A stretch of DNA of 64,000 bases from Zygnema circumcarinatum SAG 698-1b (GCA_037447605.1 CM074810.1:3134880-3198879), one strand, 5' to 3'; counted from the first letter of the stretch, positions 1-64,000 are shown. A program made the numbers and translations. Notes: generated by a model not told the origin, from the letters alone.

Positions 1-173
1 TTTCTTTCTTTCTTTCTCTCTCGCTCTCTCTCTCTTTCTTTCTCTCTCTCTTTCGCTTTCTTGCCCTCTTTCCCTCATATCTCTGTGTATTCACTCTTGG
101 TTTTTGCTGCAAATATAAGGATGGAGAAACCCTAATGTTCTAAATTTGAACTTGATTTTCTTACACTTGGCAG

Positions 174-3255
<3,082 letters not shown>

Positions 3256-5745
3256 GGTTGAAGGGGGGTTTAGGGCCTTTGGTGTTGGGCGGAAAGTGGG
3301 TTGGGGATGGATTGTAGATAATAATAATAATAATGGTTATTTGGTTATGTGAGTGTGACCGATTCCGGTTTGTAATAAAGTGATTTGCGTCTCCTGTTCC
3401 CTCTTCTTTCTTGTCCCCAAGTCTCTCTCTTTCTCTTCTTTCTTCTCTCTCTTCTCCCTTCTACCCCTCTCCCCCATCTCCCCACCTGTATCCCCTCCCC
3501 TCCCCCCTCCCACCCTCTCCCCCTTCTCCCCCCCTCTCCCGCCCACTTCCCTCTCTTCCCCCCCGTCTCCCCCACCCCTACCTCCCTCCCCCCTCTCCNN
3601 NNNNNNNNCCCTCTCCCTCTCCCTCTCCCTCTCCCTCTCCCCCTCCCCCTCCCCCCACCTCTCATTTCTCTCCGTTTCCCTCTCCCCTGCATAATGGCCT
3701 GGATCCCGTCCCCGTTTTCTGGACCCGCCATCGTTTTCCGACCGTCAGATAGAAAGCCGCCGACTGCCCACGAGACGCCGCGCGGCAACCGTCGGATTCA
3801 GACGCGGTCGCGATGCCGCCGTTGGATTGGATTCCGTACAGCCCCCAGAAAAGACACCGGAATACAAAATTTTCGAGAAGAATATCGGACAATACCGCCC
3901 GATACAATATTGGTTTAACTTTCGATACTTCGTACAATATCAAGATGTTACGATATTATTCCGATATTTGACTTTCCTGAGGACTAAATCCGCCCCTCCA
4001 TTTTGGCGTGGGGGACGGGGCGCCACCTGCCGCCAAGTGGCCGTTGGGTGGCCGTTGACGGTTGGGCCCCGCCGGGAGCTGTGGCCCGAAGCGGCAGTCA
4101 ACGGCCACCGTCGGTTAAGGAAACGACAGCCGCTGCCGTGGCCACGTGTCACAAGGAGAGACCCAAACGGCAGAAATTTAAGGGCTAGTGGTTTTTGGAT
4201 GACTTCGGGGGAGGTGGAACTGGTGGGGGTGGTTTCGTTTTTGGACTTGGTCCGATGTTCAAGTGCAAGGTTCAATTGGTCCGGCTTGATTTTTTACACA
4301 AAAAGACAAAATATTTAAGGATGTAAATGATACGTAATGATGGCTCGCCAGCTCACGAATGTTACAGATATTGGGATGTACGGTAGGTGTTGATGACGTG
4401 GCATGTCGCGTCAGAGCTTAAAGAGGAAGATGATTTGCCGTACAAGATAGACACTGGGCCTAGCCGTTGTAAAAAACAAGTGCTTTGTACTATTGTGTCG
4501 TATTCCAACGGTCAAGACAGTAGTTTTTAAGGATCTGACTCACAGGTACGACGAAGCGTCTCGTCGCTTCTGCCGATTTTATCGTATCGTATCTCTCTGG
4601 ATACGTGGGAGATCTCGCAGGATCTGCGGGCAGGTAGAAAGTTTTGGCCGCATGCGGTCGAGTTATTGGAGGTCCTTCAGGGCACTAGAACAAATATTTT
4701 TGCACGTGGAAATTTAGACTGTGATTGGCCTACTTTTGTTCAAGCGCGTGGTGACGGCACGTGGCGGCGAGCTAGTGGCCGATCCTTGGGAATTGAGATC
4801 GGTCGTTAAAGGCCTGGGCTTTAATAGGTCGGCGCGAAGGACTGTCAGCCCGGGGGAGTGAGGGCAAATTTATCTTATTATTAAAATTATTACATTTCTT
4901 TCTTGCAATTATTTTATTTAAAAAATAATATGTTCAATTTGAGAATGCGATGTGTGAAGATTTTAATTGAGTTTGAAATTCTACAGGAAGGACAATGGGA
5001 TCGTCAACCATTGACCAACAATTGGCCTGCAATGGTTGAAACCATGGCCAATGGTTGGCTAGGTCGCAAATCGACGGTTCGTAGCCATTCCAATGGTCTA
5101 TCCAACAATTGGTCCGACCTGTGCAGACTTCCACATTTTGAAGTCTATACAGAGCCAAAATTGGCAACAAAAATTCTCCCAATCTTAAAATCTTGTAAAT
5201 TTCATCCCTGCCCATGGTCAGATAAATTTTCTATTTTCCCCCAATCCCTCAAAAGGACCTTCTCCCCGCAGTACGGTCTATTTTGTCAATTTGTACCGCC
5301 CTCCTGACTATCCGTACGCATTCCTTTGTCTCTTCGGACCATTCGTACAGCCCGTCCTCAATTGGCAATCCGTACACTTTGTCCAAATGACCGTACAACC
5401 CCGTCCTTCCCAGTGGACCAATCGCGCCGTTCCACGTCAGCACCGCCACCGACCATTGCAGCCGGTCAAAGATCCTCCCTCCGCCCTCAGATTCGAGAAA
5501 TCTCAGTTATGCCACGTTTCTTTTCCTCATTCGTCAGCACCTCCCTTCCGTAATTTCGGGCGCCGCCCGATGCGGCGCTCCTTCGCGACAAATTTTGCCG
5601 CCCGCCGGTCTTAAAGAGAGACCCCTCCGCCCGCGTCTTGCCCCCCACACCCCCCCCGCTCTCCCTCTCACTCTCCCTATTCCTCCCTCTATCTCCATCC
5701 ATCCATCCATTCTCTCTCTCTCCCTCTCTCCACACGCCCCCCCCC

Positions 5746-8635
5746 ATGGCGGCGGCGCTATCCTGGCTGCTGGCAATGGCGGCGGCGGCCGTCCTCCTCC
5801 TCCCCCCCCCCGCGGCGCGCGCGTGCACGTACGAGAGCGGCGTGGCGTACGGCGGCGGCGCGAGCGACCTCGCCGTGGCGCCCCCCGCGGCGGCGGAGAG
5901 CCGCGAGGCGTGCTGCCTCGCCTGCCGCGCGGCGGCGGGCTGCCTCGCCTTCACGCTGGGGGGGGGGCTCTGCGTGCTCAAGAAGAACGTGGTGGGGCCC
6001 ACGCCCAACGCCTCGGCCACCTCCGGGGTCGCGACAGGTGGGGGAGGGGCTATCTTTCTCTCTCTCTTTCGCTCTCTCGCGCGCTTTCGCTCATTCGCTC
6101 CGTCTCCCTCTAACCCTATATCCCTCCCGGTCTCTCTCCCTCTCCCTCCTGTCCTTTTATCTCTTCTATCTATTCTCTATCAAAGTTGTTCGCTCCCTCT
6201 CTTTCTCCCTCTCTCTTCCTCCCTCTCTGTTTTTCTCTCTCTTGCGCTCTCTCTCTTTCTCCCACTCTCTCTCCCTCCCTCTCTTTTTTTATCTCTCTCT
6301 CTCTCTCTCTCGCTGGCATTGCTTCATGTTCAGTCCTCACATTTCCTGGCAGCTGTCGGCGGGCGGTGAGGGAGAGAGAGAGAGAGAGGAAGGGGTGGGA
6401 AGGAGAGGGCGTTGGCTCTCAAGCCGGGGCCCCAATGTGTAATTGTTTATCTATGCCTTTTTTTTTTTTTTGTAAATTGCCTGCTTGAGGATATGGAGAA
6501 CATATTTTCATGCAGCATTCGTTTTTGGGCAGCTCTTGCTGTTTTGGAGGGGTACTTTTCATTGCTGCCCTGTCGAAACAATCTCAAACAATCTCTTCCT
6601 TCCGAATTCTCGACAAGGAGGCAGCCTTCGGAAGTTTTGTTTCGGGGCAGTTTTGTGGAAATTCATGCTGGGACTTCCCGGGCTGCTCTCCCGGGCAGGG
6701 AAACAAATGTTTTCCTTGAACTTTTTTTAGCGGCCGCCACGTGGCAGCAGTCGCGCCCTCCCGTCAGCGCCCGGCTCTTGACCGACAGAAAAATGTGGTA
6801 CGGCCATTTCGGGCGCAAAACGACAATTTGTAAACGGACAAAACGAAACTGTCGTTTTGTAGCCTCTCCAACTGCCGCACTTTTAAACGTTTAGGTCGCG
6901 GTTGGGATATAGGACAAAAAACAATAATTGAAATTCCATGTCAGCGTGACGTCACTCAACTGATGTCGATGCCGTACATGGTTTTGTCGTTTAGTGGGAA
7001 AGTGTCCCACAGCCTTTGAAAGAACTGTACAGGTGTCGAGTTCTGATTTGGTCAAGCTGATGACGTGTAACCTGGCCATCCTTGATAAAGTCACACCCCT
7101 TGCTTGATAAAGTCATCACCTCGTCCATCGCTGAATTGTCGTCTACTTAAAGCGGTTAAGCTGTTGGGCCGAGGGCAGAGGGAGGGCGTGACTGAGTGTC
7201 ACACGGGGTAGTGTTGGATGGCGTGAGGGGGCCCGTGTTGAACACGAACATGGGGAACATGGGCCGCGACATGAAACATTGTACCATGTCGGTGGGGAAA
7301 CATGGGCCCATGGCCACATAGGGTATATGGAGATATGCGTGCATGGGACATGGGGGTATTAGTGGGCATGGCGACATGTAGGAGTGTTCAAATAGGAAAG
7401 TGGAACATGGGGGGGGATGCGGCATGGTACCAGGAAGACTAATAGAAACAACATGGGGACCTAGGGAGTTGACAACATTAAGATATGGAAGCATGAGAGT
7501 ATGAAGCCATGAGGGAGAGGAAGAAAGAGAGTGAGAGAGAGGGAGAGGGAGAGGGAGAGGGTAGCCATCTTATAATGTGAGCATGTGTCCATGGCGGACA
7601 TGGTACAGGGGTGTGCACGCCGGACGTGGGGTACGAGTACCCGCTCTTCGACATTTCGACCATTCCGGGGATCGCTAACCCACAGATGTGCTGCTACTGG
7701 TGTAGCGCCACCATCAAGTGCGTGGCCTTCAGCTTCTTCAAGAGCGGGCCCAACAGCGGCCAATGCCGCCTCAAGTACGCGTTAAACAACGCCGTGGCGA
7801 GCCCCAACGTCGTGGCGGGAACCCGTAAGCGCACACTTCTCACCCTTGCGGTTGCGGGCACATGCAGGCACATGCAGGCACATGCAGGCACATGCAGGCA
7901 CATGCAGGCACATGCATGCATGCATGTACGTGCATTTAGGGCAAAAGGTCTGAAGCTGCTGAGGGGCATGGCTGCCATGGATGGGCACATTGCAGGCTCC
8001 GGAACGACTTGTACATATGAAGAGGGCTTTGATATCCGCGGGTTTAATCTGCAAACTTTAACAAACATCGCCACCAAGCAGGCTTGCTGCACCCTATGCT
8101 CCCAAAACTCCAAATGTTTTGCTTTCACATACACCTACAGTGGGGCGCAAGCGAAGACCTGCATACTCAAGACTTCGAGGGTGAACAGAATACCCAATGC
8201 AGATGTCATATCTGCTAGCAGCACAGGTATCTCCTTAAGGACCTCCTCTCATTTCTCCTATTTTGTTGAATGCTGGGGAGGTCGATCCAATCAGTTGATT
8301 GAGTTAAACTGTTTCCTTCCCCTAACCTGTCTTCTGCTGTTGAAATGTCTGCATCAGTTCTCTAACAAAGTGAAATTTTGTGTCGACCTCTATTTTATTC
8401 GTGCAGGTTCTCCGTGCGTGGCGCCCCCAGCTACCAGTGAGTGATGCTCGGCTATGCAGCATGCATGCGTTTCTGTGTATGCGTGCACGGGTGTATGGTG
8501 GCATGCATGGGATGGGATGCATGGAAGCCCTTCTGCAGCTACGCTTACTTCTTCTCCCATCTGAGCCTGCAGGCACTGCTGCTCCTCCTCCACAGCGACC
8601 TCCTCCAAAGCGCCCTCCGCCAATCCGCAGGCTTT
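5746..8635 (+). CDS. Secreted protein with three PAN/Apple-like domains and a Pro-rich tail; exons ~5746-6037, 7609-7824, 7996-8226, 8407-8436, 8573-8635 (3' end not resolved)
   Basis: Hydrophobic signal peptide MAAALSWLLAMAAAAVLLL, then three modules C-x(~20)-CC..C....C.AFT/S...C.LK. All junctions are AG/GT in phase 1. Confidence 0.8.
7856..7925. repeat. (CACATGCAGG)n decamer tandem repeat in an intron
   Basis: About five to six direct copies read directly. Confidence 0.9.
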
Positions 8636-9933
8636 GTAAGAAACTACTCCTGATGGCGCGCAGAAACGTAACAGCTTGAATTCTCTGGAAATCCCTCACA
8701 TAACGTTGCTATTGGTTTTAGGGTCGGTAAGCGAAAAGGAGGCGTGTAAGGTCGCAGTGGCCGAGGGAGGAGTGCGTCAAACAGTTGAAGTCTACGCACT
8801 GCAATGCTCGCCTTTTGGTGTTAACTTGAAGTTTTTACGGTGGGGAATGGCTGGCAGGATGTTGCAATGCTGCTGCGAAGAGATGAGGCCTTGGAGGAAC
8901 CCTGGCCCTAAACAATGACACGAAGGCGAAAAAATCGTCGTTGAAGTAATATGAAGTAGGGAAGCACAGCCGTCCAGCAGCTTGAAGGAGAAGCAGGAGG
9001 GAGAGATGAGAGGAGACGAAAGGAGAGGAGGACACGGAAGTAGGGGTAGGAAGATAGAGAGGCCATGGCGCCATAGCTAAGGAAACACATAATGCGGCGG
9101 CTGGGCTTCCTCAACACGTGTGAAGGAAAGCCTCAAATGGCTGCTTCTCGAGCTGCAACTCTAACGACTCTGCAAGCGGATGCTGCCCCCTTTTTTCGCT
9201 CACAGTTTGTACCAAAGGTGCCGTTAAGAGGAGCTGTTTTTCAAGCAGAAGGCACAACCCTAATCCTGACCCTAACCCTAGCTCTAACCTTTACCTTAAA
9301 AGCTTCAGATAGAGCAAGAGATAGTGCAGGAGGGTTCCCTTTTTTAGTTCGTTTTTGGCCTTTTTAGGTTAGAAGTAGGCTTTACATCTCCGCCGAAATG
9401 CAATAAGACGCATAGTTGCTTCTGCATCTGCGGCGCCATTGCTCCATTGCTTGCCTAAAACAAACCGCAAACCCTAATCGCCAAAGCTGCTCGCAAGGAC
9501 CTGCTGTCGACTATGCTGCTTGCTTCAGGCGTCACATGCAACGGATTCTGTGCAGCGAATTTCTGTTGCAGTTACAGTTCCGTGCGCAACAGAGAGGTGT
9601 CACGCTCCCTGTGAACGAGAGCGTGTGTGCATGCATGAGCACCTTCCTACATTGTTACTGCTAACAAACGAAAAAAAACGACTTTTTCTTTGATTTGTTT
9701 ATTTAAGGGCTTCTTATCGAGTTGGAGGAAGGTAATTCTCTGAAAAATTGGCATTTTTTCATGTTATGTCTTTGGATTTTGTGGTACAATGTCAGAAATC
9801 TGCATGGTTTAACATATCACGGTGGCAGCAGACGATTGGTACCTTTCAATCTCATAGAAGAGGGAGCGAATTGGCTTGGTCTCACGATGGCGAGGCGATG
9901 AAATGTGCATGCACATAGACAGCATGTTGAACC

Positions 9934-10376
9934 CTTTTTTCGTCGGATGTACGGATGTTGATTTGAATGTACGAAGCGCGCGCAACACGTGGAGCGACAT
10001 GATTGGTCGCGGCAACATATGACGTGACAAGTATGTTTGGGACCGTGACGTGACGAAACGAGACGCGACAAAAGTGGAGTCCGCGGACGGCAGTCGGAAA
10101 TGGCGGGAATTGAAACTGACAGAAAAAGATAGGGCACATAACGTAGCGTGTTTCAGGAAAAATCTGTCAGTTTTAATTCCCGCCATTTCCGACTGCTCAT
10201 CCGCGGACTCCGCTTTTGTCGCGTCTCGGTTCGTCACGTCACGGTCCCAAACATACTTGTCCATGTCATATGTTGCCGCGACCAATCATATCGCTCCACG
10301 TGTTGCGCCCTTATACCTTGTAGACGCGCGCGCTTCGTACATTCAAATCACCATCCGTACATCCGACGAAAAAAAG
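9934..10376. mobile_element. Foldback-type long inverted repeat (arms ~9934-10123 and ~10163-10376, ~40-bp spacer)
   Basis: The arms are near-perfect reverse complements; the right arm carries a ~20-bp insertion. Spacer plus one arm recur at ~33415-33680. Confidence 0.85.
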
Positions 10377-10388
10377 TCTGTATCTATA

Positions 10389-10873
10389 CAGTCTAATCAC
10401 GTTATAGTGGCTGTGTCGGTCCCCACACATTTGTGTCACTATATCGGTAATGACCCATTTGTCACTTTATATATATAGTGACGATGTTTTTACATATGTT
10501 TTTGCGGTATATCCGTACGACTTTTATACCGTACATTGTACTTTTTGGGCAGTCGTCACGTGGGTAGGTGTGTACGAACCCTAGCGAGTATGTGTACGGA
10601 CAAGTTGATATGTACGGTCAAGTCGATATCTGACGATATTAGTCGATAATGTGTACGGTCGTAATATATTTGTAACGCATATTCCAATACGAGGGTGGAT
10701 AATATCGACATTTTGAATATATAGTAACAATCAGGGTTTTTCAACGTCATTATATCCGTAATGGCGTCACTACTGGCGCAGGATCTGCAGTGGTGCAATT
10801 CCGTTCCCAGAAAAAAAGTCAGTATATCAATGCTGTTCTTATAAACAGTGTCACTATTAACATGATTAGACTG
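10389..10873. mobile_element. Tc1/mariner (Stowaway-like) MITE, ~485 bp, inserted at TA
   Basis: TIRs CAGTCTAATCAcGTT-ATAGTG / CACTATTAACATGATTAGACTG flanked by TA. The empty site TGTATCTATTCTGAAAAG is present in the paralogous repeat at ~33681-33698. Confidence 0.88.
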
Positions 10874-11059
10874 TATTCTGAAAAGTATGAAACAGCATTT
10901 TTCGCAAAAAAAATCCTTTGTACAAGCTGCCCGGCGAAAAAGTACACTACATTCAGAACAAGGACACTGTAAATAGCATTTTCCCTTTTTTTTGACGTGG
11001 CAAACTATGATTGGTTCAGACTCGCAACGCGGTATTATGACTTTCCTCGAAGATTTGAC

Positions 11060-13560
11060 CGTACGAAATATGTACGGACCCTTGAGCCGGATTGAGTGGG
11101 ACACGTGGGCGTGTGCCATTCGCTGGGACAGAGCCCGGCTGCTGATCGAACGGTGATCTGCCGTGGTGCGAACTGCGCGAGCATCGACGGCGAAGATTCA
11201 TTGCTCGTGTGAAGGACGGCCACCCGAAAACGATCTCGTGGTGGACGGATCTTCCGCTCTGAGCGGATTCGGGCAGGCCGATATTTTTTTCTCGTAAAAA
11301 TATAATAAGAGGTAAAATCTGCCCGACGGAAAAAGGTGTGTATCGATTCAAAACGGTGTGAAAAAGCCATTTTCCTTATTAATCCTTTTTTGTCTATTTT
11401 GAAGGAAAATTCTATTTTCACACCTTTTTTGTCTACACACAGACCTTGTTCCGTCGGGCAGTTCTATTTTAGAAAAAAAAGGATTAACAACAAAAAATGC
11501 TTTTTCACAACTTTCTGTAATCGATACAAACCTTTTTCCGTCGGGCAGATTTTACCTCTAATTTTTTTTTTGAGAGAAAATAAACCGGCTTGCCCGAATC
11601 CGCTCGGAGCGGAAGATCCGTCCGCCACGAGACGAGATCGTTCGCGGGTGTGCGTCCTTCACACGTGTGGTGAATCTCCACCGCCGACTAACTCCCAGAT
11701 CTCACCACGGCAGATCACCGTTCGATCTGCAGTTGGGCTCAGTCCCAGCGAATGGCACGTGCCCACGTGTCCAATAAAATCCGGCTCAAAGTGGGTCTGT
11801 AGCAAAAGATCTACGGTTACAGCTTCCGAAAGGCGAAATACCGTACTATTAGGGGGTGTCAGACTTAAAAAATTTCAGTACGCGTGTTCGTAAGTTTGAC
11901 ATCAGAACGAGTACTCCAGTATAATCGCGATCCTCCTGCGGCGGAGTACTTTCGTAACCTTTTTTTTCGTAACGCTTTTCGTAAGATTTTGTTAAGTCTG
12001 ACACCCCCTATTAGACCAATTTAAAAATGCCACGTCCTTGATAATAACACGTGGCATATGATGATTGGCTGCTAATATGTCGAGCTTCCACAGGCTGGCC
12101 GGTCCAGCTCATAGGTTTGCGGAGATCTCGGGCTGAGGGACGCGCGCTCTAGCACGGGCCAGTCGGCATTGGCGGGACACGTGGGCACGTGCCATTCGCT
12201 GGGACCGAGCCCGTCTGCCGATCGAACGGTGATCTGCCGTGGTGCGATCTGGGAGTTAGTCGACGGCGGAGATTCCTCACACGTGTGAAGGACGCACACC
12301 CACGAACGATCTCGTGACGGACGGATCTTCCGCTCCGAGAGGATTCGGGCAAGCCGGTTTATTTTTGGGTAGTGATATTTCCACCCCTTTTTTGGATCCA
12401 AACACCCCTTCCCGGCCGGGCAGGTTTCAAAAAGGATTAAAAACGGAAAATGCTTTTTTCACACCTTTTTGGAATCGATACCACCCTCCATCGGCAGATT
12501 TTATTTCTGCGAAACAAGGAAAATGATAACCCGTCACCCAATTTGAATATCCCGCCTACCTGATTTTTTTTTTCACGCGTGCGGTCAATCGCAGCCGTCG
12601 ATTCCCTCGCAGATCGCCACACGGCAGATCACTATTTGATCTGCAGCCGGGCTCGGTCACAGCGCATGGCACGGGCCCACGTATCCCGCCAAAGTCGCCT
12701 CAAAAAATGTCCGTACAAATATCGTACGGTCGCAACTTGAGGAACCCAAAATTTCGTACATTAAGATCTTAAACCAATCAAAATTTTCCACGTCAAAATG
12801 TAACACGTGGAAGATGTTGATTGGCTGGGAGGTAACAATGACGAGATCTCGGGCCGAGGGACGCGCGCACTCGCACGTGCGGTTTGGCTTTGACGGGACT
12901 CGTGGGCGCTTTCCATTCGCTAAGATCGAGCCCGGCTGCAGATCGAACGGTGATCTGCAGTGGTGCGATCTGCGAGGGAAATCGACAGATGCGATTGACA
13001 CACACGTGTGAAGGACGGACACCCGCGTACGATCTCGTGGGGGACGGATCTTCCGCTCCGAGCGGATTCGGGCAGGCAGATATTTCTTTCCCTCAAAAAA
13101 AAATTTCAGGGAGGCGGGATACAGTATTCCAAAATGCGGTGACGGGGTATCATTTTCCTTGGTTAGCAAATAAAATCAGCCGACGGAAGAAGGTGGGTAT
13201 CGATTCCAAAAAGGTGTGAAAAAAGCATTTTCTGTTTTTAATCCCTTTTGAAATCTGCCCGGCCGGGAAGGGGTGTTTGGATCCAAAAAAGGGGTGGAAA
13301 TATCACTACCCTTATTTTTCTCTCCAAAATAAAAACTAGGGGTAAAATCTGCCCGACGGAAAAAGGTTTGTATCGATTCCAGAAAGGTGTGAAAAAAGCA
13401 TTTTTCGTTGTTAATCCTTTTTTTCTAAAATGGAACCTGCCCGGTGAAAAAAAGTCTGTGTGTAGACAAAAAAGCTGTGAGAATTGAATTTTCCATTTTA
13501 ATATCTGCCCGGCGAGAAAAGGTCTATGTGTAGACAAAAAAGGTGTGAGAATAAGAATTT
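11060..13560. repeat. Modular nested palindromic repeat array (foldback-like)
   Basis: A ~220-bp module (GTGCCATTCGCTGGGAC..GATCGAACGGTGATCTGC..GGATCTTCCGCTC.GAGCGGATTCGGGCA) occurs at ~11085(+), ~11580(-), ~12170(+), ~12600(- partial) and ~12890(+). It alternates with AAATCTGCCCGACGG..ATCGATTCCAAAAAGGTGTGAAAAAAGC sub-repeats in both orientations. Confidence 0.85.
11851..12009. mobile_element. Small MITE with AGGGGGTGTCAGACTTAA TIRs
   Basis: Perfect 18-bp TIRs. The flanks read as an ATT/ATT 3-bp TSD, or as TA/TA if the terminal A/T is excluded. Same family as 51074-51152. Confidence 0.88.
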
Positions 13561-13941
13561 TCCGGACCGTACTCTATTGTATCCCTTACAGTACAGTACA
13601 GTACAGTACAGTACTGTACAATGTCCGTACGTATTCGTACGAAGTGGTTTGTAGTCATCGGAATGGCCAGCGTTGACCACAGCACTTGCCTCGAAGCTTC
13701 CTCGAAAGACCCCTTACCGGCCACTCGCCAGCCGGCACAATTTCGGCGTCGTCGCTGGCGACTTTTAAGTCGCACAAAAACTCTGCGACGTCTTTTGGCC
13801 AATCGAATTCTCCAAAATCATCGCATGGAGTCGCCGATGAACGCGGTTTCTCCGAGACTGGCGACTTTTTGCCGGCCGGCAAGATGGACCCACGGCAGCT
13901 TTTAGTACATGCGAGGTTATCGAGAAAGAGAGTGGGAGTGA

Positions 13942-13973
<32 letters not shown>

Positions 13974-13980
13974 AAACGTC

Positions 13981-15417
13981 ATGGAGAAGCGCGAGAATTC
14001 GGAAGCCATGGCCCTGTTAGATTCGGAGGACAAGAAGCTCTTTGTGGGAGAGATGGAGCCGCGCGAGAAGGGAGGGAAGGGAGAGATGGGAGAGGTGGAG
14101 GAGAGGGGAGCGCTGACTGCAGCGCGCGTTCCATGGCAGACGGGGCTGTTCGACTGCTGCTCCATGACGGCATCTCCGTGGCAGTCCACGGACTGGGAGA
14201 TATGTGAGTTCTCCCGCCCGCCCTCCCTTTCCTCCCTCCTCCTGTTATCCCATCTCTGTTCATCTCTCTCTCTCTCTCTCTCTCCTTCCCTTTCCTTCTC
14301 TAATTCCCTTTCCCCCCTCTCCCTTTCCACGTCATCCCCATCGTCTCCACCCTCTTCTTGTTCTTCCGCCTTTTTCGCTTCGCTGTCTCCCTCCCTCCAC
14401 CCTCTGCCCTTGGCTGGCTTCGCCATGTCCTTCCTCCCCTCTCCCTCTCTCCTTTCCCAATTCCCTCCCTCCCTCCCTCCCTCCGTCCCTCCTTCCCTCT
14501 AATCCTCTCACTTTCCTCCCGCAGGCGCCGTCGGCATGTTTGCCCCTTGCGTGCTGTACGGCAGCAACAGGGAGCGTCTGGGCTCTGCGGAAAACCAGTT
14601 TTCCCAGGACTGCCTGCTGTACTTTGTCCTTAGCCTGATCGGAAGGATTATCTTCAAGTGCAATGTGTTCGCCCCCTTTCTTTCCTACCCCACCCGCGCG
14701 GAAATTCGCCGCAAGTACAGCCTGCAGGTGGGTTTTGAAAGATGGGATTCCGATATTTTGGGGATGAGTTTGAGAGAGTTTGCAGGTGGGTCTTGAAAGG
14801 TGGGATTAGGGTTGTTTTGGGGTGAGTTTGAGGGAGCCTGCAGGTGGGACTTGCAAAGTGGCATTTGGAGCTTGTTGGGATGGTTTTGTGGGAGATGGTC
14901 TTTTCGGATATGTGCGTTTGTTGGGGAAGTGGAAATTGGGCTTTTCTGTAGACTTTGGGTTCCTGGGGTGATTGGTTCGTTTGTGGAATTGGATTGAAAC
15001 TGAGAGTTCAGAGTAGCGCACGAAGGAAATAGATGGACAGAGTTTGATATCGAAAGATTGAATGGTCCTCCTCTCCTTGAAGGAGAGACGAAGAGTCCCG
15101 TTGAAAGTTAGAAGGGAAGAGAGAGAGAGAGAGAGAATCCCAATGCTGATGTGTTTGTATCTACTTTCCCTCTGCAGGGTAATGCGGAGCTTTGCCTCGG
15201 AATGGTGGGAGGGTGCTGCGGAGTGAAGGTGGACCCTCCCTCCGAGTCCTCCGAAGCCTTCTGCGACTGTTGCCTTCACTTCTTCTGCCACAATTGCGTG
15301 CTCTGTCAGGAGGCACGGGAGCTTCGCCGCAGAACTGGGACCCTTCCCGGGCCGGCAGCCATGGCTGCCTTGCAGGGCGTGCAGGTCATGGCTCCCGCGG
15401 AGCAGGCTATGGCGTAG
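13981..15417 (+). CDS. PLAC8 / Cell Number Regulator (FW2.2-like) Cys-rich protein; exons 13981-14203, 14525-14727, 15178-15417
   Basis: Motifs WQTGLFDCC, FAPCVLYGSNRERL, RAEIRRKYSLQG and DCCLHFFCHNCVLCQEAREL; canonical in-phase splice sites. Confidence 0.92.
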
Positions 15418-16395
15418 GGGAGAGAGAGAGAGGGAGTGTGGGAAGGGAGAGGGGAGGGGAGGGAAGGCGGAGAGGTCATGGCTCCCGCGGAGCAGGCTAT
15501 GGCGTAAGGGAGAGAGAGAGAGGGAGAGTGGGAAGGGAGAGGAGGGCGAGGGAAGGAGGGAAGGAGGGAGGGTGTGCTATTAGGGAGGGAGAGAAGGGGA
15601 AGGGAGGGGCGGAGAGGTAGGATTTAACATGATGGGAGTGAGAGTGTGTGTGTGTGTGCATGTTTGAAGGAGCGAATGTTTTATTTTCGGAAAGGAGTAT
15701 GGAAGATTGGAGGAGTGGAGAGGGAGGGGGAGGAGAGAGAGGGAGGAGGAGAAGGAGGGAGGGGAGGGCTATGTACTATAGTAAGGTGCTTGCGAAAACT
15801 CAGCCTTGTGTGATGCTGACAAGGATCTGTATGAAGAGTTCGTTGGTGTTTTATTTTCTCTCTGTTTTTTAGAAGTACTGAAGGAGGTGGTGGACCAAAT
15901 CACTTCCAGCTTTATTCTATTGTATGCTGTACGGACGAGGGGTGAAGCAGGACAATCGTTGCTTATCTATTCGAATAGTTTTACTGTTTGAGAATGAAAG
16001 TGGATGAGAGTGTTGGTTTCTCTAAAACTAAAAAATGTTGAGTGTTGTTTTATTTTTTGATCCATGCGTGTTCATCTCAGTTTCTGAGATGTGTAGAGTT
16101 GGGATTTCAACCGATCTGAAGCCAATCAGGCATTGCCACGTGTGTGCACACGTGGCGTGCTGCCATTGGTGTGATTCTCCCAATCTCAATGGAGTTTTGG
16201 TCTAAGAAGCGTTTGGCATCCATCGTCCACCTCGACAAATAAATATAATCAAGCGAAAACTTATTTGAATTTGCAGTTTGACGTTGTCAAAGCACGTGCA
16301 TTTCGGCCAAACTGGGAATACTATTTGCCATACTATTTATCGAACCACAGAAGTTGAACACCCACACTTAAGCAGGCACATTATGAGAGTCCTCA

Positions 16396-16619
16396 CCGGC
16401 GACTTTGAGTCGCTGAAGAACTCTGCGACGGCCTTACGCCAATTGCATCCTCCGAAAGCGTCGCAGAGCGACGCCGGCCGACGAGGTTTCCCGTAACCGG
16501 CACAGAATTCGCCGGCCGGCGAGTTGGACCCTTTTCCGGCAGCAGCTTGTACTTGACGGTCGAATGAGTGCAACAGTTCGTGAAGCGCAAGCCAAAGGGC
16601 AGCGAGAGTGAGGGAGAGA

Positions 16620-16658
<39 letters not shown>

Positions 16659-16830
16659 AGAGACAGACGAGGAGAGGGAGAGTGGAAAAAAGGAGAGAAA
16701 GAGAGAGAGAGAGGACAGAAGGAGAGTGAGAGAGAGAGGAAGAAGGGAGAGAGGGAGAAATCGTCATGGAGAAGCGCGAGAATTCGGAAGCCATGGATGG
16801 CCGTGTTGTTGGATTCGGAGGACAAGAAGC
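16396..16830 (+). pseudogene. Truncated duplicate of the PLAC8 gene upstream region and first ~19 codons
   Basis: 16396-16550 aligns with ~13755-13910. ATGGAGAAGCGCGAGAATTCGGAAGCCATGG..GATTCGGAGGACAAGAAGC repeats 13981-14038 with frameshifting insertions, then homology stops abruptly. Confidence 0.85.
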
Positions 16831-16982
16831 ACGAGCGCCACTTGCTGACGTGGCGAGCTCTCATTGGTTGGAAGTTCCAAGTGCAGTATGCATGACTACC
16901 CCCTAGGACTAACAATGACGTCACGCTACGAGTTCCATCCGTACGATACCGGGCCGTATCGCTTTCGTATCGTATTGTGAAC

Positions 16983-17490
16983 ATTCAATGGTTGGTTTCT
17001 AGCCATTGAAAACAACCGGTGCCTGCCAGCCATTGGATTCAGTGGTCGGTTGCCAGCCATTGCGTACAACGGTTGACTGCCAGCCATTGGATTCAATGGT
17101 TGGTTGCCAGCCTTTTTAAACAACCGATGGTTGCCAGCCATTGGATTCAGTGGTCGGTTGCCAGCCATTGGATACAACGGTCGACTACCAGCCATTGGGT
17201 TCAATGGTTGGTTGCCAGCCATTGCAAACAACCGGTGGTTGCCAGCCATTGGATTCAGTGGTCGGTTGCCAGCCATTGCATACAACGGTTGATTGCCAGC
17301 CATTGGGTTCAGTGGTCGGTTGCCAGCCATTGGATACAACGGTTGATGCCCAGCCATTGGATTCAATGGTTAGTTGCCAGCCATTGCATACAACGGTTGA
17401 TTGCCAGCCATTGGATTCAATGGTGGGTTGCCAGCCATTGCAAACAACCGGTGGTTGCCAGCCATTGGATTCAGAGGTCGGTTGCCAGCC
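16983..17490. repeat. 27-bp tandem array (~19 units) with 108-bp higher-order organisation
   Basis: Constant TTGCCAGCCATTG core plus four variant tails that recur in order. Confidence 0.92.
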
Positions 17491-18329
17491 CCAACCTGAC
17501 CTCGCTCGCCAGGTATAGGTCCGCCACGACCTTCCGCGCACACCCGTACGAGGTTTGGTACACAGCTGGACAGGGCACTCGGGCCAAGCGCTGCAGGATT
17601 AGGGTTGGCATCGGTTCATCTGCTCGTCGCCATACAAGGGCAGAAATCTACAAACGAGTCCGTCAAGTTCATTTGTACCTGCATGATCATACAAGAGAAA
17701 ATGATGTTTGATTGAACTCACGATGGCAGGGCCATCAAATGTACATGGAGAAAATCGACATAAGGAACCAAAAGAAGCGGTCACAACGGACATAAAGACC
17801 AAGAGAAAGCCTTGAAACGGAAATCAACTTCTAGGCGCAACAACACGGCACTAGAAGCGGCCCTTGAGATGCGTAATGTAGGCGCCGATACTTGTGAGGG
17901 AAGGCGAGGAGGACCACCGGGGCCGGGTCCCAACAAGCGCGGCCGCGTCGAAGGATCGTGGAAGCAAGACACGTAAAGCGGCGGAAATCTTTACGTTAAT
18001 GCGATAAAGTTATGGGGTCGGCTGGGAGGCTTCCGGGCCGTGCATCTGAGAAGGCGATGGGCACTGGCGAAAGGAAGACTTTCCAGCCAGAGCATCAAGC
18101 TGACCAAAATTTCGACGCCAATGGAACAAACTCATGCGGCAGTCAGCGGTGTTGAGCATACGCGCTCGCCGCGAAGGCAGCTGCGCGAACAGCGGCGCNN
18201 NNNNNNNNNNNNNNNNNNNNNNNNNNNNNNNNNNNNNNNNNNNNNNNNNNNNNNNNNNNNNNNNNNNNNNNNNNNNNNNNNNNNNNNNNNNNNNNNNNTN
18301 NNNNNNNNNNNNNNNNNNNNNNNNNNNNA

Positions 18330-20742
18330 TCACGGATATTATACCGGATTTCCACCCAAATTCCAACCTTTGTTGGATGAATTCAGGGATGTCTTCCCTG
18401 ACGACCTTCAAGAGGGTTGCCACCATCTAGAGGAGTGGGGCACACAATCCCTCTTGAGCCTGAGCAAAAGCCGCCTTGGCGGCCGATTTATCGGTTAAGC
18501 CCAAAAGAAACCGAAGAGATGCGTAAGCAGTTGACTAATTTACGGGACAAAGGCCGGATAGAACCCAGTCAGAGCCCCTTTGGGGCGCCCATCTTGTTTG
18601 TTGGGAAAAAGATGAACCGTTGAGGATGCATTGATTATGGAGTACGCTTGACAAGATCACCGTAAAGAATGATTTGCTACCCGTATCGATGATCTGTTGG
18701 GTCGTCTTCCACGGCCCAAAGTGTTTACTTCATGATCTTGCTCCGGGGGTATCGCCGGATCCGCGTCCGCGAGCTGATGTGCCAAAACCCTGCGATTCAG
18801 GACGCCCGATTGGTCATTTCCAATAAGGTGTTGCCCTTTGGATTGACTAATGCTCCGGCGACTTTCCAGGCGGTGATGAACGAAATGTTCATCGGCATGG
18901 ACGAGTTTGTTTTGGTTTACCTCGATGATATCCTTGTCTTCAGTAAGACAGAGGAGGAACATCTTGAACACGTTCGGAAAGTGTTTGAGACGCTGAGAAA
19001 ACACCAATTTTCTGCCAAGAGGAAGAAGTGTCACTTCAGCAACGCGAATTGCTTTATCTTGGGCATATCCTCAATGATCAAGGTCTTCGGCCCGATCCTG
19101 CCAAAGTTTCTGCGGTAGAAACTTGGGCAGAACCGACTGACTTGCATCAATTGCGATCGTTCTTGGGTTTTGCGAATTATTTTCGTAAGTTCATCCAAGG
19201 GTTTAGTAAGTTGGTTACTCCCTTGACTAATTTGACACGTTCCGGTGTCCCCTTTGCATGGACCCCTGAATGTCAGGAAGCATTTGAGGGCGTACGCCAT
19301 GCACTTGTTACCGCACCCACTCTCCGTTTAGCGGACCCGTCCAAACCTTATGAAGTGGTTTGTGATGCTTCGGGATTCGCCTTGGGTGCCGTCTTGTTTC
19401 AAGATGGCCAACCTTTGGCGTATGAAAGTCGCAAAATGAATCCCGCTGAGCGCAACTATTCTGCAACAGAACAGGNNNNNNNNNNATGACTCCATCCTCG
19501 TCTTTGTCGATCGGCTCAGCAAGATGGTGCATTTTGCACCAACTACTAAGACAGCTGGGGCCGACGAGATTGCACGGTTGTATGTTGACAAAGTGTGGAG
19601 CCAGCATGGTCTTCAGTCAAAAATTGTGTCTGACCGTGATCCACGATTCACCGGCCATTTCTGGACGGAAGTGCTCAAAATCGTGGGGACCAAGCAGGCA
19701 TTGAGTACAGCTTTCCACCCGCAAACCGATGGCCAGACGGAACGGGTGAACAGGATCCTGGAGGATTACCTCCGGCATTATGTGGGACCTACCCCGGATG
19801 GGTGGGATGAACTGCTCCCAGTGGCTGAGTATGCCATCAATAATGCTTTCCAGGAGTCCATTGGTACCACCCCTTTCTTCTTGAACTTTTGGCGGCATCC
19901 TCTAAATCCCTATGACCAAGGGATCGACCCCCGATCCGTGGAACATCAGGCGTCCCGCGAAAATCCCGATCCTTGGAAGAGAGGGACGATGGGACTCAAC
20001 CTCGCGGTCCGGATCTTTTGTCGGCCCCAATATGCGGCGCTGCGAGGAAACGCGTGAGACCTAGCTGGCGGCCCGGTAGCCAAAGGCTTTATCTTGACCG
20101 TCACCGTACCCAACTCACCGCCGGCGAGGCGTGAAGTGATGTTTAGCGAAAGTCGCGGTGACTTGAACTTCAAAAAGCTTATGGCGGAGCAGCGTAGGCT
20201 GTGTGGCCCTTCATGGAAACCCTTGGCGAGGTGAGTGAGCCCAGCATCCAATAGTGTTTTACGGTTGGATTTTGCGACCCGTATGAAGGTGCATCGGTCT
20301 TTCATGTGGGATTCTTCAAGGCTACGCGGCGATAGGAGGGATCGACCACCTCCCGCCAATGGAACTGAGGTGAACTTGGGTGAAGTTGAAACCGTTTCAA
20401 AGTACGTAGGTATTAATGAGAAAGTGCGATCTTCGGAGTCACGAATACCTCGTGAAATGCTTGGGCTATGGGGTTGAGCATAGCACGTGGGAAGCCGAGG
20501 GCAACTTGACCAATTGCCAGGAGCTCATAAACTTGTACTAGGGTATGGCGGTAGCGGGGAGGCCGAGGCGAGGGGCTGGGGGGTTCTGAGCCGTCCCGCG
20601 CCTTCGGAAAGGAACGGCCGGGATTATGTTGAGCCACTCCGATTTATCCGCGTAAAGAAGTTAAAGCGTGCCGTTGAAACCTTCTGTTTTGCCTTTCTTA
20701 CACCCAGCTAGCGCGTGAGCAGTTAGCGTTCTCAGGGAGTAA
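18330..20742 (+). mobile_element. Ty3/gypsy chromovirus pol (RT, RNase H, integrase, chromodomain), frameshifted, copy A
   Basis: Motifs PFGLTNAPATFQ, VYLDDIL, DASGFALGAVL, IVSDRDPRFT, HPQTDGQTERVN and EYLVK.LGYG..HSTWE. A PPT-like AGGGAGTAA precedes the LTR start at 20743. Confidence 0.92.
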
Positions 20743-22446
20743 TGTGCTTGGCCTTCACGGTCATGAAGGGAAGGATACTAAAGCGGTGTGGCCTTATGTT
20801 TTTCCGTCAATCACGGTACCTAATGGATTTAGGGCATGTGGATACTCTATATAGGGCAGCGGAGGTCTGGGATTGGTACCGTAGGCGGATTTAAATGCAT
20901 TGGGGAGCACAGCATGGTGGCGGTGGCCCGTAAGCGCCCGAGGTCCTCACCGGCATAAGGGAGGGATTGAGGATTACTTGCGGCACCGCAGGTTATCCGG
21001 TCCAGCGATTGGATCTGGGCACATTTGTTGCGGCGCCCTCCCTTGAGGTAGGTACGCGAGCTTCTCTACAGCGGCTTGTAGGCTCGGCATTTTGATGAAT
21101 TCTTCCCGTCGCCTGAAACGCGCTTCATCACGAGAAACCGACTCGGCGGAAATATGAAAATGTAAGGAGAGAAAGCCGCTGACTAAAAGCTCCTTAAGAT
21201 AAAGATGAAATACAAAAAACGGCAATAGCTGAAATTGACTTGGCGCTCTACTGGCTTCACATTAGATAAACCACCCCTTCTGAAAGCTGAACTCTTCCCA
21301 GCTATCTCCTTGGCCCTAAGCAGGAATGGCACCGGCTCCCCGATGTGAGTCCGCGAGGAAGGTTAACTTCTACCAAACAATCTAAGCCTTAAATACAATA
21401 GCAAAACCGTGGTAGGACATTGTCACGTCACGGCCGCACATGCTACGCCTTGCAAGGGCCTTATCCCGATCCTAATCTTGCGCCGTCGGATCCTCGTAGG
21501 CTTGCACGGATCCAGCACATCATTGCCGTCAGATCCGCCTCAGCCTTATCTCCATCCGCGTCCTCCACCGTAGGATCTGACTCCTCATTACTTGGCGTCA
21601 TGTGGGACCCCGTAAGCCTACGAGCGCCACCGACCTAGGCCGTACAGGCCTTCAATTTAACCCGACACGTGGCGCCTTCCGATTCGCCACTGTCCTCCAC
21701 TTGAGACATTGCTGACTCCGTACCTCGTCAGTTCTGCTCCGCGCGCTGATTCGCGCCTCGTCACGTCCCGATTTGTCGCGTCGTGCCACGTCACATCTGA
21801 CTCCGCCACGCCGCGCCTCGCCACCGACCAATGTCCGTACATTCGAGGTCCTGGCCTTACAAATCGTACCACTGATTGGCTCCACCGACATTCTGATGCC
21901 TTGCCTTGCCAAATCAGACTTGCGCGCTATACGCACACCCCTTAAAGACTTGTACGGTCGCCTAGACGCCCCTCCGTACAATGTGGACACTTTTGAGCAC
22001 ACCCCTCCTTAGAACTTAGTACCAACAACTTAGTGTACAACAAGTCCTTAACTACTTTACACTAACAGGGCCGCGGTCCGGATCCCCCTTTTGGAATCGG
22101 CCAGTCGTCCGTACAGTTACGGGTTACCGTTGGTACGGACGGGCTGACAATCGGACCCCACGCCGCGCGCGTAGGATCCGGCCGTGCACCGACGTACGGC
22201 GGCGCGCGCCGCGGAATGCGGCGAGCGTTCGTACGTTGTACACCTCTGACCCATTCGGGTCAGAGAGAGACACGTGGCAGTCTGCCATTGGACAGCCCTG
22301 CTTCCAATCCTCCATGCTGGTAGGAGGTTCAACGGGGGAAGCATATAGGGGCGAGGGGGACTGTCGTCACCCAACCAACGTACCGGCATACGGTTGCACC
22401 CGTGCCCAGGGCTGCGCCAACCTCTGAAGCTCTCTCTCTCTCTCTC
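20743..22446 (+). mobile_element. 3' LTR of chromovirus copy A (noisy, longer than the copy-B LTR, terminal ~65 bp missing)
   Basis: 20760-20870 and ~22110-22446 are reverse complements of parts of 29138-29861. Confidence 0.7.
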
Positions 22447-23361
22447 ACTTTCTTGATTCAGACGCTGAGTGCAAGCTGAGAGAGATTCCGCGCACGACTG
22501 AGGAGGGATTAGCCCCGCGGTCCGTTACATTCTGTCTGCGCACAGAGGGCTGGACCCGTAGGAGCAGGAGTGGGAGTCTCTTCCTCAGTATCAGAATTGG
22601 CAGAACCATAGGAAGAATGGGGACTGCCGGCCGCATGATACATGTTGATCTCTGGGTAGGATACCTGCGCCGTGGCATGTCGTTTGGGGAAGGCGGAGGT
22701 GGCAAGGGACTCAAGTATGATGGGGAAGGAGCAATCTGTCCCGCCAGCAGATAAGTGCAGCTGACACGTAGAAAAGTCAATTTATGCACCCATTGCAATG
22801 AGCCAATCTGAGCCAAGCAGGATAGAATAATGCTCAGCGGCAGTGATGACCGCATTCACTGTGGCTCCCATCTCTCCAAGGCTGATGATCACATGTGCAC
22901 TGCCCAAACCTTCATGCAGACTCCCCTCAACCCCCACATATCTGGGGATGGGTTCGAGTGTCTTGTCCAACTTAACCCCTGTAGCCTTCATCACTGGTTT
23001 AGACAAAACTGTGCGCATAGCTCCTGTGTCTATCATGGCCTTGCTGGGATGGCCATTCAGCCATATATTGACAATGATGCGCACGTTGGGCGTTGGGATC
23101 AGAGGGAGGACATGAATCTGGCGAGGAGGCTGGCAGGGAGATCGAACTGGGTCTGGAAGAGGCGCAGTGGCCATGTGGTGTATATCTGCAGGCAAGGGGA
23201 TGTCCGGAGGAGGTGCCATGGGAACCGTGGGAGGCCGCAGGGTGGCCTCTGCACTGTCGGCCAGCTTACGAACTACAGCTGCAGCACCTGGAACCAGCTG
23301 CATCAACTGTGACAAGGTAATTCCGATCTTAGCCTTGTCCCCCATAAGCTGATGAACCATG
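22447..23361 (-). mobile_element. Gag-protease region of a second, different Ty3/gypsy family (host of the nested insertion)
   Basis: Aspartic protease motifs AMIDTGA and ILLGSDWL, preceded by ITLSQLMQLVP. The sequence differs from the chromovirus protease. Truncated at the LTR junction at 23361. Confidence 0.8.
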
Positions 23362-23710
23362 TGTAACGGCTGAAATCTAACTCCTTCAGCCTGCGCGGAA
23401 TAACACACCAGCACTCAGAGTTCAACGAGAGGGCGAGAGCAAGAGCGAGAGAGCGAGCTTCAGAGAGTGGCGCAGCCCTGGTCAGGGGTGCAACCGAATG
23501 CCGGTACGTTGGTTGGGTGACGACAGTCACCCTCGCCCCTTTACGCTTCCCCCGTCGNNNNNNNNNNTTATGGTTCGAACCTAGGACCTCCGTCGTCCTA
23601 TAGGGTATCCGATGCCCTAACCGTTAGGTACTGCATTGGATGGAAACATAAAGCCACGCCGGGCTCTAAGTAACCCTTCCCCCTTGGGGTGACTGTAGCG
23701 TTTCGCTACA

Positions 23711-23722
23711 TTACTCCCCCCC
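23711..23722 (-). promoter_or_regulatory. Polypurine tract (GGGGGGGAGTAA) abutting the 3' LTR
   Basis: TTACTCCCCCCC immediately follows the LTR end GCTACA on the + strand. Confidence 0.85.
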
Positions 23723-26700
23723 TGTGAGAATGTGAACGCCCTCGTTCACGTGTGTGGGGTAGTAAAGGCAGCTCGTAGTTTCAACGGCACGCGTCGAACT
23801 CTACGTGATAACCGGGAGGGCTCAGCGATAATCCCGGTCAAGTCCCTTTCCGAGTTGCGCGGGGACGGCTCAGGAACCCCCCGAGCCGCCCTCGCCCGCT
23901 CTCCTGCGGCCTGCGCCTCCCAGTACAAGTTGATGAGCTCCTGGCAATTGGTTAAGTTGCCCTCGGCTTCCCATGTGCTATGTTCAACCCCATAGCCCAA
24001 CCATTTCACGAGGTATTCGTGACGGGAAGATCGACCCTTTCTCACAAGACGGTGGGCTTGAATGGTTTCAACTTCATACTCAAGTTCACCTTGAGCCCAG
24101 CTGCGTGGGGAGGTGAGTTGGATCCTCCGGTTCGCTACAATAGACCTTTAGCAAACCCACATGAAAAACCGGATGCACTTTCATGTGGGATGGTAATCCG
24201 ACCTGTAGCAACATCATTGATTCGCTCCCGACCTTGGAGGGACCGATGAAGTGGGGTCACACCTTACGGTTCTGCGTCAGCTTTGAGTCTCAAGTTCGCC
24301 GACCTGCAGACACTTGATCGCGTCCGTCTGCAGGTGAGTTGGGTACGGTGATGGCTGCACACAGGCCTGCCCGCTCGCGACTGGGCCGCCAGCAGGGCCC
24401 CTGGCCGTGCCCTCGCAGGTGCCTCTCAGAGGACTAAAGCCGGAGGCAGGGCAGGAGGTTGAGTTCATCAGCCCCTCCCAGGTCCAGATTCGGGGTTCTG
24501 CACGTCATGTTCTACGCATCAGGGGGCTGATCTCGGTTGGCAGGGGACTCAGAGGATGCTGCCAGAGCCCAGAAGAAAGGGGTGGAACCAATGGACTCTG
24601 AACATTATTGATGGGATACCAGCTACGAGCAGTCCGTTCCACCCATCCGGGAAGGTTTGCACACAATGTTGGCAGTAAATTCCTCCAGGGTTCTGCTTGT
24701 CCTGCCCCGTATCGCTTTGAGGAAGCTGCATCACGCGTGGCCGGCCCCACCATCCCAGCATTCTGCCCAGAAAAACTTGTGACCTGGATCACGGTCAGAC
24801 ATAATTCTTGACTGAAGACCATGCTGGCTCCACACTGTCAACATACAACCGTGCAATCTCGTCGGCCCCAGCTGTCTTAGTAGTTGGCGCAAAATGCACC
24901 ATCTTGTTGAGCCGATCGACGAAGACGAGGATGGAGTCATGCCCTCGAGGTGTCACAGGAAGATCTGTGATCAAGTCCATACCCACACTATCCCATTTCC
25001 GAAAAGGAGGTGTGAGGGGTTGCAGCTGGCCAGGGATCCTGCCAGTGCGGGGTTTGTTTCGTTGACAAGTTGGACAAGCGAGTACATACGCTTTCACATC
25101 CCTCGAGAGTCCAGGCCACCAGAACTCTCGGAGCAGTGCCTCACGGGTTTTGGCAACTCCCATGTGACCTCGGTACGGAGGATCATGTAGCTCACCCAGA
25201 ATGAGCTGCCGTACAGTCCCGGCCTTGGGCACGACCAACTGCTGGCCGTGGTACCAGAATCCGTCCTTAGACACCACTTTGTCCTTATAGCCATTACCTT
25301 GGCCATCCAAGAACAAAGGATCACCAGTATACCCCTCCTGAATCATCTGTCTGAGATCAGAGAGAGCAGGAGGGTTGACTGCGTCACTGGTGGAGGGATC
25401 TATGACAAAGCATACTGGAGACGGAGACTCGGGGTTGGCCGGCCCCTCACCTCTGTCATCTCGTTCCACCAACACCCGAGTCGACGAGTGCACCATCCAG
25501 GCATCATGCCGAAAGGCTGCCAATCTGACGGTGCCTGCGACATCCAGCCTTCCGGGCGAGAAACCCTGACTCGGTAGCCAACCTTTGGAGGAATCTAGAC
25601 CAGGCGTGCCCGCCGCCACACAGGTTGCTGGGCTCAGAGGAACGCCGGATGGGTGGTGGTCAGTGACCAGCGTGACCGCTTTCGCCCCCTCTAAATAGCA
25701 CCGCCATGTCCTCAGGGCGTGGACCACTGCAAGCAGTTCCTGTTCTGTTGCAGAATAGTTGCGCTCAGCGGGATTCATTTTGCGACTTTCATACGCCAAA
25801 GGTTGGCCATCCTGAAACAAGACGGCACCCAAGGCGAATCCCGAAGCATCACAAACCACTTCATAAGGCTTGGACGGGTCCGCTAAACGGAGAGTGGGTG
25901 CGGTAACAAGTGCATGGCGCACACCTTCGAATGCATCCTGGCATTCAGGGGTCCATGTAAAGGGGACACCGGAACGTGTCAAATTAGTCAAGGGGGTAAC
26001 CAGTTTACTAAACCTTGATGAACTTACGAAATAAATTTGGAGGAGAAGGGGATGGACGCTGCAGGTCAGCCGCGGTGCCCAGCTTTCTACCGCGGAGTTG
26101 CAGGAACGAGACGGACCCTATTATCAGAGGTGCCCACAGAGAAAGCAACTCACGTTGTAATGAAAGTGACACTTCTTCCTCTTGGCATAAAATTGGTGCT
26201 TCTTCTAGTGGTTCTCAAACACTTTTTGCGTGTTCAAGATGTTCCTCTCTGCCTCACCAGAAGAATACCATCGAGGTAAACCAAAACAAGCCGGCCCATG
26301 CGACCTGAACATTTTGTTTATCACAGCTGTGAAGTTGCCGGCACTATATTTATCGAAGGCACATGCTGCATATTGGAAATGACCAATCGACGTCCGCAAA
26401 TGTAGTTTTGGCACATCAGCTTCCGTAACACGGATCTGATGGTACCCCTGAGCAAGATCGAGTGAAGTAAACACTCTGGCGCCGTGAAGACGATCCAACA
26501 GATCATCAATACGTGGTAAAGCAAAACGGTTCTTTACGGTGATCTTGTTGAGTGCGCGATAATCAATGCACATCCTCAACGAACCATCTTTCTTCCCAAC
26601 AAACAAGATGGGCGCCCCAAAGGGGCTCTGACTGGGTTCTATCCAGCCCTTTTCACGTAAAGTTGCCAACTGCTTTCGCATCTCCTCGGTTTCTTTCGGG

Positions 26701-29124
26701 CTTAACCGATAGATCGGCCGCCAAGGCGGCTTTTGCTCAGGCTCAAGAGGGATTGTGTGCCCCACCCCTCTCGATGGTGGCAACCCTCTTGGAAGGTCGT
26801 CAGGGAAGACATCCCTGAACTCATCCAACAGAGGTTGGATCTGAGANNNNNNNNNNCTGCCCCGGAGTAGGATTGGAGCTTGATCTTGAGTGTGACGCTA
26901 CCAGAGATCTGGCCCTTGCGTCCATCCCCGAAAGTAACACTTTCTGAATGGGGATCTGTGGTCAACCCAAATCTCTGGGTGAACGCAGAGCTAACAAAGT
27001 TAGCATCTGCACCAGTATCTAGCAGTATAACTGCTGGGTGGCCATTGGCTGACCCGATGAAGGTCATGGCACGATGGGCAAGATGGAACATAGATCGCAC
27101 TATATGCGAGGGTTGAGGACGAGCCGTCCTCCACACCAATGTGTAGGGTGAGCCAACCAGCAAGCTGGTGGATCCTTCCATCTCTTGCACCAACGTGTGC
27201 CCTTTCCTCAACTGTTTCACCAACCGCCAAGTGGCGTTGGGAAAGGTGCGAACTGCCATGTGCTGAGGAACCAGCACATGCAGCCCAAGGACATGGGAGG
27301 TGTTTCCCATGACATGCAAAGCATCCATGGCACATTGCATGAGAACATCATCGCCCATGACATTGAGGATAAAGACATGCCAATCACCATTCATCACTAC
27401 ATCCATAAACCCAGAAGGAGTCACTACAGTGGCAGGGGAAAGAGAAATGGAAGAAGGGAGTACATCAAACACAAAGAGATCTTGCACTCCCAAAGGCCTG
27501 CCCACCAAGTTAAGAATGTCCAGGGTTCTAAGAAACAAGAGTCTTTTATCCCTGATGGCAGCCCCATTCCCTCCCCCTAGCCTAGCATGTCCACCAGCAA
27601 CGACCCCTAAGCTGCTGGTGGGTTGGGGTTTTCCGGCCCCTTGCCCTTCTTGTCCTTGGTGTTCGTGAGGGCAATCCCGCCTTGTGCCCCTCCTCGCGAA
27701 ATTTAAACACTTGTTCTCCCCACGCGATCTTCCATTTCCTCCGAGTCAACTTCGCGTCGCGGTAAGCAGGGCCGCAGCCACTTCCGGCTGCTTCCGCTTG
27801 TTCTTTCCTGCCATCTTGGCAGGAGCTGAGGGTCCCGCCTTCCACGACCCTGTCACGTCGCCCGACCTCTGCTGGGGTCGGGAAGGGCCTGCATCGCCTG
27901 CAGGGGCGGTGTCCAACTGAATGGCTGCATCAAAGTACAGCTCAGAGTCAGCGGGGTCCCACGGTTTCAGAGTCCGTGGGTTAGTTCGCAACTGCTTCCT
28001 CAGGTGTGGCTTCAAGCCATTCCTGAAGTGGAAGAAAAACTCAGCCTGTCCAGGCTTGTGAGTGGTGATCTGAGGCACCACTTGTCGCAGGTCTCGCAGA
28101 AACTGCTTGACGCTGCCGGTTTGGACCATGTTCTGAAACTTATCCCGGGCCTCCAAGCCGGGATCCAAGGCCCCAGTGTTTGATAAGTTCATTCTCGAAC
28201 TTATCCCACCGCCCTCCTAATTCATCAGAGAGGCCCTCATATTAATAATGGCGCGCTTCCTTCGAGGCCGGGTATGCTACCCACTCCGAGGGGGGACAAT
28301 GGTCGCAAGAAGGTAACCTCGCTTGATTCCAAATCCACGCCAATCGAAGCAAATTGCGGTAGATGTTCGGCCTGAAAAGGAAAGCGGGCTACCTTGCCCG
28401 ATTCCGCCGTGGGCATCCCCGCAGGTTATGGGGAGCAAACTGAGGATCGATCTCCTCCGCCTCAAAGAAATGCCTTCCCTCGACACGGGGTCCCCATCAC
28501 TGGGTGGTTCGCCACCCCCGTGAGTGATCGCGGAAAACCGTGGGTTCGATTCCCCGGCCGGGCCGCTTCTCGTAAGCCGTGTTGGGGCGTCGACAGACGA
28601 CGCCACCGAGTGGTTTGCCTAACCCCTTTCCCGTGACCTGATGCATCCACGCTTACGTACCGAGGGGGTTCGGGTATACCTTTCGATTCTGGACCGTCCG
28701 AAGGCTCCGAACTCCATTTGAGCGGTCACTCAAGCGGCGATTCCGTGAGCCTATGTCGCCCACTGCCAGACAAAGCTATGGTGGCGACGGCCGCCTTTAC
28801 ATCCGCTTCCCAGCCGACCCTTCTTTCATCTTTTCAAAGACGCCTACCGCGGATGTGGGCCCGACACGGATCGGGCGGATTCGGCCGCTGCTCCGTGACG
28901 GAGGGCGTGGTAAGCAGCCACCTGGGATGCACCTTGTCACCAGGCCTCGGCTGGCCCTCCACAGGACTCCGGGCCATAGCCCTTCGAAGTTTCCTCCATC
29001 ACCTCGCCCCGGGGACCGGGCGGTGGAGGTGGCGGCCCTCGGTGGCCCCGGTCCCTCCTCCGGGCCGCAAGGAGTGGTCACCATGACCCACTAGGTTCTC
29101 CCAAAAGAAGAAGGCCGCAACGCG

Positions 29125-29136
29125 GCTCTGATACCA
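29125..29136 (-). promoter_or_regulatory. Primer-binding site complementary to initiator tRNA-Met (TGGTATCAGAGC)
   Basis: GCTCTGATACCA on the + strand, 1 nt inside the 5' LTR boundary. Confidence 0.93.
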
Positions 29137-29861
29137 ATGTAACGACTGAAATCTACCCTCTTCAGCCTGCGCGGAATTACACACCAGCACTCAGAGTTCA
29201 GAGAGAGAGAGAGCTTCAGAGTGGGGAGCAGCCCGGGACGGGCGTGCAACCGTATGCCGGTACGTTGGTTGGGTGACGACAGTCACCGCCTTTACGCTTC
29301 CCCGGCCGAATCCTCCTACCAAAGATGGAGGATCGGGCAGGCTGTCCAATGGCGCATCGCCACGCGGTTCCTCTCTCGACTCGAATCGTCGAGGTGTATT
29401 AACGTGACGTAATGCTCGCCAGATTCTGGCGGTACAAGGCCAGCGACAAAGCGCCAGACGTTGCAGGCACGGGTTCAGCTTTACGCCAAGGCGCGCTGGG
29501 TCGACGATAGCCCGTCCGTACTAACGGTAAATCATATTGCACGGACAATCCGAAGTTCAAAGGGGGATCTCGCCGCGCCCGAGATCCAATCGCGGTAATC
29601 GACAACTCGGTAAGCCGTTAGTCCGTGGATCCTCTACGCCGGAAAGAGGGGACCTGGCCGCCGACGCTGGGCCCATAGAGATTATGTGTGGCGGCTCCCC
29701 ACCCAAAGTAAATCCGGGCTTCTTATGAGTTCGGAACTTGTGACCCTCCGCTGCCCTATAGGTATCCGGCTCTAACCGCTAGGGTACCTATTGATGGAAA
29801 CATAAAGCCACGCCTTCGGCTCTAAGTAACCCTTCCCTGTGATTGTAGCGCTTTCGCTACA

Positions 29862-32600
29862 ATTCATGCGCTCAATCGCGATAGCCATCCGGCTCTGGGA
29901 GGCGGTCGGCGATCGTTGCTCGAGGATAAACGGGCCTGCAGGACGCATGGGAGTGGATTCACGCGTATGTCTTCACAATCGGGCGCTTGTCGGGCCTGGC
30001 CGCCGTCATTGCCGGCGCCTCTCCTCGCTGAGATCGCCGGCCTCTCCTCGCATGGAACCCAAGGGATGGCCTCGTGGAAGGTGCGGGAGGACTCAGTTCT
30101 CCCATTGTGGGTAACTCTGGGTGGAGCAAGGCTGCAGGAGCTGGCGCCGCTTGACATTGGCGTGGGAGTGAACGGCAGGATGCGAACAGGATCACCCCGG
30201 TTTACGTGCGTACCGCGCGAATGCCGCAATCCTCGGGCGATACGGGCTTGAGCACCCTCTTCAGAATCGATGGGGGATTCAGACCAAGCCGGTTGCAATG
30301 CTGCGGCAATCTGCGCAGTGCGTGCGCGGGCAGCCAGATCAGACTCGGCCCTTAATGCGTTTGTCAAGGAAGGGGACTCCATAGGGTGCAGATGGATCGG
30401 CGGACGTTGCAGGATGGTATAAGAGGGTGAAGGAGGTGGAGGTGGGCGAAAGGGAGCATGAGTTCTCAATGGTGTGCGGGTAGCCGAGCATGTCCACAGT
30501 TGATCTCAAGTAGAGAGCCTCCCGCGGCCGCGATCCTTCCTCTTCGGCTTTCACCGAGAGTCTCCGATGCATACACCCGCATCATGTCCCGTGATTTAAG
30601 CGTAGCAGGTCCGTATGGTCCACGCCGCTCGGTTATTTATCTTCGCCGCCACAGTAAAGCATAAACGCTCTTCGAACTCCTTTTGCCTTCCGCTATCATC
30701 CGACGGGCGAATCGTACTCGCGCAGCCTCTCTTCTCGTAAAGCGACGGAATATGACCTCGACAACTCGACGAGCAACGCCGGGTATGTGGAGGATTCACC
30801 GGGGTTCACCGGGACGCTGATCGTGAGTGGTACGAGAAGCGGGGGGAAGGGCTTCGCAAGGTTTGCTATAGCTGTGAGGTCGCGACCAGGCTGCCCGAAC
30901 GCCCCGGTGAGCGGGATGCCGGAAAGATGTCTGGCCGAAGTCGTAGCTGCAAGGATCATACAGTCAGCCGATTCTCGTCTCTCGTGAATTGTCGATACAA
31001 ATGCATCCTCGACGCTGATCGCGAAGATTCACGTGAGCGCGGTCGCATATGCTCTGGCTGCCTCTCTCTGATCTTTCAATTCGCCGCCTTTCTAACAAAG
31101 CTTCTGGGGCATCATTGGTGGGTCATGCCGCTGCCAGCCTCACCATCAAGGTGGAGATCTTCACACGGCCCCTGCGGAACCATTGAGAACCGGAAAGTCG
31201 TAAGTTCTCGACAGGTTTGCCATGCGCATAAAACGCTCTCGCTGAATTCAAATGTACCATCAGAAAGCACTCCCCACGTGAGCGGCCGGGTCTAGCAATC
31301 GATCGATCCGAAATCCGGGCCAAGGTTCCGAAAGCCCGCTTGAATGTGTCCCTAGTCGTGGTGCCGACGACACCACCAGGCTTCGGGACAAATTAATTGA
31401 TCGTAGTTTTCCTTCCAAATACCCTGGGCGGCCTTGATCCACTCGTCCTCCTCAGTTCCCGCTGGCGCCGCTTTCCTCAAGATGTCCCGCCCAAAGCTTC
31501 TCGTGATCTTCCCCGCTCGGTGAATCCTTCCGTGATGATACCGCGGGTATCTCTCACCTCATTCTTCTCAAGGATCATGGCTATCAGTTTTGTCATCATC
31601 TCTTCCATCTTGCTGGGGACCTCAGATTTGAAACGTGTGCTTCTCTGCAGGTTGGTGCGAAAGCTGGAGGGACCTTGCGATCGTCCTGCCCTTGCCCCTG
31701 AAGCCGCTCGCCTGGGGCTGCCGGATGGGTGAGTTGGGAACGCTAGGGGTGAGTAGTGCCTCTCGAAAGGAATCCTCGCTCGGCCAGGTAGATCAAGGCC
31801 GCCGGGGCTGCGGCCGGGAAGGGACCCCGGGTGCAAGAGCTATCTCTGGACCGAGGTCCCGTGGGTTTTGTCTCTGGTGGGCTGCAGAGGGGATCTCAGG
31901 TTCGAAAGGAACTCCTCTCTTTACAGCATCTGCGGCCGTGACAGCAACTGGGCAGGCTGACAACTTGATTTTCCTGCGTGCATAACGCCAGCGAAATCTA
32001 TGGCCATCACTGCCTAGATGGAGATGCTGCAGTTCTTCAATTGACTCGATCTGCTCAAGGTAGGCCAAACTAGGGTAAGGGTTATCTTCCTCGCGGATTT
32101 CCATCTTCTTCGCCTTTCTCTGACCGCTTCTTCCTAAGTCCTAATCCGGCCCTTGGATTTCCTATCGCCCGCTTCTTCGTCCCAAGTCTTCATCTCAAAA
32201 TTCATGAAGATCCGCTGTCTTCCCCTCAAGGTGCTCTTCATCCACGTTGCCGCGACATCGGGTCATGTGAGACCGCGCTCACGACAAGGTATCGTGGATC
32301 GCCAAACCTTGAGCTCATACCGTAAGATAAGTGGGTTAAGAGAGATCACGATCTAGCCTAAGTGCCGTATGGCAACCAGCGATCTCGCCCCTAAACTACG
32401 AAGGGTTGGATTGGGGCCGCTGGTCATTCGGCAAAGATAGAGCCAGAACCGGGGATTCAGGAGGTACGCCATAATTTTAAGACGTGAGGGATCCCGAAGA
32501 TGTTCCCGCTTCGGCAAAATTAACTTGATGCGAAGGCCCTCCCCGGGGTTCTTCTTCTCGTTTCTTCACCATTCTCTTGCTAGGCTCCTAGTTATCATCG
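29862..32600 (-). mobile_element. Degraded or noisy 5' (gag/leader) part of the second Ty3 element, tentative
   Basis: Lies on the other side of the nested chromovirus and has only fragmentary ORFs. A possible LTR at ~32600-33101 is bounded by GTCATT/AATGAC inverted ends. Confidence 0.35.
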
Positions 32601-33411
32601 GTCATTGGGAGGAATGGAAGGCAGGATACAGCAAGTTTGGAGCTTGGCATAGAGGCAGCAAAGGGAAGATAGGAATCAGCTTAGAAAAAGGGTGTGTTTT
32701 GGAAACTCACCCAAGCCAGCGATTGGCTGGGGATTCTCATTACAATATAAGTGTCTTCTCACTGAAATGTCTGTCTGGCTGGGCTGAATGGGATGTCTAA
32801 ATGCTATCAGCAAGAAGACTCTCTCTCTCTCTCTCTCTCTGCAGTGGAACTCTTTCTCTCTCGTTACTAGCATCTGTTGCTGGAGCTTGAGAGGAAAAAA
32901 AGAAGAACAAGACAACAAACCACACAGCAAATCCAAATACTAAGCCCAGCACTAAAAGACAAACTAGCATCACTGACACCCCATCTACTTATCACTGACA
33001 GTAAATCCTGAGTCTTAGCAGTGACAGTCTCTGATTGGCCAACTGACCACTGAGTGGCCTGGCTGACTACGTGGAGCCTTCTGATAGGTCAACTAATGAC
33101 AATCGGCGGCATTTTGCGGCGCTTTCGAGTGCGCCTTGCTGGATGATGTGCTGTTCCGTGAGCCGCCAACGCATGGCACTGCCTTCTCGCATCCTCCGTT
33201 GGCAGCTCCTGGATTATGCTGATCCGTGACACTGAAGAGGCATATGTCAAGTACAACTGAACTGACGCGGATCCGTCGAGCGCAGCTCCACTGTGCTACA
33301 TAGTACAGTTTGACTAGTACGGCCAATACGGTCAGTACGATCAGTAGGCTAACACAGGGTTTACCGTACAAAAAAGTGGTTTTGGCAAAATCAGGGCGAA
33401 AATATTGGGTA

Positions 33412-34190
33412 GCGAAAACTGACAGATTTTTCCTGAAACACGCTACGTTATGTGCCCTATCTTTTTTTGTCAGTTTGAATTCCCGCCATTTCCGACTGCC
33501 GTCCGCGGACTCCACTTTTTTCGCGTCTCGTTTCGTCACGTCACGGTCCCAAACATACTTGCCACGTCATATGTTGCCGCGACCAATCATGTCGCTCCAC
33601 GTGTTGCGCCCTTATACCTTGTAGACGCGCGCGCTTCGTACATTTCAAATCACCAACCGTACATCCAACGAAAAAAGGTCTGTATCTATTCTGAAAAGTG
33701 TGAAACAGCATTTTTTGCCAAAAAAAACCTTTTTTTTTCTGCCCGGCGAAATCGTACACTACATTCAGAATCCGTACACTGTAAATAGTCGCCCCCGCGA
33801 AAATATTGGGGGGGTCTACTGTATGACATTTGTACGGACAAACGTTTGAGAGGACTTTGGCGGGATACTGTACGTGGGCCCGTGCCATGCGCTGTGACCG
33901 AGCCCGGCTGCCGATCAAATAGTGATCTGCCGTTTGCGATCTGCGAGGGAATCGACGGCTGCGATTGACCGCACGCGTGAAAAAAAATTCAGGTAGGCGG
34001 GATATTCAAATGGGGTGACGGGTTATCATTTTCCTTGTTTCGCAGAAATAAAATCTGCCGATGGAGGGTGGTATCGATTCCAAAAAGGTGTAAAAAAAGC
34101 ATTTTCCGTTTTTAATCCTTTTTGAAATCTGCCCGGCCGGGAAGGGGTGTTTGGATCCAAAAAAGGGGTGGAAATATCACTACCCCAAAT
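33412..34190. repeat. Second copy of the foldback/modular repeat family
   Basis: 33415-33790 matches 10120-10388 plus 10874-10977 without the MITE. 33850-34190 is the reverse complement of ~12365-12710. Confidence 0.88.
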
Positions 34191-35238
34191 TTAATGTACA
34201 AAACGTTTCGTTGGCGTGCGGACCGCTTCGGACCGCCGCAGATTTTTCGTCGTGTAGTGACGGGCAGCGTGAAAAACGTTACAGTCAAACGTTCCGTACC
34301 GTGCCATCTCTGGCGCAAGTGCCATCGACGGCCAGAGATTGTCGGACACGCAGCGGACGACACGTCGGGACAAAAAACGGGCAGAAAAAGACGCGGTGAA
34401 TTTGGATTTTGTCGATCTGACTAACAAGATCCGCCAAGCTAGATTGAATGTACCACAAAAATGCCACGTTTTCCAGTCTTGTCGTCAATTGTCACAAGCG
34501 TACAAGCCAGTACGGACATGTATGGAAGCATATTCCAGAATGCACATCTGTGGGCTGTATCGAAGCTTCCAACGGAAACAGAACAAATCACGGTAGTGGA
34601 GAAAAGCCACGTCAACGACTGCCACTTGTGAACAAATTGAACGTGGCACGCTGTGATTGGCTAATTTTTATTTTAAAACAGTATTCTTGAATTCATTCCC
34701 TGCCAAAGTGACCAGAAATAGAGCGGATCGCAATGAAGCCGACTAAGGCCAATCCCGATATGCCACGTGTACTTTATTTTGGCGTGGGACGTTGTTATTG
34801 GCCCAATAATAATTAGAACTAGTATCCCGCGTTGAAAGCCACTGTCGTCGTCGACCCCGCAAACCGACAAAGGCGGGGGAAGGCTCCATCAGCGGCGGGC
34901 CGTGTGTTGCTGACGTGTCTGCCATGTCAGAATCTTGCAAAATCCACAGCGAGGCTGGTCCACATCGTTGACAGCGATATGCAATAGAAAGGTGCCACGT
35001 GGCTTCCCAAGGGGTACGGCCACCAACACGCGCTTCACTTGTCCACGTGGCGATCGCTGATTGGTCGATGCGCCCGTCCACTCCCTACGGCCGGAGTCCC
35101 TGACCCGACAGACCGACATTTTTCACCGACATTTCCACCGACATTCTCGCGCGCCGCCGCCAGCGAAAAAGATGCCTCCCTTTTGGCCCGGCCCCAGCCC
35201 GCCGCCGCCGCCATGGCCATGGCCGGGCCCGCCCGCCC

Positions 35239-35244
35239 TATAAA
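35239..35244 (+). promoter_or_regulatory. TATA box of the PstS-like gene
   Basis: TATAAA in a GC-rich context ~100 bp upstream of the ATG at 35341. Confidence 0.6.
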
Positions 35245-35340
35245 GCGGGCGAACCCCGCTCTCAAGCAAAGAAAAGCAAGCCCGCCGCCATCCCGCCATC
35301 CCACCTACCTTCCATCATCCTCTCCCCGTCGCTCGCAGCC

Positions 35341-35494
35341 ATGGCCGCCGCCCTCCTCCTCGTCGCCACCGTCCTCCTCCTCTCCGTCGCCTCCTCCCAC
35401 GCCGCCATTAAAATCGGTGGTGCCTCCTCCGTCCAAGACGTAAGGCCCTCAAACCCGTCAACCCCATTCTTTTGATCTTCCTCCCCCTCTCTCA

Positions 35495-35527
<33 letters not shown>

Positions 35528-36519
35528 CCTCCATCCCCCCTCGTGATCATCGTGACTCGCCTTGTGCTGTGCAGTATGTGGCCCAAGCCATCCTCTCCGC
35601 CGGCAAGGCCCAGTCCAATTACGGCTCCTACGCCTCAGTGGGCTCCGGTGTGGGCATAGCCTGTTGAGACCCGTACAATTTCGTACACTACATCAGAACA
35701 AAAGTTCCGTACGAAGCTTCATTTCACAGGACTACCAGGTGGCCTTCTCCGACGCCGCCATGACCGCCACCCAGGACAGCTCCGCCGGCGGAACGAAACA
35801 AGTACACCATCCCCTTCACCGTGGCGACGTACTCCTGCACCAAGAAGTCCGCCGCGCTCAAGCTCACCGGCTCGCAGGTCTACAACATCTACTCCGACTC
35901 GCCCCTCGCTTGGAGCACGTACGTGCCCGGGGCCGACGGCACCGTGGTGCCCGTAGCACGCTCCGACGGTTCGGACACCACCAAAGTCGTGGGATCCTGG
36001 ATCAAGTCCAAGGTCGCTGCATGGCCGGCGGCATCCACCGCCGCGTGGAACACCCTCTCCGGGGTCTCCAGCCTCATTCAATATGGGGCCAAGTCCGACG
36101 GCGTGCTCGCCCTCATCAAGGGCAACGTCAACGCCATCGGATACGTCCAGACCGGCCTCTGCGTGACTGACGGCGTTCCCCAGGCCGCCATTCTGAACCC
36201 CGCCGGCAACTACATCTTCGCCGCCAAAGGGGCCGACCTTGCCGCCCTTCTGCCCAACCCCGTCCCCAACCTCTCCAGCAACTACTTCAGCGGCATCAAC
36301 ATCCTGAACAAGCCCGGCCCCAACACCTACTCCATCGCCTCCATCGTGTTCCAGTTCGCCCGCAAGTCGTACGGCAGCGCCGCCACTTCCAAGGTCGCCA
36401 AGACGTGGGTGGTTTTTACTATGGGCACCGCCGTGCAGAATCTCGCGACTAAGTATGGGTTCGACAAGCTGCCCGCCAAGTACAGCAAGGCGGGGGCGGC
36501 GGTGGCTATTGCGAACTAG
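35341..36519 (+). pseudogene. pstS: PstS-like periplasmic phosphate-binding protein gene with signal peptide and one intron (35440-35574), disrupted in this assembly
   Basis: Motifs IGGASS, YASVGSGVGIA-SFISQDYQVAFSD, VPVARSDGSDTT, NAIGYV, ILNKPGPNTYSIAS and GFDKLP. A 53-bp insert (35662-35714) brings an in-frame TGA, and there is a +1 frameshift at ~35796. Confidence 0.82.
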
Positions 36520-36918
36520 GAGGAGCACTGTTATTTGGGGTTCAAGGAGAGGGAGTGGGCAGGAGGTTTTTGGGGGGTGCCTTGTAGGGTGGTATCGGGA
36601 GTGGGTGGGAAGGGGTTGGAGGGCGGCTGAACCCAATTGGTTGATTAAGATTTGCGCAGATTTTGTTTGAGGGTATTTAGGGTTTATCTTGTACGGTGGG
36701 ATACTTTGACGGGCTGAAATTTCAGCTCTAAATCAATTGGTACTCTCCGCAGTTTTTTTTAAAGCTGTGTTGTTTCAAGGGCGTGTGCGTGGTCGGTGCG
36801 AATGTGATCTTCAGGAGTAGCTCGGGATGTGTCTCCTACCTTTAGTGCAGACTGGAGAGAGACAGCTATGGAAATAAGGAAGATATCAACAAGTACAGAG
36901 ACGGCGAGAGGGGAAGGA

Positions 36919-37143
<225 letters not shown>

Positions 37144-38501
37144 TGACTGTGAGAGGCACAAGGCAGCGAGAGAGGGCGGGCAGTGAGAGAGTTCTCAGTT
37201 CCGCTCTTGCGCTGGTCCCTCCTGGTGCCTGCCGGGACTTGCCTTGCCTTGGCTGGCTGCTGCTGCTACCTCCTTCAACTCACCCTGAAGAAGGGCCAAT
37301 AGCTTCAGCTTCAGCTTGCATGCAGCGCGGCTTGGCCTCTCCCCCCCCCCCCCCTTTCCCCCTTCCCTTCCTTTGCAGGGCGGGGCAGGGCTCTCCTCGT
37401 TGCGTTTTCTATCGTCTTTAGGTCCTTCCCTCAGTGACCGGTTGGTTGGCTCCTCGTGGTTCCCCATGCTGGCTTTGGCCATGCACATTTGATGGCACCG
37501 GTATCGTCAGATCAATGCCACGTCACTTTCCACTTTGTCAGGTCTATATATCTATTTACGCATGCATATATTGACGACCTTTGAAGAACCTCGCGCATAT
37601 TGGCGCATGTTCCACAACGTGTTTTTCTTACATGCATAGATTGAATCGAACAAATACTCGATTGGGTTGCGAACCATTAGGTTAAGAAACACATTCAATG
37701 TTTTTCAGGGTTCAGAGTTTTTCCCCCTTGCATGATTGAGGATATGACGTCACGACTCCCAATGTCCCATGTCGGGGGGCGCCGTGGTACAGTACTGTAT
37801 GGACTGTACGGACAACGCGTGCTTTTGGAAGATTCGCGAGTCGCGACAAAATGTCTCTCATTTGGCGGGGCTGCAAGTGGCCGGCAGCTGCAGCCGATGC
37901 CAACGGTTGGTGGTTGGAACCAATCGCCAACGGCGGGAACCAACTGTCAACTGTTGGAACCAATTGCCAACGGTTGTAGTCAACCACCAACGGTTAGAAC
38001 CCATGTTTGACGTGTGCAGTACCGTACGGTTCCTCTTCAAATGAAGCACAACGTAAAGCTATTGTTTGGCAATCTTTGGCAACCGTTGGCGTGCAATGGT
38101 TGCGACCATTGGCAATGGTTGGTTTGGCTCGACTCCAATATATTCAGTAATGCAGTGTATATACTCTCGCCATTGTATACAAACCGCAAAGAAAATAGGA
38201 GAAAAACAAAACCACGAAGTAACATTCTATGAAACCTTCACAACTTGTTCGTCTACCTAACCCGAGGCTTTTAGCTCTGCCCTAAAGTTTTTGAAAGCCA
38301 CTCCCAGCCGGGAGTCAAGTTCAAGCCCTCGCTGCAGTGAAGCTGCAAAACTAAATTATTCCTTTGCCAAGTCCAAAAATTGATTCTACAGCACAGCGAG
38401 GAGGGAGAGAGCGAGTGAGAGCGAGCGAGCCAATGCCACTCACTAGACCCACCTCTGCGCCCTCTTCGCCTTTCTGCCTCACTTTGCAAAGACTTCACAA
38501 A

Positions 38502-38563
38502 CCCTACACTGTAAACCCTACACCCTACACCCTACACCCTACACCCTACACAATGAACCCTAA
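38502..38563. repeat. Interstitial telomere-like (ACCCTAC)n / CCCTAAA variant repeat
   Basis: 7-mer copies one base from the plant telomere repeat CCCTAAA. Confidence 0.7.
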
Positions 38564-38710
38564 AGCAATGGTTCACTCGTCAGGAAAAACAATGAAATCT
38601 TGCACCGCCTTTGGAAGCTGCTCCCTAACTACGCGTCCATCTTTCAAGGGGCCCTTCTGCATGAGGGGCTTCTCACGGCCCCATTCCTGTCAAAACTGAG
38701 GGCGGCTGCT

Positions 38711-41700
38711 CTACCCGCTGAGGCGGAGGTCGAATCCGGACCTGCCGACCTTCTTCAGGTGCCCGAAATGGGCCTTCAGAGCTGCAAAAAACTGCAGAAG
38801 AATACAAACATGACAAAGAAACATAAACTCAAACAAATGAAGGGACACATATAACACAAACAAACAAAACAATCAAATAAGCAAACAAACCAACAAACAA
38901 ACATAAACTAAAGGTCAACAGACAAAACCAAACATAAACAAACGGAAAAAGAAACAAAAAAACATCATACAACAAACACATACACTGTCAGACGTTGTGA
39001 AGAGGAAGGATGAACATTGCCCGGAGACTTTGCAATTAGGTCAGTGACCCGGAACAGTCTGTTTGGTGAACCTCTCAGAAGGGGGGGCAGGAAGGAAGGC
39101 TTACTGTCGGATAGCAGTTGTAGGGGACTCCGAATTCTTTGCACGTTGCCTCTACTATTGGCTGCATACGGGGATAGTGCACATGGCAGACTCCAGGAAA
39201 CAAGTGGTGTTCTATCTGCACGCCACATGCACTGATTCCTTTGAGGAAAGTAACTTCAAGGGATATGCAAGTGCAGGAGGCACAGTCTGACTCTTCATAG
39301 AAGGCAGTTAGCTAGGTTTCGGGCATCGATTTGTATTGGACGGTATCCACCAAGTTAGGGATGGCAAGAGCTCAGGTGCACACCTGATAATTCAATCCGC
39401 CACTGAAGTGTGTCCAGAAAAACGAGTTTGGGCTGAAGTCTGTTGTTGTTGCTACCTGTGGGAGTGCAGTTGAAAACAAGCCCCTCAGAAACTTCGCTTC
39501 TCCTTATATATGCGAATTGAATACCTCCGAACTCGGGTTTTGCAGTTCACAACGTGGTCTGAGAGATGAAATCTGACTGCTTCCTAAGAACCTAACCTCT
39601 TCACAATGACTCCCAGGCGAAGCAAGACTCTGAAACTCTCCATTGATTGTAGACACAATCATATATGGAACACATGTTGAGGAAAAGGAGATAGGATAGA
39701 GCATGCCTGTGCAGCCGCCCAGCCCTTCTTGACCTTCGGAATTCCTTCACTATAGTCCGCGACTGGAAATTCAGCCTCTCCAACCACATGTGCCACTTGG
39801 AACATAAGAGCCAAGCTCCACCCAGCCACAAGCTGCTCCCTCCCCCAAGTTATTTAGCTGTCAGTAAAAGTAGCAACTACTCTCACAGCTTGACAAACAC
39901 ACTCTTTTCTATTCTTTCGTCTGCTTTCCCTACGCCTACCTCCTTTTGAACAACCGCTACTTGCTACTATCATGGCTCCCGAGTACTCAGATAACCTTAA
40001 GGCTGCTCTTGCTTTCAACCCAATGTTTTCAAACAGAAAGTTGTTTCAAACTTCAAAAGTTGGAAGCTGTCCAAAAAGGAAAGGTGCTCACCTGTGATAT
40101 GACGTAGAGACATATAAAGATGCCACTACTATGGGTGCCCCATAAAGCTGGAAACACAAACATATAGATAGCGTACACCAGCTTTCCTCCTATGAAGATT
40201 GCAGATTCCAAAGTCGTCATCCGCGCTACCTTCACTCTGCATGAATGAGAAATCCAGGTCTTTACATAGCTGAAAAAATGTGGCGAATCGCAGCAGTACA
40301 GTGCTCCAAGTCAAAGAAGAGACCATAAATAGGCACTCTAAGAAAAAACGCGCATATAAGGGACCTTGCCAGTTGGCTGTTGGGCCTATGCAAAATGATT
40401 TGAGGGAAATTAGTTGTCTGACAGAGATCAACCATCGCTGGGCAGCACTTGTAGGGAAGGGGACTCACGATCCAATATAGCCTGAGAAGTAGGCATCGAA
40501 GTCATCCAAGAATACACTCTTCAGTGCAAGAAGGCCATAAAGTGCCCCCAAATACACGTGCTGCTTCCCACCATACTCCCGATGATGTAAGATATACACA
40601 TCGTTGTTTAGGTGGAGCCTCTGCCACTTTAAGTCTTTAAAATATAAGTGCTAGTGCCAGCTGTCGGACCATAGTTAGCCTTCTATGAACAATACTAGCC
40701 AGAAACTCTATAACTCTGATGCCCGCAGTACGGAGTTAGCCATGACTGACTCACTGACTAACCTGGTAGGCATGGTACCACTGAACTGGCTGTCGAGAGG
40801 TCACGCGTCTGACATCAGGATCTTTTACCCCTGCAAGAAGGTAGAAGATCAAAATAGCCAAAGAATTAGCCTCTATCAAAGAATATATTGACAACTGCAT
40901 GTCCTCTGAGTTACAGGCCTCTTCTGGTTTAAAATGAAAATGACAGGTGAAGGATCGACAAAATGAAGCAAGTGAGAAATAGGAGCACATCTCTTTGTAG
41001 GCAAGTACTTTGAAGGAGAAACTCACTAATATCTGGATCAAACTTATCAACGTTGGTTGTCACATGGTGGCCCACCACGTGCTGCTGCCTCCACATAAAG
41101 CTGCAATGCAGAAATGAACAATGAAAAATCAGAACATAGAGTCTGGAACAAACCAACCTGCAATCTAAGGACTTAACAAAGCGCTTGAGTTCATTTTATG
41201 TGCCCGAAAGGAACAGCTTTCTCAAAGCACAATTTCAAAGCTGATAGAGAAACAATCTGGAAAGGCAATTTGCCAAGTTGAAAACAAGCAGCAGTCAAAT
41301 GGGGTTTTCAAAGAAACTCAAGGATTCGTTCAACTAGCAAAGGAGACAGCTGGCAAGGAGTGGTTTGTAAGCACACAAGAAACGAGTTATGCTGTTCTAT
41401 CCTGAAACCTCATTGTCTTCCTGCGCAGAATATGAAGGTTACGGGCTCACCTGCTAGCTCCAACAAGATCCAAGGAAGTTCCAAGGACGTAGGCCAGGCT
41501 GCAGTAATCACCATAAGCACCTGGAAAGACAAGTATACTAGTTCATTAAGGCCATGGAAGTTCATCACGACGTCACATTAAACCATAGGTACTGATTTCT
41601 TCCAACTACACATGCACCGAGTTTCTCACAGTAAAACTCTGCAAGTTCAAAGGTTCAAAGGTTGCAGGGCATAGGGGAATGTGTTTGAACAGTACTGCAA

Positions 41701-42905
41701 GTTAGCAACCTAAAGCAAGAAATATCAAACTCCTCGCTCTCTTTGATAGGGAAGGCGAAAAATTTCACACCATGGTTGCAGTCGTGTTGGATAGATACGC
41801 CAATCTCCGCTACCAGAAAACCCATCCCTATCGAAAATAACAACGAATACTGGAAGCTAGTGAAGAAAAAAAATGTGGTGTAATAGCATAGGAAGTATGC
41901 CAATAGAATCGCAATAGTTTTCAAAAACATGTGGGGGTGCACTCGAGGATTTATCTGCAAAAGTAGCAACGTTTTAACAAGCATTAGAGAGAAAAACATA
42001 GTTGAAACATCAAAGCTCGACTTTTTAATAGCCGCCTTCAGCAACTGCAGTTAACTTTAATCGTTGATCCAACTCAGACGTCAAAGTCTTAGCTCAGCTA
42101 TACAGGTTTCCATCCGGACTCACTTTCTGTTCTTTGAAGAAAGCTTCAACCCGCTTCTTGAGTATTATATAGAAACCCTTCTCTCCTTCTTCTGCGTATT
42201 CAAGAGTAGGCGTTCCCACAACTTCGTTTTCCCTATTGAGCTCTCCAATGCAGTACTTTCCAAGCATTTTTCTGTTGGATCCCGGCGGAACACACAGGAA
42301 CAAGTGCAAATGCGTGTCACTTCCAATAAGGTTCTCTCGAAAAAAGTCTTTGCATTAGCCAGCTGGTGCCTGCTAAAAGAAGGAAGCAAAGATGAAGGAC
42401 TTTGTCACCTTACGTAGGTTGGATGATAAGATTCAAACAGCTGAGTGCAATCGTGGCCCGCCTTAACATAAATAATCGCTCCACCAGGATGTGCCGACAC
42501 CCTGCAAGCGCTACCGCATTCAGGAGATGAACAAAACCAATGTTGCTGACTGATGCTACTGATGTCAACTCCTGAGGTATATCGAGGTTCGGATGATGCC
42601 AAACGGACAGAAATCTACATATCTAAAACGTCCGCACACATCTCGAGCTCCATCTCCAGCTCCAGTGGCGCAGAAATCCGCTACAAACAGTTCAAAGGCC
42701 GCCTTTCAACTTACCAAGGAGTCACATCATACACTTTCCCTCCGATTATTAACCAGCAATCTTCCGGCCTGTCATGCGCTGCAACTTCACGGAGGCTGTA
42801 TCGCGCTTTGCTCAATGTTCCAGCAGAATCAAGCGCAGGCTTTTCCTTCTGCCCATTCACGCAATCAATACCGTGTTTCTGCGACTCCTTGAAAGAAAAC
42901 ACCAT
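38711..42905 (-). CDS. Cytochrome b5-fused front-end fatty acid desaturase (Delta5-type), ~13 exons
   Basis: b5 domain (CWLIIGGKVYDVT, HPGG) and His boxes QHDCNHG, WRQQHVVGHH, GGLNYQ-IEHHLFP. The last exon 38711-38791 ends in TAG. Splice sites are canonical. The start ATG could lie further upstream. Confidence 0.93.
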
Positions 42906-43698
42906 GGCGGCTTCGTAGAGAAATCCACGAGCCGTAGAGCATGCAAGATCGGACAGTAATATCGCATCTGCAGTCAAGCTGCTGCAGGCGGTCGAGCTGC
43001 AGGAGCTTGCAAGGGCTTGCCCATTCCTGAATCCTGCAGCTCCAAGACAGGGGAGCCCCGCCCACAGTGACTTTGAAGGGCGTTCCTTGTTCAGCAAAAT
43101 CACAAATCTGAAAAAAACCCGTTATCTGCGACCCTTAACGGGATTCACAAGACGTAGTTTCACAGTAATTTGTAACAGGTTTTTCACATTTAAGCATTTC
43201 TATGACTTCCATGTTCACTGTTCAGGCTGAATCAACGGGAAACGGAGTGCCTCCCATGTAGCCAGCATTGTAAGGTCCATCCATCACGACGTTGGCCAAT
43301 GCGAAGCCGTCACGTGGCAGCTCCTCCGACCCCGACGCGTCCATCGCCATCTGCGATCTCCTTTCCACGTCGCGCGACTGCTCGCCAATTGCTTCAGCAG
43401 ACGTGGCGCCATCCTGACCGTCGATCCTACCTCCCTCCCTCCCTCCCCTCCCTCCCTCCCTCCCTGCCTGCCTCCCTCCCCCCTCTGAGTATTTCAATCT
43501 TCATCGACGGTCCGAAGTTGCCACACGTGTGAAAGCCTCCTCAGTCGGCAGTCCCAAAACGATCACAGCCTACGAGCAGAGAGCTGAAGAAGGGCCGGGC
43601 GAACTGAAAAGGAGGGAAATGGAGTTGGCAATTTTGCTGCCCGGACTCGTGCAGTCGTGCCCTGCTTTAGCTGGTCGAAATTTATCCAAACCGCTTTT

Positions 43699-43727
43699 GC
43701 CTGCACGAGCGGTGGAGCATGTGGTTT
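43699..43727 (+). pseudogene. 29-nt fragment of organellar/bacterial-type SSU rRNA
   Basis: GCCTGCACgAGCGGTGGAGCATGTGGTTT versus the conserved GCC(T/C)GCACAAGCGGTGGAGCATGTGGTTT. Confidence 0.65.
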
Positions 43728-45078
43728 TGGTTCAGATTCAGAGAGCAGAGTGCAATGGAATCTGGTTAAATTGAAATATTACAGTAAACGAAAAAACTAC
43801 CGTACTTTGTCCAACCTCTTTGACAGAGAAAGAAATTGCTGCTTCTACCCTTATATGGCTCTCCCTTCCATTGTTGCGCGCGCTTGACGACGGTCTTGTG
43901 CAGGTCTGGGCGTTGGGGCTTGGTTGCCTGCTTTCTCAGCCCTTGTTTCCCCTTCGTTTTATCTCGAGATATTTTCAACGTACAAATTTCCTCTGGGAAT
44001 CCCTCATCCCTGTTGAAGGGCTCCCCCCTTGATCTGTGTGTGGCTGCTTGATCGGAGTCCAAGGCGTCTTTCACTTTCTTCGATGTGCATTCGACGGGGC
44101 ACACACTCAATGTTGTAAGCGAGATGATTGTTGTTGGAGTAAGAGTTATTCTGACAACAGTGTCGAACCACAGAATGCCTCTACTTGCGACCGCTCACGG
44201 GGAGCGAGTCCGGCCTGATCATATCCTTTGGGGACAGTGCTCTGCACATTTATGAGCATGCTCAGGGGGCAGATTCGACTCAATACGATTTGTTGACTCG
44301 CAGTACGCGTATTAATGTGTTGCTGCTCGTGGGGGCATAAGCGCACTGCAACTCTGCCGCTTGGAAACCTTTTGCATTTCTGACGTGTAAATTTACTGAT
44401 CGGCAACTGCTGACAACATGCATAAGAGCTCTTTATAAAGTTGTCTGCAATGTTCAATTTAACGGCACATATACCCAGTAAAAAAATTTAGTCCAGTTTT
44501 TCGACATTTTCAACAAGATAACTACCTTCTCACCACCACTACCAACAAACTGGAACCAAACTGGATATTAAAAATTACCATCATCAGGTGTTATGGCAGC
44601 TAATATTCTTTCACATATGAATTGCAAAAACCGCAGTGGCATATTCTGCAAACATACAACGATCACAACAGGGTATGCAGCCCAAGTCTTATCGAATTGA
44701 TCGGACGATGTCTTACCGAATTGATTCTTCAATTTACTCAAGAGACGAGAATGAAGAGACTGCTGGCTTTTTTTTTTTGCTTTTTTTTTTGCTGACTTTT
44801 TTTTTAAAAAGGAAAGAGAATCTAAGCCGCACAAAATAGCTCAAGCCTGGAAAATATACAGGTCTAAACTCCAAATCTTCTCAACCCGGATTGCTTCAGA
44901 TGGCAAACCTGCATGGAAAAAAACAATTCCTGTAACAGGTCAAAATACGAACACAAAGTCCACAATACATGACAATAGCTGAACCAATGACTGCTCTAAT
45001 AACAAGGATGATTCAAAAATTTGGAAGGATCATTAGCTGAGCAACTTTGCACTCAAAACTTTGACCAAACCTTTGACA

Positions 45079-45168
45079 GAGGAGATGCTCAGACCCTTAG
45101 ATACCGCCATCAGATTGCGCTCAGATTAGTAAGGATTGTGATCTAAATAATCATCACTGCATCTCCTC
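45079..45168 (-). ncRNA. Box C/D snoRNA with a D guide to 18S GCCCUUAGAUGUU (plant Um1445-equivalent site)
   Basis: 10-bp terminal stem GAGGAGATGC/GCATCTCCTC; boxes C GTGATGA, D' CTGA, C' TGATGG, D CTGA. D guide GGTATCTAAGGGT. D' guide CAATCCTTACTA is antisense to 18S UAGUAAGGAUUG. Confidence 0.9.
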
Positions 45169-45562
45169 CTGGACTGGATACAGAAAAGGCAAGTCATTCG
45201 ACCAAACCTGAACTCTTCCAATCAAATGCTTTAGTTCACAGAAATAGTTAAGAGCTAGAGCTAGACAAGCGCGTGGATTCCTAGCCAGAAATTACGTAAA
45301 AATGGGAAACGCACCTTTCAGAGTTTCTAAGAATTGGAGAAGTCCTGACGAGCACTTAAAAACAACGGTACTGAAGCATGAACCACTTGATATCTTGGTA
45401 GAAGGTCTTGCATTCTGGTAATGGAAGAAAACAACAGTCAGCCATCTGCACAAGCACGTAAGCTCTAGACGACGACTTCACAACCGACCTTATTGCAAAA
45501 CCAGAAAACAGAGTGGTATTGACCAAACTGCTAAAAACAAAGTCACATAACAAAAAACAGCA

Positions 45563-45708
45563 GAATGTAATCCTGCATCTGACGCCGGTTGCATGGACCT
45601 AAGTTATCGGCCCTTCACCAGTCAGACAACAGGATGTTCATTTATGGGCAGCAGAACACCAGCTCATGGAAATATCCGACGGCTGGTTGCCTGAATAGCT
45701 GCCCACGT
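45563..45708 (-). ncRNA. Box H/ACA snoRNA (target not identified)
   Basis: Hairpin 1 GTGGGCAGC..GCTGCCCAT with an internal pocket, H box AAATGA, hairpin 2 ATCCTG/TCTGAC..GTCAGA/CAGGAT, then ACA plus 3 nt; ~145 nt. Confidence 0.8.
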
Positions 45709-45960
45709 AATACAAATGAAGCCAGCTGAAGCGACATAGTGAGACTCAGTCCTGCATACAGACCGTGGAAGGAAATAAGGATCAACTGCTCACCTTCACT
45801 CAGGTCCCGTCAGGGCCTCCGGCAACAAGCACCTGGAAAAATAAACCTTATCAGAGAATAAGAAATCTTAATTCGTGATTATACCGAACATCACACGTGG
45901 GCTACTAAGAATTACGTCACCGCTCAAGGACAGCCAGAAATTCGATCACATCCCTGATGA

Positions 45961-46088
45961 AGCTGTCTCAGACCAAACGTCCCACATGCCACACAAGCGG
46001 CTACGGGATAGCGAAGGCTGAGTGATTAACGGCCACAAGGGGCTTTAATCCTCAAAGCCACATCGATTTTGCTTCAGGGAACGGGCCC
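45961..46088 (-). ncRNA. Candidate H/ACA snoRNA; the 3' pocket is complementary to 5.8S GAACG-UA-GCGAA
   Basis: Stem CTCAGCC/GGTCTGAG followed by ACA-GCT; pocket strands TTCGC(TA) and CGTTT. The H box is imperfect (TAATCA). Confidence 0.5.
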
Positions 46089-46359
46089 AAAGGCATAAAA
46101 AAGCCAAAGAACCAACTTTATTGAAGCTAGGATGCGGTTAACAAAAAAACAAATTTATCAAATGCAGCAAAATCTCTGCGAAAAAACTTCGCTCAGGAAC
46201 GGAGGAAATACACTTCGATCTGAATGGACTTATGTCCGTTCATAAGAGCAGTTTCTAGAAACGTCAGTATCTACTGAAAACAATGCACGTGGCAGGACAG
46301 ATGACACAGTATAGGAGACAAACATGTATAACATAACGTGCATTCGTATTCGCGATAAC

Positions 46360-46433
46360 AGCGATCAGATAACTTTGAAGACATTCTGTAAAATACTCAT
46401 CATTGATCAGTCTCTCGTGCTCATCACTTCGCC
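46360..46433 (-). ncRNA. Box C/D snoRNA with a D guide to LSU rRNA AACUUUGAAG(A/G)C (plant Cm1479-equivalent site)
   Basis: Stem GGCGA/TCGCT; perfect C GTGATGA, D' CTGA, C' ATGATGA and D CTGA. Guide GTCTTCAAAGTT; the +5 rule points to the C of AAC. Confidence 0.9.
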
Positions 46434-48056
46434 AAAAATAAATCGCGAGGAGTAATGCAACACACAAATACATAAGATAAAAAAAATGGAAAGCTTGTGG
46501 CAATTAAAAAGGATCAGTCTCTGGCTTGTTGCTCTCTAGGAGCAAAAATAGCACTGTTTGAATCAGCGTCGATCATTTGGGGAAAGGTTCTTCATTTCCT
46601 TTTTTGCCACAAGGAACAAGCACATATCAACAAACAAGTGGCCAAAGAACCCAGTGAAGAATTACCAACCAGGCTAAGGACATCCTCGCAGCTGCTCTTC
46701 AGCGTTTGTGCAGAGCCTCCGACTCGACGAATGGGCTGACCTGCGAGAACAACGCCAATCTAAGAAATCAGCCAACCGAACTCACAAGTCGGGAGCAACG
46801 CACTACTCAAGATGTACCATTCTCAATTCGCCGACAGAAATAGAAATGTCTGAGGCGACTCAACAGAAAATGAATGCCTCTTCGCGCTCAGGGGATCTCG
46901 GCCCTATTCATCTCTTAAAGAGACACAAGGCAAAGAGAAGTAGAGGCGGTTCCAAACACAGACGCTAAAAGCAACGCAGAAGCTGGACACAAGACTCCAG
47001 TCAAATTCAAAGAACCATTCAAAAGGCTTCATCACTATAATCTCCTGCACAAACTGCAATAACAGCATCTCAAAGTGCCGGATATAGACAGCCATAACCA
47101 GAGAACACGGGCCGTTTCCTATGCCTCACGAACAATACAAAGAATGACGACAAAGAGTGTCCAATATGAGAATGCACTGAAAATTCTAGCCAGATTGCAC
47201 AAAAAGTTCCGACTTGTCAAGACAAGAATCAATAACCTAAACCCAAAGCCTGAAGAGCCTGAAGAGAACTTACAAGAAGAACGCTGTAGTCAACACTGCA
47301 GTTTCAACCAACAGCAGCCCTCAAACACGGGCGAGAAAGAAGAGGCCGCCGCCGCCGCCGCATTGCGTTCCGCATCATCCTCCCTGAGGAGCAAACTTTG
47401 CCGACTATCCTCCCTTCGATTTCGACGAACCTCCCAGCGCAGACCTCCGACCCTTCCAGCACACATGGCCCCAACAGCGGCATCCAGACTAATACCAACA
47501 CACCTTACGTGCAGGGTCAGGACAGGACCGTCCTGAGGCGATAGAGTAGACCTGGGGGTGGCGGCCGCTTTTATATTTCAGGAGGGAGGGCGGACGTTGC
47601 TTCCAAAACTCCGCCTGCTGGCGCTGAACCCTGTCCGATTCGCGGCTGCCTGTTAGTAAGTGAGTCGCTGAGAGCCGTCGGATTTCTAAGATCTACGGCC
47701 AGAAGGGTTCAGGGCCAACTAGAAACCTTCAAGGTACAAGTAGATCGCTGGTTTTAGTTGTAAAACTGACAAGATCACAGAACCAAAGTAGATCTGAATT
47801 TCACTTGATGAAGTTGAATATGCTAGAGTGGAATCGGACCAGTAGGGGGCAGGGTAAGACCGTACAAAAAACCGTACATCTTCGTACAGTACGTACAGTA
47901 CTGTGTACAAGCATAGGCTTCATAGCCCGTACGAGTCCGTACGGATCTGCTCCCCCTCTTCTTTCCTTATGGAGAACGGAAAGAGGGACGGCACTCTGCA
48001 AGCTGACACGTGGCTATCGGAGAGAAACCCTGAGGGAGAAACCCTGAGGGAGAGCC

Positions 48057-48064
48057 ATGGCGGT

Positions 48065-48112
<48 letters not shown>

Positions 48113-50029
48113 GGTGTCATGCTCTTTTGTTTTTTGTTTTTGTTTTTTGAAACCTCTCCGTTTCGCCTACCTTTCAGCCACTTTCTTTCCATATCCTTCA
48201 GGAAATTTGGAAATTCTATGCAATTTCATAATTTTCCGTCATTTTTTCTCAAGTAGAAAGCATCCCGTCGGCCCAGTTTCAAGCTTTAAGAATTAGGGCT
48301 GACGACAGGGCCTTTCTGGAGATCACGTTGTCTTCTTATCTTTAATTTCGTGATATAGAATAAACCCTCTCCCTTTCCTCCCTCCCTTTTCTCCCTCCCC
48401 ACTTCCAGGCGAGGTTCTGAAATTCTCCAATTTATCCAATTCAGCTTAAAGGAGTCGGGTTGGAAAAATTTAGGGTTTCCGTGTTTTAGGGTTACAGTGT
48501 TTCTGGGGTTCAGTGCTCCTTTATCTTTTTAGGGTTCAGGGCTTTGGGTGGTTATGTGGACATTTGAAATTAGGTTTAAGTTGAGTGGGTGAAGTGATTG
48601 GGGGTGGGACTTACAGACCGTTCCGGTGAACCCGAAGCCATTTTTGAATGACTTGACAGGAAAGCCTGTTATTGTGAAGCTCAAATGGGGGATGGAGTAT
48701 AAAGGTGCGCGCTTTTTGCCCTCCCTCCCTCCCTCCCTCCCTCCCTCCCTCCCTTCAATCCGGCTCTGATAGGCTAGTGAGCAGCTTTTGGAGCTCCTGC
48801 ACTCCTCTCTCTTCCTTTTCTCGCCTCTGCCTTTTTTCCGCCCTTCTTTCCCCCTCTAGCAGATCCAACCATTCCTGCTGTTTATTATAATTGCCGCATT
48901 GTCTTTCTGGCAGGCTATTTGGTCTCCGTGGATTCGTACATGAATTTGCAGGTACGTGCTAAATTTTGGAATAAATTTTAGTCAAGCTTTTGCATTTAAA
49001 CTTTATTTTTCTCTTTTTTAGGGTTTTGTTATGATTGTTTTGGTTGTAGGTTTCACTAGGGGTCTCTAAGTTTGAATACATGCGAGATAGGCTCATTGAG
49101 TGAGCAAGGAAGTCAGAACCGCTTCAATATGCAGAGAAGAACTCGTCACCCAGTCACCTGCTACAGCACATCAGTGCAGGAATTTGGTGGTTGCATATAA
49201 TACCGTGCAGTGTCTATTTAAAGTGTTCATGATAAATTTATGAGCTAGATATCTGCTGAAGCCCGTAATTGTTTCATTGGTCTATACGTTTTCTCGATTC
49301 AAAGATAGGAGTTTCTTCCCTTGTACCATATTGCTTTATTGGTTTCTGGGCTTAAGGAAGGGTCTTGCTGTGTGGGCCCATTGGCGGGCAGCTGGCAAGC
49401 ACAGAGGAGTATATTGACGGGCAATTCACAGGCAATCTTGGGGAAATACTTATCAGGTAATGCGATGGAACTAAATTGGTTTCTACACTCTGTTTCTGAT
49501 TTTCCATCCCCCTCTGCTTCGTTCTCCGTAGTTGAATTACTGCCTTCAGATCTCACCCGCTCCTTTCCCTGCTCGCTTCTTTCTTCCTTTTCCTCTTCCT
49601 TTCCCTTTCTTCCTTTGTTAGGTTCCCTTTGCACCTTAATCCCTTACCCATCTTCCTCTCCTTTCCCCCTCTCTCCCCATTTCCCGACCCCTATCTCCTC
49701 TCTCCCTCTCTCCCTCCCTCCTCTCTCTCCTCCCGCTGCCCTAACCTGTCCCTTAGTTGGCAATTCACTATAGCATGTTTCCCTCTTGATGCATGCCCCG
49801 TCATTCATTTTCATTTGGAGTTCCTTCCAACCAGGCACATGGTTCACCTCCGAGCCTTAGGTTTTAAGCAAAAGATGCTTTGAAGTAGAAGAAAATGCCA
49901 TAATGAAACTTCTATGACTTCTGTACTTTTGTGGTTATTGCTGCATTGGTTATGCAAAGCAGGTGTAACAATGTGCTCTACTTGCGAGGTGTACCAGAAG
50001 ACGAGGAAATACAAGAGGAAGGGGAGTAA
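48057..50029 (+). CDS. SNRPF: Small nuclear ribonucleoprotein F (SmF); exons 48057-48062, 48617-48704, 48914-48951, 49392-49456, 49963-50029
   Basis: Spliced product [87 protein letters not shown]. Confidence 0.97.
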
Positions 50030-51073
50030 TTGCTAATTGGCATACAGTAGATGAGCCTGTTCAATGGAGGGATTACCTAAGCAGCTGCAAATAGGAGGGT
50101 GACGGCTTTTCTTCCTCTGCCATGGCTTTTTTGCTACATGATTGATAAGTCAATTTTTTTTTTTTTTAAATGGTTGAAGAATAGCGGCAACACAATTAAT
50201 GCCATTTTTCACATTTAGCGACAGAAAGTTGCTTTAGGCCTTGAGGCTATGTCCTTACCTCAATATGAAGGAGGCCCGTTTGCAGTTCTAGGAAACGGTC
50301 AACGGAACGGTCAACGGAACGGTTTAGTGTACATGTAGCTTCCGATTCATGCGCTTCAATGGAATGTGAAAGAAAGGAAGTTATCGAGAACGTTTTGCGG
50401 AAATGGCTTGTTTCAGGTTCAGTTTCAGTTTTTTGGTGCATCTTTTTGTTCTCACGTAAACTGATGAATTTAATATCGGAGGAGGCCCACTCTTTTGCCT
50501 CGTTAAAAACAAGAAAAAAAAAAACAAATAAACAGAGTACACTCCCCACTTGCAAACTTTAAAAACCAAAAGCGAAATCTAACTCTCCTTTCACTCCATT
50601 CAGTTCTGCTCCGTTCCGTTCGGTCACGTTGACAAGGACGGCTGTAACTGGATCACGATTAGGGTTATGTTGTCATCCCCCTTCCGTTCCGTCAGTGCGT
50701 ACTGAACTAGCGTGTAGCTTGTCTTGTCTAGTGCTTGTCTTCTTAAATTATTTTGCTTGTTGAGGCCGCATCTTTCACATGTGTGTCCACATCATTCTTT
50801 TTTGTGCAGTGCCCTCTTTGAAACTTTGGTCGCATTAACGAAGTAAAAGTATCAAGGGGATAAGCGCCCATCCTTCCCATTGTCACTGTGGCTTATTCGT
50901 GTGGTGGGGAAATGATGGCAAGGCCTTGTAAAGAAATGGATGCGATTATTGTAGATGATTTTTTTATTACGGAAATGAAGAGTCCCGAAGGGCCAACTGT
51001 TACGAAATGTTTCGAGGGTGTGTTTCCTCCTTGTTTATTTTTAGCATGGTAGTCGTCCAGAACATCTCCTAAT

Positions 51074-51152
51074 AGGGGGTGTCAGACTTAACAAAATGTT
51101 ACGAATATCGAGTTCTTAGTATTACGAGGATTTTTTAAGTCTGACACCCCCT
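51074..51152. mobile_element. 79-bp internally deleted MITE of the AGGGGGTGTCAGACTTAA family (duplicate at 53123-53201)
   Basis: Same TIRs as 11851-12009 in the opposite orientation; AAT/AAT flanks. Confidence 0.85.
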
Positions 51153-53357
51153 AATGTTGATGTTAGGGGTCCTCGGGCCCGCCATGAGGCCCATCGCCCT
51201 GTTGTACGGCCTTTCCCTATGTTGCGGCTGCCGTACGGCTGGCGGGCAGAATGAAATCTTTCTGAGAGGGGCGAGGGCGTCCCAGGGCAGCGCAGGAAGA
51301 AACTTACACCAATGGCAACGTGCCACGTAATATGAGGCTGACGTGGCAGTGTATAACCTTTTGCAGGAGCGGCACAGAGCCGGCTCTATGATGAGCTTCT
51401 ATGTTGCTGTTTCATGAGACAGCTAACTGGAACATTGGAAATTAGTTTCTGAAACTACTGAGACTAGAACTGTGACCTGCATGGAACCTCTGGCGAAAAT
51501 CTTGCTTCCGTACGCGCAGGGGTGGGCGGACTACTTTTGGCAATATTTCCGCACACATTATGATAAAAATAAATTTCTGGCAACTGCAGGGGTGCAGCAG
51601 TGTAGGCTCTGGAATTTGGGCGGTGGCTCCGTCTCCTGCAGAGAGAGAGAGCGAGAGAGGCACTGCAACGGGAGAGTGGGAGAGTGGGAGAGGGGGAAGG
51701 GGGAGGGGGAGGGGGAGGGGGAGGGGGAGAGGGGAGAGGGAGAGGGAGGGAAGGGGGAGATAGCGATCGGCGCAGTCATGGCGCGCATGCGGCTGCTCTT
51801 CTTTCGGCTGGACCGACTATGGTGGTGGCTGGCAGTGCTCTCCATTCTTTCTGTTCTCGGGCATGAGATCTCTCGCAGCAGCGGCTATGGTGTCGCAGAC
51901 GCAACGGAGCTTGAAGGCTTTGGAGACGAGATGGATCTTGAAGAGGAGGAGGACGACGGCCTCCCTCTGCTTAGTCCTCCTGTAAAGCCAATAAGGTCTG
52001 GATTTCACACAGACAGGGGTCCTCCTGCAGCTGAAAAGAAGAGAGAGGGAGAGGGAGAGGGAGAGGGAGAGGGAGAGGGAGGGGGAGGGGGAGTGCGGAC
52101 TTCGCCGGAGAGAGAGATTGAGGATTCGGAGGAGGAGGAATTAGAGGACGTGAGGGAGAGAGATATTGGTCGGAGAATGACAGAAGCAGTGTGGGATGAT
52201 GAAGAATTTGAAGGCGTTCCGGTGGGAGAGGAGACTGTGGAGGAGGCTGGGAAGAAGGAGAGAGAGTTGAAAAAGCAGAAACCGAAGAGAGAGAGCCTTT
52301 TTTCAAGAAAGTCAGGAGCTCAGGGTTTCAAGAGACCCTCTGGTCCTTTAGGGTATGTAGTTGAAGCGTTGTCAGGCCTGTTTCTTGCATTCTATGCAGT
52401 GAATTATTGGCTAGGAAGGAAAGAAAATGAGAAGCTTGCGCTGGCGTGGGCCGAGCAATTTGCTTCAGATAATGCGATATTTGAGAAAAATTTTAGTCTT
52501 TTAGGCTCAGGAGACGGTGTAGATGACCCTTTGATGATGAAGGAGGGACAGAATGTATTCAAATTCTACGCCTCAGGTCGACGATTCTGCGAGGGGCTGC
52601 TTGCTACTCTTGACTTGCGGAATCGACACGACCTAATTTCTGTTATGTGGTACAACCTTGTCCCCAAGAAGGACCTGCTCACTGTTGAAGTGTACATGAA
52701 TGAAGATGCAATGGATCCCTTCGTTTTGGCGGTTACAAAGCGCAAACNNNNNNNNNNAGCGTGTAGCTTGTCTTGTCTAGTGCTTGTCTTCTTAAATTAT
52801 TTTGCTTGTTGAGGCCGCATCTTTCACATGTGTGTCCACATCATTCTTTTTTGTGCAGTGCCCTCTTTGAAACTTTGGTCGCATTAACGAAGTAAAAGTA
52901 TCAAGGGGATAAGCGCCCATCCTTCCCATTGTCACTGTGGCTTATTCGTGTGGTGGGGAAATGATGGCAAGGCCTTGTAAAGAAATGGATGCGATTATTG
53001 TAGATGATTTTTTTATTACGGAAATGAAGAGTCCCGAAGGGCCAACTGTTACGAAATGTTTCGAGGGTGTGTTTCCTCCTTGTTTATTTTTAGCATGGTA
53101 GTCGTCCAGAACATCTCCTAATAGGGGGTGTCAGACTTAACAAAATGTTACGAATATCGAGTTCTTAGTATTACGAGGATTTTTTAAGTCTGACACCCCC
53201 TAATGTTGATGTTAGGGGTCCTCGGGCCCGCCATGAGGCCCATCGCCCTGTTGTACGGCCTTTCCCTATGTTGCGGCTGCCGTACGGCTGGCGGGCAGAA
53301 TGAAATCTTTCTGAGAGGGGCGAGGGCGTCCCAGGGCAGCGCAGGAAGAAACTTACA

Positions 53358-53397
53358 CCAATGGCAACGTGCCACGTAATATGAGGCTGACGTGGCA
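53358..53397 (+). promoter_or_regulatory. ERSE-like CCAAT-N9-CCACG plus UPRE-like TGACGTGG, ~450 bp upstream of CCDC47
   Basis: CCAAT-GGCAACGTG-CCACG, then GCTGACGTGGCA. The gene encodes an ER protein. Confidence 0.5.
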
Positions 53398-53826
53398 GTG
53401 TATAACCTTTTGCAGGAGCGGCACAGAGCCGGCTCTATGATGAGCTTCTATGTTGCTGTTTCATGAGACAGCTAACTGGAACATTGGAAATTAGTTTCTG
53501 AAACTACTGAGACTAGAACTGTGACCTGCATGGAACCTCTGGCGAAAATCTTGCTTCCGTACGCGCAGGGGTGGGCGGACTACTTTTGGCAATATTTCCG
53601 CACACATTATGATAAAAATAAATTTCTGGCAACTGCAGGGGTGCAGCAGTGTAGGCTCTGGAATTTGGGCGGTGGCTCCGTCTCCTGCAGAGAGAGAGAG
53701 CGAGAGAGGCACTGCAACGGGAGAGTGGGAGAGTGGGAGAGGGGGAAGGGGGAGGGGGAGGGGGAGGGGGAGGGGGAGAGGGGAGAGGGAGAGGGAGGGA
53801 AGGGGGAGATAGCGATCGGCGCAGTC

Positions 53827-56800
53827 ATGGCGCGCATGCGGCTGCTCTTCTTTCGGCTGGACCGACTATGGTGGTGGCTGGCAGTGCTCTCCATTCTTTC
53901 TGTTCTCGGGCATGAGATCTCTCGCAGCAGCGGCTATGGTGTCGCAGACGCAACGGAGCTTGAAGGCTTTGGAGACGAGATGGATCTTGAAGAGGAGGAG
54001 GACGACGGCCTCCCTCTGCTTAGTCCTCCTGTAAAGCCAATAAGGTCTGGATTTCACACAGACAGGGGTCCTCCTGCAGCTGAAAAGAAGAGAGAGGGAG
54101 AGGGAGAGGGAGAGGGAGAGGGAGAGGGAGGGGGAGGGGGAGTGCGGACTTCGCCGGAGAGAGAGATTGAGGATTCGGAGGAGGAGGAATTAGAGGACGT
54201 GAGGGAGAGAGATATTGGTCGGAGAATGACAGAAGCAGTGTGGGATGATGAAGAATTTGAAGGCGTTCCGGTGGGAGAGGAGACTGTGGAGGAGGCTGGG
54301 AAGAAGGAGAGAGAGTTGAAAAAGCAGAAACCGAAGAGAGAGAGCCTTTTTTCAAGAAAGTCAGGAGCTCAGGGTTTCAAGAGACCCTCTGGTCCTTTAG
54401 GGTATGTAGTTGAAGCGTTGTCAGGCCTGTTTCTTGCATTCTATGCAGTGAATTATTGGCTAGGAAGGAAAGAAAATGAGAAGCTTGCGCTGGCGTGGGC
54501 CGAGCAATTTGCTTCAGATAATGCGATATTTGAGAAAAATTTTAGTCTTTTAGGCTCAGGAGACGGTGTAGATGACCCTTTGATGATGAAGGAGGGACAG
54601 AATGTATTCAAATTCTACGCCTCAGGTCGACGATTCTGCGAGGGGCTGCTTGCTACTCTTGACTTGCGGAATCGACACGACCTAATTTCTGTTATGTGGT
54701 ACAACCTTGTCCCCAAGAAGGACCTGCTCACTGTTGAAGTGTACATGAATGAAGATGCAATGGATCCCTTCGTTTTGGCGGTTACAAAGCGCAAACATGT
54801 GAAGGCAATTCAGCGGGAGAATAAGGATCTGAAGGAGTTTGGGAGCCCACTTGACTTTTCTGCTCGGCGGAGATGGCCAGCTGACGAATTGGCGGTGATA
54901 AGCGATTCGCGGGACGCAGCTACAGAGGTCGTATCTGATGTGATAATCGATCAGGTGCGAGATGTCCTCTGCTTTCTCCTCCTTCACCCTCTCCCTCTCT
55001 CTTTCCCACTCCCTGTCGCTCTCCTTGGCCCGTCGGGAATTTGCGAAAACCACCACTTTTTGGCGGGAGGAGGTGCAATACAAGCCAAGGATAGGATTAT
55101 GGTAGTACTAGCAGTCCCTCTTTCTTTCTGTCTGCAAAAGTATTGCATGCCAAACAAGGCATAAGAAAGTGTCTCAGTTGATTTCATGCTGGCGTTGATA
55201 GGCATTTAGCAGTTTTTTGTCCCTTACTCATTCCTTAAAGCTGATACTTACATCAACAAGGAGAAATTTATCGTCAATCATTTTGGATAAACAACTAGCA
55301 CTACACCCTCGTTGAGTCGTGTATCAGAATAGAACTTTGCTCCATGTTCACAAGCAGTACTTTTCCTTCGACTAGTTAAGGTCTTTCCAATCCGCAACAG
55401 ACCGTCCAAAAGCATCGAATAGCTTCCGTTATCAAGAGAGGGATATACCTTTTGGACATAATCGCACTTGTCACTGGAATTGCTCACTGGCTTTGCAATC
55501 GCAATGAACGGTCCCATGTAGGAGCTTGAAGCAGTTTTTTTTTTTTTAGTCCTTGAGTCATACTGCTTTTTAGCATTTACGATCTGTAGAAAGCGAATTG
55601 TAGTTTAGTGTTTGTTGTGTTAGAAATGTGATTTAGGAGTATTTACTGCAGATTAGCGGAACGCCTGCACATTTTTCTCCCACCTATTGTAGCTGTTCTG
55701 CATAGTCTTTTGCCCTGCAACAAAGCTAAAACTTCCTGCAATTGATCGTTTTTACTCGGAGCCTTCATCAATAAATTCTGTAAACAAAGCAGTTCTGCAA
55801 GAAGCTTCGTCGAAAGGAAGTTTAGGCAAAGCATCAGCTTTCCCCTCTCTGTAACAGAGAATAGCTGGGCCATGTGTTGCAGAAAGATTCGGGGTGGGAG
55901 GGACGGCTGCCACTGTTTGGCCCGACATATAGTCAAGCTGTCTATTACCTTGTATGTGATTGTGAAGCTGATAAGGTTGTGGGGTTCTGGGGGTGGATTC
56001 GCAGCTCTTCGGAGACAAGGTTTTTGAGAGGTTTTCAGAATATTTTGTATCTTTACACTTTTCTGATCAATACCCTCATGGAACTCACAAGAAACTTCTT
56101 TTGTTCAAGTTCAATCTCCCATCCCCGAAGAAGATGGCAGAGCTCACGAAGCTAATGGCAGCCATCCCTGTCTTCATTGACAATGTGGGACGCTTTAAGC
56201 TAAGTGCCGCTGTAAGTGCCAACTCTCTCCTTTTTCTGATGATCGATTGGATGGTATCTATGCATGTGCTTGCTGCCAACTCTCTCTGTTTCTCTCCCCC
56301 ACTCTCTCTCTCTCGCTCTCTCTTTCCTCTCCCCCTCTCTCTCTCTCTCTCGCTCTCACTTTTCTCTCCCCCCCTCCCTCTCACACCCTCTTCCCTCTCT
56401 CGCCCGCTCCCCCTCCCCCTTTCTCCCTCCCTCTCTCCCTCTCTCTCTTCCCCTCTCTCTCTCCCCCCCTCCCTCTCCCCCCCATCCCTCTCTCCCTCTT
56501 CCCTCCCTCCCTCTCTCTCTCACACACACCCCCCCGTTTGCTGCACTGTTGGAGCCAAATGTTAGTGTTGACAAACGTGGGTCGGCATCCTCTGTCTATC
56601 CAGGGTCGCACCAAGGCAGATAGTGCGCGTGCAAAGCAGTTGGAGGAGGAGCAGAAGGAGAAGCACGAGCAGAGAATGGAGGCCATTCAACGAAAGAAGG
56701 AGGAAAAGAGGAGGGCAGAGGAGGCCCGCCGGGCAGAGATTGAGGCACGGCTTACTCCGGAAGCACTTGCAAAGCGGCAGGAGAAGGAGAGGGCAAAAGC

Positions 56801-56846
56801 AGCCAAAAAGGGCGGCCCCAAAGTCAAGATTTCGCGCATACATTAG
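53827..56846 (+). CDS. CCDC47: CCDC47 / DUF1682 ER membrane protein (PAT complex subunit); exons 53827-54954, 56005-56211, 56604-56846
   Basis: Signal peptide, acidic lumenal region with WDDEEFEG, TM followed by NYWLGRKEN, then FKFYASGRR, LRNRHDL, LHFSDQ and a C-terminal coiled coil ending GPKVK. A truncated duplicate lies at 51778-52747. Confidence 0.9.
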
Positions 56847-57744
56847 TCCTTTTCTTCGGCAGTTATGGTCTGCAGCCTTGGAAGTGTCTGCCCTCCGAAA
56901 AGGAGCTTGTCAGGTTGTCCCTTTCAAAGGGTTTTGTTTCCGTGTGTGGAGTTCATACCTGGAGAACTGCAGGCGGAAGCTTTGTAGGAAATGGCTGTAA
57001 AAACAACCAGCAGTGGTGCCAAGGAGGGAGAGTTGAGTTATGCAAAGGGAGAGAGAGGAAGGGGGGGGGGGTGTATTGAGGGAGGAAGAGAGGGAGAGAG
57101 GGAGAGAGGGAGAGAGGGAGAGACGGAGAGGGGGAGAGATGGAAAGAGGGAGAGAGGGAGAGGGAGAGGGAGTGGGAGAGGGAGAGAGGGAGAGAGGGAG
57201 AGGGAGAGGGAGAGGGAGAGGGAGGGGGAGGGGGAGGAGGAGAGGAAGAGGAAGAGGGAGAGGGAGAGGGAGAGGGAGAGGGAGAGGGAGAGGGTCAGCA
57301 AGTGGTGTGGATCCCATGAATTCCAGTGAGAGGGATGACGTTGTTTGAAGGGGCACTCCCTATGAAGTTGGTTCAAGAAGAAGCGGTGGATCGCTGCGAT
57401 GTTGGTAGTGTAGCTATGGATCGCTCGGGTAGAGGAACGTGGCAGAGCCATTTGGAGGATGCAGGCTGGAAGGACCATTTTTTGTGGAAAGGAATTTTTT
57501 CTTTTTTTAGTGAAGAGTTTCAGCTAACGTTCTTGTCAGTTTGAGAAAATGTTCGATGCTCTTCTCAGTTGTAAAGTTCTGGAAGCAAAGTTCTAGCACA
57601 CAGAGAAACCTTCATGTCGTCCAACCTGCTAACCTTTCTTCTCATCTAAGCCGACACAGGTTCCTATGCCGTTCCGGTTTGCTTCGCCATTGTCCCATCG
57701 CTCCTTCGAGATGCTTCCTCTTCGGGAGGGCTGAAAGCCCTTCT

Positions 57745-57945
57745 GCTCCCGCTACGCGCACACCCTTCTATAGACCACAAGCCCGCCTCCTCCCGCTACG
57801 TGCACATCCTTCTTCGACCACAAACCCTCCTCTTTCACTACGCGCACACCCTTTTATCGACTCATCCGATACGCGCACATCCTTCTTCGACCACAAGCCC
57901 TCCTCCTCCCACTACGCGCACTCGCTTTATCGACCACTCAGTTCC
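57745..57945. repeat. Degenerate ~32-44-bp minisatellite (CTACGCGCACA.CCTTCT..GACCACAA)
   Basis: Five imperfect tandem units. Confidence 0.75.
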
Positions 57946-59016
57946 ATCGCCTGCATGCCCTTTCGGCGCGCTTTGGCTGGTGGTGCCCGTACCGGCGGTC
58001 CCTCCGCTGGGCGCACATCGCAGATGAAATCCCTCACTAGCACATAAATCGCTGGGTTGCAGCCCAAAACCGCGCACAGGCGAAGCAGGGTGCAGGAGTT
58101 GNNNNNNNNNNGGGGGGGGCTAGCTAAGGCAAGCTAAGCCCTGCCTCTGCATAAAATACATAATGTACATACATAAAAACTAAAATAAAATAACTAAAAA
58201 TGTGTTGGTTTTTCAAAACATGAGGAAGGTTTAAAGCCCCCCCAAGCTTTGTATGCGTAAGTCCACCCTTGAGGCAAAAGGAGGCAATTTTAGAGGCTGG
58301 GACTGTGCGCTCTGCGAGCGGGCCGCTTTGGCTCGACATTTTGTGTTGTTCTAGTAACACTTGATGGCCGCGCCATTGTGAGAACACTTCAGATCATGAC
58401 TTTCAGACAAGAGGAAAGGTCCTATTTGAGACACAGACGTGTACAAAACACGAGTGAAGCGAAACGAACACACGAAGTGGGCATGTCGAGCGAGCTGTGA
58501 AAAACTCAAAAGTATGACGATTTTCCAAAGGGTTTGTGGTGGGTGCGACACAGGGGCTTAGCTGTGAAGTTCTGACGGGATCCGGCATAGTAGCCTAGGT
58601 ATGATCGCACCACGACAATAATTGTTAATTGTTAAATTAAACTATAAATTTTTGAGCGCCTCCAGTTTCCATCATGGCGTGTTTTGCCTACGTGGCGACG
58701 ACGTGGCTGACACGTCATCCTTTCTGAATTCCTCGTGGTTATTTGTATCAAAATTATTTTTTGAAGGTACAGTACGATTTGTACAATATGGTACGAACCG
58801 TACCGTACGGCCTGTCTCCCGCCTTCCCTTTCTCGGGGCGGGTCTCCGCCCTAGTGAAGGAACCCTGAGGAGGCGAAAGCCAATGGTAGACTGCCACGTG
58901 TTAACTCTCTCTACGTGGCATGCTGTGATTGGATGACGTTTTAAGAAAGGACCCTGAATGGGACGTCTTCAACAGAGAGGCGAAGAGGAGAGCTGAGAGC
59001 TTGGGACGGCGCAGCC

Positions 59017-62000
59017 ATGGCGGCGAACGGGGGAGAAGGGGAGGAGGAGCTCGTGGACTTCGAGGGCTCCGACTATGGCTTCGAGGAGGGAACGGAGGCG
59101 GAATTAAGAGGAGAAGACTCTGCCCTTGCAGGGGGTGGCGGAGGTGCCGAGCAAGAGCAGGAACAGGAGGAGGAGGTGGAGGAGGAGGCTGGCAGGCGAG
59201 GCGTGCAGCAGGAGGATTCTTCCACAGCTGCTAAGGAGGTCCCTAATGAGGGAATACAGGTAAACGAAGGAGCTCAAAGGGTGCGGCTGTGCAGGTTATG
59301 GGGATATCAGGCGCGTCTGGAAGAGGTGCAGGCTCCAGTGTAAAGGTTTGGAAGAGGGAGAGAAAGAACATATATCAGCGAGATGTGCACGAATTTCATG
59401 AACATGCGATCCAAACCACGCGAGTATTGGCTCAAGCAAGCCTCCGAGCAGGAGGATCAGTAGGTCTGCAAGCTCGTTGGAATTAGGGTTAGGGTTGCGA
59501 GTACAGCTGTCGCCTAGGTGTAGGCTTCCCGGCCTGGAATATTTGGTCTCTTTATGTGAATACGGTGCAGAAGAGGCTTTCTGCAAACCCTTCCAAACTC
59601 CAGCAGCGGCTGGAGATGGTTCTGCCAGGTTCTGCCAAGTAAGCGGGGCCGCTTTTGTCGTCGATTTTTGGAGCGCAATACACTGCGGGCAAGATGTACA
59701 TCCACCGGAAAAAGTACTTTTCTTTGGTATGTTTTAGTAGACTCGGCTACGGGAGAATTACGAGACCCTTGAGAATCCAGTATTCAGCAATCTGATTCAT
59801 CGTTAACTCTTAGAAGCTCTCCGCGCAGCCGAAGCAGTTATTGTACTGCCAGATTTTCAACTTCTACGCGGTTCACTTTGTGGGCTACTTCGTTCTCATA
59901 CGTTTATCTGCGCATGTTTTTTTATAAGCTGCAGCTTTACGAATAGTAGACAGAATTGGGGTTATCTCAAGACTGGAGATAAATTTCGGAGATCCGTAGT
60001 ACCTCTTTCTCTCTCTCTCTCACTCGCTTTCACTCACTCTCTCTTTCTCCCTCTCTCTGTCACGTCGCCTTTCTCGTGCTCCAGCAGTTGCTGTCAGCCA
60101 GGGTTATGACTTTTCCTTGCGTCGTGTTGTCTTCAAGACTGGCAGTACAGCTGTTTCACCAGCTTCATGCTATGTTGGAATGCGTGTTAAGTCGAAATTA
60201 TACGCTCCTCCATATGATGATTCTCGACTGGCATAGTCGGATGAAGCAAGCTGAGTAGCGAGACCTTCCGAGGCACCGCGAACATCCTCACGTCTCACTC
60301 CGTCATGCAAGAAGAGGGATCCTTGCGGATGGTTGCTTAATCGGTTATGTTGCGAGCAGCTAGAGGATTCTCCTGACTGTCTGTCATTCGTTTCAATAAC
60401 AGACAGACAAATCGGCCTGGCCTGATACTTTTGTAGGTCGACCCTTCAATTATGTATCTGCAGTACTCGACTTTTTAAGTTGCTCCAGCATGGCATCACT
60501 GGGGCAAAGAAATTTAAACTACCGGCAATTGTTTACTTTGGTATTGCTGCACACTTGGCTTGTTTGGAGCACCTTTGGCCAAACAACAGCAGAAGCCGGA
60601 CACAAGTGCCAACAAAGCACGTGTATTTTTTTTCGGATGCACGAACAACATGAGGAGTCAGATACTGCACCGTTATGTGAAGAGGGCTTATTTCAACCAA
60701 CTGATAACTGCCATCTTGGGGCTAGCGACACTGATTTTTTTAAATTGCATGCTGTAGTTTGGGCAGCTGGTTTTTTTAGGACCAGTTTACTTCTTTGCTT
60801 GCGTCTTTGGAATGTCTCCGGTTGCAAATTTCACGGCTTCCTTTACCAAGTCATGGGCCGCACAAATTCGGCAGGTCTTTCCCGCGACAGGGTTTTATTT
60901 GCTCAATGTTGTTATAGACTTGGTAGCTTTTCCTGGTGGAGCACATCCTTTGAAGACAAGCAGGGGCATCTCAAGCCATGGAAGAATGTATTGTGATTTA
61001 CAAGTCGCATGAAGTCTCGTGTGAGTGAATATGAAGTCATGGTTATGGCACTGATTTGACGGTATTGAAGCCAAAGCCAAAGCCAACATGCCAAGTTGGC
61101 AAGCATAGCGATGAAATGTAGGCACACTCATTTGGTTTTCAGATGTGTATGGGAACCGTATACAGCAACTCAGTTCTGGGACAGCAAGTGCTACAATGGT
61201 GAATTCCAAAAACGAAGAGCAGGAAGCAGAAGGAATACCACCCGGCCACAACCAGGAAGTTGAAGACATGCAAGGCAGAAAACGACCCCATGAGAAGTTT
61301 ATTTCTGAGAGACAAGAGGCTCAGCCAGGTGCTAATTCTGTGAAGGCAACAGAGGACATTGGCAATGGCATCCCTGGCAATGACTTTAAACGACTCAAAG
61401 AAAGGTATGTTTGACTGTCTAATTGAGTCATGTAGTACAGGGTTATGCATTTGGATGCTCTGGGCCGTGCACTTCTGAGTGCTCTCCCTCGTGGTAGAAA
61501 TGATGTCACAGACTGAGGAATAAAGCCCATTTTGTTTCTCTAGAATATTTCGATGTGCTTACAGACGACACGAGTTTCGCGAGTCCTTTCAGTGATGCCC
61601 TATCGATGTTCTGATTGAAGAACTGTAAACCGTGACATGTTACTGATTTCACTAGCTGGTCGTGTAGATAAGAGGCTCCGAACCACTGTAGGGGAACAAC
61701 TTTTTCCAGTCTCATGATTTTTACCTTTCCCTATTTCTCCTTTCCACTGAAAGTCTGTTGCGTTTTCCTTGCAGTGCGAAAGAGGGCGAACCACGAGGCG
61801 GAGCACAAGCTTCCCCTGCAGGTATCCTACTGTAAACAACGATTGCTTGCTTACGAAGATTGGTCGATCTATTTTTGGAGGATGAAGCAAGCACGTACAC
61901 ATTACCTTCACTTGCCCCACGTTTTTCGCCACTCAGCATTAGCATTTCCTTAGCATCTTCTTAGCATTTTTTTTTTTTTCATTTCTTTTTGTTTTTCGCT

Positions 62001-64000
62001 TTTCATTCTATTGCAGGCAGGTCTGCTGGCAGCAGTAAGAAACGACTTCGTCCTCCTCCTCCCCCCCGCTATAGTGGAAGACGAAATTCTCTCTTTACAG
62101 ATGGTCCACCACAGGGTGGAATTTTGCCTGTACCGCGATCTATGCTGCAGGAGAGGGGTTCAAGGCCTCCGGCTGAGGTACAACCTTCTTCTTTACTTCT
62201 TCTCTTCTTTGATTGTTTGCAACCTTATCCAATCAAAATTTCACCATGCGACCGACAATGAAAGACGCAGTGTGATCTGTTTTGTCCTTTCTTGGTACGT
62301 CTAGGTGAAAAGAATTGAGAATGTAGGCTTGAGAATGTAGGATGGATTGCTAATTTGTAGTGTGATTTCCATATACGTTTCTGAGTTGAACATGGGCCTT
62401 TGTAAGGTGAAGAGAGGGACTGTTCTCAAAATCTTTCACTATTCTCTTATTGCTTGTGTGTCCATTTAGTGTGTATTGTTTTTTGTGTCCGCTAATAATC
62501 AAGCGAAGACACATTTCAGCTGTGGTATTAAACAGTCTCATAAGACGAAAACGTACTCCCATGCCCCACATGGTCTGTCTTATCAGTAACTGTGTTCATT
62601 TGCTTGGTGTTAAACCACCCGACTCTCCCCCCCCTTTCTTTGCTTCTTTCTCTCTTCAGGGATTGAACATGATGTTGTGGAAAGATACTTCGACCACTGA
62701 TGGTACACCTCGAACTGGTTTTTTTCCAAGAAATCAACGTGATCCTTCTTGGCCCCACTTTTCGGTGGACGCTTTAGAAAGACCTTCCCCTTTTGATAGG
62801 AGGAATTCTCAGCCATCCATGCTACCAATGCGTATGGATGGAGTTACTGCAGATAGACGAGCAAGAGATGGGGTTCCCTTTCATGGAGAGATGAGGGATT
62901 TTCCTCTTGCAACACCAACCATGGATACTTTGCGGCAAGAAACCGTGGAGAAGAAATACGTGCGACATCCAAGAGATGCATTTTTGGAGCAGGGAGTGAG
63001 TTCTATCAGTAGTAGGAATGCGAGAATGGACATAGAGGGACGGAGAGAGGAGGATGTGCGGAGGAAGGAATCCCGATTTAGCCTTGTGGAACAGAGAGGG
63101 AAAACCCGTTTTTCAGCAGCTGCCCGTGATTTTGGTGGGAGGGAATTTAGGGGTAGTCGATTGCCTGCAGATGAAGCAATTGCAAGGAAAGCAGAAGTGG
63201 ATATGTCTTGGAGAAGCCATGGTGGGGAGAAAGCACACAGCCTTAGAATGGATGAAACGATATATGAAACTGAGCAGCTGAAAAGAGGATTATTTGAAGA
63301 TCGCCATAAGCGGGCTGAATTGCTGTCAAGTGAGCTCTCACATAAAACAGACGTTCATATGTTGAGGAAGTATGGAGATGAGGGCAGGGGTCTGCAGGAT
63401 GAAGGGAGAGGAAAAAGAGCTCTGACTGGAGACGGAATACAGTATGGCGGTTCAAACTTGAGAGGAGATGGATTTCGAAGCTCCAAATGGCATAGTCAGA
63501 GGGGTCCTGATATTAGGGAAAAGGAAAGTTCTTTTAGACATCAGCAAACTCGGCTGCCTCTTGGGTCTGAGTTTCATGCAGCTGCTCCTCAATGGCAGAA
63601 TGGAAAGGAGGATGTATCCCCTGCTATTCCTCGGCAATTCGAAGTTGCAGAAACTGGACCGTCATTTACAACACTCAAGGAAAATGGTGATTCTGCAAGA
63701 TCATACTCACGTGCCTCAAATGTGACATTGCCTGCGCCTCCTTATTGGAAGGACCCTCTTTTGGGTTGGGACAACAGACATGAAAACCTGGGAGGAGTAG
63801 GGAGAGCAGAGTGGAGGAGAGACAGTGATCGACTTATGAATGAGAGGGAGATCATTCACGGCAGTGAAAGAGGAGAGTGGACGTCTAATGCACATGGAAA
63901 CATTGACGGTGGAAGAGGGGGGAGTGCAGGAAGAGGCAGAGAGGGAGGCAAGAGAAAAGAGCAAGAAAGACTTAGGGAGCAGGTTCAGATTCGAACAACG
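59017..64000 (+). CDS. 5' part of a large acidic, Arg/Asp/Glu-rich, probably disordered protein of unknown function; exons ~59017-59259, 61143-61404, 61775-61821, 62017-62177, 62660->64000
   Basis: GCCATGG start and canonical splice sites. The frame from 62660 appears open to the window end. A phase mismatch between the first two exons implies a missed exon. Confidence 0.7.

What the first reader, a model, noticed from the sequence alone, without database searches (positions are those of the whole stretch)
9988..58932. Extreme enrichment of exact CCAAT-N9-CCACG (ERSE-type) elements with unrelated spacers
Exact matches on either strand start at 9988, 10282, 12016, 12050, 12774, 12806, 16122, 16151, 16849, 22273, 29346, 33583, 34642, 34749, 34783, 35046, 51309 (duplicate 53358), 58880 and 58914, so 20 sites. 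A uniform-base model expects ~0.12 per 64 kb. A few sites are copies within one repeat family, but most N9 spacers are unrelated while the spacing is invariant. The motif sits in LTRs, foldback repeats and gene promoters alike. It is the known composite NF-Y plus bZIP site of the ER stress response. Inference: unrelated TEs converge on, and spread, one host composite element.
Basis: partly seen in the sequence, partly recalled or inferred. Interest (0 to 1): 0.75.

Follow-up and report, generated by a model that had tools for sequence, protein, structure and literature searches.

The report
Algal genome packed with ERSE-type sites
A green alga related to land plants carries a known two-part DNA signal, CCAAT and CCACG exactly nine bases apart, about once every 3,000 bases in jumping genes and just upstream of genes, often as head-to-head pairs; it likely works as a general promoter switch for two cooperating host proteins rather than as a dedicated ER-stress signal.

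Summary
The enrichment is real. Shuffles give 0.14; across spacings 0-24 only one other hit exists (N14). Eight sites lie in one composite foldback repeat and two in a Gypsy LTR; 13-14 independent contexts remain. Elsewhere in the same species 4 sites occur in 10.7 kb, so the density is not window-specific. A congener gave 0 in 29 kb of partly redundant, gene-anchored DNA. The full motif is RRCCAATSR..YGCCACGT, an NF-Y box plus a G-box-type bZIP half-site in one fixed orientation. The element itself is known: the N9 spike is published for Arabidopsis promoters, and HY5, ABF and GBF ChIP sites carry the same geometry, so the ER-stress label is not implied. Transposons amplifying bZIP motifs is also published. 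What stands out is the density, the pairs and possible species restriction. 'Unrelated TEs spread it to promoters' is shown for only two repeat families; 11 sites are not shown to be TE-derived. Binding and function were not tested.

The parts
5418..5436 (+).
9933..10374 (.). Foldback repeat, part A: about 80% self-complementary, one site in each arm (9988 -, 10282 +)
10388..10873 (.). TA-flanked element with terminal inverted repeats inserted between parts A and B; the empty site is seen at about 33687
   Evidence: boundaries read from the sequence
10874..13560 (.). Foldback repeat, part B: arms in alternating orientation with 5 sites (10996 -, 12016 +, 12050 -, 12774 +, 12806 -); the two pairs sit at palindrome centres
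12016..12068 (.). Convergent pair, inner gap 15 bp, in part B
12774..12824 (.). Convergent pair, inner gap 13 bp, in part B (homologous to the previous pair)
16122..16169 (.). Convergent pair, inner gap 10 bp, about 600 bp upstream of a duplicated 5' fragment of the PLAC8 gene
16849..16867 (-). Single site just past the point where the duplicated PLAC8 fragment stops matching its parent
22273..22291 (-). Site in a Gypsy LTR copy, about 52 bp before a TATA-like word
29138..29861 (-). 5' LTR (TG...CA, followed by a primer-binding-site-like word) of a chromodomain Ty3/Gypsy element; carries site 29346-29364, homologous to 22273 with 4 of 9 spacer bases changed
33415..34203 (.). Another copy of the foldback repeat with parts A and B adjoining; site 33583 +
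34642..35064 (.). Four sites (34642 -, convergent pair 34749 +/34783 - with inner gap 15 bp, 35046 -) 277-681 bp before the ATG (35341) of a phosphate-binding-protein-like gene
51309..51327 (+). Assembly duplicate of the site at 53358; not a second site
53358..53376 (+). Single site 451 bp before the CCDC47 ATG (53827), with an inverted bZIP half-site 14 bp downstream and TATAA at 53401
58880..58932 (.). Convergent pair, inner gap 15 bp, 85-119 bp before the ATG (59017) of a spliced gene of no Pfam family; longest listed RNA-type contig begins at 58964

Best explanation
The sites are copies of a fixed-geometry composite, RRCCAATSR followed nine bases after CCAAT by (G)CCACGT, that likely binds the CCAAT factor NF-Y next to a G-box-type bZIP dimer and likely serves in this alga as a general promoter and open-chromatin module, not a dedicated ER-stress switch. 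Shown: sequence, spacing, orientation, pairs, position in an LTR, a foldback repeat and near gene starts. Inferred: the two factors bind cooperatively at this spacing; transposons that carry the module gain host-driven transcription or accessible, unmethylated DNA and amplify it; gene promoters keep or gain it by the same rule; head-to-head pairs act as a doubled module.
For: Flanks fit NF-Y (consensus RRCCAATSR recalled): two purines before CCAAT in 16 of 21 composite sites versus 42 of 145 other CCAAT boxes, S then R after it in 18 of 21 versus 45 of 145 (12 of 14 at each of the four positions after family collapse). Partner looks like a plant bZIP half-site: T follows CCACG in 19 of 21, G precedes it in 14 of 21, and only 11 of 21 complete an E-box. 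Orientation is fixed: 0 hits at N9 for either flipped arrangement. 19 of 66 CCACGT words in the window have an exact CCAAT at N9. Four more sites in 10,660 bp of 8 other loci of the same species, 3 with new spacers, expected 0.04. Exact site within 500 bp of 4 of 8 visible gene starts and upstream of a TATA-like word in the LTR. Tiles near sites keep CpG (median o/e 1.20, n=27) unlike the rest (0.77, n=143). In Arabidopsis the N9 spike is a major promoter class (PMC5499772) and ChIP sites of HY5, ABF1/3/4 and GBF2/3 carry an NF-Y-like co-motif that forms the ERSE (10.1101/2023.04.28.538684).
Against: No binding, accessibility or stress-expression data. 4 of 8 visible gene starts have no exact site within 500 bp. 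The congener B17 has 0 sites in 29,376 bp over 13 loci, including the CCDC47 orthologue and three phosphate-binding-protein homologues, which is unexpected for an old housekeeping module. One copy of foldback part A has lost both halves (L024), so copies do decay. Motif constancy among family copies is partly circular because sites were chosen by exact match. The CpG comparison is not matched for coding versus non-coding DNA. PMC5499772 finds the ERSE words enriched in tunicamycin-induced promoters, and the COBIND authors allow that NF-Y may be present only when bZIP28 binds.
Confidence: 0.55

Rival explanations
1. The sites are true ERSEs: membrane-released bZIP17/28 or bZIP60-type factors with NF-Y switch them on under ER or heat stress, and transposons carry them to couple their own activity, and neighbouring genes, to the unfolded protein response.
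For: Exact match to the ERSE consensus and orientation. ERSE words are enriched in tunicamycin-induced Arabidopsis promoters (PMC5499772); bZIP28 with NF-Y binds ERSE (review PMC5826264). CCDC47 is an ER factor, and the PAN and phosphate-binding proteins begin with hydrophobic, signal-like stretches (read by eye).
Against: One site per 3 kb is far more than a stress regulon would need (inference). The congener's CCDC47 promoter has none. HY5, ABF and GBF use the same geometry. No chaperone gene lies in the window and none could be fetched.
Confidence: 0.2
2. The sites are mostly passive relics of one or a few old transposon families that happened to carry the motif; the apparent singles are eroded copies, and most sites do nothing now.
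For: 10 of 21 sites lie in two repeat families, and parts A and B are one composite repeat. Absence from the congener sample fits a lineage-specific transposon burst. Two spacer pairs from different contexts match at 8 of 9 bases (22273 with 58880; 34642 with 58914).
Against: Upstream flanks of the 11 singles and of 3 new sites match nothing above the shuffled null. Neutral erosion should leave many one-mismatch and off-by-one sites: at the 166 CCAAT boxes there are 19 perfect CCACGT at N9 but only 3 with one mismatch, and none at N8 or N10 in the window, although CCACG holds a mutable CpG in a genome with CpG depletion elsewhere.
Confidence: 0.12
3. The fixed spacing reflects another protein pair: a bHLH next to NF-Y, a CCT/NF-YB/NF-YC complex on the CCACG half, or a transposase or recombinase recognising inverted bipartite sites.
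For: Fixed NF-Y/E-box spacing occurs in human LTRs (PMC12065363, PMC3730095). Convergent pairs at palindrome centres resemble recombination sites in layout. CCT complexes binding CCAC(A/G) is recalled, not checked.
Against: 10 of 21 sites lack an E-box, and the human E-box lies 5' of CCAAT, here the partner is 3'. Inner gaps vary from 10 to 15 bp and half the sites are single, unlike recombinase sites (inference). The T after CCACG points to an ACGT core.
Confidence: 0.08

Closest known systems
ERSE-I (CCAAT-N9-CCACG; NF-Y with ATF6 in mammals, with bZIP28 in Arabidopsis)
   Same: Identical consensus, spacing and orientation; promoter-proximal position; spacing spike already reported across 24,956 Arabidopsis promoters, where two of the 20 largest bipartite clusters are ERSE (PMC5499772, parts 1-2 of 4 of the text and passages read).
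   Different: Here about one exact site per 3 kb, in transposons as well as promoters, half of them in convergent pairs; no link to ER stress shown; neighbouring genes are mostly not chaperones.
NF-Y co-motif at HY5, ABF1/3/4 and GBF2/3 ChIP-seq sites in Arabidopsis (COBIND, bioRxiv 10.1101/2023.04.28.538684, passages read)
   Same: G-box bZIP site plus NF-Y-like motif at fixed distance, together forming the ERSE, mostly in promoters and found with bZIPs outside the unfolded protein response.
   Different: Flowering plant, ChIP-supported; the passages read report no transposons, pairs or densities.
MITE amplification of bZIP60 and PIF3 motifs in Prunus (PMC5950925, passages read)
   Same: Non-autonomous inverted-repeat elements multiply ACGT-core motifs in a lineage-specific way, near genes.
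   Different: Single motifs (TGACGTCA, G-box) in two related Harbinger MITE families; 'CCAAT' does not occur in the text. Here a two-factor composite occurs in unrelated class I and foldback elements with diverse spacers.
NF-Y composites in mammalian LTRs (NF-Y/USF in MLT1, NF-Y/AP-1 motif, NF-Y/MAF in LTR12; PMC12065363, PMC3730095, passages read)
   Same: Retroelement LTRs carry CCAAT boxes with a partner site at a fixed distance.
   Different: The E-box or AP-1 partner lies 5' of CCAAT; each geometry is tied to one LTR family.

Membership tests
ERSE-I | Exact CCAAT-N9-CCACG with invariant 9-bp spacer | tested here: met
   21 distinct sites; none at N8 or N10 in the window
ERSE-I | Fixed relative orientation of the two halves | tested here: met
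   0 hits at N9 for CCAAT..CGTGG or ATTGG..CCACG
ERSE-I | Located in promoters of ER chaperone or protein-folding genes | tested here: inconclusive
   1 of 4 genes with a nearby site is ER machinery (CCDC47); no chaperone gene in the window, none fetched; the congener's CCDC47 upstream 2 kb has no site
ERSE-I | Bound by NF-Y and an ER-stress bZIP (ATF6, bZIP28, bZIP60) | not testable with these tools
   Flanks fit NF-Y and a bZIP half-site; no binding data; the organism's bZIP and NF-Y genes were not examined
ERSE-I | Confers induction by ER stress | not testable with these tools
   Only assembled contigs of unlabelled runs were available
General NF-Y plus G-box bZIP composite | CCAAT box with NF-Y-type flanks (RR before, SR after; consensus recalled) | tested here: met
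   16 of 21 and 18 of 21 versus 42 and 45 of 145 other boxes
General NF-Y plus G-box bZIP composite | ACGT core with GCC half-site | tested here: met
   ACGT in 19 of 21, preceding G in 14 of 21
General NF-Y plus G-box bZIP composite | Occupied in vivo without stress; open chromatin | not testable with these tools
   Only indirect: CpG retained near sites
Transposon-amplified binding motif | Motif lies inside dispersed repeats | tested here: met
   8 sites in a foldback repeat also found at L023 and, decayed, L024; 2 in a Gypsy LTR
Transposon-amplified binding motif | Promoter copies derive from those repeats | tested here: inconclusive
   No upstream-flank similarity between the 11 other sites and the two families; genome-wide repeat status not tested
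Transposon-amplified binding motif | Lineage-specific amplification | tested here: inconclusive
   0 of 63 CCAAT boxes in the congener versus 25 of 192 here (Fisher 0.001), but the congener loci are redundant and gene-anchored

The most novel reading that the evidence does not exclude
Since its split from a congener, this alga has filled its genome with on the order of 20,000 copies of the NF-Y/bZIP composite, many as head-to-head double modules, used alike by unrelated transposons and by ordinary promoters to keep CpG-rich islands open. The ERSE would then be a specialised use of a general promoter grammar, and one that can be installed genome-wide within a genus.
Probability: 0.2. Interest if true: 0.7.

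Novelty: new variant of a known kind. Interest (0 to 1): 0.38.

Why it matters
The element is textbook, so the finding matters only through its scale and layout. If a whole-genome count confirms about one site per 3 kb here and few in the congener, this alga would be a natural test of how a two-factor binding geometry spreads through a genome and whether transposons drive or follow it, in the lineage closest to land plants. It would also give thousands of natural variants for asking whether the plant 'ERSE' is an ER-stress element or a general NF-Y/G-box module.

Tried and rejected
Double-element pattern in viral contigs: 0 hits. In metagenome contigs: 7 loci, first spacer 5, 6, 8, 9, 10, 13, 13, so no spike and no test of generality. 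Chromodomain search for related LTRs: 12 or more hits in B17, 0 in B7, but no DNA was returned. The query meant to sample congener transposon flanks returned mainly paralogues of one small gene (7 of 9 loci), so transposon-rich congener DNA is unsampled. B4 and B8 loci: 0 sites in 8.5 kb of mostly gene body, uninformative. RNA: no holder on record as RNA was listed; contigs of three runs show spliced joints for four genes in 44500-64000 but cannot give start sites or levels; the left part of the window has no RNA data. Protein atlas gave no answer. Rfam: only a snoRNA, nothing at the sites. Pairs as simple hairpin duplications: rejected for four of five, since arms share 1-4 of 9 spacer bases and 2-5 of 15 flank bases; 12774/12806 shares 7 of 9 and may be one. 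Chance and composition: rejected. Single-family origin: rejected for LTR versus foldback, not excluded for very old common ancestry. Ten literature searches listed no paper on this composite in algal genomes or on convergent pairs; most subscription journals are not in the library and no supplements were read.

Full report
Observation. Dinucleotide shuffles give a mean of 0.14 and a maximum of 2. Over spacings 0-24 the only other hit is one N14 site. The sites at 51309 and 53358 lie in a 2,039-bp block repeated at 100% identity across a 10-N gap; the gap-free assembly B2 has one copy, so there are 21 distinct sites in 61.8 kb. In an unbiased scan of all 5-mer pairs with gaps of 0-20, this is the top pair after GA/CT microsatellite words: 21 observed, 0.19 expected from the window's own word counts.

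Setting. The window is gene- and transposon-rich plant-type DNA. Pfam finds GRAS, PAN, PLAC8, phosphate-binding-protein-like, cytochrome b5 (desaturase-like), weak LSM and CCDC47 domains and Ty3/Gypsy protease, RT, RNase H, integrase and chromodomain. The best named CCDC47 hits are a lycophyte (60%) and liverworts (53-56%), with Chara at 47%; I infer a streptophyte alga close to land plants, likely a zygnematophyte. Contigs from three runs show spliced joints for four genes in 44500-64000.

Anatomy. The motif extends to RRCCAATSR..YGCCACGT. Two purines precede CCAAT in 16 of 21 composite sites against 42 of 145 other CCAAT boxes, and S then R follow in 18 of 21 against 45 of 145; after keeping one site per family, 12 of 14 fit at each of these four positions. 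This is the NF-Y preference as I recall it. T follows CCACG in 19 of 21 and G precedes it in 14; only 11 complete CACGTG, the rest being hybrid ACGT boxes or lacking the T, which points to a bZIP half-site and not a bHLH E-box. Flipped arrangements give no hit at N9. Spacers are diverse: mean identity 3.6 of 9 among the 14 collapsed sites, 1.8 of 5 in the inner positions. Perfect sites outnumber near misses: of 166 CCAAT boxes, 19 have CCACGT at N9 and 3 have one mismatch.

Pairs. Ten of the 21 sites form five convergent pairs, CCAAT-N9-CCACG, gap, CGTGG-N9-ATTGG, with gaps of 10, 13, 15, 15 and 15 bp; two of the five are homologous copies. Random placement of 21 sites in 30 kb gave at most 3 such pairs in 100,000 trials. 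The arms of four pairs share only 1-4 of 9 spacer bases, so they are not recent hairpin duplicates; one pair shares 7 of 9. Site 53358 has an inverted half-site 14 bp away without a second CCAAT, and locus L018 holds an N9/N8 pair.

Where the sites lie. Eight are in one composite foldback repeat: part A (9933-10374, 3 sites with the copy at 33415) and part B (10874-13560, 5 sites), which adjoin in the copy at 33468-33788 and in L023 and are separated in the first copy by a TA-flanked insertion. Two are homologous sites in the LTR of a chromodomain Gypsy element (LTR 29138-29861), about 52 bp before a TATA-like word in one copy, with 4 of 9 spacer bases changed. The other 11 show no upstream-flank similarity to these or to each other above a shuffled null; whether they are repeated elsewhere is untested. 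Exact sites end within 500 bp of 4 of 8 visible gene starts: PAN (-310), phosphate-binding-like (-277, with three more to -681), CCDC47 (-451) and the gene at 59017 (-85, -119). PLAC8 has its nearest at -1157 inside the foldback; the desaturase-like gene has one near miss at 43296; the Sm-like gene and the gene starting near 47470 have none. Tiles near sites keep CpG (median o/e 1.20, 27 tiles) while other tiles are depleted (0.77, 143 tiles); the comparison is not matched for coding DNA.

Beyond the window. Using an 85-bp MITE that lacks the motif as anchor, I fetched 10 loci from B2 and dropped the self hit (L016) and a duplicate (L021). The remaining 8 loci (10,660 bp) hold 4 exact sites, one of part A and three with new spacers, plus one N8 and nothing at other spacings 0-20; expected 0.04. 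Together that is 25 sites in 72.4 kb, which would extrapolate to roughly 22,000-25,000 in a 65-71 Mb genome; this is a rough figure from a small, partly intergenic-biased sample. One part A copy (L024) has lost both halves. In the congener B17, 13 loci (29,376 bp; L026 dropped as lying inside L013) hold 63 CCAAT and 43 CCACG words and no N9 site, including the CCDC47 orthologue and three phosphate-binding-protein homologues. Fisher's test gives 0.001, but seven loci are paralogues of one gene, two more are near-duplicates, and transposon-rich DNA was not sampled, so species restriction is a lead only. A metagenome scan for the double element gave 7 loci without a spacing spike; two AT-rich ones are of interest: L004 with three N9 sites in 60 bp, and L009 with an N9/N8 pair inside a 290-bp terminal inverted repeat. 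I take these to be land-plant DNA from their look; that was not established.

Mechanism. Most likely (0.55) NF-Y binds the CCAAT box and a G-box-type bZIP dimer binds the ACGT site at the one spacing that allows contact, giving a general promoter and open-chromatin module that LTRs, foldback elements and genes all use. The sequence facts are shown; binding, cooperativity, chromatin state and benefit to the transposons are inferred. Rivals: a true ER-stress regulon spread by transposons (0.2), passive relics of few families (0.12), another protein pair (0.08).

Comparison with what is known. The ERSE and its 9-bp rule are established, and the spacing spike is published for Arabidopsis promoters, with enrichment in tunicamycin-induced genes (PMC5499772; parts 1-2 of 4 and passages). 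HY5 competes with bZIP28 at ERSE G-boxes (review PMC5826264; passages). ChIP sites of HY5, ABF1/3/4 and GBF2/3 carry an NF-Y-like co-motif that forms the ERSE, with the authors' caveat that NF-Y may be present only with bZIP28 (10.1101/2023.04.28.538684; passages). MITEs amplify bZIP60 and PIF3 motifs in Prunus (PMC5950925; passages). Mammalian LTRs carry fixed-distance NF-Y composites with the partner on the 5' side (PMC12065363, PMC3730095; passages). A 2026 plant regulatory-grammar preprint has no mention of NF-Y, CCAAT or ERSE in its main text (10.64898/2026.07.22.740070; term search). Ten searches listed nothing on this composite in algae or on convergent pairs; the library is incomplete and supplements were not read. 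By sequence the sites are ERSE-I; by function membership is untested.

Verdict. A real and strong signal of a known element. The density, the head-to-head pairs and the apparent absence from a congener sample are the parts worth a genome-wide count. Interest 0.38.

Noticed in passing
window 50709-54796: A 2,039-bp block, including the first CCDC47 exon, is duplicated at 100% identity across a 10-N gap; assembly B2 has one copy, so it is a scaffolding artefact.
   Followed up: yes
window 11108, 11763, 12184, 12677, 33877: The arms of foldback part B carry CGAAT or CGCAT nine bases before CCACGT, a one- or two-mismatch form of the composite at a second, conserved position.
   Followed up: partly
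window 51069-51153, 53118-53202, 11846-12014: A small MITE family with TAGGGGGTGTCAGACTTA-type ends, 12 or more copies in B2; short and long forms sit side by side in L018 and L019; one RNA-type contig skips the copy at 53116-53199.
   Followed up: partly
window, non-coding DNA: GTACGG/CCGTAC is the most enriched hexamer (71 versus 20 expected), ahead of CACGTG (84 versus 27); it resembles the SBP/SPL site (recalled), and ACCCTA/CCCTAA telo-box-like words are also enriched.
   Followed up: no
window 18362-29861: Two oppositely oriented chromodomain Gypsy copies appear nested around an 830-bp gag-protease fragment of a third element (22530-23363).
   Followed up: partly
window 16371-16830: Duplicated 5' fragment of the PLAC8 gene with its upstream region (72-82% identity to 13730-14038), followed by a 27/54/108-bp tandem array at 16983-17490.
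   Followed up: no
window 46509-46601 (-): C/D-box snoRNA snoZ103 (Rfam RF00149, 66 bits) in an intron of a spliced minus-strand gene (44.9-47.5 kb) whose exons show no clear long reading frame, possibly a snoRNA host gene.
   Followed up: partly
window 35341-36519; L013-L015: Phosphate-binding-protein-like gene with a signal-like N-terminus; 12 or more homologues in congener B17.
   Followed up: partly
L009:1384-2639: Element with 290-bp terminal inverted repeats in AT-rich DNA, carrying an ARIH1 UBA-like gene fragment inside and an N9/N8 convergent pair in the left repeat that is degraded in the right one.
   Followed up: partly
window 1168-2100: A GRAS gene is interrupted by about 900 bp of CT and C-rich simple repeat within an intron.
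   Followed up: no

Follow-up and report, generated by a model that had tools for sequence, protein, structure and literature searches.

What does a 2.7-kb stretch of Zygnema circumcarinatum DNA without a recognisable protein produce, and by what route? The stretch (44860-47575) lies in a window of 64,000 nucleotides from strain SAG 698-1b (GCA_037447605.1, CM074810.1:3134880-3198879); all positions are counted along this window. A sequence-only reading had placed a hidden snoRNA cluster on its minus strand, in a GAS5-like non-coding host gene head-to-head with SmF. The cluster is borne out, and all four coordinate pairs proposed for snoRNAs hold. Five snoRNAs are present, three box C/D and two H/ACA-type; they lie on one strand within 1.6 kb, and Rfam matches in the stretch are confined to this strand (Table 1). 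These are genuine guides for rRNA modification, clustered on one strand in DNA without protein-coding signal. All five snoRNAs belong to already known families, and the type of gene is fairly ordinary.

Table 1. Positions of the snoRNA genes, predicted exons, promoter element and divergent neighbour. Slashes mark predicted exon borders; sites are in Arabidopsis numbering, with the family assigned to them in Arabidopsis.
Feature	Position	Strand	Basis	Guided site (family)
SmF, divergent neighbour, five exons	48057..50030	+	exon 2 by PDB/Pfam; other exons read from sequence	
SmF exons	48057-48062 (ATGGCG), 48617-48704, ~48914-48951, ~49391-49457, ~49963-50030	+		
TATAAAAG box, putative core promoter of snoRNA precursor	47568..47575	-	read from sequence	
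Predicted first exon, ~270 nt, ends TTCTT/GTAAGT	47274..47545	-	composition, donor	
Predicted exon, 75 nt, ttctcgcag/ ... /gtaatt	46666..46740	-	GC 0.60, U 0.19, U-rich flanks	
Box C/D snoRNA, snoZ103 family	46509..46601	-	Rfam RF00149	
Box C/D snoRNA, snoR147-type	46360..46433	-	Rfam RF00203, boxes, guide duplex	25S Cm1479 (snoR147)
H/ACA-like snoRNA, snoR136-like	45961..46088	-	Rfam RF02410, 3' pocket	25S pseudouridine 2833 (snoR136)
Predicted exon, 39 nt, ttttccag/ ... /gtgagc	45794..45832	-	GC 0.64, U 0.21	
Canonical box H/ACA snoRNA, snoR77-like	45563..45707	-	strict H/ACA scan, fold, pocket	25S pseudouridine 826 (snoR77)
Predicted exon, 100 nt, attaccag/ ... /gtgcgt, alternative acceptor 45446	45315..45414	-	splice sites	
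Box C/D snoRNA, snoR19/U25-like	45079..45168	-	Rfam, boxes, guide duplexes	18S Um1448 (snoR19)
Predicted last exon, acceptor ttttttccatgcag/G, end uncertain	44830..44908	-	acceptor score	

The criteria for a box C/D snoRNA were RUGAUGA as C box close to the 5' end, CUGA as D box close to the 3' end, and a terminal stem between the two ends; a guide was an antisense of at least 10 bp abutting D or D', with a plausible target at the fifth paired nucleotide. H/ACA snoRNAs were defined by a hairpin, an ANANNA hinge, a second hairpin, an ACA 3 nt before the 3' terminus, and a distance of 14-16 nt between pocket and box. Targets were assigned on L136, a plant rDNA unit that a long degenerate rRNA pattern located in a public contig. 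L136 and a second unit, L118, are plant rDNA inside leaf-nodule Burkholderia assemblies, and were the sole rDNA contaminants used; viral contigs, where a 15-nt rRNA pattern gave only chance phage matches, were dropped as a reference source. Positions in L136 were tied to Arabidopsis numbering and compared with lists of modification sites (Wu et al. 2021 for 2'-O-methylation; Streit and Schleiff 2021 for compiled tables). The targets of four guides are mapped modification sites of Arabidopsis, and the family assigned to each site in that plant is the one that Rfam also indicates.

The snoR19/U25-like RNA has a perfect C box (GUGAUGA), CUGA as both D' and D, and a terminal stem of 10-11 bp. It matches snoZ266 at 28.6 bits, below the gathering score of that family, and SNORD25 at 23.2 bits (gathering score 39), with the D guide AUCUAAGGG kept in the alignment. 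The D guide pairs around U1449 of L136 18S, the equivalent of Um1448, through nine Watson-Crick and four G-U pairs; taken alone, this duplex is inside the range of shuffled sequences. The Gm1434 D' guide of the snoR19/SNORD25 family is absent; in its place is a guide with 12 perfect pairs on 18S 1227-1238 (L136), a duplex above the 95th percentile of shuffles. This D' guide predicts methylation at Gm1229 of 18S (L136 numbering), which is not a known Arabidopsis site in the lists used.

The snoR147-type RNA has a perfect C box (GUGAUGA), a C' box (AUGAUGA), CUGA as both D' and D, and a stem of 5-6 bp. It scores 37.9 bits with RF00203 (the snoR160 C/D family in Rfam), under the gathering score of 42, and the core of its D guide, GUCUUCAAAGUU, is identical to that of RF00203. 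The guide forms 11 Watson-Crick pairs and one G-U pair with L136 25S, also above the 95th percentile of shuffles, and its fifth nucleotide falls on C1478. This position is Cm1479 of Arabidopsis in the numbering of Wu et al. 2021 (C1471 in older numbering), where it is mapped as methylated. A reading of the target as the U24 site (yeast C1437) is ruled out by the correspondence of L136 and Arabidopsis numbering, which leads to the snoR147 site. The proposal that the C/D guides address positions 2'-O-methylated in land plants agrees with the Arabidopsis map of Wu et al. 2021 at two sites, 18S Um1448 and 25S Cm1479.

At least two C/D snoRNAs had been expected. Infernal/Rfam matches fall exactly on both of those named, and the third, the snoZ103 family member, had been overlooked. 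It is the only one of the five to exceed its Rfam gathering score (RF00149, 66.3 bits against 44, E 3.6e-11). Its boxes are C AUGAAGA, D' CUGA and D CUGA, and its terminal stem is 5-8 bp. The 20-nt 5' element CCUUUCCCCA-A-AUGAUCGAC is near-invariant in an alignment with seven grass copies. Grass copies came from a metagenome scan with this element (loci L240, L262, L257 and L201), which returned grass arrays but no relative sharing the gene order. Grass arrays and the Zygnema gene belong to the same family by Rfam score, and the 3' element CAAGCCAG is invariant between them. They differ in copy number (3-5 tandem copies ~200 nt apart in grasses; a single copy here), in the D' box (degenerate AUGA/GUGA in grasses; canonical CUGA here) and in the 3' element, which is one nucleotide nearer box D in Zygnema. 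On L136 25S, the RNA forms a 12-bp duplex at 1494-1505 and a D'-adjacent 7-bp duplex at 1534-1540; neither guide matches any mapped Arabidopsis site.

One or two H/ACA snoRNAs had also been proposed. A strict scan of both strands of 44400-47700 finds one, the snoR77-like RNA, as its sole match. This RNA consists of a hairpin, an H box (AAAUGA), a second hairpin, ACA and a 3-nt tail (UUC), and folds at -62.8 kcal/mol (z = -5.8). Its Rfam match to snoR77 (RF01230) is weak, at 18.7 bits against a gathering score of 47, and covers pocket and H-box residues. At a distance of 14 nt from the H box, the 5' pocket pairs through 4+8 bp around U827 of L136 25S; this is the mapped pseudouridine 826 of Arabidopsis (826/828; human U1523), the snoR77 site. 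A search of the 3' hairpin for a pocket to 18S U752, the second snoR77 site, gave chance-level matches only.

The other H/ACA proposal is also supported: 46061-45961 corresponds to the 3' half of Rfam snoR136 (RF02410; 23.6 bits against a gathering score of 43), with pocket residues conserved. It has a canonical 3' hairpin, an ACA box, a 3-nt tail and a 14-nt pocket spacing. The hinge has no ANANNA H box and the 5' hairpin is short, so that the RNA is H/ACA-like rather than a full H/ACA snoRNA. The 3' (P2) pocket pairs through 8+7 bp around U2846 of L136 25S, better than 200 of 200 shuffles; this is U2833 of Arabidopsis, a mapped pseudouridine assigned to snoR136 (human U4390).

The C/D genes stand out from the background of the window. 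A box-and-stem scan of both strands across all 64 kb gave 24 raw matches, only two of which have a perfect C box; both are inside the stretch. The terminal stems of the three matches in the stretch (6, 8 and 11 bp) are the longest in the window, apart from ties at 6 bp at 42423-42562 and 45875-46021, both on the plus strand. Further candidates in the stretch were not sustained. For a perfect C box at 47036 the box-and-stem scan shows neither a D box nor a stem as partner, and a hairpin at 45050-44985 has no Rfam snoU13 match. A sliding scan of fold z-scores flagged 46990-46851 (z -3.5), a fold without H/ACA or C/D architecture.

The stretch had been said to hold no credible ORF, and this is correct. 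The longest minus-strand ORF (79 aa) overlaps a snoRNA, and no Pfam domain or homologue was found. A 153-aa ORF on the plus strand has no match in Pfam or among 1.84 billion representative proteins, and a 58-aa ORF in the predicted first exon has no homologue. Coding potential was assessed exon by exon; on single exons there is no conserved ORF, as in UHG and GAS5. The 39-nt predicted exon has stop codons in frames 0, 1 and 2.

The head-to-head arrangement with SmF is confirmed. SmF exon 2 matches only SmF chains in PDB (E 4e-13) and has the Pfam LSM domain; the identity of the gene rests on this exon, the other exons having been read from the sequence. The first SmF exon (ATGGCG/GT) starts 480 bp from the minus-strand TATA box, close to the ~500 bp first suggested, and the box itself can be read where it had been placed. 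Transcription would start near 47545, ~25-35 nt downstream of this box. The only promoter-like element, it precedes the first snoRNA by 950 nt; between the two there is no further TATA-like, telo-box or site-II element.

Predicted exons are distinguished by composition and splice sites. The predicted first exon has GC of 0.54-0.68 and U of 0.16-0.28, and U rises to 0.38-0.46 downstream. The first "tiny exons" of the sequence-only reading fall within this 270-nt GC-rich block, which resembles one long first exon; the internal mini-intron once drawn at 47508-47296 is possible, and its composition is exon-like. The 75-nt and 39-nt predicted exons are islands of GC 0.60-0.64 and U of about 0.2 amid U of 0.37-0.53, with exact AG/ and /GT borders. 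The 100-nt predicted exon is weakly supported because its composition is not distinctive. The predicted last exon is also compositionally indistinct; its acceptor has the top score of the region, and A-rich tracts follow it at 44810-44765. Acceptor-like sites number 14 on the minus strand and two on the plus strand, an excess partly due to plain U-richness. About five GTRAG-type donors are expected by chance in 2.7 kb. AT skew changes sign near 48000, so each of the divergent transcripts would be U-rich.

In the best splice model, the intron 46665-45833 contains three snoRNAs and the last two introns contain one each; the putative first intron (47273-46741, ~530 nt) contains no recognisable snoRNA. 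The GAS5-like host stands in part: predicted splice sites are good and there is no coding signal, but the rule of one snoRNA per intron, typical of UHG and GAS5 hosts, is broken. With three snoRNAs in one putative intron, the layout would combine a plant-like intronic cluster with genes placed one per intron. The locus is probably a dedicated gene for snoRNAs alone, transcribed by RNA polymerase II, spliced and not coding for protein.

A serious rival, though a less likely one, is an independent cluster of the plant type: a single unspliced polymerase II precursor cut by endo- and exonucleases, in which the splice motifs are incidental. Splicing is not required, because plant snoRNA processing works without it. 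Polycistronic organisation is the default in land plants (PMC7671301), and polycistronic precursors have been detected by RT-PCR in Arabidopsis (PMC2875012). All five genes are co-stranded behind a single TATA box, the sequence between genes is rich in U, a feature of plant clusters too, only 75 nt separate the Z103-like and snoR147-type genes, and equally strong splice-site motifs are not rare by chance. The other spacings (253-394 nt) and the snoRNA-free 950-nt leader are long for such a cluster; the grass Z103 arrays found here have a spacing of ~200 nt. In addition, the first snoRNA has no promoter-like element nearby, and the two GC-rich, U-poor islands lying exactly between AG/ and /GT are unexplained in an unspliced spacer.

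Placing the snoRNAs in 5'-UTR introns of the downstream cytochrome-b5-domain gene, a protein-coding host, is very unlikely. That gene is on the same strand (ATG at 42905, in good Kozak context), its first coding exon is 1.9 kb downstream, and neither a terminator nor a poly(A) signal can be clearly recognised downstream of 44830. This arrangement would need a 4.6-kb 5' leader and at least six introns, and the 1.9-kb gap has promoter-like features of its own: a TATA-like CATATAAGG (~43853), G-boxes (~43526 and ~43311) and a GA-rich block (43480-43430). The A-rich tracts behind the predicted last exon are fit for 3'-end formation. Chance motifs or decayed pseudogenes without functional RNA are barely credible: four of five Rfam scores are under threshold, one H/ACA candidate has no H box and the 18S U1448 guide alone is within shuffle range, but the boxes are intact, the terminal stems have 5-11 bp, guide and experimentally mapped site of the matching family coincide in four independent cases, the 20-nt Z103 element is retained relative to grasses, and five genes share one strand inside 1.6 kb.

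If the locus is a dedicated spliced host, minus-strand transcription from the TATA promoter, divergent from SmF, would give a precursor of ~2.7 kb and, from it, five guide RNAs. Splicing would most likely join the short GC-rich exons to give an RNA that is unstable and untranslatable; by trimming, one U-rich intron would release three snoRNAs and the two introns after it one snoRNA each. The three box C/D RNAs would bind the fibrillarin snoRNP proteins. Among these, the snoR19/U25-like RNA would direct 18S Um1448 and the predicted new 18S Gm, and the snoR147-type RNA 25S Cm1479; the Z103-family RNA would be a third product, without an established target. The partner of the two H/ACA-type RNAs would be the dyskerin/Cbf5 complex, with the snoR77-like RNA directing pseudouridine 826 and the snoR136-like RNA pseudouridine 2833 of 25S.

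Among the closest known systems, the Arabidopsis cluster snoR88-2/snoR19-1/snoR136/snoR64/snoR20-1/snoR38Y-1 is polycistronic (Kim et al. 2010, PMC2875012). Like the Zygnema locus, it mixes C/D and H/ACA genes on one strand without a protein product, and has guides for 18S U1448 (snoR19) and 25S U2833 (snoR136); genes of the snoR19-like and snoR136-like types are linked in both. The Zygnema locus differs in its single-copy genes 75-394 nt apart, its 950-nt leader, its short GC-rich islands with splice-site borders between genes, and its partner families (Z103, snoR147-type and snoR77-like).

Non-coding hosts are known from animals and fungi: UHG, GAS5, the Drosophila dUHGs and Neurospora clusters I-V (PMC2780460). 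Likenesses to hosts of the UHG/GAS5 type are the short predicted exons without a conserved ORF (one with stops in all frames), snoRNAs between consensus splice sites, and a putative TATA promoter shared with a head-to-head neighbour that is a housekeeping RNP gene. Unlike in those hosts, splicing here is predicted, three snoRNAs share one putative intron while another has none, and H/ACA and C/D genes are mixed. Rice and Chlamydomonas have intronic snoRNA clusters, whose hosts, as described in PMC2780460 and PMC7671301, are mostly protein-coding. These likewise carry several snoRNAs per intron, as 46665-45833 may do with its Z103-like, snoR147-type and snoR136-like genes; in contrast to those hosts, the Zygnema locus has no detectable coding capacity.

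At present the locus is a good annotation rather than the discovery of a new kind of gene. Five well-supported snoRNA genes, four of them with nameable targets, fill a 2.7-kb blank that protein-based annotation would leave. For four modification sites known in Arabidopsis, guides are now identified in a distant streptophyte, which argues that these guide-site pairs are old. If the 12-bp D' guide is functional, it would be the mark of a lineage-specific 18S Gm (G1229 in L136) that is absent in Arabidopsis. If splicing is confirmed, the locus would be a concrete case of the shift between host introns and polycistronic units in green-plant snoRNA expression. A tentative generalisation is that this streptophyte routinely uses dedicated, spliced non-coding snoRNA hosts, combining the one-per-intron mode of animals and fungi with intronic clusters of the plant type, under bidirectional promoters shared with RNP-biogenesis genes (SmF here). 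If this is true, the UHG-type host would go back further in the green lineage than is apparent from angiosperms.

Judged from similarity and architecture, the five candidate snoRNA genes on the minus strand at 44860-47575 add new members to plant families that are already known. In an Rfam scan of minus strand 44500-48600, snoZ103 is the sole match above the curated threshold. This box C/D gene is missing from the snoRNA list of the sequence-only reading, which is incomplete in this respect. A permissive Rfam scan of region 43500-49500 gives sub-threshold matches at exactly the places on that list for the two C/D snoRNAs, and a snoR136 match within the listed H/ACA candidate at 45961-46088.

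Features predicted at the snoRNA locus (all minus strand), with guide pairings in L136 numbering
Feature	Position	Match or signal	Guide pairing	Predicted or corresponding site
First exon	~47545-47274	consensus donor, GTAAGT following		
Exon	46740-46666	consensus splice sites, GC-rich island		
snoZ103 (C/D)	46601-46509	66.3 bits, gathering score 44		
RF00203 (C/D, Rfam name snoR160)	46433-46360	37.9 bits, gathering score 42	D guide: 11 Watson-Crick + 1 G-U, 5th nt on 25S C1478	Arabidopsis Cm1479
snoR136-like (H/ACA candidate)	46088-45961	23.6 bits at 46061-45961, sub-threshold	3' pocket: 8+7 bp around 25S U2846	Arabidopsis U2833
Exon	45832-45794	consensus splice sites, GC-rich island		
H/ACA gene	45707-45563		5' pocket: 4+8 bp around 25S U827	Arabidopsis U826
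Exon	45414-45315 (or from 45445)	consensus splice sites		
snoZ266 / SNORD25 (C/D)	45168-45079	28.6 / 23.2 bits, sub-threshold	D guide: 9 Watson-Crick + 4 G-U on 18S U1449	Arabidopsis Um1448
			D' guide: 12 uninterrupted Watson-Crick pairs, 18S 1227-1238	predicted Gm at G1229
Last exon	starts 44908	consensus acceptor		

A scan for C/D architecture (CUGA D box, no more than one C-box mismatch, terminal stem of 4 bp or longer) returns exactly the three tabulated C/D genes, and no others, on minus strand 44400-47700. Applied to both strands of the whole 64-kb window, it gives 24 raw hits; only two have perfect C boxes, both in the snoRNA locus. In terminal-stem length (6, 8 and 11 bp) the three genes lead all hits in the window, equalled only by two background hits at 6 bp. 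A strict H/ACA scan (two single hairpins separated by a hinge containing ANANNA, then ACA plus three nucleotides) has only one hit on either strand of 44400-47700, namely 45707-45563, with the H box AAAUGA. Its fold has an energy of -62.8 kcal/mol (z = -5.8), equalled by none of 200 shuffles. Scanned alone, its best Rfam match is snoR77; this match is weak (18.7 bits), and its identities are located in pocket and H-box residues. The other H/ACA candidate, 46088-45961, combines a canonical 3' half (hairpin, ACA box, 3-nt tail) with a short 5' hairpin and a hinge in which no ANANNA motif is found.

Guide pairings are read on an angiosperm rDNA as reference. A degenerate 20-mer of large-subunit rRNA was scanned through genome contigs, yielding eukaryotic rDNA contaminants in bacterial assemblies; the reference, L136, is a contig from a leaf-nodule Burkholderia assembly with a complete plant-sized rDNA unit (18S 846-2655, 5.8S 2853-3008, 25S 3236-6623; Rfam). 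Dozens of bacterial and MAG assemblies have eukaryotic rDNA contigs (loci L117-L192), presumably contamination; reading was confined to L136 and L118, with contigs of human-gut origin, which may contain human or food DNA, set aside. The Arabidopsis U24 triplet C1447/A1459/G1460 (Wu et al. 2021, PMC8053127) has the L136 equivalents C1446/A1458/G1459, and the supplement row 'C1479 / C1471, SnoR147' of the same paper corresponds to L136 C1478. With the older position numbers used by Streit and Schleiff (2021, PMC8351944), A824, G2805, U2816 and C2826 find the same letters in L136 at offsets +1 and +13; for 18S Um1232 and U1445 the matching offset is +4.

Four predicted guides, found independently of the site tables, fall on experimentally mapped sites of the families indicated by similarity. 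Arabidopsis 25S Cm1479 is mapped with snoR147 assigned (Wu et al. 2021, PMC8053127), and 18S Um1448 is a mapped Arabidopsis site with snoR19 assigned. The equivalents of these two sites bear out the earlier proposal that the C/D guides are aimed at positions 2'-O-methylated in land plants. The D guide to 18S U1449, AUCUAAGGG, is by itself not significant; it is retained in the SNORD25 alignment. The Gm predicted by the D' guide of the same gene, in the 18S context ACAUAG*UAAGGAUUG, is absent from both Arabidopsis site lists. For the H/ACA genes, the 5' pocket of 45707-45563 scores 11.5 (shuffle 95th percentile, 9.5) and the 3' pocket of 46088-45961 scores above 200 of 200 shuffles. Arabidopsis 25S U826 (snoR77 assigned, human U1523) and U2833 (snoR136 assigned, human U4390) are mapped pseudouridines (Streit and Schleiff 2021, PMC8351944); Kim et al. 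2010 (PMC2875012) give the snoR136 target as 'P2: 25S 2833'.

The Z103-like RNA is an exception to this pattern. A 20-nt element in its 5' part is near-invariant relative to seven grass copies and pairs with L136 25S 1494-1505 (12 bp) and 1534-1540 (7 bp, beside D'). Candidate sites are the 25S G in GUCG*AUC and either the U or the C in AAC*U*GGCUUG. The predicted G is absent from the mapped Arabidopsis sites, as is the D-guide target near L136 2824-2825. The D' box is CUGA in the window copy, whereas in grass snoZ103 it is degenerate (AUGA/GUGA). In grass-associated metagenome contigs (L240, L262, L257, L201, L213), snoZ103 occurs in tandem arrays of 3-5 copies, ~200 nt apart, which adjoin snoZ101 and snoU31b.

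A further stretch, 45050-44985 on the minus strand, lies in the same putative intron as the last C/D snoRNA, 45 nt after that gene. AAUGAUCCUUCC (45034-45023) complements the 18S 3' end (L136 1798-1809) without a mismatch, and CCUUGUUA, slightly downstream, is complementary to 18S 1771-1778. Their targets are the two flanks of helix 45, and the order of pairing is co-linear and antiparallel, as for the U13/snR45 acetylation guides. No C/D boxes are seen in this stretch and it has no Rfam snoU13 match.

As the sequence-only reading held, the locus has no credible ORF. The longest on the minus strand (79 aa) overlaps a snoRNA. Pfam yields no match for a 153-aa plus-strand ORF or for another ORF of 88 aa, the former also has no match among 1.84 billion representative proteins, and a homologue search with the 58-aa ATG ORF of the first predicted exon is empty. 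The coding check was made on the predicted exons singly; 45832-45794 has stops in all three frames, so a reading frame cannot cross it.

The head-to-head arrangement with SmF is confirmed. SmF exon 2 (48617-48703, plus strand) has SmF chains as its only PDB matches (E 4e-13) and also matches the Pfam LSM domain; the minus-strand TATAAAAG box at 47575-47568 is 480 bp from the SmF ATG. The first exon, ATGGCG/GT at 48057, is placed from a protein reading beginning MA. Near 48000 the AT skew reverses sign (plus strand: +0.23, then -0.28), so both divergent transcripts would be U-rich; plant introns are U-rich. Within the putative shared promoter, 47862-47942 holds nine GTAC cores in 81 bp (0.28 expected from the window average). 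Sites for SBP-domain factors have GTAC as their core, so this cluster is possibly a regulatory module. Two AAACCCTGA near-telo-boxes (48025, 48039) lie directly 5' of the SmF ATG, with a G-box at 48007 near the SmF start, a (GA)22 repeat at 48068-48111 (plus strand) and three TTAGGGTT telo boxes (48470, 48486, 48529) within SmF intron 1; such features are typical for promoters of plant translation and RNP genes. Runs of GGGAGGGAGG / CCCTCCCTCC repeats lie 5' of the cytochrome b5 gene (43430-43480, minus strand) and within SmF intron 2 (48715-48755, plus strand). The large first exon of CCDC47 (PAT complex; Pfam PF07946) is present in two tandem plus-strand copies (51472-52812, 53521-55164), with best protein-database identities of 44-50%, to lycophyte, liverwort and streptophyte-alga sequences.

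The locus is probably a spliced non-coding snoRNA host. Splicing of the minus-strand precursor would join the predicted exons, with the snoRNAs lying in putative introns. The minus strand has 14 acceptor-like sites, the plus strand 2. The second and third predicted exons form sharp islands (GC 0.60-0.64, U ~0.2) within U-rich sequence; plant exons are typically GC-rich and U-poor, and these islands are hard to explain as mere spacer. However, splice-site motifs of this kind arise by chance, and two predicted exons are compositionally undistinguished. The first putative intron (47273-46741) has no recognisable snoRNA, while the next would contain three. A structured patch in the first (46990-46851, minus strand; z -3.5 for a 140-nt window, -2.5 when refolded) lacks both H/ACA and C/D architecture. 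The first two 'tiny exons' proposed earlier both fall inside a 270-nt GC-rich block and are more likely a single exon.

One unspliced polycistronic precursor through all the snoRNAs is a less likely but serious alternative to the spliced host, to which the GC-rich islands are poorly suited as spacer; in its favour, independent polycistronic clusters are the norm in plants and splicing is not needed in plant snoRNA processing (PMC2875012, PMC7671301). It is very unlikely that the snoRNAs belong to an extended 5' leader of the cytochrome b5 gene downstream, and most improbable that the motifs are non-functional relics.

The arrangement resembles the mixed clusters of Arabidopsis, the intronic clusters of rice and Chlamydomonas and the UHG-like hosts of animals and Neurospora; unlike the strict UHG type, it would not have one snoRNA per intron. 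Linkage of snoR19 with snoR136 is also seen in Arabidopsis, a coincidence with odds of about 1 in 10 by chance. The locus is no new kind of system; it is a solid annotation, with a testable hypothesis on snoRNA gene organisation in a non-angiosperm streptophyte.
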